A stretch of DNA of 64,000 bases, taken from Candidatus Shapirobacteria bacterium (GTDB taxonomy: Bacteria; Patescibacteriota; Microgenomatia; UBA12405). The notes under the pieces are model-generated. The model was not told the origin of the DNA, did not search any database, and saw only the letters and a program-made list of their open reading frames with translations. Position numbers and translations under genes: made by a program. The DNA lies in NCBI GenBank assembly GCA_041659325.1, contig JBAZYN010000001.1, positions 238,819-302,818 on the forward strand, given 5' to 3'. Positions 1-64,000 of this stretch are shown piece by piece (positions within the stretch are counted from its first letter, which is position 1; the number at the start of each line of letters is the position of its first letter).

Positions 1-1
1 A

Positions 2-595
2 AACCAACTAGAAGCTCTAACATATATTACTACAGGTTGGCACAACCTTTCTAATCTCTTTGAAAGTACAAATTTACCCGAAGACCAAACCAGCAGTGCC
101 ATAAATGGTCTGAAAATTGTCCTAGAGCCATATTTTCCCAAACTAAGAAACCTAAATCGGATCGAATGTTTCGATATCTCCCAAATGGGTACAAATCATT
201 TTGTTGGTGCCATGGCTGTTTTTGAAGACGGAAAGCAAAGATTTGACCAGTATCGTAAATTTAAAATCTATTCCAAAGTTACTCCCGACGACCAGTTTAT
301 GATGAAAGAAATTGTTTTTCGTCGTCTAAAACACCCCGAATGGGGAACCCCCGACCTAATTGTTGTCGACGGAGGCAAACCGCAAGTCTCTTCCTGTCTC
401 ACCCTCACCGATACCCCATTATTTGGAATCGCCAAAAAACTTGAGACGATTACTATCAAGACACCCCAAAGCTGGATTGAAATCAATTTACCAAAAAACT
501 CCAACTCCCTTAAGCTCCTTCAAAACCTACGAAACGAAGCCCATCGATTTGCTAATAGATATCGAAAAGAATTAATGCAAAAATCAATTATATGA
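2..595 (+). CDS. uvrC: Excinuclease ABC subunit C (UvrC), C-terminal part; 5' end lies outside the window
   Basis: The reading frame is open from position 2. Its translation contains 'RIECFDISQMG', 'DLIVVDGGKPQV', 'LFGIAKK' and 'LQNLRNEAHRFANRYRK', which match the UvrC endonuclease-domain motifs IECFDISH, ILIDGGKGQL and IRDEAHRFA. The ORF stops about 10 aa after EAHRFA, so the C-terminal (HhH)2 domain is absent. Confidence 0.8.
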   Translation, partial: NQLEALTYITTGWHNLSNLFESTNLPEDQTSSAINGLKIVLEPYFPKLRNLNRIECFDISQMGTNHFVGAMAVFEDGKQRFDQYRKFKIYSKVTPDDQFMMKEIVFRRLKHPEWGTPDLIVVDGGKPQVSSCLTLTDTPLFGIAKKLETITIKTPQSWIEINLPKNSNSLKLLQNLRNEAHRFANRYRKELMQKSII

Positions 596-1269
596 AAATC
601 TCAGTAATTGTTCCTTGCTACAACGACGGTAAATACATTAATCACGTAATAGACCAATTAAGAAAATCAAAATTTGTCGGTGAAATAATTGTTGTCGACG
701 ATGATTCCGGTCAGGAAACAAAAAATCTTCTGCAAAAAATTAAAGGTATTAATCTGATTACTAATACCCGAAACATCGGTAAATCAAAAACTCTAAAAAA
801 AGGAGTTTTGGCCTCTAAATTCGATTATGTTGCTTTTATTGATAGTGACCTAACTGGTTTTACCTCACGTCACTTTGAAAGCCTCGTTAAACCGGTTCTA
901 GAAAATGTCTGCGACATTACTACCAGTGTCCGCGGAAAAGAAGCCTGGTATGGTATCCTTTCCGGATTTTCCATTGCCTACACCGGTGAAAGAGCAATGA
1001 AAAGAGAATTAATGACGAAAAACATCGATCTCTTTAACAATCATGGTTATATTATCGAGGCAGAATTTAATCGCCGATTTTTGGGTAAGACCCGAATGAA
1101 GGGGATCCTTTGGTCCGAAGTTGGACAACACGGTCAACCTGAAAAAAACGGTCTTCGTGGGTGGTTAGTCAACGGGCGCCAAGTAACTTCTTACCTCAAA
1201 TATCTTGGCCCCTTTGAGATGCTTCGACAACTTGTTCTTGTTAAGCTCCCGTCATACGTTCTAAACTAG
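592..1269 (+). CDS. Family 2 glycosyltransferase (GT-A fold)
   Basis: The N-terminus 'MKISVIVPCYNDGKYI' is followed by 'IIVVDDDSGQET', and the acidic 'FIDSDL' plays the role of the DxD motif. The start overlaps the uvrC stop as ATGA. Confidence 0.7.
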   Translation: MKISVIVPCYNDGKYINHVIDQLRKSKFVGEIIVVDDDSGQETKNLLQKIKGINLITNTRNIGKSKTLKKGVLASKFDYVAFIDSDLTGFTSRHFESLVKPVLENVCDITTSVRGKEAWYGILSGFSIAYTGERAMKRELMTKNIDLFNNHGYIIEAEFNRRFLGKTRMKGILWSEVGQHGQPEKNGLRGWLVNGRQVTSYLKYLGPFEMLRQLVLVKLPSYVLN

Positions 1270-2393
1270 GCCAGTAACTCTTTCATTTTATCCAATCCTG
1301 CTTTAGCGCGGTCTCCTTCAAAATGTTTCCTTGCTGGTTCCAATTTATCAATCAACCAGTCGCTTAAGGCATTTTTTAAATCTAGCGGAAATAGCTTTTC
1401 TCTCTCATAATCAGCAATCAATTCTCCAACGCTAGTATAGATAACATCTCCGCCAAATCTCTCCGGCCGATTTACCCTAAATTCACCGTTCTCCTGTCCC
1501 CAAAAGACCAACGACTCCACCCAATTGATTATCGGATTAAATCTAATTTCTTTTGGCGGGCCATAAGCTTTTTTCACCTTACCCCTAATTTCGTCAGGTG
1601 TATCGTGAATAAATACTGCAGAATTTGGCTTTGACTTACTCATCTTAAGGTCGATAGCCACCTCTTCGGCTTCTTGTTTTAAATCAACTGATTCCGGCCC
1701 GACTAATCCGGCAATTAGATTTTGGTGTAAAGCAATCGGAGCAATTACTTTACCCAACTTATTTTTTAGGGGGTTTATGGTCAATTTTTCTGCAACTTGT
1801 CTGGCTACCACGTGGGCTTTCCTCTGATCCATCCCGGCATGTGCCAAATTTACCCCCATCGTAAATATATCCGCTACCTGTAACGGTGGATAGAAAAGAG
1901 TTGCCATATCGACATCATTTCCCTGTTTTTTACCCATAATCGAAATAGACCTCAAGTTACGTGAAAGCGTTACATGCTTCCCCACCTCCATAAAGGTTTC
2001 CCAATGTTTTAAATTATTCTCGTATAGTTCTTTGCCGCTGATAAACTCAACCTGCCCCTCGTCAACTCCATGGCATTTCAAGGAAGCAATCAACGCCTGT
2101 TTAAAATAATTCTCCGAGGCCCACCGAATATCATCCCATTTCCCACCGAGCTTATTATTTAAAAATGTGTGGAAATCAGCCAAAAATACTTTGCACTTGA
2201 CACCGGCTTTCAAAAAGTCAGCAATTTTCCCCATCGACAAAAAACCGGTTCCCAAGTGGACCATGCCGGATATTTCAAATCCTATGTAATGCGTCAGAGG
2301 AGTATCTGTATCCATTAAACCTTTCAATTCATCAATCACCAGTACTTCCTGGCAGTTTCTTGTTATCAGTTCAATTTTTTCTTGTATATCCAT
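1266..2393 (-). CDS. tyrS: Tyrosyl-tRNA synthetase, archaeal/eukaryotic type (class I)
   Basis: 'GFEISGMVHLGTG' is a HIGH-like motif comparable to archaeal 'GFEPSGKIHLGH'. 'YPPLQVADI...GMDQRKAHVVAR' resembles 'YPIMQVNDI...GMEQRKIHMLAR', and 'KMSKSKP' is the KMSKS motif. The length of 375 aa fits the short archaeal-type TyrRS. Confidence 0.75.
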   Translation of the reverse strand: MDIQEKIELITRNCQEVLVIDELKGLMDTDTPLTHYIGFEISGMVHLGTGFLSMGKIADFLKAGVKCKVFLADFHTFLNNKLGGKWDDIRWASENYFKQALIASLKCHGVDEGQVEFISGKELYENNLKHWETFMEVGKHVTLSRNLRSISIMGKKQGNDVDMATLFYPPLQVADIFTMGVNLAHAGMDQRKAHVVARQVAEKLTINPLKNKLGKVIAPIALHQNLIAGLVGPESVDLKQEAEEVAIDLKMSKSKPNSAVFIHDTPDEIRGKVKKAYGPPKEIRFNPIINWVESLVFWGQENGEFRVNRPERFGGDVIYTSVGELIADYEREKLFPLDLKNALSDWLIDKLEPARKHFEGDRAKAGLDKMKELLA

Positions 2394-2474
2394 GGCTTAT
2401 TATAGTTTGAACTAAACTATTTGTCATTTTTTGATAAGTTCCCGCGCCCAAACTTTTCCAACTCAGCCCAAATA

Positions 2475-3200
2475 TTAATTGACCCTCTGGGCAAACACCA
2501 ACAGTCGCTTCCAGTCCGTCCCTATTGGCCAACAAGTCTGGAGAATCACTACTTCTTTTTCAGGGTCATTATATTTCAAATACTCAACTTCACCGGCAGA
2601 TACTACTTTTTTATCATATACCATATAGATATAAGAATTACCCGAATATCTAATCAAAAATTGATCCTCGTTTGTTAATTCACCCAATAGGTAGAACACG
2701 GCATTTTTCCTAACCATATCAAAGCCTTGCTGCGTTGAGTGAGCGAATATATAAGTCATATTGCCTGCTCCCGAACCCGGTGGGCTAGTATCTTTTGCCT
2801 GAGCCACCACATTGTTTTCCAAAACCCTTAGATACTCTGTTTTATCAAAAGGAGAAACACTCGCAATTACCTGTGATTCAGCCATAATCTTTGGTATTGA
2901 AATCAGATATTCCGAATCAATATACGCCGTAACCCCCACCCCCGGAGTCGGTGAGACGCTATAGGGTGGTGTTTGGTCTACCACCTGCTGAAACCCACGT
3001 GAAGCAAGATAATATCTTCCGGAAGCATATAGTATAGGCCAGTATAAATACACCAAAATTCCTGACGCTATAAAAAACAAAAAGTTACCAAAATAAAAAA
3101 CCATTTTCTTAGGTAATGGAGGATTGCTATAAATTACCCCCTTATTGGACCTAATCAGTACCCTTCGTTTTTTAGGAGTTACCTTAAAAAAATCAATCAT
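2475..3200 (-). CDS. Sortase-family transpeptidase (membrane anchored)
   Basis: There is an N-terminal TM segment. 'IFAHS' supplies a His and 'VILQTCWP' supplies the TLxTC catalytic Cys. A downstream Arg is present. Size and architecture fit class A/E sortases. Confidence 0.55.
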   Translation of the reverse strand: MIDFFKVTPKKRRVLIRSNKGVIYSNPPLPKKMVFYFGNFLFFIASGILVYLYWPILYASGRYYLASRGFQQVVDQTPPYSVSPTPGVGVTAYIDSEYLISIPKIMAESQVIASVSPFDKTEYLRVLENNVVAQAKDTSPPGSGAGNMTYIFAHSTQQGFDMVRKNAVFYLLGELTNEDQFLIRYSGNSYIYMVYDKKVVSAGEVEYLKYNDPEKEVVILQTCWPIGTDWKRLLVFAQRVN

Positions 3201-3351
3201 TAGTCTATTCTATCGATAGTTACTCGATTTGACAAAAGCAGAATGCTCCTTTAATATATCATCCTATGCAGCTGAAAACCGCGCTAAGCATAAATAAAAC
3301 CCGACTTTCTAGCCGGAGCATTGCTCTGTTATCATCTGCAAATTTTATTTG

Positions 3352-3420
3352 CCTCTCCTTTTAACTTAGGGTTTCGAAAATCCGCGAACCCCTAACGACA
3401 TACACAGAGAGGTTTTTTTT
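3352..3420 (+). terminator. Hairpin plus T8 run in the tyrS/sortase-greA intergenic region (terminator-like or 3' end of a small RNA)
   Basis: CCTCTCC (3352-3358) pairs with AGAGAGG (3406-3412). Inside it lies an inner GGGTT/AACCC stem at 3369-3391. T8 at 3413-3420 follows immediately. Confidence 0.3.
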
Positions 3421-3438
3421 GGCGTTTAATTAAAAAAT

Positions 3439-3903
3439 ATGACAAACAAAACACTACTAACCCAATCGGGTTTCAACCAGTTGAGTCAGGAGTTATTAAA
3501 TCTAAAACAAAAAGAGGAACATCTTGTAACCCAAATCGAAGAGGTGGCCCAGCCTGATGAATCAGGTGAAGATGGTTTGGCCACTCAACTTAAAGAAGAG
3601 CTCGAACTTGTATCCGGAAAAATAGAAAATCTCGAAGAAGCTTTGGAAATGTCTCAAATCATAAACGGAAAAACTCCAAAAAATGGCGTCGTTCAAATTG
3701 GCTCAAAGGTAAAAATTAAAATTTCCGGTAAAAAAGAATTAGAATTTAATATTGTCAGCCATCTTGAAGCAGACCCAAATCAAAACAAAATATCCGACCA
3801 ATCACCGCTTGGCCAAGCGTTAATTGGTTGCAAAATTCACGACGAGGTAGAAATTGAAGCCCCGATCGGCAAGCTAACATACAAAATCATCTCCATTAGT
3901 TAA
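3439..3903 (+). CDS. greA: Transcription elongation factor GreA
   Basis: An N-terminal coiled-coil is followed by the C-terminal 'ISDQSPLGQALIGCKIHDEVEIEAPIGKLTYKIISI', which corresponds to the GreA FKBP-like domain motif. Confidence 0.8.
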   Translation: MTNKTLLTQSGFNQLSQELLNLKQKEEHLVTQIEEVAQPDESGEDGLATQLKEELELVSGKIENLEEALEMSQIINGKTPKNGVVQIGSKVKIKISGKKELEFNIVSHLEADPNQNKISDQSPLGQALIGCKIHDEVEIEAPIGKLTYKIISIS

Positions 3904-3921
3904 TCTCGTGTAAAATTAATT

Positions 3922-6102
3922 ATGTCGGATGAAAAGCTAAACGATCTCCAGAAACAGCGCCTGGACAAATTCAAAAAATTACAGGACTCCGGAATCAATC
4001 CCTATCCGCAACCGAACCTCAAAACTAAACAAAGCTGTTCTGAGGTCTTAACAATGTTAGGCTCAAAAGTTACCGTTGCCGGTCGTCTCATGTCGCTTCG
4101 TGGCCACGGCCGTATCCTTTTCGCCGATTTACATGATCGCACCGGAAAAATTCAGCTTTTCTTTCAGGAAAAAATACTCGGCACCGAAAAGATTAAACAA
4201 ACCGAGCTCCTTGACTTAGGTGACATTATTTGTGCCTCAGGGGAGGTTATAAAAACTCAGGCAGGAGAGCTTACCATAAACGTTGACTCATTTGAACTGT
4301 TGGCAAAAAATCTTCGCCCTCTTCCTGAAAAATGGCACGGCCTCAAAGACATCGAAGATCGTTACCGCCAACGGTACGTTGATCTGATTATGAATCCTGA
4401 TATCCAAAAAGTTTTTGAAATCAGAACAAAAATACTCACTGAAATCAGGCACTTTTTAGACAACCGTGGATTTCAGGAAGTAGAAACCCCCGTCCTGCAG
4501 CCGGTTTATGGCGGCGCCTCCGCAAAACCATTTATCACCCACCACAATACTCTGGATATGGATATGTATCTTAGAATTTCTGACGAACTTTATCTAAAAA
4601 GACTGATCGTTGGTGGATTGGAAAAAGTCTATGAAGTCAGCCGCGATTTTAGAAACGAGGGAGTTTCCCGCTTTCACAATCCTGAATTTACCCAAATTGA
4701 GTTTTACTGGGCATATGTTGATTATGAGGTCTTAATGACATTCACAGAAGAATTAATCACCCATGTTATTAAATTAATCAAAGGCAACCTATCTTTTTCT
4801 TTCCAAGGACAAGACTTAGACTTTTCCCCTCCTTTCAAACGGCTTACTTTCAGAGACGCAATTTTTGATAAAACTCAGATAGACATTGACACTATTGACT
4901 CAATTGACCTGTTCAAAAAAATAATCAAAGACAAGAAATTAAAAGTCGATTTAAAAAATGTAATCGGAATTGGCGAGTGTTTTGACGTTTTGTACAAAGA
5001 ACATGTCCGTCCGTATATCATTCAACCAACATACATTACCGACTATCCCGCCGCCATGATTGCCCTTGCCAAAAGAAAAGAAAACGATCCTGAAAAGATC
5101 GCTTCCTTTCAGCTTCTCGCCGCCGGTACCGAGCTTCTAAAGGCCTACAATGAGCTAAATGACCCCAAGGACCAATATAATCGTTGGCTAGAAGAAGAAG
5201 CCCTTACAGAAAAAGGCAGTGAAATTGCCATGCAGATGGACAAAGATTATATTCGCGCCCTGGAATACGGCATGCCCCCCACGGCTGGATGGGGAATGGG
5301 TATAGACCGCTTCTCTCAATTTTTAACCGATCAGCCTACCATCAAAGACGTCATCTTCTTCCCGTCTATGAAAAACGAAGATGGCTCTCTCTCTAAGATT
5401 AATAACAAAGTATCTCCTGAATCTCATCCTCAATATCTTATCGACAAAAAACTACTCGAAGCCTATCCCTCCATTAAAACCGGCATCGCCATTATTGAAG
5501 GAGTTAGTGTTCAAAAAAGCAACGTCGAGTTGGATAAATTAAAGGAGATCACAGCTAAGAAATACAAAAACTATTCTTTAGATGACATTGATAAAATTTC
5601 ATCCATTCAAGCCTACAGAAAATTCTTCAGATCATTTGGAGTTGATCCGGCTTCTCGCCATCCATCGCCCGACGCTCTCCTTCGTCGCCTAATTTCAAAA
5701 AAAGGATTATATAATATCAACACCCTGGTTGATGCTTATAACGTCGCTAGTCTTGAAACTAACTTAGGCATGAGTGCTATGGACATGGCCCACCTTAATT
5801 TCCCCGTCACCCTTCGTTTCTCCCAGTCTGGTGAAAAGATTGTTCTCCTTGGAGGCGAAGAAACCAAAACCACTAAAACCGGAGAAGTTGTTTATGCCGA
5901 TAATCAGGGTTTAATCACTCTGGACCTAAATTATCGTGACTGCGACAAAACTAAAATAACTTCACAAACCAAAAATGTTCTACTTTACGTTGACGGTTGC
6001 CCGGGGATTTCTAGCCAAGAAATTGCTAACGCTCTGGAACGGGAAATTGAACTAATTCAAAAATTTTGCGGAGGGATAGTTACATTTAAAGAAATTATCT
6101 AG
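3922..6102 (+). CDS. lysS: Lysyl-tRNA synthetase (class II) fused to a C-terminal B3/4-type tRNA-binding domain
   Basis: The first ~490 aa carry class II LysRS motifs ('FRNEGVSRFHNPEFTQIEFYWAY', 'GMPPTAGWGMGIDRF'). The C-terminal ~230 aa ('YRKFFRSFGVDPASRHPSPDALLRRL...NTLVDAYNVASLETNLGMSAMD') resemble the B3/4 domain of PheT and of standalone B3/4 proteins. Confidence 0.8.
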   Translation: MSDEKLNDLQKQRLDKFKKLQDSGINPYPQPNLKTKQSCSEVLTMLGSKVTVAGRLMSLRGHGRILFADLHDRTGKIQLFFQEKILGTEKIKQTELLDLGDIICASGEVIKTQAGELTINVDSFELLAKNLRPLPEKWHGLKDIEDRYRQRYVDLIMNPDIQKVFEIRTKILTEIRHFLDNRGFQEVETPVLQPVYGGASAKPFITHHNTLDMDMYLRISDELYLKRLIVGGLEKVYEVSRDFRNEGVSRFHNPEFTQIEFYWAYVDYEVLMTFTEELITHVIKLIKGNLSFSFQGQDLDFSPPFKRLTFRDAIFDKTQIDIDTIDSIDLFKKIIKDKKLKVDLKNVIGIGECFDVLYKEHVRPYIIQPTYITDYPAAMIALAKRKENDPEKIASFQLLAAGTELLKAYNELNDPKDQYNRWLEEEALTEKGSEIAMQMDKDYIRALEYGMPPTAGWGMGIDRFSQFLTDQPTIKDVIFFPSMKNEDGSLSKINNKVSPESHPQYLIDKKLLEAYPSIKTGIAIIEGVSVQKSNVELDKLKEITAKKYKNYSLDDIDKISSIQAYRKFFRSFGVDPASRHPSPDALLRRLISKKGLYNINTLVDAYNVASLETNLGMSAMDMAHLNFPVTLRFSQSGEKIVLLGGEETKTTKTGEVVYADNQGLITLDLNYRDCDKTKITSQTKNVLLYVDGCPGISSQEIANALEREIELIQKFCGGIVTFKEII

Positions 6103-6114
6103 TTTCTGTAATTC

Positions 6115-6459
6115 ATGTCTATCCAAAAAATTGATCACACTTTTTCAGAGTCAGATTTATCAGAACTAACCACCTTTTTCCCTGATTATGTCAAATTAGT
6201 CGCAGATATTGATAAAAACATCCTCTATGGTGGATCCGAGTTTCACGCTGATATAGAAAAAATTTTGCTAGATCAAGGATCTATCCAGGCTTCTCTTTGG
6301 GGAGGGGGAGTCCACACTAAAACTAAAAAAATCGACTGTTTAGCAATTATCAATATTCGACCGGGAATTAATCCTGATCCTAATATCTTAGATTCAAAAA
6401 TACGGGATAAGTTTCTCAAAATTGTTAAGCTTTATTTTCCTGACTATAATTATGGATAG
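6115..6459 (+). CDS. Hypothetical protein
   Basis: A 114-aa ORF with compact spacing after lysS. I recognise no family. Confidence 0.4.
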   Translation: MSIQKIDHTFSESDLSELTTFFPDYVKLVADIDKNILYGGSEFHADIEKILLDQGSIQASLWGGGVHTKTKKIDCLAIINIRPGINPDPNILDSKIRDKFLKIVKLYFPDYNYG

Positions 6460-6721
6460 AGACAAAATTGAGTTATTTAATGTTTGTTCTGACCTCCGTC
6501 GGGCAATTATTGATTTAACCAGTAACCCAACCCAATCACCGGAGAACAACCATTTCATCCAAAACATCACCAATAACTTCCCTCGCTTGATAAAAATTGA
6601 CCCAAATATTAGCCATTATATAAAGCCATCCCAATTAAAAAACGACCATCTTCCCAATCGTCTTTTTGCAGAAAATTTATTAATGGCTAGCCTTCGCTTA
6701 CAACGTTATCTAGGTTATTAA
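6452..6721 (+). CDS. Hypothetical small protein (the ORF track starts it at 6422; an internal ATG at 6452 overlapping the upstream stop as ATGGATAG is more plausible)
   Basis: The ORF 'MDRDKIELFNVCSDLRRAIIDL...' shows no recognisable motifs. Confidence 0.3.
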   Translation: MDRDKIELFNVCSDLRRAIIDLTSNPTQSPENNHFIQNITNNFPRLIKIDPNISHYIKPSQLKNDHLPNRLFAENLLMASLRLQRYLGY

Positions 6722-6722
6722 T

Positions 6723-7322
6723 ATGCCTAATAGTCGCAAACCCTATTACGAAGCCGTCAAATCAATTCTTGAAACAAACATCTTCTACCATTCTTTAGCT
6801 CTTGAAGCCTGCATGGGTGGAATCTACGACTATCTCTCTTCTCAAAACCGGCTCAATCCGTTCGAACCGCCTAAAGACGATTGGCTTTTGGCCGGATTAA
6901 TTCACGATATTGACTATACACCTGAAATGAAAGACACCCATCCATCAAAAACCAATGAGGCTCTCTCAAAAAACGGTCTTTCGGTCTCTGACAACATCCT
7001 CCAGATAGTAAAAGCTCATGGGTGGCACTACCCCGGCGGAGTAGAACCCGAATCTTTTGCTCAATGGGCAATCTATTGTGCCGACAGTTTAACCGGTCTT
7101 ATTATTGCCGTTGCTCTGGTTTACCCCTCAAGAAAACTTTCAGACGTCAAAACGTCTTCCGTCCTAAAACGTTTTCTGAAAGAACCTAAGTTCGCAGCCG
7201 GCACCAGAAGAGAAGAAGTCAAATTATGTGAATTAGAAACTGGCTTAAACATTCCCCTGGAAAAATTTATCGAGATCTGTTTAACCTCAATGCAAAAGAT
7301 TGCCTCAGATATCGGTCTTTAG
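6723..7322 (+). CDS. HD-domain phosphohydrolase (YfbR/5'-nucleotidase-like)
   Basis: The pattern is H...H, then 'LLAGLIHDIDY' (the HD motif), then later 'KAHGWH' and 'CADSL' (a downstream Asp). Confidence 0.55.
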   Translation: MPNSRKPYYEAVKSILETNIFYHSLALEACMGGIYDYLSSQNRLNPFEPPKDDWLLAGLIHDIDYTPEMKDTHPSKTNEALSKNGLSVSDNILQIVKAHGWHYPGGVEPESFAQWAIYCADSLTGLIIAVALVYPSRKLSDVKTSSVLKRFLKEPKFAAGTRREEVKLCELETGLNIPLEKFIEICLTSMQKIASDIGL

Positions 7323-7409
7323 ATTAAATGATATACTCTGATATATTTATTAACTGCGATGATTCTACGGGTATTTATACAAAATTTTCTGTTAAAATAA
7401 TCCTATCAA

Positions 7410-8672
7410 ATGATCGATATTAATTTAGTCCGCCTAAGCCCTGAAATTGTAAGAAAAAACCTCATCCGGCGGCAAAAAGACCCAAAACTTCTTGATGATG
7501 TCGTTGCCATTGATGTCCAATACCGAAAAGTACTTCAGGAAGTTGAAGAATTAAGGGCAAAACAAAATTCCATCAACCGTGAAATCAAGGGGAAACCAAC
7601 CGATGAGCAACTAAAATCAGCAACTACCATTAAAGACCAATTAAAAGGTCTTGAAACCGCCCTCACAGGCTTCGAAAACCAGCTAAATAATGTTTTAGAA
7701 CTTTTACCAAACATGATAGCTAGCGATGTCCCCGACGGCAAAGACGACCAGGACAATGTGGTATTCAAAGAAATCGGAACTATCCCAAAATTTGATTTTA
7801 AACCCCTTGATCACGTAGATTTGGGAGAAAAACTAGACATTATCGATATTCCCCGCGCCTCAAAGATATCCGGCTCGCGATTTGGATATTTCAAAGGAAA
7901 GGGTGCGGTTTTAGAAATGGCAGTTATGTTTTACGCTTTCAGAAAATTAATCGATAAGGGTTTTACCGGCATGATCCCCCCGACCATGGTAAAAAGTTCT
8001 ACCGAATGGAAATGCGGCTATACCAGCAATCAAAATTTATTCAACGCTAGTTATTCCATTCCCGAAGACGACTTAATCTTTATCTCAAGCTCTGAGCACT
8101 CAGTTGTCCCATACCACATGGACGAAATCCTGGATGCAAATAAACTGCCGATTAAATACGTTAATTTCTCTCCCTGTTTCCGCCGTGAATCAGGTACCTA
8201 TGGCAAAGATACCCGGGGGCTTTTCCGGGTTCATTTTTTCAACAAAGTTGAAATGAATATCTTCACTTTACCCGACTACAAAATTTCAGATGCCATGTGC
8301 GAAGAAATGCTTGCCATCGAAGAAGAAATTATGCAGGAGCTAGGAATTGCCTATCGCGTCATGAAGTGTTGCGCCGGTGATTTACCTCAACCCAACCGAA
8401 GGATGTACGACATCAATTCGTGGTTTCCCGGCCAAAACGCTTTCAGAGAAACCCAATCATGCAGTAACTGCGGGGATTATCAGGCCCGTCGCCTAAACAC
8501 CAAAACAAAAATCAACAATAAAAATGAGTTGGTGCATATCCTCAACGCAACCGTGATCACAGACCGAGCCGTATTGGCCATTATCGAAAATTTTCAGCAG
8601 AAAGACAACAGTATCCTTATCCCAAAAGTCCTACAACCATTTACAAATTTTAACATTATTAAACCCAATTAA
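7410..8672 (+). CDS. serS: Seryl-tRNA synthetase
   Basis: An N-terminal coiled-coil arm is present. Class II motif 2 is 'FRRESGTYGKDTRGLFRVHFFNKVEM', and motif 3 is 'ETQSCSNCGDYQARRL'. Confidence 0.85.
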   Translation: MIDINLVRLSPEIVRKNLIRRQKDPKLLDDVVAIDVQYRKVLQEVEELRAKQNSINREIKGKPTDEQLKSATTIKDQLKGLETALTGFENQLNNVLELLPNMIASDVPDGKDDQDNVVFKEIGTIPKFDFKPLDHVDLGEKLDIIDIPRASKISGSRFGYFKGKGAVLEMAVMFYAFRKLIDKGFTGMIPPTMVKSSTEWKCGYTSNQNLFNASYSIPEDDLIFISSSEHSVVPYHMDEILDANKLPIKYVNFSPCFRRESGTYGKDTRGLFRVHFFNKVEMNIFTLPDYKISDAMCEEMLAIEEEIMQELGIAYRVMKCCAGDLPQPNRRMYDINSWFPGQNAFRETQSCSNCGDYQARRLNTKTKINNKNELVHILNATVITDRAVLAIIENFQQKDNSILIPKVLQPFTNFNIIKPN

Positions 8673-8694
8673 TTTAGCTTAGAGGAGCCACCCT

Positions 8695-8742
8695 CCCCGT
8701 TTTCCGTCTGTCATAAGCCGGAAAATCGGGGTTGGTTTTTTT
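8695..8742 (+). terminator. Rho-independent terminator after serS
   Basis: The stem CCCCGTTTTCCG (8695-8706) pairs with CGGAAAATCGGGG (8719-8731) around a 12-nt loop. TTGGTTTTTTT follows. Confidence 0.55.
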
Positions 8743-8749
8743 ATAAACT

Positions 8750-11422
8750 ATGCTATCTATTTTCAAAAATCTGTTTGACGATAATCGTCGCCGGGTCAAA
8801 TCATTCGAATCGATAATTTCAGAAATCAATAAGCTAGAGCCCATCATTTCCCAACTCTCAGATAAGGAATTGTCTGAAAAAACCACTTTTTTCAAAGATC
8901 AAATCAATAAAGGCAAAAAGCTAGATGAAATATTACCGGAAGCCTACGCGGTTGTTCGCGAATCAATAAAAAGAACCATCGGAGAAAGGGCATATGATGT
9001 TCAATTATTAGCCGCTATCACCCTCCATCAGGGAGCTATTGCCGAACAAAAAACAGGTGAAGGTAAAACTCACTCCGTTATCTTTCCCGCCTACCTTAAT
9101 GCCCTCACCGGAAAAGGCGTACATATAATTACTCCAAACGATTATTTAACCCGTGTCGGCGCCGGATGGTACCCCAAAGCCCTCCATTTACTGGGTATTA
9201 AAACGGCCTGTATCATCCACGAACAATCATACATTCTGGATCCCTCGTACAAAGATACTACCGAGACTTTTGATGACCGTCTCGCGCATTTAAGACCGAT
9301 CAGCCGACAGGAAGCCTATGCTGCCGATATTACTTATGGGACCAACAATGAATTCGGTTTCGACTATCTCCGTGATCATATGGTCAGTGATCAAAAAGAT
9401 GCCGTTCAGAGTAATCACAACTTTGCCATTGTTGACGAGGTCGACTTCGTTTTAATTGATGAAGCCCGTACCCCTCTAATTATATCTTCCCCAAACAATC
9501 AACCGACCGACAAATACAATAAATTTGCCAAAATAGCCGCTGATTTACAACCGACCGACTATGTAATCGACGAAAAATCAAGGTCAGCCACCCTATCAGA
9601 ATACGGAATTAGAAAAGTTGAAAGAGTAATAGGCGTCACCAACCTCTATGAGGAATCCTTTGAAACCATTCATTACATCGAAAACGCTATCAAAGCGCGG
9701 GCTTTGTTTCACAAAGACAAGGATTATGTCATAAAAGACGGCGAGATAATAATTGTCGACGAGTTCACGGGTAGGTTAATGTATGGTCGCCGATGGTCCG
9801 ATGGTCTTCATCAGGCGGTTGAGGCCAAAGAAGGCGTCACCATACAACGTGAATCACAAACTTGGGCCACCATCACTTTTCAAAACTATTTTCGTCTATA
9901 CGCTAAATTAGCCGGGATGACCGGAACTGCCAATACTGAGGCTGAAGAATTTAAAAAAATATATAACCTTGATGTTGTTTGTATTCCAACCCATCGGCCC
10001 TTAAACCGTACCGATGACCAAGATTTAATTTTCAAAACCCAAAGATCAAAATATGTTGCTATCGGTAACTTAATCGAAGAGCTACACAAAAAGGGCCAAC
10101 CGGTCTTGGTCGGTACCACCTCAATCGAAAAAAATGGAATTATTGATTCGCTCCTGACCAAAAAAGGCATCCCTCACCAACTACTAAACGCCAAAAATCA
10201 CCGCTCCGAGGCAGAAATAATTGCCAAAGCCGGTATAAAAGGTGCTGTCACAGTCGCCACTAACATGGCTGGTAGGGGAGTCGATATCATTTTGGGCGGA
10301 CCAAAAGAAAGTCAGGACCCCAACTCCTGGCAAAAAAATCATGACGAAGTTGTTTCACTTGGCGGGCTATACGTCATTGGCACAGAGAGACATGAGTCGC
10401 GCCGGATCGATAATCAGCTCCGCGGTAGAGCCGGGCGTCAGGGTGATCCTGGTTTTTCCCAATTCCATGTTGCCCTGGATGATGATCTCATGAGAATTTT
10501 TGGTGGAGAAAAAATTAGCAGTATTATGACCCGCTTTAATATGCCCGAAGACACACCACTAACCCATCCCATAGTTTCAAAAGTCATCGAACAAATTCAG
10601 GTAAAAGTGGAAGGTTATAATTTTGATGTCCGCAAAAGCCTGGTTGAATACGACGATGTAATCAACAAACAAAGAAAAATAATTTACGGCCTTCGGGACA
10701 ATACTTTGAAAAGAAGTTACGATAATCCCAATGCAAACAAGGACGAAGTTTTTAAATATCTTACAAATGAAATAAGCCAAATTACTTCAAACCACATGGA
10801 ACCTGAGACCGGAACCTATGATACCGAAAAAATTGTCCTTGAATTCTCCGAAATCCTCCCTATGGACGAAAGGGGTAGGGGCAAAGTAAAAGAACAACTT
10901 GCGAAAACCGATAATTCACAAGATTTTCTCCTTAAACTTCTTGACCATAATTGGAAGGAAAGAGTCAAGTTTTTTGGTGAAAATATCACTAGCTCAATTC
11001 TTACCTATTCAGTTATCTCTACCCTCGATCCGTTATGGGTAGAACATCTAACTGCCCTGGATGAATTGAGAGACGGAGTAAGGCTTCGGGGTTACGCCCA
11101 AAAAGATCCTCTTATTGAATATCGCAAAGAAGGTTATGAAATGTTCCAAAAATTAATGCGCCAGTTTGAATATAATTTAGCTCGAAAAATTTTCCGTCTG
11201 GAGCCTGTCTCCACCAACAATCCTACCGCCCCGCAAAACGCCACCGAACGCCGGGGAGAAGATATCAAAATGTCATCGCCCGTAGTCCAAAACGACTTGC
11301 CACTCACCCAAATGGGAGTCCAAACCGTACCCGTTTCTCCGGCAGGTCCCGGAAGAAACGATCCCTGTCCCTGTGGTAGTGGTAAAAAATACAAAAAATG
11401 CTGTTATCCAAAATTTGGCTAA
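8750..11422 (+). CDS. secA: Preprotein translocase ATPase SecA
   Basis: 'EQKTGEGKTHSVIFPAYLNALTGKGVHIITPNDYL' is the Walker A/DEAD-like motor region. The protein is 890 aa. The C-terminus carries a 'CPCGSGKKYKKCC' zinc-binding tail. Confidence 0.9.
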   Translation: MLSIFKNLFDDNRRRVKSFESIISEINKLEPIISQLSDKELSEKTTFFKDQINKGKKLDEILPEAYAVVRESIKRTIGERAYDVQLLAAITLHQGAIAEQKTGEGKTHSVIFPAYLNALTGKGVHIITPNDYLTRVGAGWYPKALHLLGIKTACIIHEQSYILDPSYKDTTETFDDRLAHLRPISRQEAYAADITYGTNNEFGFDYLRDHMVSDQKDAVQSNHNFAIVDEVDFVLIDEARTPLIISSPNNQPTDKYNKFAKIAADLQPTDYVIDEKSRSATLSEYGIRKVERVIGVTNLYEESFETIHYIENAIKARALFHKDKDYVIKDGEIIIVDEFTGRLMYGRRWSDGLHQAVEAKEGVTIQRESQTWATITFQNYFRLYAKLAGMTGTANTEAEEFKKIYNLDVVCIPTHRPLNRTDDQDLIFKTQRSKYVAIGNLIEELHKKGQPVLVGTTSIEKNGIIDSLLTKKGIPHQLLNAKNHRSEAEIIAKAGIKGAVTVATNMAGRGVDIILGGPKESQDPNSWQKNHDEVVSLGGLYVIGTERHESRRIDNQLRGRAGRQGDPGFSQFHVALDDDLMRIFGGEKISSIMTRFNMPEDTPLTHPIVSKVIEQIQVKVEGYNFDVRKSLVEYDDVINKQRKIIYGLRDNTLKRSYDNPNANKDEVFKYLTNEISQITSNHMEPETGTYDTEKIVLEFSEILPMDERGRGKVKEQLAKTDNSQDFLLKLLDHNWKERVKFFGENITSSILTYSVISTLDPLWVEHLTALDELRDGVRLRGYAQKDPLIEYRKEGYEMFQKLMRQFEYNLARKIFRLEPVSTNNPTAPQNATERRGEDIKMSSPVVQNDLPLTQMGVQTVPVSPAGPGRNDPCPCGSGKKYKKCCYPKFG

Positions 11423-12000
11423 TTTTAAAATTCATACTCATTACTTTCGTTATTTTAACCTCTCCCTGGTTTATACCACAACCACTTACAAACAAAATAT
11501 TTCTGCTTCTTACCACCTTATCGCTTTTTTTCTTTTTCAATTTCAAAACGTCAACACAAAAAATTATATTTCTCATCTGCTTTTTCGTTCTAGTTTATAT
11601 CCAAGTATCATCAACAGATATTGCAAATACATACAATTTTACCGACCATCAAAAATACATATACCAAAACCGGCTTAACCAATATCCCCCCTCTTTAGCC
11701 AGATTGGGTAACATTTTAGAAAATCGGCTTGACTCCCCAATAATCTATCGCTTACGCCAAAATTTCTTTGACAGTCTTGATCTTGTTAATTATTTTAAAA
11801 ACCTCTTTCTACCAACTTTATTCATCCCCTTTGTAATCGGTTTTAATAAATTTCTTAAACGCCCAAACAAGTTTATCGCTACTACAGCCGTCATTTCTAT
11901 CCTCCTACTGACAATAACTGGCCCCAATGGCTCCTACGGACCGCTTCTCATGTTTCCCTTCATTACTATAATAATTTCTCGCTACTCTCTTGAAAAATAA
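11398..12000 (+). CDS. Hypothetical small polytopic membrane protein
   Basis: A hydrophobic 200-aa ORF. It overlaps the secA 3' end by 25 nt in another frame, and it may be real or may have a later start. No family recognised. Confidence 0.3.
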   Translation: MLLSKIWLILKFILITFVILTSPWFIPQPLTNKIFLLLTTLSLFFFFNFKTSTQKIIFLICFFVLVYIQVSSTDIANTYNFTDHQKYIYQNRLNQYPPSLARLGNILENRLDSPIIYRLRQNFFDSLDLVNYFKNLFLPTLFIPFVIGFNKFLKRPNKFIATTAVISILLLTITGPNGSYGPLLMFPFITIIISRYSLEK

Positions 12001-13459
12001 ATTATTTTTATCAGCAATTCTCTTGTTCAGTTTCTTTCTGTATTCATATAAACTCAGCCAAATCCCTTCCGTCTATGTCGACGAGGCTGTAACCGGCTAC
12101 AATGCCTACTCAATACTAAAAACAGGAAAGGATGAAAATGGGAAATTATTCCCTATATATTTTCGTTTTTTCAACGCCTATTCTCCCGGTCTCTACACCT
12201 ATTCTATAGTTCCGCTTATAAAACTTTTTGGCCTCAACCCATTTTCTGTCCGCTTACTTTCAGTATTTTCCGGAGTTGTCTCGGTTTATATCTTTTACCG
12301 TTTAGTATTTATATTTTTAAAATCGGAAAAAAAATCATTAATAACCACCTCCTTTTATGCCATTCTCCCCTGGACTATCTTTAACAGTCGTCTCGGGTAC
12401 GAGGTTATGTATGCCGCCGCCATCTTTAACACCGGTGCTTATCTTGTATTTAAACTCCTACCAAATATTTCAAATCTCGGTCTTCTCCTAATCAGCCTAT
12501 CTACCTATGCTTCCCACAACCAGCGATACTTAGCACCTTTATTCATCATCGGCTATTTCATAATTATCAAGACCCCCAAAATAAAAACCCTGCTTATGCT
12601 TCTAATTTCTCAAATCCCGAATCTAATCTTGATGTTTACTCCTGCTTTCTGGGTAAAAAACAGTATCTTTTCCCTGAAATATATACTTTTACAAATTATC
12701 ACCTATATTTCGCCCAAGACCCTTTTTTTCGAACTACCCGATATTGATTTACAACACCAGATTCCCAAAATCTCCCTCCTTTATTGGTGGATGATAATCC
12801 CCTTAGTAACCGGTCTGAAAAAATTGACGCCCAGAACTCTAAAAGAACATCGCCTGCTAATTTTTTGGGCAATTATTTCTCTGGTTCCGGCTTCATTGAG
12901 CGGAGAATTTATATCCATCCAAAGGGCACTGCCTTTTCTTTTCCCCATCAGCCTAATCATCTCTTTGGGCCTTTCCCAAATTAATAGAACACTTCTACTA
13001 ATAGCATTCCCATATTCATTAGCCCTATTTCTTCGGTCATATTTTATATTTCTCCCAAAAGAGTTGGCCTTATCCTGGAATGAGGGATATCGTCAGCTTT
13101 CAGAATTTTCTCTTTCACATGGCCATGAAACAATTCTCGTCGACAATAGCCGCAACATCCGAAACTATATCCTACCGCTTTTTTATCAGAAATATGACCC
13201 AACTCTATATCAGCAATCGCTGGGAAAGAGTATTTCCTCACGTTATTACCAGGTACCACCTCAACTAAGCACCTACCATTATGGCAGTTTAACTTTTGCT
13301 CCAATAGATTGGAGCCAAATAGAAAATTATGACTATATTGTTTCCGATAGTTTATCTGTTTCGTCTGATCAGGCCCGAGAGCACAATCTTGTACTTTTTG
13401 AAACTATACTGACTCAAAACCACCAAATCTCCCAAGAAATATACAAGGTGGTAAAATAA
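11990..13459 (+). CDS. PMT/ArnT-superfamily (GT39/GT83-like) GT-C membrane glycosyltransferase, paralog 1
   Basis: An N-terminal TM is followed by the loop motif 'VDEAVTGYNAYSILKTGKDENGKLFP'. The protein has more than 10 predicted TM segments and a C-terminal soluble domain. Six further paralogs lie later in the window. Confidence 0.6.
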   Translation: MKNKLFLSAILLFSFFLYSYKLSQIPSVYVDEAVTGYNAYSILKTGKDENGKLFPIYFRFFNAYSPGLYTYSIVPLIKLFGLNPFSVRLLSVFSGVVSVYIFYRLVFIFLKSEKKSLITTSFYAILPWTIFNSRLGYEVMYAAAIFNTGAYLVFKLLPNISNLGLLLISLSTYASHNQRYLAPLFIIGYFIIIKTPKIKTLLMLLISQIPNLILMFTPAFWVKNSIFSLKYILLQIITYISPKTLFFELPDIDLQHQIPKISLLYWWMIIPLVTGLKKLTPRTLKEHRLLIFWAIISLVPASLSGEFISIQRALPFLFPISLIISLGLSQINRTLLLIAFPYSLALFLRSYFIFLPKELALSWNEGYRQLSEFSLSHGHETILVDNSRNIRNYILPLFYQKYDPTLYQQSLGKSISSRYYQVPPQLSTYHYGSLTFAPIDWSQIENYDYIVSDSLSVSSDQAREHNLVLFETILTQNHQISQEIYKVVK

Positions 13460-13465
13460 CAACCA

Positions 13466-14476
13466 GTGATTGATTACAAAAAGCCGTCATCAGAGATTCT
13501 AAGGGCAATAAAAAAGTCCAAACAAATTCTTCTTCATCTCCATCGTGGCCCCGACGGGGATAGTGTCGGAAGTGCCTTAGCCATGATGCACTACCTTACC
13601 TCCATTGGCAAAAAAGTTACCTTAATTAGCGGCGATTCTGACCCTCCGACCTATCTTTCTTCTCTCCCTGGTTTTAAAAAAATTAAAAACCAAAGTTTTC
13701 AGAAAACAAACCTAAAAAAATATGATTTATTTATCATCTTAGATTCCGGTGATCTAAACCAAATATCCAGTATTAGTGAAATTATTTTTCCAAAAAGTTT
13801 AAACACTGTCACTATTGACCACCACCATGCCAATCCCGGATATGCCAACATCAATCTTGTCGATAAAGACGCCCCTGCTACCTGCCAAATTATCTATAAA
13901 TTGTTCAAACTTTGGAAATTTGATATCACTCCGGAAATCGCTGTTTGTTTATATATCGGAATTTATCAGGACACCATGTTTAAATATCCAGGTACTTCAT
14001 ACATTACTTTTGAGATATGTGCCCACCTTACAAAACTCTATCCTGATTTCACCAAAATAGTTTTTGATATGGAAAACAGTAATCACCCTTCAAGGTTAAA
14101 GTTGCAGGGCATCGCCCTTAACTCGATCGAAACATATCTTGACGACCACCTTGCAATAAGTTCTATCTCCAATCAGGATATCGTGAACAATTCATTTACC
14201 ACCACCAACATTAGCGGAAACGAGATGGCCAATATTCTAAGATCTGTAACCGGTTGGACAATCTCTGCCCACATTATTGAATATCAACCAAACCATTGCA
14301 AGATCAGTCTCCGAACCAGAAATTCAGACAAATATGACGTCAGTAAAATCGCTATGGCAGTTGGAGTCGGAGGTGGACACAAAGCCTCTTCAGGGTCTAC
14401 TGTTGATCTTCCTCTCCCTGAAACCAAAAAACTCCTAGTTGATACTGTCAAAAAAATTTATCCTCGGCTTAAATAA
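13466..14476 (+). CDS. nrnA: DHH/DHHA1 phosphoesterase (NrnA-like oligoribonuclease / pAp phosphatase)
   Basis: 'GPDGDSVGS' is followed by 'LDSGD', the DHH motif in 'IDHHHAN', and the C-terminal DHHA1 'GGGHKASSG'. Confidence 0.75.
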   Translation: MIDYKKPSSEILRAIKKSKQILLHLHRGPDGDSVGSALAMMHYLTSIGKKVTLISGDSDPPTYLSSLPGFKKIKNQSFQKTNLKKYDLFIILDSGDLNQISSISEIIFPKSLNTVTIDHHHANPGYANINLVDKDAPATCQIIYKLFKLWKFDITPEIAVCLYIGIYQDTMFKYPGTSYITFEICAHLTKLYPDFTKIVFDMENSNHPSRLKLQGIALNSIETYLDDHLAISSISNQDIVNNSFTTTNISGNEMANILRSVTGWTISAHIIEYQPNHCKISLRTRNSDKYDVSKIAMAVGVGGGHKASSGSTVDLPLPETKKLLVDTVKKIYPRLK

Positions 14477-14479
14477 CCG

Positions 14480-16321
14480 TTACCGGCCATGCCTTTCCGC
14501 TCTCACCCGATCAACTTTTGTTAAGTATCGTTTTCTTAATCTGATATTTTTGGGTGTGACGTCTATCAGCTCATCACTATTGATAAAATCCAAGCTTTCT
14601 TCAATACTGTATTTGACCGCCGGTGCTAAAATGATTGCCTCATCGTTTCCCGAAGACCTCATATTTGTTAGTTGTTTTCCCTTGCACACATTAATCTCTA
14701 AGTCTCCCACCACAGGGCGGACCCCACAAACTTGCCCTTCATATACCGGTTCAGTCGGACCTACAAAGGTAACTCCTCTTTTCTGCGCTAGGTCAAGTCC
14801 AAAAGACAATGCTTTACCGCCTTCAGAAGCAATCATTGCCCCATTTCTCGACCGAGGGATTTCTTCACCCTTGACCTCGTAACCCAAAAATATCGTATTA
14901 ATAGAAGCCAACCCTTTTGTTTCCGTCATCAAAGCACTTCTCAAACCCAAACCATTTTTTTCACTTATCTTATAAACCATTTTTAGGTTACCTTTTTGAT
15001 CCGTAACCATATCAAGCATTTTGGCTTTTCTTTTACCAAGTTCTGCCGTAATCACACCCACATAGTCCTCAGGTGTCAAAATAGTCAGTTCGTTATATGG
15101 TTCACTCGTTTTACCGTCAATAGTCTTATAAATCACCTCGGGTTTACCCACCTCCATTGCGTATCCCTCACGGCGCAATTTTTCAATCAATATTGCCAGG
15201 TGCAATTCTCCTCTTCCGGAAACCAACACCCTGATACTGTCATCCGGGTCATCTTCGATTTTTAGTCCCAAATTGGTCTCAACCTCTTCGCGCAACCTGG
15301 CTTTCAATTCTCGGCTGGTTAGATATTTCGATTCATCTCTGGCAAAAACAGATGTATTGGGGCCAAAACTGGCTTTAATGGTCGGTTCGGTTACCACAAT
15401 TTCCGGCAAAGCAACCTGAAAATTAGGACTGGTTATGGTTTGCCCAATTTCAAGTTCATTAATCCCGGCCAGATATATAACTTCACCACTACCGGCCAAA
15501 TCATTTTCAACTTTTACGATACCTTCGTTGACATACATCCGCTCAACCTTATAATTTCCCAAAACTTTCTGATCCGGTTTAACCAAGGAGACGTAACTAC
15601 CTTTTTTTATTATCCCCTGATTAATCCTCCCCACCGCCAATCTCCCCAAATACTCATTTCTCTCAAACGCCGAAACCAACATCTGAAATGGCTTATCGGA
15701 ATTCCTGACCGCAGACGGAAAATACTCAATAATTGTTTCAAATAACGGTCCGACATCGCCGGGTTGGTCAAAACTATCCGGTATCTCTTTCCAGGTTTTC
15801 CCGTCTCTTCCGACAGCATAAATAATCGGAAAGTCCAAAAGATCCAAATCAGCTGCCAGCGATAAAAATAAATTTTCGGTATCAGCCACCACTTCTTTCA
15901 CCCTGGCGTCTTTTCTGTCAATCTTATTTATCACCAATATTACTTTCAACCCATAGTCCAAAGCTCTTTTCAAAACAAATTTGGTCTGCGACAGGGGACC
16001 CTCAGCCGCGTCAACAATTAAAAGCACTCCATCTGCCATATTAAGAACCCGTTCAACCTCGCCCCCAAAGTCGGCATGTCCCGGAGTATCGATTATGTTG
16101 ATTTTTATATCTTTATAGAAAACAGAGGTATTCTTTGACAAAATTGTAATTCCCTTCTCCCTCTCCAAATCATTGCTATCCATAATCCTGTCTATATTCA
16201 TTTCCTCCTGATTATCACGAAAAGTATGGGTTTGTTTCAACATCGCATCCACCAGAGTTGTCTTACCATGATCGACATGGGCAATAACGGCAACATTTCT
16301 GATATCACTAAATTTTGGCAT
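14480..16321 (-). CDS. typA: Translational GTPase TypA/BipA
   Basis: '[17 protein letters not shown]' is the G1 motif and '[14 protein letters not shown]' is the G3 motif. The 613-aa length and domain order are typical for BipA. Confidence 0.9.
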
Positions 16322-16379
16322 TCGTACATTATACCCCCAAAAACATGTTTTTACTCATATTAGGGGTTAAAATATACCA

Positions 16380-17138
16380 ATGACACTAAAAAAAATTACC
16401 ATTGGTTTATTTATCCTAATTTTATCCTGCATTAGTTGGCTAATTTTTGAAAACCCGACACGTTTTGAACAAAAATTTTCAAACACCGCCACAATTGTAG
16501 AAAATACCATCGACACCATTGCGCCCAAACCAACCAAAATCCTTAAAGACGGTCTACCAAACAGATATCTGATAGAAGCCCCCTTTGTCGAACAGGCACC
16601 GGAAAAAAACTGGGATCAACCCTGGCAGGATGCCTGCGAAGAAGCCGGGCTTCTCACCGTTGATTACTTTTACAAAAATATTACCCCCTCCCCCCAGGAT
16701 ATTAAGCAATCGATCCTTGACATGATTGACTACGAAAAACTCCAGAAGTGGAAAATAGACATAAATATCAACCAAATGCAACAAATTTCTGAAAAATATT
16801 TGGGCTATAACTCCGAAATTCTTATTAATCCAAGTGTTGAGGAAATAAAAAAATACATATCCAAAAATATTCCCATAGTTGTTCCCGCAAACGGTAAAAC
16901 CCTTTATCGGGAAAACAAACATTTTAAAAATGGTGGTCCGGAATATCACGTTGTTGTAATTCTAGGGTATAACGACGACAAATCTCAATTTACTGTACAC
17001 GATGTCGGTACTCAATTTGGAAAATATTTCCGTTACTCGTATAACCTACTTTTAGAGGCCAATCATAATCTCCCCGAATCAGGGAACAAAAAAGAAATTG
17101 ATTCCGGAAGCAAAGAAATGCTAATTCTGTTAAAATAA
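16380..17138 (+). CDS. Membrane-anchored papain-like (C39-like) peptidase-fold protein
   Basis: An N-terminal TM is present. 'NWDQPWQDACEEAG' is a candidate Gln...Cys pair. 'YHVVVILGYNDD' is a candidate His/Asp pair. The spacing resembles the peptidase_C39-like fold. Confidence 0.4.
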   Translation: MTLKKITIGLFILILSCISWLIFENPTRFEQKFSNTATIVENTIDTIAPKPTKILKDGLPNRYLIEAPFVEQAPEKNWDQPWQDACEEAGLLTVDYFYKNITPSPQDIKQSILDMIDYEKLQKWKIDININQMQQISEKYLGYNSEILINPSVEEIKKYISKNIPIVVPANGKTLYRENKHFKNGGPEYHVVVILGYNDDKSQFTVHDVGTQFGKYFRYSYNLLLEANHNLPESGNKKEIDSGSKEMLILLK

Positions 17139-17142
17139 CCCC

Positions 17143-17748
17143 ATGAACAAATTTTTAAGATTATTTTGTACCTCTTTTGTTATAATTTCCGCAACTTTAT
17201 TATTTTCTGCCTGTTCTCTCAAAAAAGAAGAAACAAACCCACTCCCTATGAACCAAGACGACCAAAATCAAGTTACCCCAAATATTTCACCGACTAATAC
17301 GGGAATATCTCAGGATGAGACCATTGTCGGGCTAAATACAAAATACGGCCAGATAGTAATTAAGCTTTATCAAAAAGAGGCTCCCAATACCGTCGCAAAC
17401 TTTCTTAAAAAAGTTGAAAGCGGTGCCTACAATGGTCTTACTTTCCATCGGGTTGAGCCGGGATTTGTAGTCCAGGGTGGTGATCCTGCCGGAAACGGAA
17501 CAGGCGGGGGAACCCAAACCTCAGAAATAAATACCTTGCCGTTCAAACGCGGATCAGTCGGCCTGGCCAGAGGTCCGATAAAAGAAAATTCAAATGATAG
17601 CCAATTTTATATATGTCTATCAGACGAATCATGTAGCCACCTTACTGGCGAATACGTCAACTTCGGAGAAGTAATTACCGGTATGGAATTTGTAGACAGC
17701 ATCCGCGTCGGTGACAAAATAATAGATCTTTCTTCTCACACCAAATGA
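17143..17748 (+). CDS. Cyclophilin-type peptidyl-prolyl isomerase, lipoprotein
   Basis: The lipobox 'LLFSAC' is followed by 'FHRVEPGFVVQGGDPAGNGTGGG...GSVGLAR', which is the cyclophilin core. Confidence 0.8.
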   Translation: MNKFLRLFCTSFVIISATLLFSACSLKKEETNPLPMNQDDQNQVTPNISPTNTGISQDETIVGLNTKYGQIVIKLYQKEAPNTVANFLKKVESGAYNGLTFHRVEPGFVVQGGDPAGNGTGGGTQTSEINTLPFKRGSVGLARGPIKENSNDSQFYICLSDESCSHLTGEYVNFGEVITGMEFVDSIRVGDKIIDLSSHTK

Positions 17749-18128
17749 AACCACTTATCCCATTCATTCTCATAGTTGTAGCAATTTTTGGATACTTCAA
17801 ATTTTTTAGCCCGAAAAAACCTACCGTTTCAGGTAGTACGGTTACCAACCCCGACCTGATTCTTTACTGGGGAGAAGGCTGTTCCCACTGTGAAAATTTA
17901 AAAAAATATATTACTGACAACAAAATCGAAGAAAGACTCAAAATCGAATACAAAGAAATATGGAAAAACGAATCCAATCTAAACGATCTAAAAGAAACCA
18001 TAAAATCATGTCCGGAAATTGATCCCTCCGCAGGAATTGGCGTCCCTCTGGTCTTTTTTACTTCAGAGAAAAAATGCATTCTCGGCGATACTCCGACAAT
18101 CGACAAGATTGAGCAAATGATAAAATAA
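17745..18128 (+). CDS. Membrane-anchored thioredoxin-fold protein (CxxC)
   Basis: An N-terminal TM is followed by 'YWGEGCSHCENLKKY', which is a glutaredoxin/thioredoxin-like CxxC motif. Confidence 0.5.
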   Translation: MKPLIPFILIVVAIFGYFKFFSPKKPTVSGSTVTNPDLILYWGEGCSHCENLKKYITDNKIEERLKIEYKEIWKNESNLNDLKETIKSCPEIDPSAGIGVPLVFFTSEKKCILGDTPTIDKIEQMIK

Positions 18129-18131
18129 ACT

Positions 18132-18545
18132 GTGGTAAAAAATACCCGGGTAAAAAAATATCATTTTTCCTTCCAAACTGTCATTAGACTCACTATCTTT
18201 TTATTGTTTATATATTTTATAATCACCCAAATTTCCAAGCAAAAACTTCCTGTCGACATGACTTTTAATTCAACCATTCTCGGCGAAAAAACGTCATCAC
18301 CATCAGCTCAATTATTTCTGAAAAACACTTTCGACATCGTCTACGATAAACTTCCTCCAAAAAGTCAGGAGACCATTAATAATCTCGATAATAACCCCCT
18401 AATCACTACTATTCAGGAAAAACTTGATTATGTAAAAAAAGAATCACTAAATTTTCCCCAAAAACAAATAAATGAGATCAAAAAATCCATAATAAATTCC
18501 ATTTATAAAAACATAATGGAAAGCATTAATACCGAAAAACAATGA
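18132..18545 (+). CDS. Hypothetical membrane-anchored protein
   Basis: A single N-terminal TM is present. The remainder is lysine/asparagine-rich. No family recognised. Confidence 0.35.
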
Positions 18546-19615
18546 TCGATACCACTCAGCTAATTAATAAAATCGAACTTCTAAAAAATAAACTAAAAAT
18601 AGAAGACAAAAAGGAAAATCTCCGTGACCTCAAAAAACTTTCTGAAGACGCCACCCTTTGGTCTGATCCCCATAAAGCTGCCAATTTGATGCAACAAATT
18701 TCAGCCATCCAAAAAACCATCGACCTCGTTTTCGATATCGAATCTGGGATCAAAGAACTGTCTGAATATCAAAAACTTTTTGAAAGTCAGCCGGATGCCA
18801 CCCTCGTCGGCGAACTCAACACACTTTTCGATGAACTGGAGAAAAAAATCAATACCTTGGAGTTGGAAACATTTCTTTCCGGAAAATATGATCCAAACGA
18901 TGCTATCGTCTCTATCCATTCCGGCCAGGGGGGGACAGAGGCCATGGACTGGGCCTCCATTCTGCAACGAATGTATATGAGATTTTTTGAAAGAAGAGGA
19001 TGGAAGTTTGAAGTTCTTGACTACACCCCGGGAGACGAAGCCGGAATCAAATCAATTTTTTTCAAAGTCACTGCCCCCTATGCTTTTGGATATCTCCGGA
19101 GAGAATCAGGGGTACATCGTCTAGTTAGGCTATCACCATTCAATGCCGACAGCCTTCGCCAAACCTCATTTGCGAAAGTCGAGGTTAGCCCAATAATTAC
19201 CGACAGTCAGGACTTCAAAATTAATCCCGAAGAAATCGAATTTGCCGCATATCGATCGGGGGGACACGGTGGACAAAATGTTAACAAAGTTAGTACCGCT
19301 GTCAGACTCGTCCACAAAACAACCGGAATCGCCGTCTCCTGCCAAAGCCAACGATCTCAGGAACAAAATCGCAACATGGCTCTTGAAATGCTAACCTCCA
19401 AACTCTGGGCGATAGAAGAGGAAAAACAACAACAGGAAAAAAAAGAATATAAAGGGGAAAACGTATTAGCCGGTTGGGGACATCAAATTCGATCATATGT
19501 TCTCCACCCATATAAAATGGTAAAAGATCTCCGTACCAGATATGAAACATCGGATACTGTAAGTGTATTAGATGGCAACCTCGACGATTTTATCGGAGCA
19601 GAACTAAGACTATAA
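18542..19615 (+). CDS. prfB: Peptide chain release factor 2
   Basis: '[16 protein letters not shown]' is the SPF tripeptide that marks RF2, and '[10 protein letters not shown]' is the GGQ motif. The ORF is continuous, with no +1 frameshift site. Confidence 0.85.
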
Positions 19616-19617
19616 AC

Positions 19618-20649
19618 ATGAAGAAAACTTTAACCGTAATTTTCCTCTTTGTTATCTCTTTCATATTAATAATCTCCCTCATTGTCGGTATCTTTATAAA
19701 AAATATATCCGACAAAACCAATCGATCGCTTTCATATTTTTTTCAAACCTATTCAACCGCACAAAAGAATAGACAAAATATCGCTGATGACTCCATTTCA
19801 ATTATGGTTTTTGGCTTGGACAGAAGAGATGATCTTTTAGAAAAAACTGAAGTTACAGACACAATAATTCTGGCAAATATCAACCTTAAAACCGCTAAAC
19901 TTAACCTCATTTCCATCCCCCGCGATCTTTGGTCTTACGACACCAACACAAAAGTCAACTCCATCTATCCTCTGTCCAAAGATAAACAAAATAAATTTCA
20001 ATTTATCCAGAGTGAATTCGAAAAAATCACTGGCCAAAAAATTACCAACACAATTGTAATTTCTACCGACAACCTGATTGACTTCGTACAACTTATCGGT
20101 GGTGTTGATATTTATTTAGAAAACGGGTTCATAGATGACAAATATCCCAATCCTGACTATGTGGCCAATCCTTCTCCCTTAATCCCGATATACAAGACCA
20201 TAAAATTTCCGGCCGGGAAAAACCACCTCGATATATCAAATATAACTGAATTTGTCCGCTCCCGCAAAAATGCCGAAACATCCGCAAATGGCGGCACTGA
20301 TATCGGTCGAATTTTACGCCAACAACTTCTAATTGAAGCCATTATACAAAAAATAAAAAACTCCGATTTCATAAAAAGCCCTAAAAACCTCATCCATCTT
20401 TACAATTTTTGGCGTCAGACTATTGAAACAAATATAAATGACTCCGACATCATTACTTGGGGGCTTCTATTGGACAAAAACGTAAAAAATATAACTATCC
20501 AAAAGACCACTGTCCCAACCGCAGAATACCCCGAAGTATCGGTTATCTACCACCCCTATCGGTTTATAAACACTCAGTGGGTATACATCCCCGAAGATGA
20601 AAATTATAAAAAGTTACACCAATTTATTGCCAAATCAATAGGTGAATAA
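19618..20649 (+). CDS. LytR-CpsA-Psr (LCP) family cell-envelope glycopolymer transferase
   Basis: An N-terminal TM is followed by 'IMVFGLDRRDD...TDTIILANI...LISIPRDL...VNSIY', which is the LCP core. Confidence 0.75.
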   Translation: MKKTLTVIFLFVISFILIISLIVGIFIKNISDKTNRSLSYFFQTYSTAQKNRQNIADDSISIMVFGLDRRDDLLEKTEVTDTIILANINLKTAKLNLISIPRDLWSYDTNTKVNSIYPLSKDKQNKFQFIQSEFEKITGQKITNTIVISTDNLIDFVQLIGGVDIYLENGFIDDKYPNPDYVANPSPLIPIYKTIKFPAGKNHLDISNITEFVRSRKNAETSANGGTDIGRILRQQLLIEAIIQKIKNSDFIKSPKNLIHLYNFWRQTIETNINDSDIITWGLLLDKNVKNITIQKTTVPTAEYPEVSVIYHPYRFINTQWVYIPEDENYKKLHQFIAKSIGE

Positions 20650-21346
20650 CCAGACAAAAGATTTTTATTACCAAATCCACGTCAGTCGTTACAAAACACT
20701 ATTTTGTGAAATTAAATCGCTAGGTCTACCCGAAAGGTCAAAGGTACTAGACATCGGCTGTTTCCCCCCCTACCTTTATAATTTTCTTAAAAAACAAAAT
20801 TTTGACGTCTATGGTATCTGTTCACCACATGAGGTTCTTAATCAACCCAAAGTCAGCGTTTTAAACATTGATACCGATAGCCTGCCTTACCGGGATGACC
20901 AATTTGACCTTGTGGTTATGTCTGAAGTCATGGAACATCTTACCGATAATCCTGTAAATATCATGTCAGAAGTTTATCGTGTACTAAAGCCAAATGGTTT
21001 CTTTCTCCTTACCACCCCTAACGTTCTCCGCACACAAAACGTTATTTCCCTTATAATCGGTAAAAATATTTATTTTTCTCTCGACCAACTCAAAAACTCA
21101 AGCCAAAAAACAGGGACAATTTATTTTCGTCACAACCGTGAATATACACTTGCGGAAGTCCTTATTCTACTAAAAAGCTCGTGTTTTTCAAAAACTATCT
21201 CAAAACACTTCATTTCCTACCCACCCTTTAGAACAAAAAACCACGCCGATTCTTTTTGGCTAAAAATCCAAAAATATTTAAACTATTGTCTTATGATGAT
21301 ATTCACGAAAAGAAAAGATACCTTGCTCATATTGGCTCAAAAATAA
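20642..21346 (+). CDS. Class I SAM-dependent methyltransferase
   Basis: 'VLDIGCFPPY' is motif I. 'FDLVVMSEVMEHL...VLKPNGFFLLTTPN' is the post-motif II/III region. The start codon is GTG and overlaps the upstream stop. Confidence 0.7.
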   Translation: MNNQTKDFYYQIHVSRYKTLFCEIKSLGLPERSKVLDIGCFPPYLYNFLKKQNFDVYGICSPHEVLNQPKVSVLNIDTDSLPYRDDQFDLVVMSEVMEHLTDNPVNIMSEVYRVLKPNGFFLLTTPNVLRTQNVISLIIGKNIYFSLDQLKNSSQKTGTIYFRHNREYTLAEVLILLKSSCFSKTISKHFISYPPFRTKNHADSFWLKIQKYLNYCLMMIFTKRKDTLLILAQK

Positions 21347-21401
21347 TTTTGTCTACTCCTTTATCTGCTATACTGAACTATTATTAGCTTATCCAAAATA
21401 T

Positions 21402-21887
21402 ATGGAAATCGTCAATCTTTCACCATCAGTTAATACTAGCTCACCAATCAAAAATGAAAAAATGATTACTGTCCCTATATTAGTGATAGTTTTGGCCCTG
21501 TCAATTACCGGAGGTTTTTTTGCCTCACGCTTAAAGCCAATATCTAATTCTCAAAACCAAAACCCCACTCAATCTGCAGATACCGTTGCAAATACCCCGC
21601 CTGACACCGCAGAAAAAGTCGAAGTTGGGAAAATTTACGGTAACCTCGAGAAAAATTTTAAAGACATCGCCACCGGAACACTAGAAAAAGGTAGTATCAA
21701 CGGAGAAGGAACCCATATCCTCAACCGTCCGGGTGGTAAATCACAGAGAGCCTCACTGACTTCCTCGGCCGTAGACCTTGATCTTTTTATCGGCAAAAAT
21801 GTCGAAGTAAGAGGAGAAACCAATTCTTCGACAAAAACCTCCTGGCTAATGGATGTTGGCAGTATTAAGGTACTCGAAAACCAATGA
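21402..21887 (+). CDS. Hypothetical membrane-anchored/secreted protein
   Basis: A TM helix is followed by a low-complexity Thr/Ser/Asn-rich region. No family recognised. Confidence 0.35.
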   Translation: MEIVNLSPSVNTSSPIKNEKMITVPILVIVLALSITGGFFASRLKPISNSQNQNPTQSADTVANTPPDTAEKVEVGKIYGNLEKNFKDIATGTLEKGSINGEGTHILNRPGGKSQRASLTSSAVDLDLFIGKNVEVRGETNSSTKTSWLMDVGSIKVLENQ

Positions 21888-22546
21888 AAGTAATATTCGA
21901 TAATGTTTCCAAAAATTTCGGAATAATTTCCGCCCTAAAAGACATCAACCTAAATATCGATAATGGCGAATTTATTTTTATCGTTGGTCCCTCCGGCGCC
22001 GGAAAATCTACCCTTCTCAAATTAATCCTGGGCCAAATCAGGCCATCATCCGGTTTAATCACCATCGATGATATTGATTTTGGTCATGCCAAAAAAAGCC
22101 AGATAGACAAAATCCGAAGAAAAATAGGCATCATATTTCAAGATTATCAGCTTATTGCCGATAAAAGCGTTGAAGAAAACATCTCCCTCGCCCTTGATAT
22201 AGTCGATTTTCCACCAACCGAAAGACAGTCCAGAATCGATGAAGTAATAAAAAAAGTTAATCTTTCTAGCCGTCGCTTTTTATTCCCCTCACAACTCTCG
22301 GGTGGGGAAATGCAAAGGGCTGCTCTGGCACGAGCTCTTGCCATCAAACCCAGCCTTATCCTGGCCGATGAACCAACAGGCAATCTGGATGTAGAAAACT
22401 CCTGGAACCTAATAAAGCTTCTTAAAGATGTTAACGAACAATACAATACTTCCATAATCATGACCACTCACAATCTCGATATTGTTGACTCCCTAAATAA
22501 AAAAATTATTAAACTCCGCAACGGAGAAATAGAGCAAAAGAAATGA
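21884..22546 (+). CDS. ftsE: Cell-division ABC ATPase FtsE
   Basis: '[14 protein letters not shown]' is Walker A. '[15 protein letters not shown]' is the ABC signature. '[12 protein letters not shown]' is Walker B. Confidence 0.85.
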
Positions 22547-23415
22547 GCACCATAAAAAACACCTGGCATCACATACGTCGGTCACCGTTCCAAAGCCTCA
22601 CCGCAATCCTAATTATGTTTATTACCTTTTTTTCACTTACTACTTTTTTAGTTATAAGCGACGGTATGGGCTCAGTCCTTAGATACTTTGAGACAAAACC
22701 CGAGGTGACCATATATTTGAAGGACGGACTGGACAAAAATACCATGGATAATCTTCAAAAAGAATTAGCAAATTACCAAAACGTTAAGGAGATAAAATTT
22801 ATATCCAAAGAAAAGGCTCTATCAATTTACAAGGAACAAAACAAATCAAACCCTATGTTGACAGAAATGGTAACCGCTAGCATCCTCCCCGCATCTTTCG
22901 AGGTCTCGGTATCCGATCCTTCCGTCTTGGAACAAATTGCTCAAAATTTTTCTGCCAAAACCAACGTCGTCGACGAAATAATTTACCAAAAAGACATGAT
23001 TACTTCACTTCTTAATTGGACCAATATTATCCGAAAAAGCGGCATCATAATAGTCTCTATCACGGCAATAATCTCCTTTTTCGTCACCTCAGTAATTATC
23101 GGTATGAAAATTACCAATAGAAAAGAAGAAATTCATATTAGTCGTCTGCTTGGAGCCTCAAAGCATTATGTTAAAAAATCATTTCTATTGGAAGGTATTT
23201 TTTACGGATTTTTTGGTAGTTTAACCGGCGGACTAATCAGTCACCTTCTTTTATATAAATTCACCCCCCAATTTAACACCTTTTTCCAACCAATTATCTT
23301 CATAAGAAATGACTATACTCTCTACGGCCTAATCCTCTTGATCGAAATATTCTTGGGCATGATTATCGGATACACCGCTAGTTGGTTTGGTACCAAAAGA
23401 TACATAAAATTCTAA
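22543..23415 (+). CDS. ftsX: Cell-division permease FtsX
   Basis: The protein has four TM segments with a large first extracytoplasmic loop. It overlaps ftsE as ATGA. Confidence 0.75.
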   Translation: MSTIKNTWHHIRRSPFQSLTAILIMFITFFSLTTFLVISDGMGSVLRYFETKPEVTIYLKDGLDKNTMDNLQKELANYQNVKEIKFISKEKALSIYKEQNKSNPMLTEMVTASILPASFEVSVSDPSVLEQIAQNFSAKTNVVDEIIYQKDMITSLLNWTNIIRKSGIIIVSITAIISFFVTSVIIGMKITNRKEEIHISRLLGASKHYVKKSFLLEGIFYGFFGSLTGGLISHLLLYKFTPQFNTFFQPIIFIRNDYTLYGLILLIEIFLGMIIGYTASWFGTKRYIKF

Positions 23416-23423
23416 GTTCGTCT

Positions 23424-24539
23424 ATGCAAATAAAAGCCTTAATATTTGGCGTATTTTTTATTATTATTTACTCTTTAAATTTTATCCCCAAAACTTTTGC
23501 CGCTTGTTCGGATGGTCGATGTGACAATCCGGAAGAATATGATAACTATATAAAAGAACTGGGGGATAAAGTTGTAGACCTTTCAAAGGCCAAAGACACT
23601 CTGGTCAACCAAATCAGCTATCTAAACTCTCAGATTCAACTTACCTTAGTCAAAATTACACAAACTGAAAACTCAATTAATACCCTGGAAAAAGAAATTG
23701 ACTCGCTTACCATAAAAATCGACAATCTCGACGTATATCTTAACCAACTCTCCTCAGCCTATATCCAACAAATTAACCAAAATTACCGGCTTCAGCGACG
23801 AAATTCTCAGCTAGAATTTTTTCTAAACGGCAATTTTAATGGTCTTTTGCAACAATACAAATATATTGCTTCTGTCCAAAAAAGCAGTCAGGAAACTTTA
23901 ATCAACATCGAAACGGTCCGGACCAACTATGATCTCCAAAAAGTCGCCAAAGAAAAGAAACAGGAAGAGCTAGAACTACTTCGAAAGACTCTTGCTACCC
24001 AAAAAATCAGTCTAGCTGGCCAAAAAACCACCAAAACCGGATTACTGGAAATTACAAAAAACGACGAGGCAAAGTATCAATCACTTAAAAAAGCCGCCGA
24101 AAACGAATTAAGCTCACTTTTAAAGGCCAAATTTACGGGTAAGCGGAATGTTAAAAAAGGAGAAGCGCTAGGCACTATGGGTAATACCGGATATTCTTTC
24201 GGGGATCATCTCCATTTCGGGTTATATGAACTCCACGAAGAAGATTTGAATAAGTGGGTTTACGCCAATGATATTGACCCATCTTCATACATGGACAACC
24301 ACAGAAAACCCATGGATGATCCGATTGAAATTACACAAGGTAGAGGTAATACTAAATACTCATACCTCTATTCAGACCGTTTCCACCATGGAATTGATAT
24401 GGTATCCAGTAATAAAACAATCAGGGCAGTCAATGACGGTGTTGCTTATTTCTTCAGAAACGCTGGCAGCAGTCTTGGTAACCATGTAAAGCTATTTCAC
24501 CCGGACGGCAAGATGACTCTCTACCTGCATATGCAATAG
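23424..24539 (+). CDS. Coiled-coil M23 (LytM-type) metallopeptidase, EnvC-like, with permuted motif order
   Basis: An N-terminal TM is followed by a long coiled coil. The C-terminal region carries 'GTMGNTGYSFGDHLHFGLY' (the HxH motif) before 'HHGIDM...VNDGVAYF...LGNHVKLFHPDGKMTLYLHM' (the HxxxD half). This order is reversed relative to canonical M23. The ORF track starts it at 23382, but an ATG at 23424 avoids overlap with ftsX. Confidence 0.7.
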   Translation: MQIKALIFGVFFIIIYSLNFIPKTFAACSDGRCDNPEEYDNYIKELGDKVVDLSKAKDTLVNQISYLNSQIQLTLVKITQTENSINTLEKEIDSLTIKIDNLDVYLNQLSSAYIQQINQNYRLQRRNSQLEFFLNGNFNGLLQQYKYIASVQKSSQETLINIETVRTNYDLQKVAKEKKQEELELLRKTLATQKISLAGQKTTKTGLLEITKNDEAKYQSLKKAAENELSSLLKAKFTGKRNVKKGEALGTMGNTGYSFGDHLHFGLYELHEEDLNKWVYANDIDPSSYMDNHRKPMDDPIEITQGRGNTKYSYLYSDRFHHGIDMVSSNKTIRAVNDGVAYFFRNAGSSLGNHVKLFHPDGKMTLYLHMQ

Positions 24540-24540
24540 A

Positions 24541-25167
24541 TTAAAATCCTCTGGCCAATTTTCGGAGATACAAAGCCAAAACACCACCTGATACTAATAG
24601 AGCAGTTTTTACGGGTAATGAATCATCGCCAGTCGTCGGAACCATTTTTTTAGCCACATAATAGGAAGCGTTGTCCTTATCATTTACATTGCCGGAAACG
24701 ACATTTACCTTGTTGGTTAATTTCATAGCAGTCACTCCGATTGATTCAACACCGCTAATCTTGGCTCGGATCACGTATGTTTTGCTTTGTCCAGGCAATA
24801 ATTTTTCCAAATCCCAGTTAATCGTATTTGAATTTTTATCAACTGATCCTGGGCTAAAAACTAACGATAGATATTGCGGTAATACGTCAGAAAAGGTCAT
24901 ACCGGTTAGATCTTCATTACCGGCATTTGTAACCACTATCTCAAATTCAATGGTATCTCCGTCCACAAAAGTATATTTCGAGCTTGGTATATTATCAAAC
25001 AGAATATTTTCCTTCATAAGTCTAATCTTCTTATCGATGGTCACTATTTTTTTCAGATCGTTTTGAGAATAATACTGCGCCCCAACACTCCCGGGATTAA
25101 AAAAACTGAAAACTAGACCAAAAGCCGCTGCTAGAATAAAACCGATTTTAATGTTTTTGTGTTCCAC
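24541..25167 (-). CDS. Secreted DUF11 ('conserved repeat domain') surface protein with C-terminal sortase-type sorting signal
   Basis: A signal peptide is followed by 'TFVDGDTIEFEIVVTNAGNEDLTGMTFSDVLP', which is DUF11-like. The C-terminus reads 'VPTTGDDSLPVKTALLVSGGVLALYLRKLARGF', which is an XPXTG-like motif followed by a hydrophobic stretch and a basic tail. Confidence 0.55.
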   Translation of the reverse strand: MEHKNIKIGFILAAAFGLVFSFFNPGSVGAQYYSQNDLKKIVTIDKKIRLMKENILFDNIPSSKYTFVDGDTIEFEIVVTNAGNEDLTGMTFSDVLPQYLSLVFSPGSVDKNSNTINWDLEKLLPGQSKTYVIRAKISGVESIGVTAMKLTNKVNVVSGNVNDKDNASYYVAKKMVPTTGDDSLPVKTALLVSGGVLALYLRKLARGF

Positions 25168-25250
25168 CTGCTTTTATTATATATATAAACTATTACAGGA
25201 CATTATATCTCAATTTTACCCCATGTCAAGTAGTCTGCTATACTTTCACT

Positions 25251-25976
25251 ATGCATAAAAAACTTCTCAAAGAACTATCAATATTTTTTCCATGCTACAA
25301 CGAGGAAAAAAACATATCAGATACGGTTGACAAAGCAGTCCCCGTTTTGAAAAAAATATCCGACCAGTGGGAAATTATATTGGTTAATGACGGTTCAAAA
25401 GATAAAACGCCCCAAGTTCTTGAAACTATCAAAAAAAAATACCCCCAAAACACTTCTATTATCACTCACAATCCCAATAGGGGATATGGGGCCGCTTTTA
25501 AAAGCGGAGTCTATAACTCAAGATACGAGTGGATTGCCTTTACAGACGCAGACGGTCAATTTGATTTTTCCGAAATTACTAAACTGATCAAAAAACAACA
25601 GACTACCGGTGCTGATTTAGTTATAGGATATTATTTAGGGAGAAAAGTCCCGTTTTACCGAATCTGGGGATCTTCTCTTTGGCAAATCGCTGTATTCATT
25701 CTTTTCGGTCTTAAAGTAAAAGATATCGACTGCGGCTTTAAACTCATTCGGAAAAAAGTAATCGACACCATTCCGAAGCTAGAGGCCGAAAGAGGGCCGT
25801 TTATATCAAGTGAATTCCTAATTAAAGCAAAAAAATCCGGTTATAAAATAGTAGAAATCGGAGTAAGTCATTTTAGTCGCACGGCCGGTGAAGCAACCGG
25901 AGCCAAACTAAACGTCATTCTGGCCGGATTCAAGGATCTGTTCCGGCTCTGGTACAAAATAAATTTCCAAAAATGA
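25251..25976 (+). CDS. Polyprenyl-phosphate sugar synthase (GT2; DPM1/ArnC/CsbB-like), cassette A
   Basis: 'FFPCYNEEKNI' is followed by 'IILVNDGSKDKT', then 'FTDADGQF' (DxD), and a C-terminal amphipathic/TM anchor. Confidence 0.7.
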   Translation: MHKKLLKELSIFFPCYNEEKNISDTVDKAVPVLKKISDQWEIILVNDGSKDKTPQVLETIKKKYPQNTSIITHNPNRGYGAAFKSGVYNSRYEWIAFTDADGQFDFSEITKLIKKQQTTGADLVIGYYLGRKVPFYRIWGSSLWQIAVFILFGLKVKDIDCGFKLIRKKVIDTIPKLEAERGPFISSEFLIKAKKSGYKIVEIGVSHFSRTAGEATGAKLNVILAGFKDLFRLWYKINFQK

Positions 25977-27469
25977 CCTTGTTTCGAAGAATCCTTGGTT
26001 ATGCTAAAACTGAAAAGACCCTAATTCTCATCCTTTTTCTTGCCGCCTTTTTCAGACTTTATGATGTTGGCGGCTATATGGAATTCTTGGGTGATCAGGG
26101 AAGGGACATGGTAATTGTCCGAGATTTCCTTAAAAACGGTAATCTTTTTTTTATCGGGCCTCAAACCAGCATCGGTAACATGTATCTCGGCCCGTTCTAC
26201 TACTACCTAATTGCCCCATCACTGCTTTTATCCGGATATAACCCCACAGGACCATCAATATTTATCGCCATTTTATCTATATTAACCGTTTTTCTGATTT
26301 ATAAAATTTCAAATAAATGGTTTAGCAAAAATACCGCCATTATTGCCTCAATTTTGTATTCTATTTCTCCGGTTGTAATTAAATACTCCAATTTCTCCTG
26401 GAATCCAAATGTAATGCCTTTATTTTCCCTGCTTTTTGTATATTTTATGGTTGAAGGTCTTACTCAAAAAAAATACCTCTATTTTATCTACGCATCTCTT
26501 TCCTATATTATGGCCATTAATTCCCATTATCTAGCCCTCCTTCTGCTCCCTCTTGCAGCAGTCTTGTGGTTTATCCACTTGTTCAAAACAAAGAAGATCT
26601 CCAAAGAGTTCTTCACTTTTACCATATACGCGATAGTAATTTTTGTGATTTCCCTGACTCCTCAGATATTATTTGACCTGAAACATCAAAACCAAAACTT
26701 AAACGCTTTAGTCAAGTTCTTTACCAACAGGGAAACCACTGTCAATCTAAAGGCTTACAAGACCCTCCCTAGCCTGATTCCTCTGACTAATCAGATCAAT
26801 TCCCGTCTCCTCCTGGGAAAAAACGAAACATTATCCCTACCGCTAACCGTCTTTATTTTTGTAGGCTCATTTCTGGTTTTTTTCAAAAAAAATACCAAAA
26901 GAACCTATTTCGTTGCCCTATTTCTGTGGTTACTTTTTGGCATCGGCGGGTTGGGACTGTACAAACAACATATATACGACCACTACTTTGGCTTTATCTT
27001 TCCGGTCCCATTTATTATTGTAGGCATAGTTTTAAGCTCGCTATTTGAATTCAACCGTTTGACCAAAATTGTCGGCTCGGCCCTGCTTCTCATTTTAGTT
27101 TATCTATCCGTTCTTGAAACACCCATCCAATACCCTCCAAACAATCAATTGCAAACTACACAAACTATCGTCAAATCAATTCTCGCTGAATCAAATAATC
27201 AACCTTTTAATTTTGCCCTTCTGGCAAAACAAAATTATGACCCGCCTTATAGGTATTATTTTTCCGAATATAACTCACAAATCTATCTTCTTCAAGATAA
27301 GATTACCGACCAACTTTTTGTAGTTTGCGAACCATGGCAGATAGACTGCCAACCGATAAACAACCCCGAATGGAATATTGCCGCCTTTGGGTGGGCAAAA
27401 ATTGACAAACAATGGCAAATAAACGGAATAACAATATTTAAGCTAACTCATAATGTTCCGAAAAATTAA
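25973..27469 (+). CDS. ArnT-like GT-C membrane glycosyltransferase, cassette A copy 1
   Basis: 'LGDQGRDMVIVRDFLKNGNLFFIGPQTSIGNMYLGPFYYYLIAP' can be compared with the ArnT 'DEARYAEI..M...GDW..P...G.PYFEKPPL.YW' loop. The protein is polytopic. Confidence 0.55.
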   Translation: MTLFRRILGYAKTEKTLILILFLAAFFRLYDVGGYMEFLGDQGRDMVIVRDFLKNGNLFFIGPQTSIGNMYLGPFYYYLIAPSLLLSGYNPTGPSIFIAILSILTVFLIYKISNKWFSKNTAIIASILYSISPVVIKYSNFSWNPNVMPLFSLLFVYFMVEGLTQKKYLYFIYASLSYIMAINSHYLALLLLPLAAVLWFIHLFKTKKISKEFFTFTIYAIVIFVISLTPQILFDLKHQNQNLNALVKFFTNRETTVNLKAYKTLPSLIPLTNQINSRLLLGKNETLSLPLTVFIFVGSFLVFFKKNTKRTYFVALFLWLLFGIGGLGLYKQHIYDHYFGFIFPVPFIIVGIVLSSLFEFNRLTKIVGSALLLILVYLSVLETPIQYPPNNQLQTTQTIVKSILAESNNQPFNFALLAKQNYDPPYRYYFSEYNSQIYLLQDKITDQLFVVCEPWQIDCQPINNPEWNIAAFGWAKIDKQWQINGITIFKLTHNVPKN

Positions 27470-28778
27470 TTCAAATGTTATCTTGCTGATAATTTTGTTG
27501 ATTTCCCTCTGCTTCAGAATCTATAAGCTCAATGAACTTTATAATTTTGACTGGGACCAGGAAGACGATGCCCAGAAAGTGACCGAAATGATCACCAGTC
27601 ATAAGCCCAGGTTGATAGGGCCAAGAGTTGCAAACGACAATGGATTCTTTGTCGGCCCATTTCATTATTATTTTTTAGTCCCTTTTTACCTTATTACCAA
27701 CAATAATCCAATCGCCGGTGCCTATGCATCAATATCTATAGGGTTAATTACGACTCTGGTTATATATGTAGTCTCTCAAAAAATATTCGGTGAAAATACC
27801 GCCCGTCTTTCCGCCCTAATTTATTCCCTACTACCATCGATTACCTCCTGGAACGTCATGTACACCGCTCCGCTATCACTTATTATATTTTATCTGTGCC
27901 ACCAACTTATTTCCGGAAAGAATAATCTTTTTCCTTTGTTGATTTTTACATATTCATTCTCAGCCACCACCCACCTTGTTCCCGTCTCTCTTTTTATCCC
28001 CATTATTATTTCTCTTTTGCTAGCCGATAAAAAACCTTCCTCAAAACAAATTATTTTAAGCCTGATACTTTCAATAATCCCCCTCATTCCCTTGATTATT
28101 TTTGACCTGAGACACCAATTTCTTAATATTAAAAACTTAATTAATTTTATATCCGTATCAAAAAATAATGACTATCCTCCGTATTTATTTTTAAGAAGTT
28201 ACTGGCGCTCAATCAATCTACTTTTTATTAAAATCCATTATTTAATAATTGTTGAAAGAATAGTGATAATTACGGCTGCTTTGACCTCCGTTTTTCTACA
28301 AAACAATAAAAAATATAAAATATTTATTTTCTCCTGGCTTTTGACCCCAATACTTATTTTGTCTTTTTATCGGGGAAATATTCCCGAATACTATTACGGA
28401 TCTTCCAACATTATAATCCCTATCCTCTTGTCTTTCCTGATTTCCAAAATATTGTCAGCAAAATTGTTGACCTTTTTTTCAGTCGCTTTCCTGACATTCC
28501 AAATTATAAATTTCCCTTCCACTCCGACTGGCATCACCCTAAAGGACAAAACGGAAGCAGTGTCTTTTTTAATTAACCAAAACCGGGATCCGATTTTTAA
28601 TGTCTCCTACGACCTCCCCTTAGGTTTTGATAACGGCTATGCATATCTTTTTCGTTATTTTGGCAAAGAACCACAGAACACCCCCGCTGGCCACTTGTAC
28701 TCCATTAGCCTTTCAACACGTCCCTCGACTGGGGAAATTGTTTATACAAACAACACTCTCAGCATTGTTCGAAAATAA
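27453..28778 (+). CDS. ArnT-like GT-C membrane glycosyltransferase, cassette A copy 2
   Basis: 'WDQEDDAQKVTEMITSHKPRLIGPRVANDNGFFVGPFHYYFLVP' belongs to the same family as the 25973 gene. It overlaps the upstream gene by 17 nt. Confidence 0.5.
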   Translation: MFRKINSNVILLIILLISLCFRIYKLNELYNFDWDQEDDAQKVTEMITSHKPRLIGPRVANDNGFFVGPFHYYFLVPFYLITNNNPIAGAYASISIGLITTLVIYVVSQKIFGENTARLSALIYSLLPSITSWNVMYTAPLSLIIFYLCHQLISGKNNLFPLLIFTYSFSATTHLVPVSLFIPIIISLLLADKKPSSKQIILSLILSIIPLIPLIIFDLRHQFLNIKNLINFISVSKNNDYPPYLFLRSYWRSINLLFIKIHYLIIVERIVIITAALTSVFLQNNKKYKIFIFSWLLTPILILSFYRGNIPEYYYGSSNIIIPILLSFLISKILSAKLLTFFSVAFLTFQIINFPSTPTGITLKDKTEAVSFLINQNRDPIFNVSYDLPLGFDNGYAYLFRYFGKEPQNTPAGHLYSISLSTRPSTGEIVYTNNTLSIVRK

Positions 28779-30325
28779 TGTCTACCATAAAAAAATTAAT
28801 AATCCCAATTCTCCTTCTCATTTTTAGCTTCTGGCAACTAAGCTCACTATCTGACAAAAGATGGCCAACCTCACACGATGGCGTTTTTCATGTCATTCGG
28901 ATCAGAGAATTTTTCTACGAGCTGTCTTCCGGCCACTTTCCTGTTCGTTGGGCCAGTAGGTTAGACAACGGCTATGGTATCCCATTGTTCAACTACATCT
29001 ACCCCGGCCCATACCTCCTCTCATCACTACCCATGTCATTTGGCATAAATGAGGTAAATTCTTATAAAATTACCATTTTTTTTGCATATTTTTTAGCGAT
29101 TTCCGGTTTCTTCTATCTATTTCGCCAAACCAACCGCTTTTTGGCCTTAATCGGTTCACTGATATATGGATTAACTCCATACGTTTTTCTAAATATTTTT
29201 GTAAGAGGGGCCCTGGGAGAAACAATCTCCATGAGTTTCATGCCCTGGGCTCTTGTAGGCATCCTTGAACGCAGAAAAATACTCACCGTTCTATCGCTCT
29301 CATTCATTCTAATCAGCCACAATTTCCTGGGAATTCTTTTTCTCTTTTTTTTGATTCTCTTTTTACTTTGGAATAAAAGACTAAACATTTTTACCGTTAC
29401 AACTATCCTATTGTCTCTTGGTCTTTCCGCTTTCTTTTTGCTACCAATGATTTTCGAAAGGCAATATATTGTTTCAGGCGCTAACAACAATTTTACCTTT
29501 AATTATCAGGAACATTTTCTTTACCTACGCCAGTTATTATATGGAAAATGGGATTACTGGTATTCCATCCCTGGGCCAAACGATGGCATGTCTTTTCAGC
29601 TTGGTTTTGCCAACATTATCATCCTGATACTATCAATCTCCACAATAATTTACAGAAAGAAAATTAACAATCTGTTTTATTTAACCGTTATTTATATTGG
29701 ATCCTGCATCCTAACTCAGGGATTTTCATTTCCGCTTTGGAAACTAATCAGACCTCTCCAAATAGTCCAATTCCCGTGGCGTTTTTTGTTTATAACCACT
29801 ATAATTTCTCCACTTTTATTTTTCGAAAACGCAAGTTATTGGATCAACAAAAAACGGACCATTACTCTCGCCGTTTCAATCGTAATTATCATCTTCGCCC
29901 TAATAAACGTCAGAAACTACCGCCGCCCTATGGATTTCCAATCACCGGAAAAATATAATGTTTATCTTGACCTTTATACCAACAAAACCACCACCGCCAT
30001 CCGCGAAGAAATATCACCCAAGTGGACTCTCAAAGAAAAATTCGCCGGCGACATTTCAAGCAGATTCACTATTTTCCCCGCTAATACAAATCTTTTTACT
30101 ATTCGCAAGAATTATTTTCCAACATGGAAACTTATCGATCTTTCAAAAAACATTGTTATTCCGATTGAGCCTGATGCCGATGGAAATATTACCGCCAAAC
30201 TCTCGGAGGGAACCTACCTGCTCAAAAACGGACAAACCCCCCTGGAGATAATTTCGAATTATATTAGCTTATTCTCCCTATTAGTTCTATTCGCCCCCTC
30301 ACTTCTCCGGGTAGCCAATAGATAA
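28778..30325 (+). CDS. YfhO-like GT-C membrane glycosyltransferase, cassette A
   Basis: The N-terminal loop is 'HDGVFHVIRIREFFYELSSGHFPVRWASRLDNGYGIPLFNYIYPGPY'. The C-terminal soluble region carries 'YFPTWKLIDLSKN...' and then a terminal TM. There are five further paralogs in the window. Confidence 0.5.
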   Translation: MSTIKKLIIPILLLIFSFWQLSSLSDKRWPTSHDGVFHVIRIREFFYELSSGHFPVRWASRLDNGYGIPLFNYIYPGPYLLSSLPMSFGINEVNSYKITIFFAYFLAISGFFYLFRQTNRFLALIGSLIYGLTPYVFLNIFVRGALGETISMSFMPWALVGILERRKILTVLSLSFILISHNFLGILFLFFLILFLLWNKRLNIFTVTTILLSLGLSAFFLLPMIFERQYIVSGANNNFTFNYQEHFLYLRQLLYGKWDYWYSIPGPNDGMSFQLGFANIIILILSISTIIYRKKINNLFYLTVIYIGSCILTQGFSFPLWKLIRPLQIVQFPWRFLFITTIISPLLFFENASYWINKKRTITLAVSIVIIIFALINVRNYRRPMDFQSPEKYNVYLDLYTNKTTTAIREEISPKWTLKEKFAGDISSRFTIFPANTNLFTIRKNYFPTWKLIDLSKNIVIPIEPDADGNITAKLSEGTYLLKNGQTPLEIISNYISLFSLLVLFAPSLLRVANR

Positions 30326-31506
30326 ACCAATATACCAATCAGCACCGCCCTACCCATCAGAAGTATTTGCCCGGACATATTTTGAATACTTAACGGAAGT
30401 TGGGACATTTCTCTTGCCGCCAAAAAAATCGCATAGTGGAGCGTTGGGTCAAACGAAAATAAAACACAAAACCATCCAAATATAGCTGCCAAATATACCA
30501 TCATCGATTCATTTTTTATTGCCCAGATGACCATCCACGGCATCAACCAAACCAACCATTGAGGGTGAAAATGGGTAAATGCCAAACTGGATAATAACCC
30601 GGCTCCAAAGGCAGTCAAGAAACTAATATTATTTTTCCAAAACAACAACAAAATTACGGAATAAGCAATAAAAAACCACGGAATAGCTGTACCTCCCGAA
30701 ATAGCGATACCGGCATAGGTACTCTTGTTGATTTGATCAGCAAACAAAGAAAAGGCTCTATAGGCCGGAGATCCAAGATACGGCAGTATTCCCAAAAAGT
30801 AAACCAACCCTCCGCAAATACCCGGGGCAATACCTCTCCAAAAATTCTTATTCCTCAAGATACTCTCCATCACCACAATTGGGATCAAAATCAATCCTAT
30901 TGGCTTAATCAAAGCTGAAATCGCCACCATAGCCGCCGTCAGGCAATATTTTTTGTTTTTTCTCGCCAAAAGTGCCAAAACTAGCCAAAAAGCAATCATA
31001 ATATCCACCTGACCCATCATCGAACCCACATAAATTCCCAGTGGATTAAATATCCACAAAATTTGTGCCAGTCGTTTTTTCTTTTGATCAATAAAAAATT
31101 TAGCCAACATAAACACGATCGCCAGATCGGCCACGATCATCGGAAGTTTGTACAACAAAAGCACCCAGTTTACTGACACACTATGAAGTATATCCCAATT
31201 AGTATTCACGATTCCTTCGGCAGTATCCAATATCAACCCCTTAAACGGTAAATAAAACAGCGATGGTAATATATAAGCCAGTGGTTGATAGTTAAAAATC
31301 ATTTTACTCGGCAAATACAAGACACTGCCGTCTTCATTAAACCTAACCGCCTGGTCATAAAACGACCAGATTTTCCCCTCGCCGGCAATATATTTTCCCG
31401 CCAAGGCAAATGCACCCAAATCCGAATGGTAGGTAGTAATAGCCAAAAAAACTCTCAGCGCGATACCGACCACCAACAGGATATAGAAAATTCTATCTTT
31501 AATCAT
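30259..31506 (-). CDS. DUF2029/GT87-like GT-C membrane protein (putative mannosyltransferase-type)
   Basis: It is polytopic. 'FNPLGIYVGSMMGQVDIMIAFWLVL' is shared with the paralog at 47033..48817. The ORF track extends to 31650, but the internal ATG at 31506 avoids a 100-nt overlap with the opposing GT2 gene. Confidence 0.45.
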   Translation of the reverse strand: MIKDRIFYILLVVGIALRVFLAITTYHSDLGAFALAGKYIAGEGKIWSFYDQAVRFNEDGSVLYLPSKMIFNYQPLAYILPSLFYLPFKGLILDTAEGIVNTNWDILHSVSVNWVLLLYKLPMIVADLAIVFMLAKFFIDQKKKRLAQILWIFNPLGIYVGSMMGQVDIMIAFWLVLALLARKNKKYCLTAAMVAISALIKPIGLILIPIVVMESILRNKNFWRGIAPGICGGLVYFLGILPYLGSPAYRAFSLFADQINKSTYAGIAISGGTAIPWFFIAYSVILLLFWKNNISFLTAFGAGLLSSLAFTHFHPQWLVWLMPWMVIWAIKNESMMVYLAAIFGWFCVLFSFDPTLHYAIFLAAREMSQLPLSIQNMSGQILLMGRAVLIGILVYLLATRRSEGANRTNRENKLI

Positions 31507-31551
31507 ATAGCTGAAGTATAACTCGAAAAGAGATTCTAGTATAATTAACCA

Positions 31552-32316
31552 ATGACAACAACCATTTCGATCATCATTCCCTGTTACAACGAAGAAGAAA
31601 ATCTTAAAAGGGGAGTCCTGGATGAGGTCAATGACTTTCTCCAAACTCAAAAGTTTAAATGGGAAGTTTTAATTTGTAACGATGAATCTACCGACAATAG
31701 CCTGAAATTGGTCCGTGAATTTGTCAATAAACACTCGGGGTTCCGTGTTTTAGACCTCCCTCATGGCGGTAAGCCTTCGGCCGTATGGGGCGGAATAAAA
31801 GAAGCTCAATATCCGCTTGTTATTTTCACCGACATGGACCAATCGACTCCCTTAAAAGAAATCAACAAACTTCTGCCATTTTTTAAGTCATATGATGTTG
31901 TTATTGGTTCCAGAGGTTCGCATAGGGAGGGAAATACATTTTTAAGAAAGCTGGGCTCTAAAATATTTCTTTTAATCAGAAAACTCATTTTACTTCACCA
32001 AATTAGCGACACTCAATGTGGTTTCAAGGCAATGAAAATTGATGTTGCCAAGAAACTATTTCCCAATCTCCAGTTCTTTAAAGAAAAGACAGGAAAGAAG
32101 GGGTGGCGAGTTTCTGCCTACGACGTTGAACTACTCTTTATGGCAGAAAAATGGGGATATTCGATTAAAGAAATTCCGGTTGAATGGAAAAATGAAGACA
32201 CCAGCACGACCAAGGGAGATCTAAATGCCCGTTACAAGAAAGAATCAATCCAAATGGCACAAGAAATTTGGAGGGTTATGAAAAACAATCTGAAGGGTGT
32301 ATATGACCAAAATTAG
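31552..32316 (+). CDS. Polyprenyl-phosphate sugar synthase (GT2; DPM1/ArnC/CsbB-like), cassette B
   Basis: 'IIIPCYNEEENL' is followed by 'VLICNDESTDNS', then 'FTDMDQST' (DxD). 'QCGFKAM' is typical of the DPM1/GtrB family. Confidence 0.7.
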   Translation: MTTTISIIIPCYNEEENLKRGVLDEVNDFLQTQKFKWEVLICNDESTDNSLKLVREFVNKHSGFRVLDLPHGGKPSAVWGGIKEAQYPLVIFTDMDQSTPLKEINKLLPFFKSYDVVIGSRGSHREGNTFLRKLGSKIFLLIRKLILLHQISDTQCGFKAMKIDVAKKLFPNLQFFKEKTGKKGWRVSAYDVELLFMAEKWGYSIKEIPVEWKNEDTSTTKGDLNARYKKESIQMAQEIWRVMKNNLKGVYDQN

Positions 32317-33820
32317 AGGGATTCTTCTATACCGATTTTTAACAGTCTCTCTGATTATAGGACTATATTTAGCAACTCGTTTCCAAAATCTCACTTTTAT
32401 TCCTGTATTTGGGGATGAAGCCATATACCTACGCTGGAGCCAAATTATAAAAAATGTTGAAACCCTTAGGTTTATTCCTCAAACTGATGGAAAACAACCA
32501 CTATTTATGTGGATCACGGTGATCTTTTTCAAATTTATCAAAGATCCCCTGGCTGCGGGAAGGACTTTATCGGTACTATCCGGGTTCGGAACGATGATTA
32601 TCCTTTTTGTCACATATTCTATTATTGAAAATTATCATTCCAACAATACCCATCCCCTCAAATTTATTTTCGAATCAATTAACAATCATTTTTTCGTTTC
32701 TCTTATACCGTGCATCATCTACATTTTTCTGCCTTTCTCGTTTTTTTTCGACAGGATGGCCCTACCTGATAATCTCCTTTCATTTTTTGGCATCTTATCT
32801 CTCTTTTTAAGTCTACTACTTTCCAAATTTAGACGCTTAGACCTAGCCTTGCTCCTCGGTTTCGCTCTCGGACTGTCCTGGCTTACCAAATCACCGGCCA
32901 TATATTTTATTGTCCTGTCGGTACTGACTTATGTTTTTTATCTTTCCAAAAACACAAAAACAATAATTCTGCCTGTCATTTCAGTTGTTCTTGCCTTCAT
33001 CATCTACAACATCCTCCGACTTGGTCCGCAATTTCATATGATTGCCTTAAGAAACAAAGACTACGTCTGGACTCTTTCGGAAATTATTCGGCATCCACTC
33101 GATCCTTTGGTTCCACACCTGTGGGATGTTGTACACATATTTTCTCTATATATCTCGATCCCGCTATTCCTAATTGTTTTCCTCTTTTTACAAAATAAAT
33201 TTAAACGCGACCAACTAGTTGTTTTTTTCTGGTTTATATTACCTCTGATTGCCTCTGCCGCCATGTCAAAAGTTTTTACAGCCAGATATATTCTCTTCAC
33301 CCTACCACCATTAATTATTCTTATTTCTCGTGGCGCACAAAGCTTCGTTAGTAATAGCCGTTTTAAAATATTAACCTTTTTGCTGTTGTTTACAATAAAT
33401 TTATCCACCATCTATCAACTATCCTACAAGCCCTTCTATGCCAAACTACCTTCCACCGAACAGGGCTATCTCTCAGATTGGACATCGGGGTGGGGAATAA
33501 ATGAAGCGGCAATATTCTTGAGAGAAAGAGCCAAAGTTTCTAACGTAATTGTTGGGACCGAAGGTTATTTTGGCACTTTACCCGACGGTCTCCAGATCTA
33601 CACCCAAAACACTTCTCAGTTAACCGTCTTTGGTGTCGGATTGGGTTTTAATTTTATTCCGGAAAAACTTATTGATGCCAAAAATCACGGCGATGAAGTC
33701 TATCTGCTCATAAACAAATCCCGAAATAACCTCCATTTTATGGAAATGGAAAAGATAAAACTAATAAAAAGTTTCCCTAAACCACAAAACGACTCTCTCG
33801 ATCTATACCAAATAACCTAG
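32297..33820 (+). CDS. ArnT-like GT-C membrane glycosyltransferase, cassette B copy 1
   Basis: 'VFGDEAIYLRWSQIIKN...' follows an N-terminal TM. The protein is polytopic and has the same architecture as the gene at 25973. Confidence 0.5.
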   Translation: MYMTKIRGILLYRFLTVSLIIGLYLATRFQNLTFIPVFGDEAIYLRWSQIIKNVETLRFIPQTDGKQPLFMWITVIFFKFIKDPLAAGRTLSVLSGFGTMIILFVTYSIIENYHSNNTHPLKFIFESINNHFFVSLIPCIIYIFLPFSFFFDRMALPDNLLSFFGILSLFLSLLLSKFRRLDLALLLGFALGLSWLTKSPAIYFIVLSVLTYVFYLSKNTKTIILPVISVVLAFIIYNILRLGPQFHMIALRNKDYVWTLSEIIRHPLDPLVPHLWDVVHIFSLYISIPLFLIVFLFLQNKFKRDQLVVFFWFILPLIASAAMSKVFTARYILFTLPPLIILISRGAQSFVSNSRFKILTFLLLFTINLSTIYQLSYKPFYAKLPSTEQGYLSDWTSGWGINEAAIFLRERAKVSNVIVGTEGYFGTLPDGLQIYTQNTSQLTVFGVGLGFNFIPEKLIDAKNHGDEVYLLINKSRNNLHFMEMEKIKLIKSFPKPQNDSLDLYQIT

Positions 33821-33821
33821 T

Positions 33822-35054
33822 ATGAAAAAAATTGGATTTTATTTCCTGATACTTGGTATTTCAGTCATCTATCTTTTGCTAAGAATAAACCGTCTAAATG
33901 AAAATATTGAGTTTAGGCTCGATCAGGGTATTCACTTGCTGGAAACATACCAAATGGTTACTAGCAAAAAAATCAGCCTAATCGGCCCGATGGTCACATC
34001 AAAAAGCCGCGACGGACGAAACTTCTATATCGGTGGAAATTATTACTATGCCCTGGCAATACTTGGCATAGTTAGTGAGTGGGATCCCGTAAAAATAACC
34101 GCTTTCTATAATTTTATCGAACTTACTTTCATAATCTTTTTTATATTTTGGCTTCGTTCAAGATTTAACCCCAATTCCGCCATCATTATCTTTGTTTTTT
34201 TAACCTCATTCTGCTATCTGATCACTCATAGCCGTTTTTTTTGGAACCCGCATTTCCTTATTCCTCTGGGGATATTAGTCACATACTTTATCGATCAATT
34301 TTACCAAAGGCAACAAAACATCTTTTTGCTATTGGCCGCAATAACACTAGGAAACGCCGTGTCATTTCACTACTCCGCGCTAGTATGGACCATTCCGATA
34401 GTCGCTTTCATAATTTTTACAAAATCCAAATCGATCTGGCAAATTCCACTATTCTTATTAGGAACAACGGTTGGAGCCTTACCAATAATAATCTTCGAGT
34501 TAAGACATAATTTTTACAACATAAGAACAATTTTTTTTATTTTTACTCATTTTGAAGAAAACAGGGGATTAACTCCACACTATTTCGTATATCCCACCCT
34601 TATCTTTATTTTATGGTTTTTTGCCTATTTCCAAAACAAATTCAAAGTCAAAAAATACTTTATTATCGCTTCTACCTTTTTCTTATTTCTAATAGGTTTA
34701 CTTATTCCTCCGGTAAGTCCGCTCGACAACCTTTCCGGCTGGGATTACCCATCTCAAAAAAGGGTTGTAGACATTATCACAAAAAACATCTGCCCTGAAA
34801 ATTATAATATCGCCTCCACTGTCGGTGGTGATACCAGATCTTATGACATTAGATATCTGCTTACCATCCGCCACTGCCCACCCAAGGAGGTAGAAACATA
34901 CTCTGACAATCAAACTCTGTTTCTGGTTGCGCCGCCTGACCGGCCTCCGGAGACAGAAAAGGTTTGGGAAGTATCTTCTTTTAAACCGTTTAAAGTTACA
35001 AATCAGCAGGAAATCAATAACCAAATTATTCTTTACCGGCTCGATAAAACCTAA
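33822..35054 (+). CDS. ArnT-like GT-C membrane glycosyltransferase, cassette B copy 2
   Basis: 'RLDQGIHLLETYQMVTSKKISLIGPMVTSKSRDGRNFYIGGNYYYALAIL' can be compared with the 27453 gene's 'LIGPRVANDNGFFVGPFHYYFLV'. Confidence 0.5.
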   Translation: MKKIGFYFLILGISVIYLLLRINRLNENIEFRLDQGIHLLETYQMVTSKKISLIGPMVTSKSRDGRNFYIGGNYYYALAILGIVSEWDPVKITAFYNFIELTFIIFFIFWLRSRFNPNSAIIIFVFLTSFCYLITHSRFFWNPHFLIPLGILVTYFIDQFYQRQQNIFLLLAAITLGNAVSFHYSALVWTIPIVAFIIFTKSKSIWQIPLFLLGTTVGALPIIIFELRHNFYNIRTIFFIFTHFEENRGLTPHYFVYPTLIFILWFFAYFQNKFKVKKYFIIASTFFLFLIGLLIPPVSPLDNLSGWDYPSQKRVVDIITKNICPENYNIASTVGGDTRSYDIRYLLTIRHCPPKEVETYSDNQTLFLVAPPDRPPETEKVWEVSSFKPFKVTNQQEINNQIILYRLDKT

Positions 35055-35077
35055 GCCATTCATAGTAAAATATAATC

Positions 35078-36793
35078 ATGTTGTCCAAATTAACTAAAAA
35101 ACGATTCTTTTGGCCAATCTTAGTTTTCATCTGTACAATTCCCGCCTTTTCCTTTCTTCTCAAACCAGGTTACTACATCATGCATGATGACATGCAGCCC
35201 ATCCGACAACTAAGCTTTGAGCAATGCTTAAAAGATGGGCAGATACCGTGCCGCTGGTCACCTTATCTCGGTTACGAATATGGCTATCCACTTTTCAACT
35301 ATTACCCCGCACTACCCTATGCCGTTGGTCAAGTATTCAGAGTTTTGGGATTTTCTTTTTTGACTTCGATTAAATTAACCGCCATCCTTCAATTTATATT
35401 CTCTGCTCTCTTCATCTACGTATTTGCCAAAGATATATTTGGTAAATTAGGAGGATTTTTATCATCTGTTTTTTATACATATGCTCCCAATCACGCCTTA
35501 AATATTTATGTCCGCGGGGCAATGAACGAAGCTTGGGCATTGGTATTTCTTCCCCTAATTTTGTTTTTTGCTCATCGGGCAATAACAAAAAACAAAACTT
35601 GTTATTTCATCGGTTTATCGCTTTCTCTTTCCTTTTTAATGCTATCCCACAATCCCACAGTTTTGACCTTTATCCCGATTCTGGTTACCTTTTGTCTTTT
35701 TTGGATATACAAATCAAAACATTTCCGGCCGGAATATTTTCTGAAATTAGCTTTAAGTGGGTTATTTGCCATATGTCTTTCCGCCTTTTTCACTCTTCCT
35801 GTTCTCTTCGAATCAAAACTAGTCCAAATAGAAACAATGTTTACCAATTATTATCACTACACTGCCCACTTTGTTTCTATTTTCCAATTATTTATCAGTA
35901 ATTTCTGGGGAGATGGAGGCTCAATTTGGGGTCCCAATGACGGAATGTCATTTATGGTCGGATATCTCCACTGGTTTTTGCCTGTGCTTATCGTTTTTGC
36001 CGTTGTTTTTATTACTTATAAAACAAAGAAAATAGATACTGTTTACATTTTTACCACTATTCTTATATCCACGGGACTATTCACCACCTTCATGTCCCAC
36101 GAACGCTCGACCTTCCTATGGCAGTTATTTCCCGTAATTCAAAAAGTTCAATTCCCCTGGCGGTTTTTAAGTCTCACCTCTCTTTTCTCTTCCATTTCTA
36201 TCGGAATTATTCCTCTAATACTTTCAAAATATATAAAACTCAAAACGGTTGTTATTATCACCGGCACAATTGCACTTATTACCTTTGCAATTAATTTCAA
36301 CTATTTTCATCCCGTTAGAAGCGGACCAGTATCCGATTTGGAAAAATTCTCAGGTGAAAGTTGGCGTCTACAAACTACCGCAAGCATTTACGACTATTTA
36401 CCGAAAACAGCCTCGATGGCGGCAAAAAAACCAGCTACCAAATTTATTGACTCAATAAACCCCCCATCCGATTACATTATCACTGGACAAAAACAGGGGA
36501 CAGATTGGCTATTTTTCAACCTTATCCTTCAAAAAGATTCTGAAATTATCATTTCCCAACTCGCTTTCCCAAACTTTGTCATTACCGACAACAACCGCCA
36601 AATTAATTACACCATTGATCCTGAACTTGGTCGCATGGTTGTCAACCTCGAAACGGGAAATCATCAACTATATATTAAACTTAAAAACACACCTATAAGA
36701 ACTGTTGGCAACATAATATCGCTTTTAAGTTGGTTATCTGTTCTCGTTTACCTTTCTCTGAATCTATGGAAGAGATCAATATCGAAGAAATAA
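35078..36793 (+). CDS. YfhO-like GT-C membrane glycosyltransferase, cassette B
   Basis: 'MHDDMQPIRQLSFEQCLKDGQIPCRWSPYLGYEYGYPLFNYYP' is the family N-terminal loop. The C-terminal domain and a terminal TM 'RTVGNIISLLSWLSVLVYLSL' are present. Confidence 0.55.
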   Translation: MLSKLTKKRFFWPILVFICTIPAFSFLLKPGYYIMHDDMQPIRQLSFEQCLKDGQIPCRWSPYLGYEYGYPLFNYYPALPYAVGQVFRVLGFSFLTSIKLTAILQFIFSALFIYVFAKDIFGKLGGFLSSVFYTYAPNHALNIYVRGAMNEAWALVFLPLILFFAHRAITKNKTCYFIGLSLSLSFLMLSHNPTVLTFIPILVTFCLFWIYKSKHFRPEYFLKLALSGLFAICLSAFFTLPVLFESKLVQIETMFTNYYHYTAHFVSIFQLFISNFWGDGGSIWGPNDGMSFMVGYLHWFLPVLIVFAVVFITYKTKKIDTVYIFTTILISTGLFTTFMSHERSTFLWQLFPVIQKVQFPWRFLSLTSLFSSISIGIIPLILSKYIKLKTVVIITGTIALITFAINFNYFHPVRSGPVSDLEKFSGESWRLQTTASIYDYLPKTASMAAKKPATKFIDSINPPSDYIITGQKQGTDWLFFNLILQKDSEIIISQLAFPNFVITDNNRQINYTIDPELGRMVVNLETGNHQLYIKLKNTPIRTVGNIISLLSWLSVLVYLSLNLWKRSISKK

Positions 36794-38220
36794 AACAAAA
36801 AACCACCACCAACGTGGTTTTTTTATCTCTAAGAAACATCGGTCTTCAGGCAATTTCCACCATTGGTTTTTTCCTATTAACCATTCTATTGGGCACCGGG
36901 GAAGTCGGTTTATTTGCCATAGTCGCCGAATCTGTCGGTATATTAGGATATTTTTCCGATATCGGCCTTGCTTCAGCTCTTATTCAACAAAAAAATGACG
37001 TCACCAAAGAGGATCTTCAAACTACTTTTCTAATCCAACAGATACTAGTAATAGTCAGTCTGATAGTCATCTCTCTTATTTTTTTTCGACTAAGCGCCTC
37101 AAGATCCTATGGTCTCAAAGAAACTTGGATTTTCGTCTCTTTATGTTTTGCCTTTTTTACTGCCTCTTTAAAAACAATACCATCGGTACTGCTTGAGAGA
37201 AAACTAAACTTTAAATTGATATCCACTGTCGATATCGCTGAAAATATCAGTTTTTATCTCGTCGCTGTTGTCTTCGCATTTTTTCACTTTGGTGCCTACT
37301 CATATGCAATCGCTACTTTTTTTCGAAGCATTTTGGGTCTGGTACTAATTTATCACTTCAGCTCCTGGCCAATCGGTTATTCCTTTTCAAAAACTGCCGC
37401 CAAGCGTTTATTTAAATACGGTATACCTTTTCAGTTAAATTCATTTATAGCCATGGCAAAAGACCGTCTGTCAAATCTTTTGGTTGCCGGAATTATCGGT
37501 AGAGACAGCTTTGGCATTCTTTCCTGGGCTCAAAAAGGACCAAGAATCCCTCTAAGTTTTATGGATGCAATTATGAGAGTCACTTTTCCCACCTTTTCAA
37601 GGTTGCAGGACAAAACCGATCTCCTAAAACGTTCTTTAGAGAAATCACTTTATTTTATTGCCTTATTTGTTTTTCCGGCCCTGGCCGGTATTAGCTTAAT
37701 CGCCCCGGATATTATAAAAATAATCCCTAAATATACAAAATGGTCACCGGCCATATTTCCCCTATATCTCTACGCCGTCTCATATGCAATCGCCGCCGTT
37801 ACTTCTCCGATAACCAACGCTTTTAATGCTATTGGCAAAATCACCACCACCACCAAACTTATGATTATGTGGACAATTCTAACTTGGATTTTTTACCCCC
37901 TGTTAAGCCTTCGATATGGTTATATTGGTACTTCATATGCCGCAGTAATTGTGGGATCGAGCTCCTTTGTCGTTTGGATAATTGCCCACAATATTTTTAA
38001 AATAAATATTCTTAAGATTATCCTTCATCCATTTATTTCGACCATACTTGTCATTGTCAGTCTCATATCTCTTCAGCAACTACCGCTAGCCCCTCTTTCA
38101 CTTCTTATCAGCAAAATAATCATCGGAACTCTGGTTTATCTTTGCTATCACCTAACCGTCAGCCGTAATGAAGTTAATTGGTTTATCTCCCAAACTAAAT
38201 GGTTTTCAAACAAAAAATAG
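36766..38220 (+). CDS. Wzx/MOP-superfamily lipid-linked oligosaccharide flippase
   Basis: 'NVVFLSLRNIGLQAISTIGFFLLTILLGTGEVGLFAIVAESVGILGYFSDIGLASALIQ' is the polysaccharide_biosynthesis-protein N-terminal signature. The protein has about 12-14 TM segments. The ORF track starts it at 36730, but an ATG at 36766 is more plausible. Confidence 0.6.
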   Translation: MEEINIEEIKQKTTTNVVFLSLRNIGLQAISTIGFFLLTILLGTGEVGLFAIVAESVGILGYFSDIGLASALIQQKNDVTKEDLQTTFLIQQILVIVSLIVISLIFFRLSASRSYGLKETWIFVSLCFAFFTASLKTIPSVLLERKLNFKLISTVDIAENISFYLVAVVFAFFHFGAYSYAIATFFRSILGLVLIYHFSSWPIGYSFSKTAAKRLFKYGIPFQLNSFIAMAKDRLSNLLVAGIIGRDSFGILSWAQKGPRIPLSFMDAIMRVTFPTFSRLQDKTDLLKRSLEKSLYFIALFVFPALAGISLIAPDIIKIIPKYTKWSPAIFPLYLYAVSYAIAAVTSPITNAFNAIGKITTTTKLMIMWTILTWIFYPLLSLRYGYIGTSYAAVIVGSSSFVVWIIAHNIFKINILKIILHPFISTILVIVSLISLQQLPLAPLSLLISKIIIGTLVYLCYHLTVSRNEVNWFISQTKWFSNKK

Positions 38221-39878
38221 GGATAGCTATATTTATTTTTTTGTGTTCACTTTTCCTCTCACTTCCCATCATCCGAAGCGGCATTTCTTACGATTTTGGA
38301 ATTGGTTTCTGGGGACCAAACGCCCATGACATGATCTGGCATCTGAGCCTTGTCAACCATCTGAAAAACCCTTTTCAAATACCTCTGCCAACTTTTTCCG
38401 GGCAACTTTTAAAAAACTACCACCCATTTTACAATATCTTGGTTTCATATCTGTCCAAAATTTCCGGCATCAGCCCCTCTCTTTGGCTATTTCAAATTAT
38501 GCCTCTACTCATGTCGTTTTCCATTCTCTACCTTAGCTACAGTTTGGGGGAAAAAATCACCGGTAAAACTCATGGCGGACTTCTCCTTGTCTTTCTAAAT
38601 ACTTTTGCCAACTCTTTCGGTTGGATTATAACCCTTATCCGCTCCGGTACATTTGGAGGAGAATCCTTATTTTGGTCGATGCAATCATCAAGCACTCTGA
38701 TCAATCCACCCTATGCACTATCACTAATCTTTCTTCTCGTCCTAATCCTAATCCTTTATCAGCATCCTTACCACCAACATCTTTCCGCCCAAAAACTGGT
38801 CATCGTCGGTCTCATCCTCGTCCTCTGTCCTATCACAAAATCATATTCCGCCATCCCTCTCTATGGATTTTTCTCTGTCTTTAGTCTGGCTGCCTTAAAA
38901 AATAAAAACTTCCAGCCAATAATAATGCTTGCGATATCACTGGCATTAGCCGCACTTCTCTTTTCTATATACAACAAATCATCGGTTAGTTTATTAATAT
39001 ACAAACCGTTTTGGTTTATCAACTCCATGATCGAGTCAAAGGACCGTCTCTACCTCCCGGTAATTGCCAATATGCGCTATACCCTGGAAGCAGCAAATAG
39101 AATTGGTCCGCGCCTGATAGGTCTATATCTGATAGGCTTCGCCAGTTTTGTTATCGGTAACTTTAGTTGGCGAGTTATCGGGTTCTTGTCGCTCAGTCAA
39201 AAACAAAATAAAATTCTTGCCGCCATTATCTTGCTTTTAACATTAATTCCGACATTTTTTATCCAATCAGGCACAAGTTGGAACACCATTCAATTCCTTT
39301 ATTACGCCTTATTTTTATCAAACATTCTTCTGACTATCCATATCACCACCAATCTTCAAAAAGTTTCCATCAAAATCCTTTTATTCTTAGTTCTGACTAC
39401 CTCACTTCTTAGCAATATCGATTTCATCCAAAATTATACCGGCAACCCTCCTCCTACAGCTATAGATAGAAATGAGCTCGAAGCAATAAGTTTTTTAAAT
39501 AAACTTCCGCCAGGAACCATCCTTACCTACCCCTTTGACCAATACTCAAAACTTATCCACCCATCCACACCTCTGCCGATATATCTTTACGAAACTACCT
39601 CGTATCTGGCCGCCTATACCAAGCACCAGACATTTGTTGACGATTATATGAATCTTCAAAATTCAGGTTACAACTGGACCGAAAGACTGGATAGTTCAAA
39701 AAAGTTTTTTGACCAGAAATCAATATACCAAGACAGGGGATTCTTGGTTAACAATGGTATCGATTATATCTACCTGGCCGGATCCCAAAAAAATAAAACC
39801 GATCTGAAAATAGATCAGTTATACATAAAAAATATTTTTGAAAATCCGGAAATTATCATCTATAAAGTGGAAAGATGA
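38199..39878 (+). CDS. Unclassified large polytopic membrane protein (possible GT-C / polymerase-like)
   Basis: The 559-aa protein has many TM segments. An N-terminal loop reads 'GIGFWGPNAHDMIWHLSLVNHL'. It sits between the flippase and a GT2 block. Confidence 0.35.
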   Translation: MVFKQKIGIAIFIFLCSLFLSLPIIRSGISYDFGIGFWGPNAHDMIWHLSLVNHLKNPFQIPLPTFSGQLLKNYHPFYNILVSYLSKISGISPSLWLFQIMPLLMSFSILYLSYSLGEKITGKTHGGLLLVFLNTFANSFGWIITLIRSGTFGGESLFWSMQSSSTLINPPYALSLIFLLVLILILYQHPYHQHLSAQKLVIVGLILVLCPITKSYSAIPLYGFFSVFSLAALKNKNFQPIIMLAISLALAALLFSIYNKSSVSLLIYKPFWFINSMIESKDRLYLPVIANMRYTLEAANRIGPRLIGLYLIGFASFVIGNFSWRVIGFLSLSQKQNKILAAIILLLTLIPTFFIQSGTSWNTIQFLYYALFLSNILLTIHITTNLQKVSIKILLFLVLTTSLLSNIDFIQNYTGNPPPTAIDRNELEAISFLNKLPPGTILTYPFDQYSKLIHPSTPLPIYLYETTSYLAAYTKHQTFVDDYMNLQNSGYNWTERLDSSKKFFDQKSIYQDRGFLVNNGIDYIYLAGSQKNKTDLKIDQLYIKNIFENPEIIIYKVER

Positions 39879-39896
39879 TAAAATAACCTATCTCTT

Positions 39897-40832
39897 ATGC
39901 AAAACCAACCTCTAATTTCTGCCGTAATTAATATCAAGAATGAAGCGGATTCCCTCAAAAAATGTCTGAAATCTATTAAAAATTTTGCTGATGAAATTAT
40001 CGTTATCGACATGTACTCCACCGATAACGGTAAACTAATTGCCGAAAGTTTTGGCGCCAAAGTTATCCAATACCGACCGGTAAAGGTGGTAGAAATTGCC
40101 CGAAATTTTGCATTATCAAAAGCTAGCGGGAAATGGATAATACTTCTGGACCCAGATGAATATCTTAACAAAACACTAAAAAGGGAGCTTACCAGGATCA
40201 CCCAAAGGCAAGATGTGGATTTTGTCAGAATACCTAGAAAAAATATTATTTTTGGTAAATGGATCAGGCACTCCAATAGCTGGCCGGATTATCTTATCCG
40301 TTTTTTCAAAAAAGGCTCCGTAACCTGGAAAAAGGAAATTCATAGCCAACCGGAAACCAAGGGCAATGGGATTAACCTCCTCGATAGTGAAAAACTAGCC
40401 ATCAGGCACAACAACTACAAAACCGTATCTCAATTTGTCTTCCGGGCTATGCGTTACAGTGGAGTTCAGGCAGACGAATTGAAAGAAAATGGTTATAAAG
40501 TTAAAATAGGCGATTTTATCCTCAAACCTATTCAGGAATTTAATAGCCGCTTTTTCTCCGCCGAAGGCTACAAAGACGGGGTCCATGGACTCATTTTTTC
40601 AATTTTACAGGGCTTTGCCATCTCCCTTATCTATATCCGACTCTGGGAAAAACAGGGAAGCCAGGACAAGCCCATGCCAAAGGACTCATTTGTTTCCGCC
40701 AGCCAGGAATCTACCTATGAATATAGCTATTGGTTTACCAGATACTTCAGACAAGAATATTCCAAAAATATCTTTAAAATAATAATAATCAGATTAAGAA
40801 ACACCCTGGATAGGTTTACAAAAAATTTTTAA
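39897..40832 (+). CDS. Family 2 glycosyltransferase
   Basis: 'ISAVINIKNEADSLKKCLKSI' is followed by 'IIVIDMYSTDNG' and 'ILLDPDE'. Confidence 0.7.
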   Translation: MQNQPLISAVINIKNEADSLKKCLKSIKNFADEIIVIDMYSTDNGKLIAESFGAKVIQYRPVKVVEIARNFALSKASGKWIILLDPDEYLNKTLKRELTRITQRQDVDFVRIPRKNIIFGKWIRHSNSWPDYLIRFFKKGSVTWKKEIHSQPETKGNGINLLDSEKLAIRHNNYKTVSQFVFRAMRYSGVQADELKENGYKVKIGDFILKPIQEFNSRFFSAEGYKDGVHGLIFSILQGFAISLIYIRLWEKQGSQDKPMPKDSFVSASQESTYEYSYWFTRYFRQEYSKNIFKIIIIRLRNTLDRFTKNF

Positions 40833-40834
40833 CC

Positions 40835-41749
40835 ATGGTTAGAATCGCAATTTTGATTCTCAACTGGAAGCAGCCGGAATTGACCATTCAGACCCTCGAC
40901 TCCTATTTAAAAATCAAACATAAGAATTTTGAATATAAAATTTTTTCCATCGACAATGGATCAGCCGATGGATCATTTAAAAAATTAAAATCTCTCTACA
41001 AAAACAACCCACAATTAACAATCTTGAAAAACCCTACAAATATTGGATATGTTCCGGCTTTCAATAAGGAAATTAAAAAAAAATTAGACTACGATTACAT
41101 TCTTGTCAGCAATAACGATATATTGGTCGATCCATACTTCTTAGAAAATTTAGTCACTGCGGCTTTACAATCAAACTTCGACATCTTGGGACCAAAAATC
41201 TACTTCGCCCCCGGGTATGAATATCATAAACATCGCTACACTCCCAAAGAAATCGGAAAAGTCATCTGGTTTGCCGGGGGCAAAATGGATTGGGCTAATA
41301 TTATCGGCAGCAACATAGGAGTCGACGAGGTAGACACGGGGCAACATGATCAAATCAAAACCAACATAGATTTTATCACCGGCTGTTGCATGTTGGTTAA
41401 ATCCGGGGTATTTAAAAAAATTGGACTCTTTGACAAAGACTATTTTATGTACCTTGAAGATGTTGACTTTTGCCAACGAGCCAAAAAATCCGGTTTCCGA
41501 CTTGCCTATATCCCCCAGGCATTTATCTGGCATGTCAACTCAGGCTCTTCTTCAAGTGGTTCATCGCTTCAGGACTATTTCATCAGCAGAAATCGTCTTA
41601 TTTTTGGTCTAAAATATGCAAACCTTCGGGCCAAATTTGCCCTTATCCGAGAATCAATCAAAATTTTTCTGACCTCAAAATCATTTTGGAAAAAACAAGC
41701 CGTCTCTGATTTTTACTTGAACAATCTTGGCAAAGGAAGTTGGAAATGA
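40835..41749 (+). CDS. Family 2 glycosyltransferase
   Basis: 'IAILILNWKQPELT' is followed by 'SIDNGSADGS' and 'VSNNDILV'. Confidence 0.7.
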   Translation: MVRIAILILNWKQPELTIQTLDSYLKIKHKNFEYKIFSIDNGSADGSFKKLKSLYKNNPQLTILKNPTNIGYVPAFNKEIKKKLDYDYILVSNNDILVDPYFLENLVTAALQSNFDILGPKIYFAPGYEYHKHRYTPKEIGKVIWFAGGKMDWANIIGSNIGVDEVDTGQHDQIKTNIDFITGCCMLVKSGVFKKIGLFDKDYFMYLEDVDFCQRAKKSGFRLAYIPQAFIWHVNSGSSSSGSSLQDYFISRNRLIFGLKYANLRAKFALIRESIKIFLTSKSFWKKQAVSDFYLNNLGKGSWK

Positions 41750-42534
41750 AAAAAATATCCTTATCAATCATCATCTTGGCCGGCAATGAAGAAAAGATAA
41801 TCAAAAACTGTCTGAAAAGTTGTACCTGGGCAGACGAAGTTGTTTTGGTTGCCGCCAATTCAACCGACAGCACGGTATCCATTTCAAAACAAATAATCCG
41901 AGACATTGTTATTGTCAAAACTACAGATGAATACAATAAGAATTTTTCCAAGTGGAGAAACCTTGGGTATAAGAAATCAAAAGGGGATTGGATCTTCTAC
42001 GTTGACGCAGATGAAGTCGTCACTCAAAATCTAAAAGACGAAATACTATCAACAATTACAAACCCATCGGCTTCATACTATGTAGTTCCACGGGCAAATC
42101 ATTATCTGGGAAAAAGAGTTTACTATGGCGGCTCATACCCCGACTATGTAAAAAGACTATACTACCGCCCCAAATTTAGAGGATACACCGGATACCTCCA
42201 CGAAGAACCGATTGTCTCGGGATCACTAGGTTTTCTTAAACACCATCTTGAACACTATACCCACCGAGACCTGTCATCAATGCTTGATAAAACTGTTGTT
42301 TGGACGGATATGGAGGCAAAAGCACTACTCGCAAACAATCACCCCCCAGTTGTTTGGTGGCGTTTTTTGAGAATGATGTTTACAAAAATGTGGGAAAGAC
42401 TAATAAAACAACAAATGTGGCGTGACGGAAATGTCGGCTGGATTTCTGTAATCTTCGAGATGTATGATACCTTTATTATATATGCCAGACTCTGGGAGCT
42501 ACAACAAAATGACCAAAAAAGCAGCCATCTATGA
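41740..42534 (+). CDS. Family 2 glycosyltransferase (KdtX/WaaE-like)
   Basis: 'LSIIILAGNEEKIIKNCLKSCTWADEVVLV...STDSTV' is followed by 'YVDADE'. Confidence 0.65.
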   Translation: MEMKKISLSIIILAGNEEKIIKNCLKSCTWADEVVLVAANSTDSTVSISKQIIRDIVIVKTTDEYNKNFSKWRNLGYKKSKGDWIFYVDADEVVTQNLKDEILSTITNPSASYYVVPRANHYLGKRVYYGGSYPDYVKRLYYRPKFRGYTGYLHEEPIVSGSLGFLKHHLEHYTHRDLSSMLDKTVVWTDMEAKALLANNHPPVVWWRFLRMMFTKMWERLIKQQMWRDGNVGWISVIFEMYDTFIIYARLWELQQNDQKSSHL

Positions 42535-43681
42535 TCCCTATTTAGACACTTTGGGGGGAGGTGAACGTTATTGTTTGTCTGTGGCAGAAATCCTTTTAAA
42601 AAACGGCTATAGTGTTGATTTGTTTTGGTCAGGAGACCGTTCTCTGATCAGTCGCGCCCAAGACAGATTTTCGCTTTCCATAGACAAGATAAATATCGTT
42701 CCCGATATTTTTCACATCCATAAAGAAAGAATAGACCTTGCCCTGGACGGACAGGAATTACCCAAAATCACCAGCAAAATAATTCCTCACAAAAATATTT
42801 ATCAAAAGGCCAAATCAATTTTTGAAAAATATCAGATAACCAAAAAATACGATTTGTTTTTTTATCTGAGCGATGGAAGCATCCCCATTATTTTTTCAAA
42901 AACCAACATCCTGCATGTACAGGTCCCATTTCTCCCCAAAAGATCACCTCTTCAAATACTCACCGACAATATCAAGCTATTTTTATTTAAAATAATTATC
43001 TGCAACTCGGAATTTACCTCCAGATTTACACAAAGTCACTTAAAAACAAACAAATTTATCCTTTACCCGCCGGTGGATATCCAAAAGTTTAGCTCATCTG
43101 ATAAAAAATCAGATATTATTTTGTCCGTAGGCAGATTCGACAATATCTTAAACGCCAAAAAACAGGATGTCTTGATTAATTCTTTCTCAAAATTATCACC
43201 CAAAAACCCCGGTTGGAAACTGATTTTAGCCGGCGGTAGTCTGGAAAAACCCGAAAATAATTCTTATCTAAAACACCTTAGATATATCTCAAAAAATCTC
43301 CCTGTGGAATTCTTAATTAACCCTGATTTTACTACACTAAAAAATACATATTCTGCCTCCAAAATATATTGGCACGCTGCCGGCTACGGAGTGGATGAAA
43401 ACATTAATCCCCAAAACACCGAACATTTTGGAATAACTGTGGTCGAGGCCATGTCATCCGGACTTGTCCCTATCGTCGTCGCAAAAGGAGGACTACCGGA
43501 AATTATCTCCGATGGAAAAAATGGCTACCTCTGGAGTACCACCGCAGAACTAATAGCAAAAACCAACCTTTTAATTGCCTCTCCAAAAATTCAAAAAAAT
43601 ATGTCTCAGGATGCTCTTCTTTCCTGCGAAAAATTTTCCAAAGAAAATTTTGAGAAAAAATTATTGTCGATCATCAACTAA
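42509..43681 (+). CDS. Family 4 (GT-B) glycosyltransferase
   Basis: 'EHFGITVVEAMSSGLVPIVVAKGGLPEIISDGKNGYLW' is the GT4 EX7E region. The ORF track starts it at 42464, but the ATG at 42509 ('MTKKAAIYDPYLDTLGGGE') is more plausible. Confidence 0.75.
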   Translation: MTKKAAIYDPYLDTLGGGERYCLSVAEILLKNGYSVDLFWSGDRSLISRAQDRFSLSIDKINIVPDIFHIHKERIDLALDGQELPKITSKIIPHKNIYQKAKSIFEKYQITKKYDLFFYLSDGSIPIIFSKTNILHVQVPFLPKRSPLQILTDNIKLFLFKIIICNSEFTSRFTQSHLKTNKFILYPPVDIQKFSSSDKKSDIILSVGRFDNILNAKKQDVLINSFSKLSPKNPGWKLILAGGSLEKPENNSYLKHLRYISKNLPVEFLINPDFTTLKNTYSASKIYWHAAGYGVDENINPQNTEHFGITVVEAMSSGLVPIVVAKGGLPEIISDGKNGYLWSTTAELIAKTNLLIASPKIQKNMSQDALLSCEKFSKENFEKKLLSIIN

Positions 43682-43682
43682 A

Positions 43683-44555
43683 ATGAAAATTTCTGTTATT
43701 GTTACCAACTGGAATGGACTCAATTTACTTAATAAAAATTTTATCAATGTAATACAATCCAGCCCCGAAGCCGAAGAAATCATTCTAGCCGATGATGCTT
43801 CCGAAGATGGTAGTGTGAAATACATAAAAAGTCTCCGGCCAAAATATCCACAAATAAAATTAATCACCAACTCGGTTAATATGGGTTTTGGGAAAAACAC
43901 CAATCGTGCCGTTAGTCAGGCCAAAGGAGAGCTAGTTGTGCTTCTCAATAGTGACATTACCCCGGAAAAAAATTACATAAAAAACGCCCTCCTTCACTTC
44001 AAAAATCCTAAAGTATACGGGGTTGGTTTCTCTGAACGGGGTAACGAAAATTGGGCAAAAATATATTGGAAAGAAGGTTATATTCAATATGAACCCGGGA
44101 GAGAAATCGACAAGACTCACATCACCGGTTGGCTATCCGGAGGCGGCTGCATTCTCAGGAAGGACATTTTTATAAAACTTGGCGGATTTGACGAAATTTA
44201 CGCCCCATTTTATTCCGAGGATCTGGATATTGGCTATCGGGCATGGAAGTCAGGATATATTTTATTGTGGGAGCCCAAATGTATCATCCGCCATAAACAT
44301 GAATCAACTATGTCAAAATTCCCCAAGAGATTCTCGGACTATGTTAAAGAAAGAAACCGTCTTCTCACCGTATTAAGAAATATTACCGACCCGCAAATGA
44401 TCAGGCAAAATAAACTAACTCAAATATTACGTGTTTTGTCCGGACCAAACTATCTCAAAATCATCCGTGCTGCCAAAAGACAGATCGGGAAATTTCCCTC
44501 CCAAATCGTTTTTCCAAAATTAACAGATAAAGAAATTTTTGATCTGTTTAAATAA
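43683..44555 (+). CDS. Family 2 glycosyltransferase
   Basis: 'MKISVIVTNWNGLNLL' is followed by 'ILADDASEDGS' and 'LNSDI'. I chose an internal ATG that directly follows the upstream stop. Confidence 0.7.
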   Translation: MKISVIVTNWNGLNLLNKNFINVIQSSPEAEEIILADDASEDGSVKYIKSLRPKYPQIKLITNSVNMGFGKNTNRAVSQAKGELVVLLNSDITPEKNYIKNALLHFKNPKVYGVGFSERGNENWAKIYWKEGYIQYEPGREIDKTHITGWLSGGGCILRKDIFIKLGGFDEIYAPFYSEDLDIGYRAWKSGYILLWEPKCIIRHKHESTMSKFPKRFSDYVKERNRLLTVLRNITDPQMIRQNKLTQILRVLSGPNYLKIIRAAKRQIGKFPSQIVFPKLTDKEIFDLFK

Positions 44556-44589
44556 AACCACCTTATTGTCCGTTATACATAAACAAAAT

Positions 44590-45402
44590 ATGCCTGAATT
44601 ATCGATAATCGTTCTTACCTGGAACACCTCAGAAATTACAAAAAAGTGTGTTTTAAGTATTAAAAGATCTTTAGAAAATAAAATTGACTATGAAATTATC
44701 GTCGCAGATAACGGATCTACTGATAACACTCAGCAAGTCTTTAAAGACCTAAAATTTGTAAAATATATCAAACTCTCGAAAAACTATGGATTTTCAAAAG
44801 GCAATAATCTGGCGGCAAAATACGCAAAAGGCAAATATATCCTATTTCTCAATTCCGATATGGAATTATTAAATAGTCGGCTTATCGACATGCTTCGTCA
44901 CATTAAACTAAATCCCATAATAGGTCTTATCGGTCCAAAATTTCTAAATGTTGATCAAAGCCCACAGGGATCCGTTTTCCCCCCCCAAACTATTACAAAT
45001 GCCTTCAGAGAATTTTGGTTGGGCCAAAAATCATACTCCAAGTACACACCGGCAACAGATAAGCCAATTGAGGTCTGGGCCGTCTCCGGCGGTGCTGTCA
45101 TTATTGACCGCAGTCTTTTTGAAAAAATCGGTGGCTGGGACACAAGGTATTTTATGTTTTACGAAGACCTGGAATTGTGCCGCCAAATCAAAAAGCTAAA
45201 TTATAAAATATTTTTTTACCCTCAATGCTCACTTGTCCATCATCACGGCGCCAGCGGAAAGAATCTGGCAAGCAATATTAACCAATGGAGACGACTAATT
45301 CCGAGTTCAAAAATATTTCATGGACTCGCAAGGCATTTTTTAATCAACTCTACAATTTGGTCGGGTCAAAAATACCAAAAAATAAAAAGGTTGTTTGGCT
45401 AG
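44590..45402 (+). CDS. Family 2 glycosyltransferase
   Basis: 'MPELSIIVLTWNTSEIT' is followed by 'IVADNGSTDNT' and 'FLNSDMEL'. Confidence 0.7.
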   Translation: MPELSIIVLTWNTSEITKKCVLSIKRSLENKIDYEIIVADNGSTDNTQQVFKDLKFVKYIKLSKNYGFSKGNNLAAKYAKGKYILFLNSDMELLNSRLIDMLRHIKLNPIIGLIGPKFLNVDQSPQGSVFPPQTITNAFREFWLGQKSYSKYTPATDKPIEVWAVSGGAVIIDRSLFEKIGGWDTRYFMFYEDLELCRQIKKLNYKIFFYPQCSLVHHHGASGKNLASNINQWRRLIPSSKIFHGLARHFLINSTIWSGQKYQKIKRLFG

Positions 45403-47036
45403 TAATTTCCTTCATCTTTTTCGACCAAATAAAACAAGGGTAGTCCGTCAAAATCCCTGATCGTTTTCACTGTTTTTATACCACTGGGAGGATCCTTGCT
45501 CCAATCCCAATCACCTCCTACATTTTTTTCCTGTGAAATCAAGTATAAAACACCACTATTCATTTTATTACTTTCCAACCTACCATAAAAATCGACAAAG
45601 CAAACCGCCGGACTGATACAGAAGCCGTCAAATCCATCAATCTGTTTGTCCATTTTGTCCACCACTCCAAAAACACTGGCGGGATCCACTTTGTTCCAAA
45701 ACAAAAATCTGATCAACGACGGCTCATATGTATTATCCATTAATACTCTGTCATATTTTGGATAATTATTGGCAATGTATAACATCGCCTCTTTGTAGCC
45801 ATAATGCCACCATCTGGAGCTCTGGTCCCTATAAAAATTCCAATAATAATATTGGAAATTACAAAATTCAAAAATCAAAATACACATAGCTGCTACCCAC
45901 CATCCTCTGGTTAAGTTAGCAAATCCCAATCCGGCAAAATACATTAACGGATATATCATCAAAAACAATCTGGAGGCATGATTATATCCATCGATTGTCA
46001 AACTCGACGGTATCGGCGCCAATAACAGTAATCCCAACAACCAAAAATCAGCTACCACCTTCTTTTTTCTGGTCATCGTCACCAACAATCCCACTATCAC
46101 TAGTGGAGCCATTATCCAATACAAATTCCCCACCTGCCTCAGTGAGTGTCTAAATGTTATATCACCATTTCTAAACAGAAAATCGGGACTAAAGGCATTT
46201 AAATAGTTAAATAATATTTTCTTGCCCACCACAACATATTTGTTATAAAAAACCTTGGAAATCATTGCATTACCTGAAGCCTCCCGGTACTTGGCCATCT
46301 CTACCACCACCTGTCCGTCGGCAAACACAGAAAATTTACCGAATCTGTCGGCGGCATGACCGTAAAAAATCTGGTAAATCATCGGCAAAGAAAATACTAA
46401 CCCGACAAGAAACAATATCAAATATTGCTTCTTGCTTGCCCGAAAGACGATCAAAGTCATTAGCGCCAATAGCGGCACATAAATATTGGCCGTATTATAA
46501 GTATAAAAACCAAGGCTCAGCAAGAACCCGCTTAAAACAGTAAAATAATATCCGCTCCTTTTTAGTCCTAAAATCAAAAAATATGCTCCCCATATCAGCA
46601 AGGAGGACAGCAATGTCAACTCAAAACCAGCCCGGCTATATTGTATATGCCAGGGAGAAACTGTAATAAAAAATATTACCGCCACAATTACTTTCTTTCG
46701 GATATTTAGAAGCTTCAATGATAAAGCAAACCCCGAAATCCCCAAAATCCCAAAAAATGACGAAACCATTCTTACTCCGAATTCATTTAGCCCAAAAATT
46801 TTTATAAATGGAACCATCGCATACATTAACCCCGGAGCCCTCCATTCAGAAAAACTATGAATATATGCCGGTATTAGATTCCCTTTATAGTCCCTTCCCG
46901 TCATCAATAGAGAATAAGATTGATATCCTGCATCCAATTCGTCCCCAAACAACTCCAGATAGTCTAATCTATAAACCCTCAAAAAAACCGCTAGAACCAT
47001 TAATGCCACCATCATTAGAACAAATTTCACTTTCAT
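45399..47036 (-). CDS. PMT/ArnT-superfamily (GT39/GT83-like) GT-C membrane glycosyltransferase, paralog 2
   Basis: 'LELFGDELDAGYQSYSLLMTGRDYKGNLIP' is the family motif. The C-terminus carries 'YYYWNFY...WWHYGYKEAM'. The start ATG overlaps the stop of the upstream minus-strand gene as ATGA. Confidence 0.6.
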   Translation of the reverse strand: MKVKFVLMMVALMVLAVFLRVYRLDYLELFGDELDAGYQSYSLLMTGRDYKGNLIPAYIHSFSEWRAPGLMYAMVPFIKIFGLNEFGVRMVSSFFGILGISGFALSLKLLNIRKKVIVAVIFFITVSPWHIQYSRAGFELTLLSSLLIWGAYFLILGLKRSGYYFTVLSGFLLSLGFYTYNTANIYVPLLALMTLIVFRASKKQYLILFLVGLVFSLPMIYQIFYGHAADRFGKFSVFADGQVVVEMAKYREASGNAMISKVFYNKYVVVGKKILFNYLNAFSPDFLFRNGDITFRHSLRQVGNLYWIMAPLVIVGLLVTMTRKKKVVADFWLLGLLLLAPIPSSLTIDGYNHASRLFLMIYPLMYFAGLGFANLTRGWWVAAMCILIFEFCNFQYYYWNFYRDQSSRWWHYGYKEAMLYIANNYPKYDRVLMDNTYEPSLIRFLFWNKVDPASVFGVVDKMDKQIDGFDGFCISPAVCFVDFYGRLESNKMNSGVLYLISQEKNVGGDWDWSKDPPSGIKTVKTIRDFDGLPLFYLVEKDEGNY

Positions 47037-48817
47037 ATCCAATAAACAATCGATAAGCCAGCCACCACCATCCACCACCACCAAAAATGTGTCGCTTTAT
47101 TCCATATATCTGTTAATTCAGGAGAAGTCTGACCATATAAATTTACGGCCAAACGATTCTCCTGGTCCATTCCGATCTTTAGTAACCCGTCGTTTACAAC
47201 CACTTTTTGTATTGAAATTTTTAGAGTCTCGGAATTTCTCATTACCAACGGAACATCAACCCTCAGCCACGTGTTTGCCCCGGCGTTAAATCCGCTAAAC
47301 TCTTTCTCAAATGTGTTTCCATTGCTGTCCGAAACAACCAATGTACCGATATCTTTTGAGTTAAGGCCGGGATTGTCCAGAAATATTTCAAAATATTTTA
47401 AACTTGATACAGAATCATATACCCACTCCCGACTTACTATTCCCTCTATCGGTACCCTCGTTTCACTCAATCCGGATGGACTTTTTTCAATAACTTGTAA
47501 ACTGCTAATAAATAAAACCAGTAGGATCATCAACAGCCACGGTAAAAGTATTAACCATTTCGGTAAATCTAATTTTGTTTTATTCTCTACATTATCTTTT
47601 TTTATTTTTTGTCCCAAGAACCAAACCGCCACCCCAGCCAACACACTCTGACAAAGATTAATCAACCCACTAATATTAATAACTCTATTCCTGGCAAATT
47701 CGGATATTGTCGGATAGTTAATCAAATTCGGGCTAATCGGCGCCACCAACCCCCAACTAAGAAATTTATCATCAAAACCAAGAGTCAAACCAATCCACGA
47801 CATCAAAATCAATAAACCAACAATTATTTCAACTTTGGTAATCTTTTTGGTCGCGAATATGATTGAAGCAAATGGTGACAACCATAGTAACCATTGAGGA
47901 TTAAAATGACTAAAACCCAAGATAACCAAAGAGCTCTCCATAATCATCAGACAACCAAAAGATAATTTTTTACCAAAACGGTTGCTCACTGCCTTTAATG
48001 CCACCACCACCAACAGTAACGGTACTATCATTATCTCTTTACCAAAACCAATCGAAATATTTGAGACGAACATTCTCTGTGACAACCCGGAGTTCAACAC
48101 CGCCTCAGTAAAATAACTTTTCCCTATCCAGGGCAACAATATCAACCCGTAAACCATCATCACTCCGAAAAACTTCAGCACCAACTTATAGATACTTTTC
48201 TCCCAAGCCAACAAAAACATAATCACCCATATAATAGGATATGTTTTAACCCCTGCTGCCAACCCCCAAAACAGCACGGCAAGCCCCCACCTCTCGTAAC
48301 ATAATATTCCTGAAAGAAACAAAATTATTGCCACTATATCATTTTGACCCATGACCACCAAAGAGAATAAGGTTATCGGGTTAAAATACCAGATAAGGGC
48401 CGCTCGTAAAGCTTTTTTTTCGTTACCACAATATTTCTTTACAATTCTGTATATCAACCAACCACTTACTAAACCCAAAATCAGCAACGGAAATTTCGCC
48501 GCCAAATTATATCTCAAGGAGTTAACATCAAAACTTGCCTCTGCGCTACCACTCTCAAGCCACTGATCAAAACCACTCCCTCCGATAAATTTTGAAATTG
48601 GATAATGAACCTTCAACCACCAAAAGTGAGCCGGTGGATAGTGAAAATCCGGTATATCTAGTTTGTGAGCATCTATATAACCATAGACATCCCATACTTT
48701 TCCGTTCCCCAATGACGGATACCTTAAGGTCAACTTTGTATCAGGATGATAAGTAAACGGAGCCACTAAAAAATAAACCACCATCGCCAAAAGTATTATT
48801 TTTTTCATATTATTCAA
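47033..48817 (-). CDS. DUF2029/GT87-like GT-C membrane protein, paralog 2
   Basis: 'FNPITLFSLVVMGQNDIVAIILFL' can be compared with 'FNPLGIYVGSMMGQVDIMIAFWLVL' in the 30259 gene. The protein has a long C-terminal soluble domain. Confidence 0.45.
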   Translation of the reverse strand: MNNMKKIILLAMVVYFLVAPFTYHPDTKLTLRYPSLGNGKVWDVYGYIDAHKLDIPDFHYPPAHFWWLKVHYPISKFIGGSGFDQWLESGSAEASFDVNSLRYNLAAKFPLLILGLVSGWLIYRIVKKYCGNEKKALRAALIWYFNPITLFSLVVMGQNDIVAIILFLSGILCYERWGLAVLFWGLAAGVKTYPIIWVIMFLLAWEKSIYKLVLKFFGVMMVYGLILLPWIGKSYFTEAVLNSGLSQRMFVSNISIGFGKEIMIVPLLLVVVALKAVSNRFGKKLSFGCLMIMESSLVILGFSHFNPQWLLWLSPFASIIFATKKITKVEIIVGLLILMSWIGLTLGFDDKFLSWGLVAPISPNLINYPTISEFARNRVINISGLINLCQSVLAGVAVWFLGQKIKKDNVENKTKLDLPKWLILLPWLLMILLVLFISSLQVIEKSPSGLSETRVPIEGIVSREWVYDSVSSLKYFEIFLDNPGLNSKDIGTLVVSDSNGNTFEKEFSGFNAGANTWLRVDVPLVMRNSETLKISIQKVVVNDGLLKIGMDQENRLAVNLYGQTSPELTDIWNKATHFWWWWMVVAGLSIVYWI

Positions 48818-50477
48818 TCGTAATTATACTCGCAGTGTCATAAAGTACGTTTTTGATTTTTTTAATTTTTGCTCCGGGAATCATCTCAATCTCAGAAACG
48901 TGGACATCAGAAGACGTCCAAAAAGCCACATTTCTTAAATTTTTATCAACCGGCCAATCAACTTTTCGAAAAATATATTTATCGAAATTAAAGTTGAGAT
49001 TTCCACATACTCCCGGTTTTGGCCTCAAATAAGAAAAACTTTGAAAAGTTGTCGGGTCGAACTGCTGATAAAACAACAGGAAAATGTAGCTCTGTGCGTG
49101 TGGGCTATCAATTATTATCTGATCATATTTATCCTGAATACTCTCCAAATAAGGCATACCTTCTTTATATCCACCCGGCTGGTATGTACCATTATTTTCA
49201 TAGGATGAATACAGCAGCTCATTATTAATTGTATATATTATTGATACCGCTATTATCGTAACAAAGCCAACCAACAACCCTTTTTTAACATTAGGGGACT
49301 CTACTATACTATTTATGCTCCTAAATACCTGATACACCCCTAGGGCAACAATAATCTCCAGAGCAGGATAAATATTTAAAGACCGCAACGGGTGGTACCA
49401 ATTCCATGTCGCCGCCGCCGGAGCAATCCCGGCTACTATCCAGTAAATTAAAAATCGTAAATTGAAAGATCTTAAAATTCTTTTTATTAAATACAGAAAA
49501 CCAAAAATAAAAAATATGCCCTCTAACCAACCAAGCATCCCCATACCCACAATAAACATTGGTGACATTTCCACCCACTTAAAAATCCTCTCATTTAGAT
49601 TAATAGGGGAAACATATGAAAAAATATGACCACTTATGATCCCGCCCAAATAATATAGGGAGCTTATCGGATTGGTTATCTCATTCGGTGCATATGGATA
49701 AAACCTGGAGAAAACATTTTCTTGCTTAAATCTTGTTAATACATTTCCACCGGTGTTGGCCAATAAAATAGGGACACAAAGAATTACCAGGCCGACAAGT
49801 GGTAACACTTTTTGATAATTTTTATTTATGTATTTCGATAACTCTTTTAATAAATTCTTTTTTAAAACTAGTTTTATGGGGTCCAGTGCCCAAAAGACCA
49901 AAAACATCGGCGCGCTAAGCCGGGCGGAGTGGTAACTATAAATAGAAAGTGCAAAAAACACCGTCGACCAAAAAACTTTAATTTTACTTTTTGTATTAAT
50001 TAAAAACCAGCATCCGGCAATAAAAAAAGCTGCCGACAAATTAGCCTCAAAAGCAGTTCGGGAAAAATGAATTCGCCAAGGTTGAAAAGACAATATTGCA
50101 AAAGTCAACAACAATAAATTTTTATTCCGAATAAATGTTTTCAAAAACAGAAACAAAAATACCAAAGATACTACGCCTACCACTGCCGATACCATCCTTA
50201 CCGCAGAATCATTTAACTCACCAAAATATATAAATGGAATTGTTAGATAAGAGTATAAAGCCGGTTTAAAATCATTAAATGACCTCAAAGACAATGGTAG
50301 TAGATTCCCATACTCATCCTTACCGGTCTTCAGCAAACTATAAGCGTTGTACCCCAAAGCCGCTTCATCATAACCCAATGATGCCGGAGATTTATCTAGA
50401 CCGACAAATCGAACAAACGCTGCCGCTAGTAGAATAATTGACACAAAAATAATTAAAAAAGATTTTCGGCTTATCAC
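48810..50477 (-). CDS. PMT/ArnT-superfamily (GT39/GT83-like) GT-C membrane glycosyltransferase, paralog 3
   Basis: 'LGYDEAALGYNAYSLLKTGKDEYGNLLP' is the family motif. Confidence 0.6.
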   Translation of the reverse strand: MISRKSFLIIFVSIILLAAAFVRFVGLDKSPASLGYDEAALGYNAYSLLKTGKDEYGNLLPLSLRSFNDFKPALYSYLTIPFIYFGELNDSAVRMVSAVVGVVSLVFLFLFLKTFIRNKNLLLLTFAILSFQPWRIHFSRTAFEANLSAAFFIAGCWFLINTKSKIKVFWSTVFFALSIYSYHSARLSAPMFLVFWALDPIKLVLKKNLLKELSKYINKNYQKVLPLVGLVILCVPILLANTGGNVLTRFKQENVFSRFYPYAPNEITNPISSLYYLGGIISGHIFSYVSPINLNERIFKWVEMSPMFIVGMGMLGWLEGIFFIFGFLYLIKRILRSFNLRFLIYWIVAGIAPAAATWNWYHPLRSLNIYPALEIIVALGVYQVFRSINSIVESPNVKKGLLVGFVTIIAVSIIYTINNELLYSSYENNGTYQPGGYKEGMPYLESIQDKYDQIIIDSPHAQSYIFLLFYQQFDPTTFQSFSYLRPKPGVCGNLNFNFDKYIFRKVDWPVDKNLRNVAFWTSSDVHVSEIEMIPGAKIKKIKNVLYDTASIITIE

Positions 50478-51850
50478 TACCTGATGGCTAAACCTATATC
50501 ATTGCCATACTGATTAGCAATCGTGTCCCTCAATCGTTTATGCGCCATAAAACTCCACCCCTGGTTCTGAGCAATTTCTTTCCAATTCTCATCAATATCA
50601 TTGTTAAATTTCGGCCCGACGAACTCACCTGCAAATCCGGCATAAATACTATTCCCAACCAAAATATCGCTTTTCGCATTAAAATTATTAAAGATAATAT
50701 TTGGTTGATCGCACTTCTCTCCCAGATAAAACCGACAATAAGCTTTCGTGTTTCCGATTAGTGTAGTAACCTGAATCCTCGAGTACAAAGATATATCCAC
50801 TGCTCGTAAATTTTCAAACCAAAATTGATATGCCAAAGGTCTGTTGTCAAACCAATACTCTCTCCTGACCGTCATATCATAAAAATTAATCCCAAAACTG
50901 TATATGGTTAAAATACCGAATGCTATCAAAAAAAATCCCGCCAATCCGTATCCTTTTATTCTCGAACTATCCAAATTAACCACCGCTTCCGATAATGTAA
51001 TAGATATTGGCAACATTATAAATACCATTCTCAGCCCCTTGTCGCCCGAATAACTCAAATAATCAATCAGAGAAATAATAAGACAAATAATCAAAAATTT
51101 TGTAGTCTGTTTATTCTTTATTTTCATCAAAAAATAAATTCCGAAAATGCACAAATATATTTCCGGCCAATAAAACATTACGATCGATTTTTGTTCCATC
51201 GGGTGAACTTCCTGAAAAAAAAGTGTTTCTACATCAAAAAATGGTAATATTTCTTTTATCACATTCCTGTAAATAAAAAAATATTTGTTGTAGCTCACTC
51301 GACGCAACCAAAGTGGCGTCATTATTCGAGGAGATAGGGTATCTTCACTCGATATCCTGATAGTAACTTCATCCTGCGCTCCCCCGAGAGACAGTTTTGA
51401 TAATATCGTAGGCCGATTGTTGAAAAGAATCAGATTGGCACCTAAAACCAATACAATTAGGCCCAGACCAATCGCTACAAATCTAACATTTTTTAGATAT
51501 ACGAAGAAAACATATAACGAGCCGATAATTACAAATAACTTTGCTACAATCAGCGGATGTATTAACCATAAAGCAAAAAAGGTTGGCGAAATCAGTACAA
51601 ATATGCACGACCACAAAACCACATTTTTAGAAATATATTTTGAGGCCAACTTATACCAAATCCAAAGATAACCACACGAGACTAAAAAAGTCCCAAACCG
51701 TAGCCCCCACAAGGACAAATCCCCGCCGATATTAAAAATATTTAATATTTTGAGCTGCTCTTCACCGGGGGGATAACTAATTTCTCTCGCTACAATAAAC
51801 TCGATCACCGTAATCAAAAGAAAAATAACCACTACCAACCATTTTTTCAT
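50477..51850 (-). CDS. Unclassified polytopic membrane protein in the GT-C cluster
   Basis: The 457-aa protein has multiple TM segments. The C-terminal region resembles the tails of the GT39-like paralogs. No N-terminal DE motif is present. Confidence 0.35.
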   Translation of the reverse strand: MKKWLVVVIFLLITVIEFIVAREISYPPGEEQLKILNIFNIGGDLSLWGLRFGTFLVSCGYLWIWYKLASKYISKNVVLWSCIFVLISPTFFALWLIHPLIVAKLFVIIGSLYVFFVYLKNVRFVAIGLGLIVLVLGANLILFNNRPTILSKLSLGGAQDEVTIRISSEDTLSPRIMTPLWLRRVSYNKYFFIYRNVIKEILPFFDVETLFFQEVHPMEQKSIVMFYWPEIYLCIFGIYFLMKIKNKQTTKFLIICLIISLIDYLSYSGDKGLRMVFIMLPISITLSEAVVNLDSSRIKGYGLAGFFLIAFGILTIYSFGINFYDMTVRREYWFDNRPLAYQFWFENLRAVDISLYSRIQVTTLIGNTKAYCRFYLGEKCDQPNIIFNNFNAKSDILVGNSIYAGFAGEFVGPKFNNDIDENWKEIAQNQGWSFMAHKRLRDTIANQYGNDIGLAIR

Positions 51851-51879
51851 TAGCTTTAGTATAAAATATATGGTGTCAA

Positions 51880-53514
51880 ATGGAAACTAGGCGCCTTTAT
51901 CTTATATTTATCATTGTTTTAGCTTCATTTTTACGATTTGGGAAGCTCACCTCCCTTCCACCTTCATTATTCTCCGACGAAGTCGATGCCGGTTATCAGG
52001 CATTAACTTTCACCCAAAAACAAACTGACTATTTTGGTAACAAATTTCCTACTCATTTTCACTCGTTCTCTGACTGGCGCACCTCACTCCAAATATATTC
52101 AATCTCTATTTTTCAGAATATTACTAAAAACCACGAAATTTCAGTCCGCCTGCCCTCAGCATTTTTTGGAATTTTTTCAGTTTTTGTACTTTATTTGATA
52201 ACCAAGTCACTAATTCCGACGCTACTGCTTGCAATTTCGCCGTGGGCTATTCACTACAGCCGCACTGGTTTTGAAGTTTCCGGCATGGTTTTGGTAATTT
52301 TATTGGGAATTTATTTTTGGCAACAGTTTCTAAAAACAAATAAATATGTTTTCATTTTTCTTTCGGCCTTTTCTTTTTGTTTATCGCCATATTATTACAG
52401 CACGGCAAAACTTTTTTTACCAATCCTGGCCATTTTGATCTTCTTAATCTGGAAAAAAGAAATAATGAGAATCGGCGTTAAAAAATTATTTCCCGTGGTG
52501 TGTTTTTGTCTTCTGATTCTATCCCCGTTAATTTCTGACACTGTCTCCGGCCGTTCCGGATTTCGTTTCTCATACATCAGCATTTTTACGCAACCCCATC
52601 GGGAACAGGTTGTTGACTCACTCCGGTATCAGGACATTCTCATGGATCACCCAAACCAAATCGGCGTAAAAACACCCCTCCTGTCTTATGTCTTTCATAA
52701 CAAATTACAGATTCCGGCTAAACGATTTATGGAAAATTATATCTCCTCGTTTTCCACTGAATTTCTGATAATCAGGGGAGATGCTAATTCCCGTCATGGC
52801 TTCGGAGGCCACGGACTTATATACCTAATTGATTATTTCCTAATTTTAATCGGGATTTTCGCCACCTTTATCCCTAAAAATAAATTATCTCTCCTCTTCC
52901 TGGGATTATTGCTGACCTCTCCAATCCCCTATGCCCTGACGCGGGATTCAAATTCTCCTCATGCCACCAGACTAATTCTTATGCTGCCATCGATCATCTA
53001 TTTTACCTATCTTGGGATAAACCATTTACGTTCTCAAAACCGACATGTCTTCTACCTCCTGCTAACTTTATATCTACTATCCCTTATAAACTTTGGACAT
53101 TATTATTACTACCACTATCCTCAGGATAGCGCCCGATATTGGCACACCGGCATGAAAGAAGCCATTCTTGCTTCCAATTTTTACTGGGATAACCCCATTG
53201 TATTTTCCGACAGCTACGAACCTTTTCTTCCATTTTTTCTTTTTTACAAACCCCACGAGCTTGACTCAACATCTCTCACTACAAATTTGGTAGAAATTAA
53301 CAACCCCTCTTTTTCCGGTCAAAGCTTGGACAATACATATTATTTTGGGCATATAAATTGGTCAAATTTATCACAATTCCCAAGTAATTCAGTTTTTGTT
53401 GTACCAAAATCAGAATATGATGGACAAAATATTCAGAACACCGTTATTAAACAAGTTATAAATAAGCGATATCTAAACCAGGAAGAATTCTATTTAATCA
53501 CCTTTAACCAATGA
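51880..53514 (+). CDS. PMT/ArnT-superfamily (GT39/GT83-like) GT-C membrane glycosyltransferase, paralog 4
   Basis: 'FSDEVDAGYQALTFTQKQTDYFGNKFP' is the family motif. The C-terminus carries 'HYYYYHYPQDSARYWHTGMKEAI'. Confidence 0.55.
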   Translation: METRRLYLIFIIVLASFLRFGKLTSLPPSLFSDEVDAGYQALTFTQKQTDYFGNKFPTHFHSFSDWRTSLQIYSISIFQNITKNHEISVRLPSAFFGIFSVFVLYLITKSLIPTLLLAISPWAIHYSRTGFEVSGMVLVILLGIYFWQQFLKTNKYVFIFLSAFSFCLSPYYYSTAKLFLPILAILIFLIWKKEIMRIGVKKLFPVVCFCLLILSPLISDTVSGRSGFRFSYISIFTQPHREQVVDSLRYQDILMDHPNQIGVKTPLLSYVFHNKLQIPAKRFMENYISSFSTEFLIIRGDANSRHGFGGHGLIYLIDYFLILIGIFATFIPKNKLSLLFLGLLLTSPIPYALTRDSNSPHATRLILMLPSIIYFTYLGINHLRSQNRHVFYLLLTLYLLSLINFGHYYYYHYPQDSARYWHTGMKEAILASNFYWDNPIVFSDSYEPFLPFFLFYKPHELDSTSLTTNLVEINNPSFSGQSLDNTYYFGHINWSNLSQFPSNSVFVVPKSEYDGQNIQNTVIKQVINKRYLNQEEFYLITFNQ

Positions 53515-55175
53515 AAAACCCGCTACCTTTCTTTAAAAATTATTTTTGGATTATCCTGGTAATTTCCATTAGTTTTTTTTCTTTTAATTCATTGCTAAAA
53601 AGTGGCTATATTCCCATGTATGACGACATGCAACCAATCAGACTTCAGCAACTTGATAAATGTATAAAGGATGGGCAAATACCTTGTCGCTGGACACCAG
53701 ATCTGGGTTATGGCTACGGTTATCCGCTCTTTATTTTCTATTCTCCCTTTGTGTATTATGTCATGGAGATTTTCCACCTTGTTGGGTTTTCAATCCTTAC
53801 TTCAATCAAAATTGGCTTTTTGCTTAGTTTTGTTTTTTCTGCTCTCACCATGTTTCTTTTGGGAAAAATACTTTGGGGAAACCTGGGCGGTCTTGTCTCT
53901 TCCGCTTTTTACATATACGCCCCTTTTCGGGCAACCGATGTTTATAGTCGTGGCGCGGTCAGTGAATTTTGGGCACTTGGATTTTTCCCTTTAATTCTTT
54001 GGTCAATTTTGAACTTTATTCAAAATCCCACCAAAAAAAGAAATAGCCTTTATCTTTCACTTTCGCTTGCCGGTCTTTTACTTACTCATAATTTATCCTC
54101 AATTGCTTTTGCCCCGGTAGCGATAACCTGGACCCTTGTCCTTCTTTCCTATTACAAAAAATGGCAAATTGTCCCTCGGTTGTTTTTAAGTGTTTTTATT
54201 GGCGCTTTATTGTCGGCGTTCTACATCGTCCCTCTGATAGTGGAAAAATCCCTTGTTCACCTTGACAGTATGACGTCGGGATACTTTAATTATCTAGCCC
54301 ATTTTACTTCGATAAGACAACTATTTTTCCGGGGCCACTGGGGTTTTGGCAGCAGCGAACTTGGTCCGTACGACGATGCCTCTTTTGGCATCGGAATTAT
54401 CCACTATCTTTCCCTAATCGTCACTATCGTGTTGTCTCTTAAAAATCAAATTTTTTCTAAAAACAATTTAGTTAAAATTACCCTTCTTTTTTTTACTTTT
54501 ATTTTCGCGTCTTCAATTTTTCTTACTCATTCAAAATCTTCTTTTGTCTGGCAAACATTCACTTTCTTAAAATATTTTCAATTCCCTTGGCGCTTTCTGA
54601 CCCTCTCGATCCTCTCGGGTTCAATTCTCGCCGGTTTCCCTATTTTTCTACTAAGAAAAAACAGTAAATCTGCCGTTTTCTACACAATATTTTTTATTTT
54701 TGTTGTAATCTATTTCAATGTTGGTTTTTTCAGACCATCAGAATATATCAAAATTGACGATCAACAAAAATTGTCGGGAAAAAGTTTAGAACGACAAGTT
54801 ACCGCCAGTATCTACGATTACCTTCCGATTTTTGCCCAAGCGCCTCCCTCAACCCCAGCTCCAAACCTACCCCAGATCATAAGTGGCAGTGCCCAAATAA
54901 TTAGTTACACCAAAGGCACTGATTGGCAAAAGGGAAGTATCATTTCCAATGAAAAAAGTACCATTCAACTTCCGGTATTTTACTATCCTGGCTTTAAATT
55001 ATGGCTCAATGGTCAACAAACAGACATTTCTTATGGTAATAATCTTGGGCTAATTACTTTTAATGTTCCGGCAGGGGAGAGCCAATTTTATCTCAAACTA
55101 ACTCGAACTCCGGATAGAATAATTGGCGATATTTTAACCATTATTGGTATACTAATCCTAATCTTTTATGTCTAA
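53511..55175 (+). CDS. YfhO-like GT-C membrane glycosyltransferase
   Basis: 'MYDDMQPIRLQQLDKCIKDGQIPCRWTPDLGYGYGYPLFIFYSP' is the N-terminal motif. The C-terminus has 'YYPGFKLWLNGQQTDISYGNNLGLITFNVPAGESQFYL' followed by a terminal TM. Confidence 0.55.
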   Translation: MKNPLPFFKNYFWIILVISISFFSFNSLLKSGYIPMYDDMQPIRLQQLDKCIKDGQIPCRWTPDLGYGYGYPLFIFYSPFVYYVMEIFHLVGFSILTSIKIGFLLSFVFSALTMFLLGKILWGNLGGLVSSAFYIYAPFRATDVYSRGAVSEFWALGFFPLILWSILNFIQNPTKKRNSLYLSLSLAGLLLTHNLSSIAFAPVAITWTLVLLSYYKKWQIVPRLFLSVFIGALLSAFYIVPLIVEKSLVHLDSMTSGYFNYLAHFTSIRQLFFRGHWGFGSSELGPYDDASFGIGIIHYLSLIVTIVLSLKNQIFSKNNLVKITLLFFTFIFASSIFLTHSKSSFVWQTFTFLKYFQFPWRFLTLSILSGSILAGFPIFLLRKNSKSAVFYTIFFIFVVIYFNVGFFRPSEYIKIDDQQKLSGKSLERQVTASIYDYLPIFAQAPPSTPAPNLPQIISGSAQIISYTKGTDWQKGSIISNEKSTIQLPVFYYPGFKLWLNGQQTDISYGNNLGLITFNVPAGESQFYLKLTRTPDRIIGDILTIIGILILIFYV

Positions 55176-56178
55176 AATTAGACTAGTACTCTTTTTTTCC
55201 ACCTTGTTTATCATAGGATTTCATCTTCAATTTTCGGCCCCTTCACCCCAAATACTCCAACAAACCGAACAATGTTTCCAAGACGGCCAAATCCCTTGCC
55301 GTTTCCTCCCGAATGTGAACAATGGCTATGGTTATCCCTATTTTACAAGAGAGTCACCCTTTCCTTATTATTTATCCCTAGTCTTTCGAATTTTTGGATT
55401 AAATTATTCATTGAGTCTGGTTATCTCAACCGTTATCGTTTTAGCCGGAACCACCTACCTTCTCAAAAAAATATTGTTTCAAAAAAATCATCTCTTATCA
55501 ATCCTGGCCCCATTAGGTATCAGCCTATTGTTTTTTTACTTTTCAAATGTTTACTTTCTTTTGCCATTTTGTTTATTAATTATTTTCAATACTTCAAATC
55601 CTTTTCTAACCGCCTTAATGTTCGCCTTATTAATTATTTCTAGTTCAAAATTGACACTTGTTCCCTTAATTGTTTTTATAATTATTGTTTTAACACTTTT
55701 GTTTACCCAAAAAAAATCATTTTTGTTGTTGTCAATTTTTTTTGGGCTATTGCTTTCTTCTTTCCATTTGGGCCCAATGCTATTTGACAGATTACCACCA
55801 CTGTCCGGACTTACTTTCTTAAAAAGCTATTATCTTGAACCGTCTGTAGTTTACGGCCGGGCAAATATTTCCCAATACAAAAAAAGGACCAATTTTTGGC
55901 GATTTACGATAAATGTCCCCGCAAACCAATCTTCTGTTATCTCAGTTCCTATCGCTTATTATGATGGTTGGACCGTTCTGCTAAATCAAAAAAAAATAAA
56001 CCCTAACAATCCGGTACTGCTCCAACCCATTGAGTTAACTATTCCCCCGGGAAATCATACTGTAGCTGCCTTTCTTGAAGAAAGCAAAAACCATCTCTTT
56101 TTTAACTCTTTAAGTATAATCTCTTTTATCTCCATTTTTATTTTTACCTTTCCCAAGCATGATCCAAAAAATTCTTAA
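55168..56178 (+). CDS. Shortened YfhO-like paralog (middle region missing)
   Basis: It has both the N-terminal 'CFQDGQIPCRFLPNVNNGYGYPYF' motif and the C-terminal 'YYDGWTVLLNQKKI...PPGNHTV' motif. It is only 336 aa, against about 555 aa for its neighbours. Confidence 0.45.
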   Translation: MSKIRLVLFFSTLFIIGFHLQFSAPSPQILQQTEQCFQDGQIPCRFLPNVNNGYGYPYFTRESPFPYYLSLVFRIFGLNYSLSLVISTVIVLAGTTYLLKKILFQKNHLLSILAPLGISLLFFYFSNVYFLLPFCLLIIFNTSNPFLTALMFALLIISSSKLTLVPLIVFIIIVLTLLFTQKKSFLLLSIFFGLLLSSFHLGPMLFDRLPPLSGLTFLKSYYLEPSVVYGRANISQYKKRTNFWRFTINVPANQSSVISVPIAYYDGWTVLLNQKKINPNNPVLLQPIELTIPPGNHTVAAFLEESKNHLFFNSLSIISFISIFIFTFPKHDPKNS

Positions 56179-57841
56179 AAACCACATATTTTGGATTATA
56201 ATTTTTATTGCTGCCCTTTGGCAGGGAAAATATCTTTTTAATTCGGGGTTTTATACTTTTTCAGACGAATCTCATATCGCCAATCTCCATCAAATGGTTC
56301 AAGCCTTAAAATCCGGCCAATTCCCTCCTCGTTGGGCCCCAAACTTCAGTTATAACTTCGGTCATCCATTTTTCATTTTTTATTATTTACTTCCGTCTTA
56401 TTTCGGTAGCTTTTTAAATATATTCTTAGGCCTAAGTCTAATTTGGTCACTGAAAATTACCTTTTTTATATCAACTTTGGGTTCAGGACTTGCTATGTAT
56501 TTTCTTTCCCGCCAATTTTTTACCAAAACCGTCTCAACCGCCGTGGCCCTAATTTATCTTTTTACCCCGTATCGGGCAGTAGACCTCTATGCCAGAGGTG
56601 CTGTCGGGGAATTGTTTGGCTTTCTTTTTATGCCTTTGGTTTTTTTAAGTTTTATTCTTCTGATAAAAAATAAAGATAAAAAATATTTTGCTTTTGCTGT
56701 ATTTTCACTTTTCTTTCTTATTATTTCCCACCAGTTAACATTGATTATATTTTTTCCGTTTCTTCTATTTTTGTCTATTACTTACATCTATTTTTACTAC
56801 CCACCCCAAAAAGCAAAATTTCCTTTTTTAAGAATATTTTGGGCCATTTTGCTCTCCTTTTGTCTCGCAACATATTACTTAATCCCGGCTATTTTTGAAA
56901 AAAAATACATGCAGGGGGGGACTCCTTTTAACCCCATAGATCATTTTCCATTCATAAAACAGTTAATAATTCCTTACTGGGGATACGGTGCCTCAGTTTG
57001 GGGCCCTACCGATCAACTTTCGTTTAATATCGGTATCGCCAATCTCATTGGAGTAATTTTAATTATTCCTTTTGCTATTTTCTCTCGCAATATTAAATAC
57101 AAGAGTGTCATCGTCAGTCTTTTATTATGTTTTTCTATCGCCGTTTTTATGATGAATATTCGTTCTTGGCCTCTTTGGCAGATTGTCCCCATTGCCTCGT
57201 ACATCCAATTTCCCTGGCGATTCCTAATTCTAACTACTTTTACCACTCCTCTACTAATTGGCTTCCTTTCTCTCAAAAAAAACTTCTCCTGGCTACCGAT
57301 AGTTCTGGCTGTGGTAGCTACAATCAGTACCGCAAACTATTTTCGGCCTCACAAAATTTTGAATGTTGACGATAACTATTTTTTAAATCGATTTTTTATA
57401 AATCAAAACACTCAACGCGATCCGTCTCTTATTTCCAGTGAATATCAATTAAACTCCGAAGATTACCTGCCATTGACCAACTGGACGATCAAGCGACCAA
57501 CAAGTCTTCTCTCAAAAATTGATGTTGCCCCCGAAGTCACTGTTTCAAATATAAAATATCTTTCAGAAATCTCGCTTAGTTTTACTGCCAAATCAGCAGC
57601 ACCAACAATAATTAAAATAAGTAACTACTATTATCCCGGTTGGCAAGCAAAAATTGATGGTCAGATTACTCCGGTTTTCCCGGTTGATGATACCGGTAGA
57701 ATTGGTATTAATATGTCTGCCGGTGAACACCAGGTTTTTCTCGAATTTAAAAACACACCTCTTCGTACTATCGCCGACGCGATTTCTCTTTTAACTATAG
57801 TATTTTTTGCTATCTATCTTGTCTATGAAAAACATTCATAA
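56159..57841 (+). CDS. YfhO-like GT-C membrane glycosyltransferase
   Basis: 'ANLHQMVQALKSGQFPPRWAPNFSYNFGHPFFIFYY' is the N-terminal motif. 'YYYPGWQAKIDGQITPVFPVDDTGRIGINMSAGEHQVFL' follows, then the terminal TM 'AISLLTIVFFAIYLVY'. Confidence 0.55.
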   Translation: MIQKILKNHIFWIIIFIAALWQGKYLFNSGFYTFSDESHIANLHQMVQALKSGQFPPRWAPNFSYNFGHPFFIFYYLLPSYFGSFLNIFLGLSLIWSLKITFFISTLGSGLAMYFLSRQFFTKTVSTAVALIYLFTPYRAVDLYARGAVGELFGFLFMPLVFLSFILLIKNKDKKYFAFAVFSLFFLIISHQLTLIIFFPFLLFLSITYIYFYYPPQKAKFPFLRIFWAILLSFCLATYYLIPAIFEKKYMQGGTPFNPIDHFPFIKQLIIPYWGYGASVWGPTDQLSFNIGIANLIGVILIIPFAIFSRNIKYKSVIVSLLLCFSIAVFMMNIRSWPLWQIVPIASYIQFPWRFLILTTFTTPLLIGFLSLKKNFSWLPIVLAVVATISTANYFRPHKILNVDDNYFLNRFFINQNTQRDPSLISSEYQLNSEDYLPLTNWTIKRPTSLLSKIDVAPEVTVSNIKYLSEISLSFTAKSAAPTIIKISNYYYPGWQAKIDGQITPVFPVDDTGRIGINMSAGEHQVFLEFKNTPLRTIADAISLLTIVFFAIYLVYEKHS

Positions 57842-59414
57842 GATAATATTCAGTCTAATAATTCTATTCTCCATATTTTTTCGCCTTTGGCATTTAGACT
57901 CTCTACCTTCCAGTCTAAACTGGGACGAAATATCCCATGGATATAATGCCTACTCACTTTTAAATACCGGAAAAGACCAGTGGGGGACTTCCTGGCCGAT
58001 TTTTAATTTTCGTGCTTACGGTGATTACCCCACCACCCTAAACATGTACTTAACCATACCGTTTGTCGCCCTACTTGACCCAAACGAATGGAGCGTCCGA
58101 CTTCCCTGTGCTATCGCCGGAATAATTTTCGTAATTCTTTCCTATTATCTCGGGTTGCTAATTTTCAAAGACAAAAACAAAGCTCTTTTACTAATGTTTT
58201 TGGTCGCCATCAGCCCTTGGACATTATTTCCCTCAAGAGCGGTTTTTCAATCCACTATCGCTTCAACTATAATGCTTGCCGGAATTGTTTTAATCATGTC
58301 CAAGTTCTCGATATGGGGTTTTGCTTTATTAATCCTCTCGATGTTTGCCTATCACAACACCAGAATTATAGCCCTACCACTGGGGTTGTCGGCCATATAT
58401 CTCTACGGCTTTAAAAATAAAAACAAGAAAAGCATCCTTTATCTAGCCATTTTTATCGCCGCGGCTATACCCTCCCTTGTTAATTTACTATCGCCGGGTT
58501 CCCGCGCCCGCAGTCAATGGGTGGGGATTCTTTCTCCGGCCGCGATCAATCAAATCAACGAAAATCGCCGGCTCTTCACCGGTCATCCGCCGCTAAACAG
58601 AATTATCAACAATAAAATTACCTATTTTGTTCCCCGGTTTTTTCAAAATTACCTCAATCTCTTTAACCCCGTCCCTTTATTTTTCACCGGGTCAAATCAA
58701 TTTCAATTTAATGTAGCCAACCACGGTTTACTCTTCACTGTTAGTCTGCCTTTTTTCTATCTTGGGTTAATAAAATTTTCAAAAAAAATAAAAGCCAATC
58801 GGCATTTTCAATTTATGGCTATTTGGTACCTTTTGGCCCTTCTCCCGGCTGCTTTAACTACCGGAGATTTTCCCACCATCCGAGCCGTCACCGTTTTACC
58901 CCTGCCCTTCATTTTAATAATCCTCGGGCTTGAATACCTTCCGAATATTATCCCGGTATTTACGATAATTATTATCATTCAATTTGCTCTCTATTGGCAA
59001 AAATATCAACAATATAATGTAAATTATTCGTCCTCTTGGCAATACGGTTATAAACAAGTCGTCGAATTTATCAAAGACAAATATCCTGAATATCAACAAA
59101 TTATTTTAACCAAAAAATATGGCGAACCACACGAATTTATCCTTTTTTACTGGCCATGGGATCCCGCGAATTTTCAAGATAGAAACCCGGTATGGAACTA
59201 CCATTCCTCGTGGTACTGGGTCGATGCTTTTGACAAATTTGTATTCATAAACGACTGGGAAATCAAAGAAAAAACCTCGAAATTAACCCAAAAAACTTTA
59301 CTTATCACCTCACCCGGAAACTACTATCCCGAAAACAGCCAAAAACTATCCACCATTAATTTTCTCAATGGTCAACCGGCGTTTGACATCATCACCTATG
59401 AATCTGAAAACTAA
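57825..59414 (+). CDS. PMT/ArnT-superfamily (GT39/GT83-like) GT-C membrane glycosyltransferase, paralog 5
   Basis: 'NWDEISHGYNAYSLLNTGKDQWGTSWP' is the family motif. I chose the internal ATG at 57825. Confidence 0.6.
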   Translation: MKNIHKIIFSLIILFSIFFRLWHLDSLPSSLNWDEISHGYNAYSLLNTGKDQWGTSWPIFNFRAYGDYPTTLNMYLTIPFVALLDPNEWSVRLPCAIAGIIFVILSYYLGLLIFKDKNKALLLMFLVAISPWTLFPSRAVFQSTIASTIMLAGIVLIMSKFSIWGFALLILSMFAYHNTRIIALPLGLSAIYLYGFKNKNKKSILYLAIFIAAAIPSLVNLLSPGSRARSQWVGILSPAAINQINENRRLFTGHPPLNRIINNKITYFVPRFFQNYLNLFNPVPLFFTGSNQFQFNVANHGLLFTVSLPFFYLGLIKFSKKIKANRHFQFMAIWYLLALLPAALTTGDFPTIRAVTVLPLPFILIILGLEYLPNIIPVFTIIIIIQFALYWQKYQQYNVNYSSSWQYGYKQVVEFIKDKYPEYQQIILTKKYGEPHEFILFYWPWDPANFQDRNPVWNYHSSWYWVDAFDKFVFINDWEIKEKTSKLTQKTLLITSPGNYYPENSQKLSTINFLNGQPAFDIITYESEN

Positions 59415-60990
59415 AATAATTCTAAGCATAATCACTGTCATCGCCTTTGTTCTCCGTTTTTATCAAAGCGGCAACTACCCACCCCTACTTTGGGACGAAG
59501 CTGCCATTGGCTACAACGCCTATTCCCTTACCGAAACGGGAAAAGATGAATATGGAGTTACTCTACCACTCATCTTTAAATCTTTCGGAGATTTTAAACC
59601 GGGTTTATATATTTATTTAGCCGCCCCTTTCATCAAACTTTTTGGGTTAAACGAAATCGCGGTCAGACTACCATCAATAATCATCGGCTCATTGTTACCA
59701 CTTCTTCTTTTTTTTACCATTAAAACAATCTATCCGAAATCAAATAATCGTGCTTTAATTGCTACCACTATTCTTGCACTCAATCCGTTCAACATTCATT
59801 ATTCCCGTATGGCCTGGGAAACGAATGTCCTAACCTTTGAGCTTCTGCTTGCCGCTCTATTTTTCATAAAAAATCGACATCTTCTCTCTGCCTTCATTTT
59901 TGGGCTTACCCTCTACACCTACCAAGCCGGAAAAATGACGAGCATTTTAGTAATCATCGCCTTATTCTTTACTCATCTCAGTTTAATAAAACAGCAAATA
60001 AACAAATTGACACTAAAATTTATCCTGCCTCTGGGATTAATGGCCATTCCAATTTTATTTGGCCTAATATTTAACCAAAACAGTAACCGGTTGGAAGTAA
60101 TCAGCCTAACCTCGTACCCCAGATCAGATGAAGAAACGGCTCAAATTATCAACGAGTCCGGTTTAATCGATTACACAATTTTTCATAGCCAACCGTCTTT
60201 TTTTATCCGAAGTTTTTTGGGGCGTTACTTTAACCATTTTTCCCCCCGCTTTCTTTTGTTCGAAGGGGATTGGCAAAACCCCCGCCACTCAGCTCCCTAT
60301 GTCGGCGTAATTCTCTATCCCTCAATCATTTTCCTGCTAATCGGCCTGTTTTCAAAACCAAATAAATTCTTTCTCCTCTGGCTTCTTCTGGCCCCAATTC
60401 CTGCCGCCCTCACCAGAGACCAGCTTACTGCCACCCGATCCATGTCCATGTCAATTCCTTTGGTCTTCTTTGTCGCCAGCGGAATTATAATTACAGTTCA
60501 AAAATATAATTCCAAACTGATTAATCTCGCCATATTATCTGCTTATTTACTCTCCTTTATTTACTACTCTGATCTGTATTTAAACCACATGGTCAAAAAA
60601 TCACCCAATGATTTTCTCTACGGATACAAACAAGCCGCTCAATACATTTCGAAAAACCAATCAAAGTTCGACCAAATTTATTTTACAGACTTTTACGGTC
60701 AACCATATATCTACTATCTTTTTTACTCACATTATTCCCCAGTTTCATACCAATCAAAAGCAAACTTAACCCAAACCGGGCCTGATATCGGAAAAGTAGA
60801 AAAAATAGATAACATATTATTCAAAGGCCCCGACTACAACGGCGTTAAAAGCATTCCGCACACCCTCAGTATCTTCTCCCACGATGAAATTTTAAGGCAG
60901 GGGATAGATCTGAAACCCGACTTTAATAATTTTTTCAAACTTAGCCCTATCAATAATATTTCCACCTTTTATGCCTACGAAACACCATAA
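59398..60990 (+). CDS. PMT/ArnT-superfamily (GT39/GT83-like) GT-C membrane glycosyltransferase, paralog 6
   Basis: 'LWDEAAIGYNAYSLTETGKDEYGVTLP' is the family motif. I chose the internal ATG at 59398. Confidence 0.6.
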   Translation: MNLKTKIILSIITVIAFVLRFYQSGNYPPLLWDEAAIGYNAYSLTETGKDEYGVTLPLIFKSFGDFKPGLYIYLAAPFIKLFGLNEIAVRLPSIIIGSLLPLLLFFTIKTIYPKSNNRALIATTILALNPFNIHYSRMAWETNVLTFELLLAALFFIKNRHLLSAFIFGLTLYTYQAGKMTSILVIIALFFTHLSLIKQQINKLTLKFILPLGLMAIPILFGLIFNQNSNRLEVISLTSYPRSDEETAQIINESGLIDYTIFHSQPSFFIRSFLGRYFNHFSPRFLLFEGDWQNPRHSAPYVGVILYPSIIFLLIGLFSKPNKFFLLWLLLAPIPAALTRDQLTATRSMSMSIPLVFFVASGIIITVQKYNSKLINLAILSAYLLSFIYYSDLYLNHMVKKSPNDFLYGYKQAAQYISKNQSKFDQIYFTDFYGQPYIYYLFYSHYSPVSYQSKANLTQTGPDIGKVEKIDNILFKGPDYNGVKSIPHTLSIFSHDEILRQGIDLKPDFNNFFKLSPINNISTFYAYETP

Positions 60991-62563
60991 TTATCTTCTA
61001 ATCACCATATTATTAATGGCCACTATTCTTCGTTTCTACAAAATTGGTTCCTACCCCAGCCTAAATCCGGACGAAGCCGCCCTGGGATACAACGCCTATT
61101 CACTGCTTGAAACCGGAAAAGACGAGCACGGTGCCTCCTGGCCTCTTCATTTCAAATCATTTGGTGACTACAAACCCGGCGGGTATGTTTATCTTGCCTT
61201 GCCTTTTATAAAAATACTCGGTCTCACCCCACTTGCAGTTCGATTACCAAACCTTATCCTTTCTATTCTCGCCATTTATTATTTATCCAAACTCGTTTTC
61301 CTTCTATTCGAGTCTAAAGGTCCGAGGTTGAATCGTTCAAAAGCTCAAAACCTATCGCTTTTGAGCTCTGCTGTTCTGGCTCTCTCCCCCTGGCATATTC
61401 ACTTTAGCAGGGGAGCCTGGGAGGCCTATAGTGCCCTAAGTCTGATCATTATCGGTATCTATTTTTTCTACTCACATCTTAAAAATCTCAAAAACTTCCA
61501 TCTCTATCTATCCGTTATCCTTATTTCTCTTTCGCTATATTTCTACCACTCGGCAAGAATTTTAGCTCCTCTAATCGGGCTGTCTCTGGTGACAATTAAC
61601 TTCAAAAGACTAACTCGATCAGGTATCAGAAAATTATTAATACCAATAATTATTACCATTTTATTGGCTCTACCGGTACTATTTTCCTTTGTCAGAAACG
61701 GCGGCGCCGCCCGATTTGGCGGTGTCGGACTAACCGCCGATCAGGGACCAATTTGGCGGTCAAACGAGCTACTGAATCAACACAACAATGTTAAGTTAAT
61801 TAATCGGGCCATGCACAATAAGCGGATTCTTTATTTCCTCTCCTGGGCACAAAAATATACTTCCCACTTCGATTTAAATTTCCTATTTTTAAATGGTGAT
61901 GAAGTTCCCCGATCAAAGGTACCGGAAATGGGCCAACTTTATCTTTTTGAATTACCCTTTTTAATTATTGGAATCTTTTTCTTCCTCAAATCCAGGGCAA
62001 TTAACAAAAAGACAAAAACCCTTATTCTCTCATTTTTACTTTTCGCTCCTCTGGCCTCATCTTTAACCTTTCAGGCTCCTTCCGCCCTCCGGTCTCTCCC
62101 GATGACTATTCCGTTATCAATCTTAATTGCCTACGGCCTTTATCATTTTTTTAAATGTCGTCCGCTTCTCATATTAATTGCTTTCTGCTCGCTACTTTCT
62201 ATCTTCTATTACCTCGATGCCTATTTTGTTCACTCACAAAAACGTTATCCATATGCCTGGAATCTCGGTTTTGACCAAATAGTCTCCCTGGTAGAGTCAC
62301 AAAAGAATAATTATCAAAACATATTTTTTACCTCTCGGTATGACCAACCGTATATTCTTTACTTATTTTTTTCCAAATACCCACCGCAAAAACTGCAATC
62401 TCAAATTAAATTAACCCCAAAAGACCAATACGGTTTTTCTACCGTCGATAGAATTGACAACATTACCTTTATAATTCCCACCGAAATTCCCTCCTCGTCT
62501 ATGGTCATCGAAGCTTCTGATTTCCAATTAACCGGCCAAAGCTTTAAAATATACACTAAATGA
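60971..62563 (+). CDS. PMT/ArnT-superfamily (GT39/GT83-like) GT-C membrane glycosyltransferase, paralog 7
   Basis: 'NPDEAALGYNAYSLLETGKDEHGASWP' is the family motif. Confidence 0.6.
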   Translation: MPTKHHNYLLITILLMATILRFYKIGSYPSLNPDEAALGYNAYSLLETGKDEHGASWPLHFKSFGDYKPGGYVYLALPFIKILGLTPLAVRLPNLILSILAIYYLSKLVFLLFESKGPRLNRSKAQNLSLLSSAVLALSPWHIHFSRGAWEAYSALSLIIIGIYFFYSHLKNLKNFHLYLSVILISLSLYFYHSARILAPLIGLSLVTINFKRLTRSGIRKLLIPIIITILLALPVLFSFVRNGGAARFGGVGLTADQGPIWRSNELLNQHNNVKLINRAMHNKRILYFLSWAQKYTSHFDLNFLFLNGDEVPRSKVPEMGQLYLFELPFLIIGIFFFLKSRAINKKTKTLILSFLLFAPLASSLTFQAPSALRSLPMTIPLSILIAYGLYHFFKCRPLLILIAFCSLLSIFYYLDAYFVHSQKRYPYAWNLGFDQIVSLVESQKNNYQNIFFTSRYDQPYILYLFFSKYPPQKLQSQIKLTPKDQYGFSTVDRIDNITFIIPTEIPSSSMVIEASDFQLTGQSFKIYTK

Positions 62564-63384
62564 AAAGACAAGCTACCATATCCGTCACTCTGGCAACCTA
62601 TAACGAAGAAAAAAAAATTGGCAAGTTTCTCGACTCAGTTTTCAGCTGGGCCAACGAAATAATCCTAGTTGACGGCCACTCCCAGGACAAAACCCTCTCA
62701 ATCGCCAAAAAATATAAAAACATAAAGATTATCGAAACCGATAACAAGCCGATTTTTCATATCAACAAACAGCTCGGCATCGATGCTTGTAAAAGCGATT
62801 GGATACTTCAGCTGGATGCCGACGAAATTGTCACCCCGGCACTACTTCAGGAAATTAACCAACTGCTTTCAAAGAAACCAAGCGACATCAGCGAAAATGG
62901 ATTCTGGATTAACCGCTCAAATTACTTTCTTGGAACTTTTCTAAAAAAAGGCGGTCAATATCCGGACTCCACCCTCAGACTTTACAAAAAGGGCATGGGG
63001 CGCCTTCCCTGCAAAGATGTCCACGAGCAGGCCGAAGTAAAAAATCCCGTAGGCCATTTGACAAACGATCTGCAGCACTTTGCCGACATTTCATTTTCCC
63101 GATACCTTTTAAGAGCCAACCGTTACACTACACTTTTGGCACAGGAACTTTCTCAACAAAAATTAAACATTAATTTTGTTAATTTTTTGACTTACTATTT
63201 GATAAAACCGCTTTGGTGGTTTCTAATGGCTTTTTTTCGTCACCGCGGTTATGTTGACGGGTTTCCGGGATTCGTTTTTGCCTATTTTTCGGCTCTGCGT
63301 TTTCCTATTGCCTATACCAAATATTGGGAGCTCCAAAAAACCAACCGTTCTATAAACATGTCAGATGATTGGGACACAAAATGA
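62560..63384 (+). CDS. Family 2 glycosyltransferase
   Basis: 'ISVTLATYNEEKKIGKFLDSV' is followed by 'IILVDGHSQDKT' and 'LQLDADE'. Confidence 0.7.
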   Translation: MKRQATISVTLATYNEEKKIGKFLDSVFSWANEIILVDGHSQDKTLSIAKKYKNIKIIETDNKPIFHINKQLGIDACKSDWILQLDADEIVTPALLQEINQLLSKKPSDISENGFWINRSNYFLGTFLKKGGQYPDSTLRLYKKGMGRLPCKDVHEQAEVKNPVGHLTNDLQHFADISFSRYLLRANRYTTLLAQELSQQKLNINFVNFLTYYLIKPLWWFLMAFFRHRGYVDGFPGFVFAYFSALRFPIAYTKYWELQKTNRSINMSDDWDTK

Positions 63385-63998
63385 AAAAAAATGTCAAAAT
63401 TGCCATCGATATCTCTCCTCTAAATGACGGAAACATTACCCGCGGCGTTGGCCACTACACTCAGCACTTAGTCTCGGCCATCCAAAAGGAAGTCAAAACA
63501 AATCCAAAATACGTCAATTATCAAATAGATCTCATTAAAAATTCAAAATTAGAAATTAAAAATTACGATCTAGTCCACTACCCCTATTTTGATCCTTTTT
63601 TTCTCACTCTACCCCCACAAAATAAAACTCCGTTTCTGGCTACAGTTCACGACTTGATACCACGTCAATTCAAAACCCACTTCCCGGTAGGCATAAAGGG
63701 AGAAATTAAGTGGTTGATTCAAAAACATCGCCTTCGCCAGGCAAAATATATAATTACCGTTTCCCATTTTTCCAAATATATAATCAATGATTTAATCGAA
63801 TATCCCAAAGACAAAATATTTGTCACTTATGAAGCGGCAGACGATAATTTTAAACCACGCACCGATAAAAATCTTTTGTCAGAGATTAAAGCAAAATACA
63901 ATTTACCCGATGAATTTGTGCTTTATGTCGGCGACCTCAATTGGAGCAAAAATATACCCAAACTAATCGATGTCTGTCTAAACCTAAAAATCCCTCTC
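63381..63998 (+). CDS. Family 4 (GT-B) glycosyltransferase, N-terminal part (3' end lies outside the window)
   Basis: The frame is open from the ATG at 63381, which overlaps the upstream stop as ATGA, through to the window edge. 'VKIAIDISPL...RGVGHYTQHL...VHYPYFDPF' and 'FVLYVGDLNWSKNIP' are typical of the GT4 N-terminal domain. This gene is not in the ORF track because no stop lies within the window. Confidence 0.55.
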   Translation, partial: MKKNVKIAIDISPLNDGNITRGVGHYTQHLVSAIQKEVKTNPKYVNYQIDLIKNSKLEIKNYDLVHYPYFDPFFLTLPPQNKTPFLATVHDLIPRQFKTHFPVGIKGEIKWLIQKHRLRQAKYIITVSHFSKYIINDLIEYPKDKIFVTYEAADDNFKPRTDKNLLSEIKAKYNLPDEFVLYVGDLNWSKNIPKLIDVCLNLKIPL

Positions 63999-64000
63999 GT

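Follow-up and report, generated by a model that had tools for sequence, protein, structure and literature searches.

Lysyl-tRNA synthetase (LysRS) is the textbook example of a synthetase that mischarges many amino acids and has no post-transfer editing domain, and no other synthetase is known to occur as two structural classes that are unrelated to each other. It is described in the literature as lacking post-transfer editing. LysRS errors are cleared by pre-transfer cyclisation (Hcy, Hse, Orn) and by the trans factors ProXp-ST1/2 and MurM (PMC4173786, PMC7373986). The cyclisation, which takes place in the LysRS active site, and these factors all address the same mischarging of tRNALys as the module proposed here would, but none of them is a B3/B4 domain or fused to LysRS.

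Editing domains of other synthetases show the evolutionary pattern that is met here too, one deacylase fold occurring in free-standing and neighbouring forms and fused to the enzyme that it proofreads, as in the ProRS INS domain, YbaK and ProXp, the AlaRS editing domain and AlaX, or the ThrRS N2 domain and ThrRS-ed. These systems have other folds than the module described below and belong to synthetases other than LysRS; unlike them, the LysRS-fused clade would serve a pair of synthetases that handle the same amino acid but are unrelated in structure.

The closest described relatives of this module are found in the B3/B4 family. The B3/B4 domain of PheT is appended in cis to a class II synthetase, embedded within a multidomain subunit. 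CtdA, a canavanyl-tRNAArg deacylase (PDB 9f7e, 9mkl), is free-standing; its pocket includes an essential Glu118 within a V-G-G-E118-N loop and a strictly conserved Cys166 that modulates Can/Arg specificity. CtdA-1 proteins are the only characterised members of their family (PMC12449066), and free-standing CtdA deacylates in trans on tRNAArg (PMC10018355, PMC12449066). Mutagenesis of the catalytic Tyr-Asn pair has been reported, and E191 is required (PMC12268091).

Here we describe a class II LysRS from Candidatus Shapirobacteria that carries such a module at its C-terminus, and examine the identity, distribution and predicted pocket of the module. Throughout, ‘the window’ denotes the whole 64,000-nt stretch of DNA that was analysed. 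Neither a LysRS-B3/4 fusion nor an ArgRS with an N-terminal CtdA-like module was found described in the literature searched, and the main texts of the CtdA papers mention neither the fusion nor LysRS.

Results

A class II LysRS with a complete B3/4 module

The fused gene and its parts are listed in Table 1. Residues 1–487 of the product are a bona fide class II LysRS: the NCBIfam model TIGR00499 (lysS_bact) matches residues 6–486 of the 726-aa ORF at 549.7 bits, against a cut-off of 427.6, and motif 2 (FRNEG...HNPEFT) and motif 3 (GMGIDRF) of the class II core are intact on reading the sequence. A first-pass annotation of this DNA had placed the end of the LysRS part near residue 490, in keeping with the end of the TIGR00499 match, and had delimited the extension as 5392..6102, which corresponds to residues 491–726 plus the stop codon. 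A database protein annotated as ‘lysine--tRNA ligase [Candidatus Shapirobacteria bacterium]’ and encoded on a 573,898-bp contig (P0025) is identical to the product of the fused gene.

Table 1. Features of the fused lysS gene and its surroundings (window positions; residues numbered in the 726-aa product).
Feature	Position	Strand	Basis or remark
greA, directly upstream of lysS	3439..3903	+	
Class II LysRS, linker and CtdA-like B3/4 module, 726 aa	3922..6102	+	One uninterrupted frame
OB-fold anticodon-binding domain of LysRS, residues 50–127	4069..4302	+	Pfam PF01336 (tRNA_anti-codon), E 5.7e-17
Class II catalytic core, residues 145–483	4354..5370	+	Pfam PF00152 (tRNA-synt_2), E 4.8e-84
Linker, residues 488–504, GSLSKINNKVSPESHPQ	5383..5433	+	Predicted disordered, AF2 model
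Segment of 1,359 bp missing from the closest relative L085 (27 bp instead)	5383..6741	+	blastn collinearity
Predicted CtdA-like B3/B4 aminoacyl-tRNA deacylase module, residues 505–726	5434..6099	+	Pfam, AF2, Foldseek
Y606-N607, counterpart of catalytic CtdA Y104-N105 (T-N in bacterial PheT)	5737..5742	+	Alignment
M617-S-A-M620-D621, counterpart of CtdA pocket loop V115-G-G-E118-N119	5770..5784	+	Alignment
Pocket strand T666-L-D668-L-N-Y-R672-D673	5917..5940	+	Alignment
D691, counterpart of CtdA E191, acidic residue at pocket bottom	5992..5994	+	Alignment
DUF5674 gene, 114 aa, inside the inserted segment	6115..6459	+	Pfam PF18924, E 2.6e-20
HD-superfamily protein, 199 aa, recurrent downstream neighbour of lysS	6723..7322	+	

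The extension had been proposed to contain a B3/4 domain on the strength of two short peptide strings, both of which are present in the ORF, and a Pfam scan bears this out: B3_4 (PF03483) matches residues 564–717 with an E value of 3.4e-25 and 89.1 bits (gathering score 29.3), and the profile is covered end to end, at positions 1–174 of 174. In the AF2 model, the fold of the module starts at about Y505, slightly ahead of the Pfam envelope, and pLDDT falls below 50 at linker residues 491–500; since the fold begins there, the C-terminal extension consists of a linker of ∼17 amino acids and a module of ∼222. The module is as long as a complete free-standing B3/4 protein, and the start of one free-standing homolog (P0004) matches the position at which the module starts. 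No second B3/4 copy, ArgRS or PheT was found in the 64,000-nt window, nor were any tRNA genes.

The module is CtdA-like by sequence and predicted fold

The first-pass annotation had called the domain PheT-type, a label that does not hold. In Foldseek comparisons, the AF2 model of the module (pLDDT 93.6) matches CtdA (9mkl, 9f7e) with TM scores of 0.82–0.85 and an E value of 2e-18 over 226 columns, versus a TM score of ∼0.6 for PheT, and the top match of the module in a sequence search of the PDB is likewise CtdA (E 3.6e-10). TIGR00472 (pheT_bact), whose cut-off is 402.65, gives only a local match of 33 bits to the ORF, and no other PheT domains (B1/B2, B5) were found by Pfam in the 726-aa ORF.

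Module and CtdA are both ∼220–230 amino acids long and share the fold over its full length, including a CtdA-specific helical insert, as well as the Tyr-Asn catalytic pair, although their sequence identity is only ∼18–19%. At the floor of the pocket, the acidic E191 of CtdA is exchanged conservatively for D691, with its shorter side chain. They differ in that CtdA acts in trans as a free-standing protein, whereas the module is joined in frame to LysRS, not ArgRS, and CtdA and the LysRS-fused modules fall in separate clades.

The module and the PheT B3/B4 domain have their Pfam family (PF03483) and core fold in common, and both are attached in cis to a class II synthetase. The PheT T-N pair and the Y-N pair of the module agree in their Asn, and the PheT loop H-A-F-D resembles S-A-M-D; however, His265 of this loop, which together with Glu334 serves Tyr recognition in PheT, aligns with S618, and no equivalent of Glu334 was identified in the module by sequence alignment. 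The module lacks the helices with which the PheT domain docks on B1/B2, on B5 and on the alpha subunit, and, unlike its PheT counterpart, it is terminal and borne on a flexible linker. By sequence and predicted fold, then, the extension is a whole putative deacylase of the free-standing, CtdA-like type, not a PheT-type domain.

Insertion at the 3′ end of a housekeeping lysS

The locus lies in a conserved housekeeping context (TyrRS-sortase-GreA-LysS-HD-SerRS-SecA). Its closest relative, L085, has identical synteny but encodes an unfused LysRS, 85% identical to the one in the window. By blastn, window positions 3406–5382 correspond to 4486–6461 of L085 and positions 6742–7500 to 6489–7246; collinearity with the unfused gene thus stops at nt 5382, and the segment that lies between the two blocks in the window comprises the linker, the B3/4 module, the DUF5674 gene and a 99-aa ORF. 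In the window, the fusion came about when DNA was inserted at the 3′ end of lysS, a housekeeping gene. L085 and most Shapirobacteria LysRS do without the module, which can thus be dispensed with over short evolutionary times.

The linkage of the DUF5674 gene to other fusion loci is inconsistent. The HD-superfamily gene follows class I and class II fusions alike, and elsewhere HD is fused in frame, as LysRS-HD, LysRS-B3/4-HD or LysRS-tRNA_bind-B3/4-HD. This linkage appears to be independent of the B3/4 module, as it is also present where B3/4 is absent (L085, P0104). The HD protein of the window gave no NCBIfam match, no PDB sequence match and a Pfam HD match below threshold; in Foldseek it matched PgpH (TM 0.51) and YqeK (TM 0.47) weakly, which leaves an assignment as a YqeK-like Ap4A hydrolase unsupported.

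Recurrent linkage to both LysRS classes

An exhaustive search, in which partner synthetases were classed by curated NCBIfam equivalog cut-offs (all of them scoring above), recovered the module at the C-terminus of 25 class II and 21 class I LysRS proteins and at the N-terminus of four class II LysRS, one class I LysRS and seven ArgRS. A scan of species-representative genomes for the N-Y-R-D motif of the module yielded 133 related loci, and the best 80 of the 133 were classified: 77 encode an in-frame LysRS fusion (58 class I, 19 class II), the complete chromosomes CP066689.1 and CP129477.1 being among these 77 genomes, and one has a B3/4 gene adjoining lysS. The comparison of fused with split arrangements in related genomes, which the first-pass annotation had suggested, also brought out a split form in two Woesearchaeota-type loci (L003, L008): in L003, lysS ends in a TAA stop codon and is followed, 2 nt on, by a 214-aa B3/4 gene with its own ATG in another frame, and L008 is arranged in the same way. 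Recurrently and independently, the module has thus become linked to each of the two unrelated LysRS classes, whether fused at one end or the other or encoded by a neighbouring gene, an architecture which, as the first-pass annotation had also stated, is not a standard one for LysRS. Several short matches that look free-standing are fusion fragments ended by contig ends (P0001/L001).

Hosts of the LysRS-fused module are CPR bacteria, DPANN archaea and Chloroflexi. In some fusions the B3/4 module occurs together with a tRNA_bind domain (PF01588), in both orders, and in many sister Shapirobacteria LysRS (forms of ∼613 amino acids) it is a tRNA_bind domain that occupies this C-terminal position. 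Another protein, P0151, has a DUF2000 tail that weakly matches 2gax (E 0.097) and that may be Pth2-like.

The ArgRS fusions belong to the same family and likewise involve a synthetase for a basic amino acid. They occur partly in the same candidate phyla as the LysRS fusions, with one example in Candidatus Shapirobacteria itself (P0289), and in one protein (P0193) two CtdA-like modules stand in tandem. The ArgRS-fused module is N-terminal, has a CtdA-like pocket (Glu118, Glu173, Glu191), is only ∼30% identical to the module of the window and belongs to a different clade. In 55 of 60 bootstrap replicates of neighbour-joining trees (the only method used, with capped distances), a split set at least 90% of the C-terminal LysRS-fused modules apart from all ArgRS-fused and CtdA modules; the 58-member LysRS-associated clade came out as strictly monophyletic in only 2 of 48 replicates, at divergences so high that the distance correction is invalid.

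Pocket residues track the partner synthetase

Pocket positions, numbered as in CtdA, were compared between 45 C-terminal LysRS-fused modules and 10 ArgRS-fused or CtdA modules, the equivalences being drawn from sequence alignment to partial CtdA sequences rather than from structural superposition. Of the 45 LysRS-fused modules, 44 have the catalytic Asn and 35 the Tyr; in class I fusions, the Tyr is retained in only 12 of 20. In a set of modules (A2) with only 31–73% identity, R672 and D673 do not vary, and D660 and D621 hardly do, and N-Y-R-D is a signature motif of the LysRS-associated clade.

Other pocket residues differ by partner. At position 118, where CtdA has its essential glutamate, the module of the window has Met, and Phe, Tyr or Met occupies this place in 42 of the 45 LysRS-fused modules; Glu is found in 9 of the 10 ArgRS-fused and CtdA modules. 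By alignment, T666 corresponds to the CtdA Cys166 (Thr, Asn or Cys in LysRS-fused modules), D668 to R168, a reversal of charge, and D673 to Q173. Asp stands at position 168 in 37/45 LysRS-fused modules, where 8/10 of the ArgRS-fused and CtdA modules have Arg, and at position 173 in 41/45 LysRS-fused modules, and the floor residue 191 is an acid in all of them (Asp in 36, Glu in 9). Ranked by between-group divergence over 207 columns, position 168 comes 5th and position 118 7th. The ArgRS fusions, one of them from a Shapirobacteria MAG, retain Glu118 and Glu191 as in CtdA. As aligned here, the pocket residues track the partner synthetase and differ systematically from those of CtdA and the ArgRS-fused modules.

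Discussion

The reading towards which we lean, on sequence and structural models, is that the module serves LysRS as a tethered domain for post-transfer editing and frees tRNALys of wrongly attached amino acids. LysRS would esterify a wrong amino acid to tRNALys, and the 3′ CCA end would swing, or be handed, into the pocket of the module, where the Tyr606-Asn607 pair would position an attacking water and the ester would be hydrolysed; correct Lys-tRNALys would be rejected by the pocket, possibly because lysine is excluded by size. That the module hydrolyses, that tRNALys is its target and that it works in cis is what we infer; the occurrence of fused, split and partner-specific pocket forms lends this indirect support. 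Two observations weigh against the reading: the Tyr is kept in only part of the class I fusions, and the module is missing from the closest relative and from most Shapirobacteria LysRS.

The nature of the substrate is a matter for speculation. The acidic residues D668, D673 and D691, kept or gained, together with a bulky Phe, Tyr or Met in place of Glu118, suggest a cationic side chain, and one might think of a cationic near-cognate amino acid (Arg, ornithine or a diaminobutyrate-like compound) or of analogues of lysine, thia- or oxa-lysine for instance. The small cationic candidates that come to mind first, ornithine and diaminobutyrate, are reported to leave tRNA by cyclising on their own, so that there would be little gain in editing these two.

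Other roles for the module have to be weighed. The C-terminus of LysRS looks like a hot spot for RNA-binding additions, since tRNA_bind sits at the same position in sister Shapirobacteria LysRS, and the module could similarly be a non-catalytic appendage that raises affinity for tRNALys or assists its hand-over, like tRNA_bind domains of the Trbp111/EMAPII type, with hydrolysis lost or unused. The variable Tyr of the class I fusions would fit such a role, and B3/4-like folds are known as RNA or ribosome binders (LRRC47, for example, is among the Foldseek matches). We nevertheless regard it as unlikely, given the near-universal Asn, the invariant or nearly invariant R672, D673, D660 and D621, and a pocket whose make-up changes with the amino acid of the partner, something that mere RNA binding would not call for. 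In addition, some fusions have tRNA_bind as well as B3/4; of the two roles that the first-pass annotation had offered, simple tRNA capture thereby becomes less likely, and editing stands as the best-supported, though predicted, reading.

If the fusion ensured nothing more than co-expression, the module might be a trans-acting CtdA orthologue directed at canavanyl-tRNAArg or another non-lysine tRNA, as could be expected from its closest characterised relative in sequence and fold, which itself works in trans on tRNAArg (PMC10018355, PMC12449066). This appears distinctly improbable: the canavanine pocket is replaced (E118 by Met, C166 by Thr, VGGEN by MSAMD), while ArgRS-fused modules, including that of a Shapirobacteria MAG, retain the canavanine-pocket residues. 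Fusion to two unrelated LysRS classes, together with the adjacent split form, also speaks against it and points to lysine or tRNALys as the shared factor.

We are equally doubtful of some other chemistry or role, be it hydrolysis of a non-tRNA ester or an adenylate, amino-acid sensing that regulates LysRS, or a LysRS-HD unit acting on a nucleotide such as Ap4A. The HD-superfamily gene is persistently downstream and sometimes fused, which suggests a larger functional unit; however, this linkage also exists where B3/4 is absent, the fold search with the HD protein returned weak matches only, and all characterised active B3/B4 domains (those of PheT and CtdA) are aminoacyl-tRNA deacylases. Finally, the frameshift artefact against which the first-pass annotation had cautioned (two neighbouring genes merged by a frameshift or lost stop in one MAG, or by gene calling) has a negligible chance of being the explanation: the source is indeed a metagenome-assembled genome and a real two-gene version exists in other lineages, but the frame is continuous in the window, in the 77 independently assembled species representatives, two complete chromosomes among them, and in over 40 other proteins from metagenomes, with a linker region conserved in length and in frame.

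Returning to tethered editing, the fused module is probably an undescribed proofreading domain for LysRS, an enzyme thought to have none. A broader proposal, which we make tentatively and to which we give a little less than even weight, is that the LysRS-associated clade (N-Y-R-D; Phe/Tyr/Met118; Asp168/173/191) represents an unrecognised editing activity and the first dedicated post-transfer proofreading domain for lysine, recruited independently by both LysRS classes, with a sister clade recruited by ArgRS. In the small-genome organisms concerned (CPR bacteria, DPANN archaea, Chloroflexi), such a domain would shield lysine codons from a non-cognate amino acid of cationic character, which might be a naturally occurring antimetabolite of lysine. 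Together with the persistently linked HD-superfamily protein it may form a lysS-B3/4-HD unit. Being small and portable, the module could also serve genetic-code engineering.

If this is true, the repeated attachment of the module to both LysRS classes, with a pocket unlike that of its ArgRS-linked and free-standing relatives, would constitute a natural experiment, showing that it is the amino acid and the tRNA, rather than the scaffold of the synthetase, that set the need for editing. The CtdA family would gain a second specificity, beyond canavanine on tRNAArg, and the fusions would point to a lysine/arginine look-alike that is relevant in the habitats of CPR bacteria and DPANN archaea.

A CtdA-like module at the C-terminus of lysyl-tRNA synthetase

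The fused lysyl-tRNA synthetase (LysRS) is encoded by a single unbroken open reading frame (ORF) of 726 amino acids, whose product is identical to P0025, a protein recorded as 'lysine--tRNA ligase [Candidatus Shapirobacteria bacterium]'; the window thus derives from a member of the CPR/Patescibacteria. Residues 6-486 match the curated LysRS equivalog TIGR00499 at 549.7 bits (cut-off 427.6), motifs 2 and 3 can be read intact in the sequence, and the extension matches all 174 positions of the Pfam B3_4 profile at 89 bits (gathering score 29.3). The C-terminal B3/4 extension proposed in the first-pass annotation (5392..6102, residues 491-726 plus the stop codon) is confirmed.

Coordinates of features in the window and of neighbouring genes at related loci (res, residues of the fused protein)
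Feature	Position	Strand	Evidence or remark
TyrRS and adjoining sortase-like gene	1266..2393, 2475..3200	-	TyrRS: NCBIfam NF006330, 366 bits
LysRS-B3/4 gene	3922..6102	+	Single ORF
OB anticodon-binding domain	res 50-127	+	Pfam
Class II Asp/Lys/Asn-type catalytic core	res 145-483	+	Pfam, E 4.8e-84
Linker	res 488-504	+	Between LysRS core and module
One entire CtdA-like protein	res 505-726	+	Model strand start; P0004 start
B3_4 domain	res 564-717	+	Pfam, E 3.4e-25
DUF5674 gene	6115..6459	+	Pfam, E 2.6e-20; within 1.36-kb segment
99-aa ORF	6422..6721	+	Overlaps DUF5674 gene; within 1.36-kb segment
HD-superfamily protein, 199 aa	6723..7322	+	Directly after lysS
HD-superfamily gene next to lysS, L001	1379-1942
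HD-superfamily gene next to lysS, L003	4642-5226
HD-superfamily gene next to lysS, L085	6470-7069
Array of ORFs	45399..62563	both	At least nine consecutive ORFs, 530-594 aa

That annotation had also labelled the domain PheT-type, after the PheRS beta subunit, which is not borne out: the score with the PheT model is 33 bits, where the cut-off is 402, and among PDB sequences the free-standing canavanyl-tRNAArg deacylase CtdA matches best (9f7e, E 3.6e-10), with every PheT ranking lower. AlphaFold2, given a 31-sequence alignment, models residues 491-726 confidently (pLDDT 93.6, pTM 0.89; disorder confined to residues 491-500), and Foldseek places this model closer to CtdA (226 columns, TM 0.82-0.85, E 2e-18) than to PheT B3/B4 domains (TM ∼0.6 at most). 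CtdA and PheT have a common core and are set apart by type-specific inserts (PMC12449066; PMC12268091); the modelled layout is of the CtdA type. Since the first strand of the model begins at Y505, and the free-standing homolog P0004 starts exactly at the equivalent position, the extension consists of a linker followed by a whole CtdA-like protein.

Distribution of fused and split forms

A full-length search returned nine other LysRS-B3/4 fusions (49-71% identity), three of which also contain a tRNA_bind domain; it follows B3/4 in P0026 and precedes B3/4 in P0027 and P0028. With the LysRS tail plus extension as query, an exhaustive phmmer search against 1.84 billion representative proteins gave 987 matches at E<=1e-10, whose partners were classed by Pfam, seed searches and curated NCBIfam models. 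The module is C-terminal in 25 class II and 21 class I (lysS_arch) LysRS proteins, and N-terminal in four class II LysRS (one named from Candidatus Babeliales), one class I LysRS and seven ArgRS. When one genome from each GTDB species was scanned for a sequence motif, 133 related loci emerged. Among the best 80 of these 133, which include loci on the complete chromosomes CP066689.1 and CP129477.1, the module lies in the same stop-to-stop frame as class I LysRS in 58 and in frame with class II LysRS in 19, is adjacent to lysS in one, and is alone or a fragment in two. The hosts are Roizman-, Levy-, Gottesman-, Woese-, Dojka- and Shapirobacteria and Saccharibacteria, as well as Woesearchaeota/Nanoarchaeota, Anaerolineae, Limnocylindrales and Methylomirabilota, and single candidate phyla contain both LysRS classes as partners.

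A fused LysRS is also encoded by roughly two dozen TPA_asm MAGs whose records bear the titles 'uncultured Gammaproteobacteria', 'Pseudomonadales' or 'Methanosarcinales' (loci L007, L012, L013, L017, L021, L022, L028, L034, L035 and others), with 60-88% identity to the fused LysRS of Roizman-, Levy-, Woesebacteria or Woesearchaeota and a GC content of 33-44%; their record titles are probably wrong.

Split forms occur as well, and the fusion is both real and recurrent. At locus L003, a 501-amino acid lysS ends in TAA and is followed 2 nt on, in another frame, by a 214-amino acid B3/4 gene with its own ATG (47% identity to the window module) and then by an HD-domain gene; at the woesearchaeotal locus L008, lysS and B3/4 are arranged as two genes in the same manner. 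The closest relative of the window LysRS, P0029 (488 amino acids, 85% identity), lacks the module, which is therefore accessory. Its locus, L085, shares the gene order TyrRS-sortase-GreA-LysS-HD-SerRS-SecA but has no B3/4 gene. Two DNA blocks are collinear between the loci, window 3406-5382 with L085 4486-6461 (76.8% identity) and window 6742-7500 with L085 6489-7246, placing the fused gene at the housekeeping lysS locus. Between these blocks, 1,359 bp of the window (5383-6741) stand where L085 has 27 bp, so that the module, the DUF5674 gene and the small ORF were either inserted in the window or deleted in the relative. The 99-amino acid ORF matched no family and does not accompany the module at other loci; nor does the DUF5674 gene do so consistently. 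L085 also harbors a RelA/SpoT-family gene (2095-3531) between TyrRS and sortase that the window lacks.

Module and core can have discordant histories: in L005 (1408-3999, compared with window 3922-6099) the module is 73-75% identical to Shapirobacteria modules, the LysRS core only 38-40% identical to Shapirobacteria cores, which suggests movement of the module from one lysS gene to another or replacement of the core.

A distinct pocket

In CtdA, mutagenesis implicates Y104 and N105, which lie near the ester, as well as E118 and E191, which form the pocket floor; activity and specificity are modulated by C166 and Q173 (PMC12268091; PMC12449066). Sequence alignment to partial CtdA sequences maps these residues (Y104, N105, E118, C166, Q173, E191) to window Y606, N607, M620, T666, D673 and D691, respectively. 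Across 45 modules fused C-terminally to LysRS, conservation is 44/45 for the catalytic-site Asn and 35/45 for the Tyr; position 118 is Phe, Tyr or Met (42/45), 168 is Asp (37/45), 173 is Asp (41/45), and 191 is Asp (36/45) or Glu (9/45). In the ArgRS-fused and CtdA group, position 118 is Glu in 9/10 and 168 is Arg in 8/10. In an unbiased ranking of between-group divergence over 207 columns, positions 168, 118 and 173 come 5th, 7th and 21st. Among 20 diverse LysRS-associated modules of only 31-73% mutual identity, R672 and D673 do not vary.

A neighbour-joining tree intermingles class I and class II LysRS fusions in a single clade that is separate from CtdA, ArgRS fusions and N-terminal fusions. 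A split that leaves at least 90% of LysRS C-terminal modules on a side without ArgRS or CtdA modules is present in 55 of 60 bootstrap replicates; support for strict monophyly of exactly these 58 clade members is weak.

Neighbors and additional partners

An HD-superfamily gene lies 3' of lysS in many loci, whether lysS is a class I fusion, a class II fusion or unfused, and in-frame fusions are found as LysRS-HD (P0104), LysRS-B3/4-HD (P0159, L006, L034) and LysRS-tRNA_bind-B3/4-HD (P0150). The protein is ∼70% identical across Shapiro- and Roizmanbacteria; NCBIfam and PDB sequence searches gave no match, and its fold matches are weak (PgpH, TM 0.51; YqeK, TM 0.47). Any connection with by-products of LysRS, such as Ap4A, is conjecture.

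A C-terminal tRNA_bind domain (PF01588, Trbp111/EMAPII-like) is found on many Shapirobacteria LysRS (P0043-P0140, ∼613-amino acid forms), and tRNA_bind and B3/4 share one LysRS in both orders (P0026-P0028, L005); the LysRS C-terminus in this lineage is a hot spot of domain accretion. P0151 (906 amino acids) is LysRS-B3/4-DUF2000, its tail (residues ∼774-906) weakly matching PDB 2gax (E 0.097), a fold classed with peptidyl-tRNA hydrolase 2, which would make the tail a second putative tRNA-ester hydrolase on the same protein.

The ArgRS proteins with an N-terminal CtdA-like module (P0289, from a Shapirobacteria MAG; P0211, P0221, P0235, P0257, P0267; and P0193, 1124 amino acids with two tandem modules) have a CtdA-type pocket (Glu118, Glu173, Glu191). 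This looks like cis-fused canavanyl-type editing, an architecture that also appears to be undescribed.

Elsewhere in the window, family matches for several ORFs of the 45399..62563 array are to GT-C-type membrane glycosyltransferases (PMT_2, PMT, GT87, PTPS_related), and the remainder match no family; ArnT/PMT-like enzymes have here undergone a large paralogous expansion. ARAGORN detected no tRNA or tmRNA gene in the 64-kb window (1..64000).

Discussion

Class I and class II LysRS have no fold in common, only lysine and tRNALys. Because the module is found N- or C-terminally on both classes, or in a separate adjoining gene, and its pocket is conserved among LysRS-linked modules and unlike that of ArgRS-linked ones, it is best explained as a putative deacylase acting on products of the lysylation reaction. 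We lean slightly towards tethered post-transfer editing of mischarged tRNALys, a predicted role that fits a known gap, since LysRS is described as lacking post-transfer editing; the known remedies for its errors are cyclisation before transfer and two trans factors, ProXp-ST and MurM (PMC7373986). The existence of proteins that combine tRNA_bind with B3/4 speaks against a module that serves purely to bind RNA. The aligned window pocket, with acidic D668, D673 and D691 and a bulky hydrophobic residue in place of the deep Glu, suggests a candidate substrate whose side chain is cationic and may be shorter than that of lysine or otherwise unlike it.

Full-text literature searches returned no paper tying a B3/B4 or CtdA-like domain to LysRS, and the main text of the three CtdA papers mentions neither fusions nor LysRS. 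LysRS-associated modules may overlap with the uncharacterised 'CtdA-2' clade of Chloroflexi, Bacillota and archaea, in which residue C166 differs (2025 NAR paper, PMC12449066). The domain family and its chemistry are already known; new are LysRS as a partner, recruitment of the module by both LysRS classes, and its distinct pocket.

Follow-up and report, generated by a model that had tools for sequence, protein, structure and literature searches.

A GT-C-rich glycosyltransferase locus with a conserved core and variable arms in Candidatus Shapirobacteria: a candidate site of envelope-glycan assembly

Gene content of the region

The window (the whole 64-kb stretch of DNA that was analyzed) derives from a groundwater MAG of Candidatus Shapirobacteria (Microgenomates), a CPR bacterium, in agreement with the small-genome host assumed in the preliminary description of this DNA. 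Positions 25251-64000 contain 30 genes, 19 of which encode GT-C-fold membrane glycosyltransferases, and all open reading frames claimed before were present at their coordinates. The region is protein-coding throughout, with intergenic gaps of at most 60 bp and an operon-like packing in which genes overlap or lie less than 30 bp apart. Its GC content was similar to that of the flanks, and no DNA repeats beyond ~100 bp at 73% identity were detected within it. A contig from an independent Logan assembly matched window positions 50250-63563 with 100% identity. As the last gene runs off the window, the locus extends past position 64000. The genes upstream of the region include those for an LCP ligase, a sortase and a DUF11 protein that resembles sortase substrates. 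No publications on this locus were found in the literature. The genes, named below by their first coordinate, are as follows (loci: related loci with an orthologue of at least 45% identity).

11990-13459 (+), 20th GT-C gene, family A, outside the region among housekeeping genes; VDE..GYNAYS..TGKDE; BLASTP 48810 4e-37, 60971 6e-34
25251-25976 (+), polyprenyl-phosphate-sugar synthase-like GT2 no. 1, core; Glycos_transf_2 3.5e-30; no TM helix; 37 loci
25973-27469 (+), GT-C family B, core; PMT_2 1.3e-12, 48.7 bits (cut-off 26.1); 40 loci
27453-28778 (+), GT-C family B, variable; PMT_2 1.4e-06; 25-26% identity to 25973
28778-30325 (+), GT-C family C, variable; BLASTP 56159 2e-47, 35078 1e-37
30259-31509 (-), GT-C family D (GT87/DUF2029-like); GT87 7.9e-05, under the cut-off; 24% identity to 47033
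31552-32316 (+), polyprenyl-phosphate-sugar synthase-like GT2 no. 2, core; Glycos_transf_2 1e-24; no TM helix; 58 loci
32297-33820 (+), GT-C class sG (PMT_2-like), core; paired with the upstream GT2 31552
33822-35054 (+), GT-C family B, variable; PMT_2 7.3e-05
35078-36793 (+), GT-C family C, core
36730-38220 (+), Wzx-type (MOP) flippase, core; Polysacc_synt_3 2.3e-43, Polysacc_synt 3.3e-21; 64 loci
38241-39878 (+), GT-C family E, sequence-orphan, directly after Wzx
39897-40832 (+), soluble GT2, core; Glycos_transf_2 1.8e-18; 63 loci
40835-41749 (+), soluble GT2, core; Glyco_tranf_2_3 1.9e-14; 58 loci
41740-42534 (+), soluble GT2, core; Glycos_transf_2 3.3e-17; 59 loci
42464-43681 (+), soluble GT4 (GT-B fold), core; Glycos_transf_1 6.2e-25; 53 loci
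43575-44555 (+), soluble GT2, core; Glycos_transf_2 4.5e-23; 48 loci
44539-45402 (+), soluble GT2, core; Glycos_transf_2 4e-25; 39 loci
45399-47084 (-), GT-C family A, variable arm; PMT_2 1.4e-04; BLASTP 51880 6e-66; DE motif
47033-48817 (-), GT-C family D (GT87-like), variable arm; GT87 1.6e-08, 35 bits (cut-off 25)
48810-50477 (-), GT-C family A, variable arm; BLASTP 59368 5e-47; GYNAYS, TGKDE; no Pfam match
50477-51850 (-), GT-C class F, divergent relative of A; shortened first loop YPPxEEQL
51880-53514 (+), GT-C family A; PMT_2 1.2e-06; BLASTP 45399 1e-67
53511-55175 (+), GT-C family C; PTPS_related 28.8 bits (cut-off 26.4); 40% identity to 35078
55168-56178 (+), truncated family C paralogue, 336 aa
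56159-57841 (+), GT-C family C; BLASTP 53511 and 35078 at 1e-62
57807-59414 (+), GT-C family A; PMT_2 2e-05, PMT 4.4e-04; DE..GYNAYS
59368-60990 (+), GT-C family A, strongest Pfam support; PMT 1.2e-10, 41.8 bits (cut-off 22.7); PMT_2 8.4e-09
60971-62563 (+), GT-C family A; 36-37% identity to 59368, E 1e-84; no Pfam match
62560-63384 (+), soluble GT2; Glycos_transf_2 6.6e-20
63381-64000 (+), GT4 N-terminal domain, cut at the window end; Glyco_transf_4 1.4e-10

The large membrane proteins fall into seven GT-C classes

Each of the 19 large membrane proteins of the region showed 6-12 hydropathy peaks. Pfam matches to PMT, PMT_2, GT87 and PTPS_related were obtained, several of them exceeding the gathering cut-offs; 38241-39878 and 50477-51850 had no Pfam match of their own. 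With these matches to the GT-C clan and top fold matches that were exclusively GT-C, the proteins were identified as GT-C enzymes and not as transporters. All-against-all BLASTP, profile comparisons and fold searches divided them into seven anciently diverged classes, all of which retain an acidic residue after TM1, in the first loop. Per class, 39-96 sequences were compared, and 93-100% of them had these first-loop (catalytic-loop) acids; the acidic motifs are kept in homologues from dozens of species. GT-C identity and motif conservation thus bear out the preliminary description on both points. It had tallied the 19 proteins as four families of seven, four, six and two members; the total was correct, but seven classes were found, and the tally was reproduced only when F was merged into A, sG into B and E into C.

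Family A comprises six proteins in the region (45399 and 48810 on the minus strand, 51880, 57807, 59368 and 60971 on the plus strand), and all six carry DE..GY(N/Q)..(S/T) in the first loop. The seventh protein to which the DE..GYNAYS motif of a PMT/ArnT-like group had been ascribed, 50477, lacks it and is the only member of class F. Comparison of F with family A by hhalign gave 98.3% probability (E 2.4e-14), an acidic residue (E or D) occupies position 31 in 39 of 42 class F sequences, and 3 of 96 homologues of 50477 had a precomputed PMT_2 (PF13231) match.

Family B consists of 25973, 27453 and 33822, which have a DQ motif in common. Four proteins had been grouped by the motif GDQGRD, which is complete only in 25973; 27453 and 33822 have DQ only, and the fourth, 32297, is the single member of class sG with the motif FGDEAIY. 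In BLASTP, 33822 matched 27453 with E values between 3e-14 and 3e-20, according to which of the two served as query, and 25973 with E values of 4e-13 to 3e-15. Few close orthologues of 27453 occur among the related loci. D41 of 25973 is 98% conserved (n = 96 sequences). The sG orthologues (n = 36) show 52-60% identity, and D40 and E41 occur in every one of them; 30 of the 36 matched PMT_2 (best 8e-16), and hhalign of sG against family A gave 99% probability (E 8e-18).

Family C contains 28778 (motifs SGHFPVRW and FPWR), 35078, 53511, 56159 (SGQFPPRW, FPWR and YYPGW) and the truncated 55168. The label "YfhO-like" had to be abandoned: members and homologues matched PTPS_related (PF10131) or PMT_2 and carry the NCBI name GT39, and none of them matched Pfam YfhO. 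In the predicted model of 35078, ~13 TM helices are followed by a beta-sandwich and a further TM helix, both C-terminal. The alignment of 55168 is confined to the N-terminal part of the family; SAP stands at the position of HDD in the other members, the conserved Asp pair is missing, and no orthologues were found among the related loci. This gene is probably degenerate. Family D corresponds to the two DUF2029-like proteins with MGQ.D reported before, 30259 and 47033 (both on the minus strand), and has an invariant first-loop Asp, present in 100% of 39 sequences for 30259. The likely start Met of 30259 is at 31509, and the longest open reading frame reaches 31650. Family E is represented by 38241-39878 alone.

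A conserved core is flanked by variable arms

Comparison with relatives revealed a core of ~20 kb that was syntenic in 47 related loci, whereas the arms differed. The order GT2-B-(B)-GT2-sG-(B)-C-Wzx-E was kept in all 47 (at least 15 kb long and reaching that far). At a threshold of at least 45% identity, orthologues of core genes were found in 37-64 loci and those of arm genes in 0-6, the arms being sampled over at most 10 kb on either side of gene E and in one F-centred locus. In this relative, the F-centred 21 kb contained 10-11 GT-C genes (seven A, one C, one or two D, and F). The region is thus not the strain-specific cargo that the word "island" would imply: the core is lineage-wide, the GC content is like that of the flanks, and gene content varies in the arms only. 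The best paralogue within the window showed 24-40% identity, compared with 35-61% for the orthologue elsewhere (49-61% in all cases but one), which indicates that each subfamily has been retained since before speciation.

Donor-synthase-like GT2s, the Wzx flippase and family E

The two DPM1/ArnC-like enzymes recognized before, 25251 and 31552, are the only GT2s of the region for which polyprenyl-phosphate-sugar synthases were the best matches in the PDB and NCBIfam. The top PDB matches of 25251 were ArnC (8e-16), DPMS 5mlz (1e-12) and GtrB (2e-11), and its top NCBIfam match was ArnC (6.7e-20, under the family cut-off). For 31552, GtrB (3e-14), DPMS (1.4e-13) and ArnC (4e-10) were found in the PDB, and dolichyl-P-hexose transferase (3.5e-15) and PgfS (5e-15) in NCBIfam. 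The matches (ArnC, DPMS, GtrB, dolichyl-P-hexose transferase, PpgS, PgfS) span the whole catalytic domain, with NCBIfam scores far under the equivalog cut-offs. Unlike ArnC, GtrB and CsbB, both proteins lack C-terminal TM helices. The genes 25251 and 25973 form a pair with a 4-bp overlap. As stated before, there are far more GT-C genes than donor synthase-like GT2 genes, of which the region has two. The eight further soluble enzymes reported were all recovered (six GT2, the GT4 42464 and the partial GT4 63381-64000), and the six in the core (39897-45402) best matched ordinary nucleotide-sugar transferases.

The single Wzx flippase reported (36730-38220) is adjacent to family E in all related loci examined, and in one database representative the two are fused as Wzx-X-E. 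The longest open reading frame of E starts at 38199, and NCBI calls a 545-aa form. Family E is a new GT-C family for which no Pfam model exists; as modelled, it resembles the OST, DPY19 and PMT folds.

A two-stage model of envelope-glycan assembly

The conserved core and the variable arms in relatives point to an elaborate, undescribed sugar coat of the outer surface. We lean towards reading the region as a chromosomal, lineage-conserved envelope-glycan assembly locus by which a glycoconjugate would be built in two stages, and for this model we infer donor, acceptor and order of action. In the first stage, at the cytoplasmic face, the six soluble GT2/GT4 enzymes (39897-45402) would build an oligosaccharide on a polyprenyl-diphosphate carrier, which Wzx would flip across the membrane, and the TM-less GT2s 25251 and 31552, each directly upstream of a putatively dedicated conserved GT-C (25973 and 32297), would charge polyprenyl phosphate with monosaccharides. 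In the second stage, at the outer face, the GT-Cs would take sugars from these lipid-phospho-sugars and add them, one linkage per enzyme, as extensions and branches of the flipped glycan or the final acceptor. Family E would most likely transfer, ligate or polymerize the lipid-linked oligosaccharide once it has been flipped; no recognizable Wzy polymerase is present. The core may thereby provide an invariant inner structure, and the arms, which vary between species and hold A, D, C and F paralogues with extra GT2/GT4, may diversify the outer part. The final acceptor may be peptidoglycan, reached through the LCP enzyme encoded nearby, or else a lipid anchor or proteins of the surface. Neither an initiating phosphoglycosyltransferase of the WecA/WbaP type nor a small GtrA/GtcA-type flippase was found in the 64-kb window, so two steps of the model rely on genes elsewhere.

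Dedicated protein glycosylation, in which the A paralogues act as PMT-like O-glycosyltransferases with their own surface-protein targets and E as an OST-like en bloc transferase, is possible but appears rather unlikely. This reading is essentially the "target-specific decoration of surface proteins" of the preliminary description, which offered combinatorial decoration as the other hypothesis. It is favored by the Pfam PMT matches in family A (59368 above all) and by the sortase and DUF11 surface protein close by, as well as by the GT2 match to PgfS, a streptococcal protein O-glycosylation synthase (PMC12041528). Moreover, the closest structural neighbors of E and C in fold searches were peptide-modifying (Pmt4, Pmt2, STT3B, PglB, AglB, DPY19), but ArnT, AftA, AftD and ALG12, which use non-protein acceptors, scored almost equally. 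The WWDYG motif was found in 0 of 39 E members, E had no STT3 Pfam match even at E ≤ 1, and E proteins of other lineages carry a fused secreted domain that is weakly similar to DUF3863 (PDB 3lm3). Ser/Thr/Pro-rich acceptor-like regions are absent from all window proteins, and the GT87-like family D and the arabinosyl/mannosyl-transferase-like folds suit glycolipid or polysaccharide acceptors.

That the paralogues are mostly redundant or decaying duplicates or pseudo-enzymes, their high number having no meaning beyond a one- or two-step modification, is quite improbable. The truncated 55168 without its Asp pair, the loss of the long DE..GYNAYS loop in F and the members without their own Pfam match would fit such decay, but the remaining members are full length with conserved catalytic-loop acids across species, the paralogue and orthologue identities speak for subfamilies kept since before speciation, DNA-level repeats are missing, and 39 kb of dead weight is unlikely in a genome contig of ~0.57 Mb. 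Transporters or other non-glycosyltransferases, or an assembly artefact, are refuted although sequence searches of Pfam, NCBIfam and the PDB gave no match for several open reading frames, as GT-C clan matches are present, transporters including MFS reached just ~0.1 Foldseek probability, and the cluster is identical in an independent assembly and syntenic in the 47 relatives.

The GT2-GT-C pairing of 25251/25973 and 31552/32297 is like that of ArnC/ArnT and GtrB/GtrX; three-component systems are described in PMC11127046. The proposed envelope-glycan assembly line resembles that of the ER lumen and mycobacterial LM/LAM synthesis. In the ER, DPM1/ALG5 supply ALG3/9/12/6/8/10, PIG and PMT enzymes. 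The earlier premise that one GT-A is paired with one GT-C was too narrow, since in mycobacteria Ppm1 supplies many GT-C enzymes (PMC3485146, PMC2157549). Because both mycobacterial Ppm1 and the ER feed many GT-Cs, the GT-C:GT-A ratio of the locus alone is not unprecedented.

Gene content and layout of the locus

The locus under study (25251-64000) is preceded by a flank of housekeeping and envelope genes (1-25167), which encodes a class I Trp/Tyr-type tRNA synthetase, a sortase, GreA, LysRS, SerRS, SecA, BipA, a cyclophilin, a release factor, an LCP ligase, FtsE/FtsX, an M23 peptidase and a DUF11 surface protein. The lysyl-tRNA synthetase (3922-6102; class II core and anticodon-binding OB fold) carries a C-terminal B3/4 domain (3.4e-25). 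As this domain normally occurs in the PheRS beta subunit, its presence on LysRS is an unusual fusion.

From 25251 to the end of the window, 29 complete ORFs and one cut ORF were identified. All intergenic gaps in the locus are 60 bp or shorter, overlaps of start and stop codons are numerous, and the genes, named here by their lower coordinates, are arranged in five strand blocks.

Strand blocks and soluble or flippase genes of the locus (gene assignments by Pfam)
25251-30325, +, strand block 1
30259-31509, -, strand block 2
31552-45402, +, strand block 3
45399-51850, -, strand block 4
51880-64000, +, strand block 5
25251, 31552, 39897, 40835, 41740, 43575, 44539 and 62560, eight GT2 enzymes
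42464, one complete GT4 enzyme
63381-64000, N-terminus of a GT4 enzyme, gene cut by the window end
36730-38220, Wzx flippase (Polysacc_synt_3, 2.3e-43)

The other 19 ORFs of the locus encode proteins of 336-594 aa with 6-12 hydrophobic segments each, as judged by hydropathy. With 19-20 GT-C genes, the ~39 kb locus makes up roughly 7% of the 573,898-bp contig. GC skew was negative in every 2 kb bin of the window (1-64000; -0.06 to -0.31), irrespective of gene strand, and the sign of the AT skew followed the strand of the membrane-protein genes (about -0.16 for GT-C genes on the + strand, +0.10 to +0.13 for those on the - strand); therefore, most genes lie on the C-rich strand. The class F gene (50477-51850, -) and a family A gene (51880-53514, +) are divergent, with start codons 29 bp apart. 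This distance leaves hardly any space for two promoters, so that one of the two start codons may be miscalled.

The membrane proteins are GT-C enzymes of seven classes

The 19 membrane proteins of the locus are GT-C enzymes at the fold level. All-against-all BLASTP grouped them into families A (six members in the locus and 11990-13459 outside of it), B (three), C (five) and D (two) as well as three singletons. The preliminary description had proposed at least 19 GT-C proteins in four families; the number was borne out by the hydrophobic segments and the GT-C family or fold matches, whereas BLASTP and profile comparisons replaced the four families by seven classes. Conservation of the first loop after TM1 was scored over the window members and orthologues from dozens of species.

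Classes of GT-C proteins in the locus, with family matches and conserved acids of the first loop
A: 45399-, 48810-, 51880+, 57807+, 59368+, 60971+; Pfam PMT/PMT_2; D43/E44 (97%)
B: 25973, 27453, 33822; PMT_2 (25973: 48.7 bits, cut-off 26.1); D41 (98%)
C: five members; D37/D38 (97% and 94%)
D: 30259-, 47033-; GT87/DUF2029, PF09594 (47033: 35.0 bits, cut-off 25; 30259: 22.9 bits, below it); D26 (100%)
sG: 32297; PMT_2 in 30 of 36 orthologues, hhalign to A; D40/E41 (invariant)
E: 38241-39878; D30 (invariant)
F: 50477-; hhalign to A, PMT_2 in 3 of 96 homologues; position 31, E/D in 39 of 42 sequences (93%)

Polytopic topology was indicated by 6-12 hydropathy peaks in all 19 proteins, and the AF2 models of 35078 (family C) and 38241 (gene E) contain about 13 membrane helices. 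The fold search revealed solved GT-C enzymes structurally similar to the locus proteins. Transporters, the alternative identity for such polytopic proteins, appeared in this search with a Foldseek probability of only about 0.1, and the Pfam, hhalign and fold matches all point to GT-C. Moreover, the first-loop acids are 93-100% conserved across dozens of species, so the refuting condition set earlier, a lack of conservation of the acidic motifs in homologues, does not hold. The K/R-rich N-termini suggest that this loop would be extracytoplasmic. Of the motif GDQGRD, described earlier for one group, the DQ part is conserved in family B and the full motif occurs only in 25973.

At the sequence level the matches were uneven. 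The PMT model (PF02366) matched 59368 with 41.8 bits (cut-off 22.7) and 57807 with 20.3 bits, below the cut-off; the remaining members of family A gave weak PMT_2 matches or none. No ORF matched PF16192 (PMT_4TMC) or PF02815 (MIR) at E<=0.01, and no NCBIfam match to the ArnT equivalog was obtained at E<=0.01, the similarity to ArnT being at the fold level only. An NCBIfam search of the 20 membrane proteins yielded nothing stronger than weak matches to Agl23 (TIGR03663) below the threshold, which add nothing beyond general GT-C homology. A sequence link to the PDB was also sought with profiles of families A, B, C, D and E and a deeper alignment of family C, and yielded chance matches only; the relation to solved GT-C enzymes is thus visible only by fold. 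The invariant first-loop Asp of family D recalls PimE, a resemblance that we take as a lead only.

The singletons sG and F were connected to family A by profiles. Orthologues of sG are 52-60% identical and share the invariant motif FGDEAIY, and the sG profile aligned to family A with 99% hhalign probability. Class F has no Pfam match of its own and a shortened first loop ("YPPxEEQL"); its 42-sequence profile aligned to family A from about column 95 onwards (98.3% probability, E 2.4e-14).

The confinement of the GT-C genes to 25251-64000 holds for 19 of them: a 20th one, encoding a family A protein of 489 aa with the motif VDE..GYNAYS..TGKDE, lies alone between secA and a DHH phosphoesterase gene, 12 kb upstream of the locus (11990-13459). 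Its start is overlapped by an ORF for a 200-aa membrane protein (11398-12000) with no Pfam match at E<=0.001 and a chance-level match (0.019) on rescanning.

Family C is related to PTPS_related and PMT_2 proteins

Family C had been labelled YfhO-like in the preliminary description, a label that was not upheld. None of its members matched YfhO (PF09586) in Pfam at E<=0.01, and the precomputed Pfam matches of the 120 best homologues were to PF10131 or PF13231 and never to YfhO. As the fold-search matches included no solved YfhO structure, this judgement concerns the Pfam level. The matches obtained were to PMT_2 and to PTPS_related (PF10131, GT-C clan), the latter with a small margin (35078, 27.0 bits; 53511, 28.8 bits; cut-off 26.4). 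NCBI names the family C orthologues "glycosyltransferase family 39". One member, 55168-56178, is a 336-aa N-terminal fragment and the sole clearly defective protein among the 19. It has lost the Asp pair ("SAP" replaces "HDD"), and the sampled loci contain no orthologue of it; an identical 336-aa gene call is present in a contig from an independent assembly (Logan). This gene is probably a decaying copy.

Two GT2 enzymes resemble polyprenyl-phosphate-sugar synthases

Among the GT2 enzymes, only 25251 and 31552 have polyprenyl-phosphate glycosyltransferases as their best characterised relatives. In the PDB, 25251 matched ArnC (8e-16), DPMS (1e-12) and GtrB (2e-11), and 31552 matched ArnC (4e-10), DPMS (1e-13) and GtrB (3e-14), in both cases over about the whole catalytic domain. 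Judged by these best matches, both may be polyprenyl-P-sugar synthase-like enzymes. Their NCBIfam matches (ArnC, dolichyl-P-hexose transferase, PpgS and PgfS) scored far under the equivalog cut-offs. No hydrophobic segment was found in 25251 (241 aa) or 31552 (254 aa), which consequently have no C-terminal TM helices of the kind that anchor ArnC, GtrB, CsbB and PfDPMS. Relatives of this type exist, the NCBIfam models of PpgS and the haloarchaeal Dol-P-hexose transferase being only 213-226 positions long. The sub-cut-off scores and the lack of TM helices therefore make the two enzymes family-like, with a sugar that is not assignable. Each is directly followed on its 3' side by a conserved GT-C gene (25251 by 25973, 31552 by 32297).

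Gene E defines a Wzx-associated GT-C family

The best Foldseek matches of gene E (38241-39878) were DPY19, STT3 and AglB (E 7e-8 to 1e-5), and the protein has a GT-C fold, apparently with an alpha/beta extracytoplasmic C-terminal domain. The folds nearest to families C and E mostly belong to protein-modifying enzymes (PMT, OST, DPY19), with ArnT, AftA, AftD and ALG12 close behind. A WWDYG-like motif was found in none of 39 family members, whose conserved segments include TYPYD and YxYETT, and gene E had no Pfam match at E<=1, including STT3 (PF02516), and no PDB sequence match. Like the class F gene (50477-51850), it thus has no Pfam match of its own, and the E family is covered by no Pfam model.

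Family E comprises 1303 clusters at 50% identity (E<=1e-3) and adjoins Wzx in all related loci examined. In other lineages, 39 of the best 150 database representatives (P0350-P0481) are longer proteins (900-1170 aa) with the E domain as their C-terminal half; their N-terminal 450-590 aa are a signal-peptide-bearing soluble domain, here called X, with a weak match to DUF3863/PDB 3lm3. A single database protein (P0378, 1639 aa) is a fusion of Wzx, X and E. The X domain is missing from the window and is encoded just upstream of E in four related loci.

Positions of X just upstream of E in related loci
L056: 3495-4649
L071: 8666-9820
L077: 8735-9889
L080: 291-1469

Family E is a new GT-C family associated with Wzx and a candidate for a novel transferase, ligase or polymerase of flipped oligosaccharides.

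A conserved core is flanked by variable arms

The host lineage, Candidatus Shapirobacteria, belongs to the Microgenomates group of the Patescibacteria; the proteins identical to 38241-39878 and 50477-51850 are tagged WC841_01470 and WC841_01520 at NCBI. The profile of family E, run against a single genome from each GTDB species, yielded 80 loci, whose informative titles are Shapirobacteria, Woesebacteria, Microgenomates and Patescibacteria. About half of the 80 records (L002-L081) are titled "uncultured Gammaproteobacteria" and single ones "Candidatus Methanoperedens" or "Bacteroidales"; wrong labels or contamination of the bins are the probable cause.

All 47 loci that are 15 kb or longer and reach that far share the gene order GT2, B (often two), GT2, sG, (B), C, Wzx, E; beyond E they carry GT2, A, D and C genes in a varying series. 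BLASTP assigned the six soluble GTs of 39897-45402 to the core as well. For core genes, orthologues with 45% identity or more were present in 37-64 loci, compared with 0-6 loci for 27453, 28778, 30259, 33822 and the arm genes, the arm having been sampled within 10 kb of E. The ~20 kb core, kept across dozens of species, consists of eight GT-A/GT-B enzymes, four GT-C enzymes and Wzx. In a relative, a 21 kb locus centred on the F orthologue contains seven A genes, one C gene and one or two D genes in addition to F. This indicates that dense GT-C arms are a general feature.

The best orthologues of the window paralogues in other genomes are 35-61% identical (49-61% except for 56159), compared with 24-40% for the best paralogue within the window. 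Since orthologues are closer than paralogues and DNA repeats are absent, the genes represent old, distinct subfamilies which were differentially retained, without recent amplification. Recent horizontal acquisition was rejected, as the GC content of the locus (0.378) is near that of the flanks (0.393) and synteny of the core extends throughout the lineage. Misassembly and a recent amplification in tandem were likewise dismissed, given the low identity of the paralogues, the absence of DNA repeats and the identical sequence of the independent assembly (the Logan contig, 13.3 kb). Look-ups for sequence downstream of 64000 yielded this contig only.

Upstream neighbours and steps sought in the window

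Directly upstream of the locus lies the gene of the DUF11 surface protein (24541-25167, -), which ends in VPTTG, a hydrophobic stretch and an RKLARGF tail. This C-terminus looks like a sortase sorting signal, and a sortase gene is present at 2475-3200 (-); the DUF11 protein may be a neighbour of the glycan system that is anchored to the wall. The adjoining region (19618-24539) encodes an LCP (LytR-CpsA-Psr) glycopolymer ligase, a SAM methyltransferase, FtsE/FtsX and a coiled-coil, EnvC-like M23 peptidase. A lipid-linked glycan might be joined to peptidoglycan by this LCP enzyme.

Among window ORFs of at least 150 aa, no Pfam match to a small flippase of the GtrA/GtcA or ArnE/F type was obtained. 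The three larger gaps, at 3201-3438, 6103-6722 and 17749-18541 (238-793 bp), all upstream of the locus, may hold smaller ORFs; the gaps of at most 60 bp within the locus leave no room for a small flippase gene, which may also be located elsewhere in the genome. Across the 64 kb window, no Bac_transf or Glycos_transf_4 match indicative of an initiating phosphoglycosyltransferase and no Wzy polymerase were found, the sole Wzy_C match (0.0095) being in the truncated 55168. Ser/Thr/Pro-rich acceptor-like regions were absent from the window proteins.

Proposed function of the locus

The data establish which genes are present, that the membrane proteins have GT-C folds, that their catalytic-loop acids are conserved and that a constant core is joined by variable arms; the following scheme is inferred. 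The six soluble GTs would build a lipid-linked oligosaccharide, which Wzx would flip across the membrane. The TM-less GT2 enzymes 25251 and 31552 would make polyprenyl-P-monosaccharides, and the GT-C enzymes would use these outside the membrane, with one linkage per enzyme. Family E, as the neighbour of Wzx, would handle the flipped oligosaccharide, and the LCP ligase encoded 4.6 kb upstream could attach the polymer to peptidoglycan. This account as a whole is read from sequence, and its underlying principle is already known. The many-fold excess of GT-C enzymes over donors, from which combinatorial or target-specific surface decoration had been proposed, was confirmed as an observation, whereas its interpretation was supported in part only.

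A bolder reading, which we consider improbable, regards the locus as a bacterial counterpart of the ER-lumenal line, in which the six cytoplasmic GTs and Wzx make and flip an oligosaccharide, the GT-C enzymes remodel it via two polyprenyl-P-sugar donors and E transfers it en bloc to surface proteins or the wall. The same low probability applies jointly to its further part, that E would represent an OST/DPY19-like GT-C class without WWDYG (~1300 clusters at 50% identity). If true, each lineage would have, through its variable arms, a surface glycan code of its own, with possible relevance to recognition between episymbiont and host.

CPR/Patescibacteria account for a large share of bacterial diversity and are episymbionts with minimal genomes and an almost uncharacterised cell surface. 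The share of roughly 7% of the contig and the retention of the core across dozens of species argue for a complex surface glycan as a central trait of these bacteria and not an accessory one. For CPR biology and glycobiology the finding is a striking one, and the locus supplies testable objects (two candidate lipid-P-sugar synthases, seven GT-C classes and the Wzx-associated family E), which are also candidate new enzymes for glyco-engineering. No paper on Shapirobacteria glycosyltransferases, Patescibacteria GT-C enzymes or such a locus was found in the literature; in the broader CPR literature, the nearest was a brief remark that a Saccharibacteria genome has genes for GT87 and Dol-P-Man synthase.

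Comparison with known systems

In mycobacteria, Ppm1 and the DPA pathway feed PimE, MptA/B/C, AftA-D and EmbA-C, and the product is attached to peptidoglycan by an LCP ligase. The catalytic domain of Ppm1 has no TM helices of its own, as is the case for 25251 and 31552. The locus resembles the mycobacterial and corynebacterial assembly of LM, LAM and arabinogalactan, in which one or two polyprenyl-P-sugar synthases, among them the source of Ppm1-derived polyprenyl-P-mannose, supply a series of outer-face GT-C enzymes making one linkage each (PMC3485146, PMC2157549). In both cases GT87-like and ArnT/PMT-like GT-C folds coexist. However, the GT-C genes are here contained in one contiguous 39 kb locus and not scattered over a 4 Mb genome, the host is a CPR bacterium with a contig of ~0.57 Mb, and Wzx and six cytoplasmic GTs belong to the core. 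Families A-F are not orthologous to the mycobacterial enzymes and have no sequence-level match in the PDB.

In three-component systems, a lipid-P-sugar donor is used outside the membrane (PMC11127046, PMC12041528). The two conserved, adjacent pairs of a GT2 synthase-like gene and a GT-C gene are similar to such systems (GtrA/GtrB/GtrX, ArnC/ArnE-F/ArnT, CsbB/GtcA/YfhO and PgfS/PgfM1). In contrast to them, the locus contains no small flippase of the GtrA/GtcA/ArnEF type, its synthases have no C-terminal TM helices, 17 further GT-C genes have no synthase of their own, and the YfhO Pfam model is unmatched. The contrast drawn earlier was with one-to-one systems (PMC11127046); the mycobacterial arrangement of few donors and many GT-C enzymes is the closer analogue. 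A smaller relative is the streptococcal Pgf O-glycosylation system, which consists of the GT-A synthase PgfS and the two GT-C enzymes PgfM1 and PgfM2 (PMC12041528).

The ER lumen, with the synthesis of N-glycans, GPI and O-mannose in eukaryotes, is a second analogue. There, soluble GTs build a lipid-linked oligosaccharide which is flipped; many GT-C enzymes then extend it with two lipid-P-sugar donors, and a GT-C transferase passes it on. DPM1 and ALG5 feed ALG3/9/12/6/8/10, PIG-M/V/B/Z and PMT, followed by OST. In contrast to the ER, the donors would be carried on bacterial polyprenols, a sequence-level relation is lacking, E has neither WWDYG nor the STT3 Pfam signature, and the acceptor need not be a protein. 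Gene E may share with PglB/AglB/STT3 and DPY19 the GT-C fold with an alpha/beta extracytoplasmic C-terminal domain, and it lies beside a lipid-linked-oligosaccharide flippase; it differs from these enzymes in having no WWDYG, no PF02516 and no PDB sequence match.

The locus widens the range of architectures with few donors and many GT-C enzymes, so far mainly represented by Actinobacteria and the eukaryotic ER. Different here are the presence of all components in one locus, the extremely small host genome, the divergent families and the Wzx-associated GT-C family.

Follow-up and report, generated by a model that had tools for sequence, protein, structure and literature searches.

A probably mosaic envelope-glycosylation locus with two GT2/GT-C modules in a Candidatus Shapirobacteria bacterium

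Multi-component transmembrane glycosylation is an established type of system (PMC8035078, PMC11127046). Three-component examples are GtrA/GtrB/Gtr* in Shigella and Salmonella, CsbB/GtcA/YfhO in Bacillus and Listeria, and the Und-P-pentofuranose systems (PMC8035078, PMC11127046, PMC5836110). A related arrangement is that of Ppm1, whose soluble catalytic domain is either tethered to a membrane partner or fused with it (PMC3485146). We analysed a window of 64,000 nucleotides (the whole stretch of DNA under study) from Candidatus Shapirobacteria, a Patescibacteria/CPR lineage with a tiny genome of roughly 1 Mb, and found what is probably a system of this known kind, here in a little-studied lineage. 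The region from 25.2 to 36.8 kb is likely the front of a roughly 38-kb envelope-glycosylation locus, and its make-up is that of a mosaic and not of a duplicated cassette.

The preliminary description divided this region into two four-gene blocks, each with a GT2 gene followed by three GT-C genes. All eight open reading frames lie on the plus strand where it placed them, and their lengths (241, 498, 441 and 515 aa; 254, 507, 410 and 571 aa) are correct. Separate gene prediction on the source contig gave the same result with one exception: the gene referred to here as 32297 was called from 32303, with a length of 505 aa. GT-C genes are named below by their first coordinate.

25251..25976, plus strand: GT2-A, 241 aa, polyprenyl-phosphate-sugar synthase-like GT2, conserved head of module A (PF00535, E 3.5e-30)
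25973..27469, plus strand: GT-C of the 25973 type, conserved GT2-A partner with an ATGA overlap (PMT_2, E 1.3e-12)
27453..28778, plus strand: GT-C of PMT_2 type (E 1.4e-6), first gene of a probably mobile pair
28778..30325, plus strand: GT-C of the 35078/53511/56159 subfamily (PTPS_related-like), second gene of that pair
30259..31506, minus strand: GT87-like GT-C, 415 aa (PF09594 GT87, E 7.9e-5, below the Pfam cut-off)
31552..32316, plus strand: GT2-B, 254 aa, polyprenyl-phosphate-sugar synthase-like GT2, conserved head of module B (PF00535, E 1e-24)
32303..33820, plus strand: GT-C of the 32297 type, ArnT-like fold, conserved GT2-B partner
33822..35054, plus strand: GT-C with a weak PMT_2 match (E 7e-5), an insert separating the two conserved module B GT-Cs
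35078..36793, plus strand: GT-C of PTPS_related/PMT_2 type, last conserved GT-C of module B (PF13231, E 2.5e-7; PF10131, E 2e-6)
36730..38220, plus strand: Wzx/MOP-family flippase (Polysacc_synt_3, E 2.3e-43)

The Pfam matches confirm 25251 and 31552 as GT2 genes and the gene following the second block as a Wzx-type flippase. The statement that each position holds the same family in both blocks is accurate at the level of the GT-C superfamily and breaks down below it. The PMT_2 cut-off is passed by 25973, 27453 and 35078; the Pfam GT-C matches of 32297, 33822 and the minus-strand gene 30259 all fall below cut-off, and 28778 has no Pfam match. The fourth-position genes had been called YfhO-like, a label we withdraw, as neither 28778 and 35078 nor their relatives 53511 and 56159 matched PF09586 even at E<=5. 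PTPS_related (PF10131) is instead matched by 35078, 53511 and 56159. Nearly all GT-Cs carry an acidic motif after TM1 (FLGDQGRD in 25973; an invariant FxDEAIY in the 32297 type), the exception being 55168, which is without the motif. Foldseek searches with the AF2 model of 32297 (pLDDT 83, pTM 0.86) returned ArnT first (5ezm/5f15, E 7e-8), followed by STT3, ALG12, PglB and AftB, and the model of 28778 (pLDDT 91.5) gave AglB/STT3, AftD, AftA, PglB and ArnT as top matches.

The locus resembles the three-component systems in placing a putative GT2 polyprenyl-phosphate-sugar synthase beside GT-Cs with an acidic first extracytoplasmic loop, in its linkage to a polysaccharide gene cluster, and in having the GT-C as the variable, specificity-setting part. 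However, at about 240-255 aa and with no TM or hydrophobic segments, GT2-A and GT2-B are without the two C-terminal TM helices found in GtrB, ArnC and CsbB. One to four GT-Cs, rather than a single one, adjoin each synthase, these GT-Cs show no match to the YfhO family, and the locus encodes only a MOP/Wzx-type protein, with no GtrA/GtcA/SMR flippase gene. As in actinobacterial Ppm1/Ppm2, a soluble DPM1-like domain appears to rely on a polytopic membrane partner encoded alongside it, or forms a single protein with that partner, and the fused or split state depends on lineage in both cases (D1-D2 of mycobacterial Ppm1; GT2-A and its GT-C in Daviesbacteria), although the partner here is a GT-C and not an Lnt-like D1/Ppm2 domain (PMC3485146). 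Likewise, the many GT-Cs here, GT87-like proteins among them, recall mycobacteria and corynebacteria, in which one lipid-linked sugar pool serves many such enzymes (PimE, MptA-C, Emb, Aft, Pmt; PMC3485146). Those genes are scattered in actinobacteria, whereas here they lie in one roughly 38-kb locus of a CPR bacterium of roughly 1 Mb for which no lipoglycans are known. There is also a likeness to ArnC/ArnT, since the nearest solved structure to GT2-A is ArnC (61 bits, E. coli-type), ahead of DPMS 5mlz and GtrB 5ekp, and ArnT is the top structural match of the 32297 model; for GT2-B the order is GtrB (56 bits, Synechocystis), DPMS and ArnC. Unlike the lipid A aminoarabinose pathway, however, the locus has no other arn genes, and NCBIfam ArnC scores are all far under the cut-off (71 vs 529 bits). 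Lipid A is not known from monoderm-like CPR bacteria.

The preliminary description had explained the two blocks by an old tandem duplication of a four-gene cassette, with orthology between position-matched genes preserved through later divergence. The gross gene order and the block sizes are similar, GT2-A and GT2-B are reciprocal best matches within the window (60 bits), and two further position-matched pairs show significant similarity (27453 vs 33822, 83 bits; 28778 vs 35078, about 119-137 bits). However, judged by the test that the preliminary description itself proposed, the model fails at three of the four positions, with closer relatives found elsewhere in the window. At the second, 25973 and 32297 gave no match to each other by BLAST or phmmer, and their hhalign profile score of 101 indicates remote homology; the 32297 family is nearer to a PMT-like subfamily (174), and the 25973 family to 33822 (204) and 27453 (199). 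At the third, 27453 and 33822 are each nearer to the 25973 family (199 and 204) than to one another (123). At the fourth, the best match of 35078 is 53511 (40% identity, 373 bits) and the best BLAST match of 28778 is 56159. Only the GT2 pair is mutually nearest in the window, and its 60 bits are no better than the scores against ArnC or GtrB. The blocks are also not adjacent: the minus-strand GT87-like gene, overlooked earlier, lies between them. At nucleotide level we found no repeat between the blocks, only chance matches of 18-30 nt, in keeping with their described divergence. GT-C-like genes make up 19 of the 29 genes between 25251 and 63384, and because of this density the four-gene pattern is not statistically striking; in random gene order, the probability that both GT2 genes are each trailed by three GT-Cs is about 0.06.

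Comparative genomics showed that the 4+4 symmetry is specific to the present lineage. GT-C numbers after GT2-A range from 1 to 4 (1 in related locus L088, 2 in L004, 4 in L086) and after GT2-B from 2 to 3 (2 in L004, 3 in L086), so the pattern is not ancestral. Taken together, these results make duplication of a four-gene cassette very improbable. The presence of a GT2 and three GT-Cs in both blocks is probably a chance result of which accessory genes the present strain carries.

The genes that persist define two cores. The 25973-type GT-C directly follows GT2-A in 19 related loci, and in three genomes, some Daviesbacteria (L016, L021, L069), the two are fused into one protein; GT2-A orthologs across Microgenomates are 45-87% identical. 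In 15 loci GT2-B has the 32297-type GT-C immediately behind it (GT2-B orthologs 38-92% identical), orthologs of 35078 (35-56% identical) precede Wzx in nearly all relatives, and the Wzx position is kept with 36-73% identity. Both GT2/GT-C pairs are retained across Shapirobacteria, Amesbacteria and Daviesbacteria, and Levybacteria-like loci keep the genes of both pairs with adjacency lost. We therefore consider it likely that module A has a core of GT2-A and the 25973-type GT-C that is ancient and distinct from module B, and the core of module B probably consists of GT2-B with the 32297-type and 35078-type GT-Cs, followed by the flippase. The greater age of the cores is read from about 25 related genomes, in a sample of loci skewed to relatives of GT2-A. 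Start and stop codons overlap at gene junctions (ATGA, TAATG), which indicates operons.

Genes between the cores differ even among close relatives, and three elements (the 27453+28778 pair, the minus-strand 30259-31506 gene and the 33822 insert), whose presence differs among relatives, are most readily taken as accessory. In L086 and L087, whose flanking genes are 67-92% identical, the 27453 and 28778 slots hold unrelated GT-Cs (24-33% identity). Best homologs of 27453 in other genomes share 51-54% identity, compared with 26-29% for window paralogs, and orthologs of 28778 share 48-53%, compared with 28% for 35078 and 56159. An ortholog of 27453 lies directly upstream of a 28778 ortholog in L090 (53%, same slot) and in L089 (45%), the latter at a different chromosomal site, in the L002 genome and about 150 kb away from the main locus. 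On the basis of these three genomes, 27453 and 28778 probably form a pair of their own that is mobile as one unit, which also argues against a duplicated cassette. The 33822 slot holds orthologs in L086 (69%) and L007 (44%) and a GT87-like gene in L088, and is empty in L002, L004, L008, L009 and L090. The minus-strand gene has orthologs at the same place in L086/L087 (74-76% identical) and L009 (42%); its paralog 47033(-) passes the GT87 cut-off.

We also considered an older duplication of two genes, a soluble polyprenyl-phosphate-sugar synthase and its GT-C partner, before the Microgenomates radiation, with other GT-Cs added later. GT2-A and GT2-B are mutually the nearest GT2s in every genome examined, they share the absence of the C-terminal helices of ArnC and GtrB, both pairs are kept in the three groups named above, and remote homology links the 25973 and 32297 families, which align over 373 columns with their loop-1 acidic motifs matched (hhalign probability 97.6%). 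Such similarity is nonetheless expected in any case, since all GT-Cs are homologous at some depth, and the 32297 family scores higher with the PMT-like subfamily than with the 25973 family. GT2-A shares about 39-43% identity with Planctomycetota and Verrucomicrobia homologs but 27-29% with GT2-B, and it groups with Planctomycetota, Verrucomicrobia and Acidobacteria (39% mean identity) and not with GT2-B (27%). In bootstrapped NJ trees, which are crude and cover about 230 columns, GT2-A and GT2-B were never exclusive of non-CPR homologs (0/100), GT2-A plus non-CPR homologs separated from GT2-B plus outgroups in 71/100, and a grouping of both with the PVC homologs against the outgroups reached only 26/100. 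A two-gene duplication thus seems unlikely, and we favour a mosaic with two distinct cores.

The rest of the locus bears on what this mosaic might glycosylate.

19618..20649, plus strand: LytR-CpsA-Psr (LCP) protein (PF03816, E 1.6e-22), upstream, syntenic in relatives
38199..39878, plus strand: conserved protein with about 9 TM segments, candidate polymerase
39897..45402, plus strand: six cytoplasmic glycosyltransferases (five GT2, one GT4) identified with Pfam
45399..62563, no single strand assigned: further array of 11 GT-C-like genes

The LCP protein is a candidate ligase joining a glycopolymer to peptidoglycan, and the six glycosyltransferases likely build a lipid-linked repeat unit. The protein at 38199..39878 matches no Pfam or NCBIfam model, and hhalign did not connect it to the GT-C subfamilies; in L008, L088 and L090 its orthologs come after Wzx. 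The 11-gene array holds the closest paralogs of 35078 (53511 and 56159) and of the minus-strand 30259 gene (47033(-)), as well as the PMT-like group closest to the 32297 family.

From family membership we infer that polyprenyl-phosphate-sugar synthases feed extracytoplasmic GT-C transferases that decorate envelope glycans. The earlier proposal that each GT2 supplies a lipid-linked sugar to dedicated GT-Cs is supported to this extent because both GT2s are most similar to polyprenyl-phosphate glycosyltransferases, because across Microgenomates each stays next to a specific GT-C, and because GT2-A is fused to its partner in three genomes. At the cytoplasmic face, each soluble GT2, probably anchored to the membrane through its GT-C partner, would use a nucleotide sugar to glycosylate polyprenyl phosphate, and the lipid-linked monosaccharide would be flipped to the outer face. 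Since no GtrA- or SMR-type flippase was found in the window, this step has no assigned protein unless the MOP-family Wzx acts in it. The GT-Cs, through their acidic loop-1 motif, would then pass the sugar to extracytoplasmic acceptors. A likely acceptor would be a glycopolymer that the Wzx-dependent GT2/GT4 genes downstream would build and the LCP protein encoded upstream would join to the wall; the tie to a Wzx-dependent polymer is conjecture because the window showed no initiating phosphoglycosyltransferase.

Alternatively, the acceptors may be surface proteins, in which case the GT-Cs would be PMT-like protein O-glycosyltransferases acting on secreted or surface proteins (for example the adjacent DUF11/CLIPPER protein, pilins or S-layer proteins) and not on a wall glycopolymer. 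The Pfam matches are to PMT and PMT_2, protein O-mannosyltransferase families, but ArnT-like lipid and glycan transferases also fall within PMT_2, and the top structural matches are ArnT and OST/Aft enzymes and not PMTs. GT2-B matches NCBIfam PgfS, the GT2 of Streptococcus mutans protein glycosylation, at a level far below the cut-off (E 5e-15). A DUF11/CLIPPER surface-repeat gene lies directly upstream and is syntenic in relatives, and a sortase gene is present in the window; however, the locus sits between the LCP ligase candidate and the Wzx/GT2/GT4 polysaccharide cluster, and about 20 GT-Cs exceed a typical protein O-mannosylation set. We regard protein targets as possible but doubtful, and envelope glycans as the favoured acceptors. 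Exchange of GT-C genes in the variable slots would alter the linkages formed or the acceptors used, thereby diversifying the surface glycan.

The part of the window between 25.2 and 36.8 kb has a mosaic structure. It comprises two distinct modules of old origin, each pairing a GT2 gene with polytopic membrane glycosyltransferases of the GT-C superfamily, together with exchangeable GT-C genes. The preliminary description had instead read it as a four-gene cassette (one GT2, three GT-Cs) duplicated in tandem, a reading that is unsupported. The genes concerned, named by start coordinate, are as follows.

Genes of the two blocks and their neighbours
25251-25976, + strand, GT2-A, 241 aa; Pfam GT2, E 3.5e-30
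25973-27469, + strand, 25973 GT-C, 498 aa; PMT_2 above the curated cut-off
27453-28778, + strand, 27453 GT-C, 441 aa; PMT_2 above the curated cut-off
28778-30325, + strand, 28778 GT-C, 515 aa; no Pfam match
30259-31506, - strand, GT87-like GT-C, 415 aa; between the two blocks
31552-32316, + strand, GT2-B, 254 aa; Pfam GT2, E 1e-24
32297-33820, + strand, 32297 GT-C, 507 aa; PMT_2 below the cut-off
33822-35054, + strand, 33822 GT-C, 410 aa; PMT_2 below the cut-off
35078-36793, + strand, 35078 GT-C, 571 aa; PMT_2 above the curated cut-off
36730-38220, + strand, Wzx-type flippase; Polysacc_synt_3, E 2e-43
38199-39878, + strand, 38199 membrane protein, approximately 9 TM segments; no family assigned

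The eight block genes were borne out as plus-strand ORFs of the lengths originally described, and independent gene calls on the public contig of identical sequence matched seven of them, the exception being 32297, which was called from 32303 (505 aa). The Wzx-type flippase after the second block was also confirmed. However, the blocks are not in direct tandem, since the minus-strand GT87-like gene, overlooked earlier, sits between them, and no nucleotide-level repeat beyond chance was found between the two. Of the 29 genes between 25.2 and 63.4 kb, 19 are GT-C-like, and one more such gene lies at 11990 (approximately 20 in 64 kb). Because the locus is so saturated with such genes, the probability that a GT2 followed by three GT-Cs occurs twice under random gene order is approximately 0.06. 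Start and stop codons overlap at gene junctions (ATGA, TAATG), in keeping with operon organisation, and promoter and terminator scans gave results no better than for shuffled sequence. A perfect sigma-70 consensus (TTGACA, 16 nt, TATAAT) is present at 25202-25229 on the minus strand, upstream of the minus-strand DUF11/CLIPPER gene (24541-25167) and within the 84-nt divergent intergenic region that this gene has in common with GT2-A. The whole window (1-64000) has a negative GC skew (-0.06 to -0.31), although the plus strand carries most genes; biased codon or amino-acid use in membrane proteins could account for this, as could the replication strand.

We compared the window proteins by all-versus-all BLASTP and phmmer, and by profile-profile hhalign on subfamily alignments. 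If the cassette had been duplicated en bloc, position-matched genes should be mutually closest. This held for the GT2 pair at position 1 (25251/31552), which are reciprocal best matches in the window (71 BLAST bits, 29% identity over 210 aa; 60 phmmer bits), and failed at the other three positions. At position 2, 25973 and 32297 did not match by BLAST or phmmer, and hhalign gave remote homology (97.6%, score 101). The 25973 family is closer to 33822 (204), 27453 (199) and a PMT-like group comprising 45399, 48810, 51880, 57807, 59368, 60971 and 11990 (169), while the 32297 family is closer to the PMT-like group (174). The position 3 genes, 27453 and 33822, score 123 against each other, and each is nearer to the 25973 family by the scores just given; 25973 is also the top match of 27453 within the window. 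At position 4, 28778 and 35078 share 119 phmmer bits. However, 35078 has its best match in 53511 (373 bits, 40% identity) and is also closer to 56159, which is in turn the top BLAST and phmmer match of 28778 (143 bits). On the BLAST, phmmer and hhalign matrices, together with synteny, we reject en bloc duplication. The value of this test is mainly corrective: in a locus dense in paralogs, blocks that look like symmetrical cassettes are no evidence of duplication.

The top PDB matches of GT2-A and GT2-B were ArnC, DPMS (5mlz) and GtrB (5ekp), with E values of 1e-16 to 1e-10, and their top NCBIfam matches were ArnC, dolichyl-P hexose transferase, PpgS and AglJ, all under equivalog cut-offs. By these nearest relatives both are most similar to polyprenyl-phosphate glycosyltransferases of the DPM1/GtrB/ArnC type. 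Neither has a TM segment. Enzymes of this type are held at the membrane by C-terminal TM helices (GtrB, ArnC, DPMS) or by a tethering partner (human DPM1 with DPM3, Ppm1 with Ppm2). At the same database size, GT2-A and GT2-B scored no higher against each other (60 phmmer bits) than GT2-A did against ArnC (61) or GT2-B against Synechocystis GtrB (56). In other Patescibacteria, relatives of GT2-A make up over 120 clusters, with identities of 67-87%. We recovered 116 GT2 sequences from 85 loci, and in their NJ tree the CPR GT2-A clade joined homologs from Planctomycetota, Verrucomicrobia and Acidobacteria, to which its mean identity is 39%, as against 27% between A and B. With outgroups included, the bipartition separating A and these homologs from B and the outgroups was recovered in 71 of 100 bootstraps of a 78-sequence subset, and an exclusive A and B grouping in none (0/100). 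Should A and B prove to be paralogs, their split is older than the Microgenomates radiation.

To compare the locus across genomes, we mapped the ORFs of approximately 25 Microgenomates loci onto the window proteins. The upstream order RF1, LCP (LytR-CpsA-Psr protein), methyltransferase, FtsE, FtsX, M23 peptidase and DUF11/CLIPPER is syntenic across these loci. In the conserved core, GT2-A is directly followed by one 25973-type GT-C in 19 loci, and GT2-B by a 32297-type GT-C in 15; a 35078-type GT-C and Wzx come next, and after them a 38199-type membrane protein and cytoplasmic GT2 genes. The 38199 gene lies directly 3' of Wzx in all relatives examined. Its product matched nothing in Pfam or NCBIfam, and hhalign tied it to none of the GT-C subfamilies; it may be a candidate Wzy-like polymerase. 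Three loci carry GT2-A and the 25973-type GT-C as an in-frame fusion of 708-732 aa, a Rosetta-stone link that ties the predicted lipid-sugar synthase to the GT-C encoded beside it. These fusions (L016 10013-12139, L021 9986-12184 and L069 4387-6537, from two Daviesbacteria and one further MAG) consist of the GT2-A domain (residues 1-235) and a full-length 25973-type GT-C.

The four-gene architecture is not common to the relatives, as both the number and the identity of the GT-Cs after each GT2 differ: there are 1-4 after GT2-A and 2-3 after GT2-B, as in the following examples.

GT-C content of four related loci (identity is that of GT2-A to the window)
L088, 78%: 1 GT-C after GT2-A; 3 after GT2-B, the middle one GT87-like
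L004, 76%: 2 GT-Cs after GT2-A; 2 after GT2-B
L002, 69%: after GT2-A, 1 GT-C on the + strand, a Y1 transposase-like gene and 1 GT-C on the - strand; 2 after GT2-B
L086, 87%: after GT2-A, 2 GT-Cs on the + strand and 2 on the - strand; 3 after GT2-B

In the closest relatives, L086 and L087, flanking genes are 67-92% identical to those of the window, yet unrelated genes, just 24-33% identical, stand at the places of 27453 and 28778. The closest database homologs of 27453 and 28778 are 51-54% and 48-53% identical, respectively. Their orthologs adjoin each other in both genomes examined: just upstream of GT2-B in L090 (53% and 50%), and at L089, which the L002 genome carries approximately 150 kb from its main locus (45% and 48%). 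This adjacency at separate sites argues that 27453 and 28778 form an independent two-gene unit. The 33822 gene is an insert: L086 and L007 carry it, and L002, L004, L008, L009 and L090 lack it. Given this variation in GT-C content, the 4+4 symmetry appears to be an accident of accretion in this lineage. The Y1_Tnp-like (IS200/IS605 family) gene of L002, a related Shapirobacteria genome, has a faint Pfam match; at 12118-12570, it occupies the variable slot that separates the 25973-type GT-C from GT2-B, and hints at how the contents of the slot are exchanged.

The block GT-Cs examined have a polytopic membrane fold of the ArnT/STT3/PglB/PMT type, as judged from models, Pfam and hhalign, the last of these tying 33822 to the 25973 family. 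Sequence-profile searches of the PDB that started from alignments of the 32297 and 25973 families returned no match at E<=1, so we relied for the fold on AF2 models and Foldseek, aimed at the two proteins with poor or no Pfam support. The 32297 model (pLDDT 83, pTM 0.86) had ArnT as top match (E 7e-8), then STT3, ALG12, PglB and AftB. The 28778 model (pLDDT 91.5, pTM 0.92) had AglB/STT3, AftD, AftA, PglB and ArnT as top matches; AglB, STT3 and AftD were at E 1e-4. Nearly all of the GT-Cs have, in the first extracytoplasmic loop, an acidic (D/E) motif directly after TM1 (FLGDQGRD, FDWDQEDD, FRLDQG, FGDEAIY, (H/Y)DDM or SHDG), which is invariant within family alignments. The exception is a truncated paralog of the 35078/53511 subfamily (55168-56178, + strand, 336 aa) between 53511 and 56159, which is without the (H/Y)DD loop-1 motif and the C-terminal half and is probably a decaying tandem duplicate. 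The seven PMT-like paralogs (45399-62563 and 11990-13459) are 24-37% identical to each other and have an xDE(A/V)xxGYNAYSL loop-1 motif in common.

The blocks had also been described as having the same family in each position. Both GT2 proteins do match Pfam GT2, but the YfhO label of position 4 has no Pfam support: 28778, 35078, 53511 and 56159 failed to match PF09586 even at E<=5. PTPS_related (PF10131) was matched instead by 35078, 53511 and 56159, PMT_2 also by 35078, and nothing by 28778. Several 28778-family members (P0316, P0335, P0341, P0348, P0349, P0359 and P0360; approximately 770 aa) carry SAM methyltransferase domains (PF13649/PF08241), which suggests glycosylation coupled to methylation. 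In the window, a methyltransferase is encoded by a separate gene (20642-21346) adjoining the LCP gene.

The multi-component transmembrane glycosylation systems (PMC8035078, PMC11127046, PMC5836110) and mycobacterial Ppm1/GT-C (PMC3485146) suggest a scheme by analogy: GT2-A and GT2-B would load sugar onto polyprenyl phosphate in the cytoplasm, the lipid-linked donor would be flipped over the membrane, and the GT-Cs would pass the sugar to acceptors outside. Synthases that have no TM segment, GT-C neighbours that are invariant and the in-frame fusion together point to the GT-C partner as a candidate tether for the synthase, in a manner resembling Ppm1 D2 with D1/Ppm2 (PMC3485146). Unlike three-component transmembrane glycosylation, this window has no dedicated small flippase: no GtrA/GtcA- or SMR-type protein was found among its ORFs, small ORFs included, and the MOP-family Wzx alone is present. 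Since a MATE/MOP-family flippase serves in one described system (PMC11127046), Wzx could flip the lipid-linked sugar; alternatively, it may be part of the downstream GT2/GT4 repeat-unit pathway. We favour a wall glycopolymer as acceptor because of the upstream LCP ligase (19618-20649, + strand) and the downstream polysaccharide genes. The PMT-type matches and the adjoining DUF11/CLIPPER gene leave room for protein O-glycosylation instead.

A broader scheme, which we consider rather unlikely, is that Microgenomates use mycobacteria-like, GT-C-driven extracytoplasmic glycan assembly. The soluble synthase would be physically coupled to its GT-C partner (fused in some Daviesbacteria), channelling inner-face synthesis and outer-face use via one complex, which might make a dedicated flippase unnecessary. 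The slots that separate the conserved modules would be a serotype-like hot spot in which strains, pressed by phages or hosts, swap GT-C genes or pairs.

The envelopes of CPR/Patescibacteria are almost uncharacterised, and their genomes are tiny. Here, one locus in a roughly 1-Mb genome nonetheless brings together approximately 20 GT-C-like genes. Its two-module core is deeply conserved and its slots vary from strain to strain, a pattern that suggests strong selection on the diversity of surface glycans in these episymbionts. Both the enzyme families and the logic of the system are already known, and a literature search of a limited collection found no relevant paper on GT-C arrays in CPR, Patescibacteria or Shapirobacteria. 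That a synthase without TM segments has a conserved GT-C partner, to which it is fused in some genomes, offers a testable idea of how lipid-linked donors are produced and passed on. Elsewhere in the window, 3922-6102 (+ strand) encodes a 726-aa class II LysRS-type aminoacyl-tRNA synthetase with tRNA-synt_2 and OB anticodon domains and a C-terminal B3_4 domain (PF03483, E 3e-25). The usual home of B3_4 is the PheRS beta subunit, and the combination looks like an unusual fusion.
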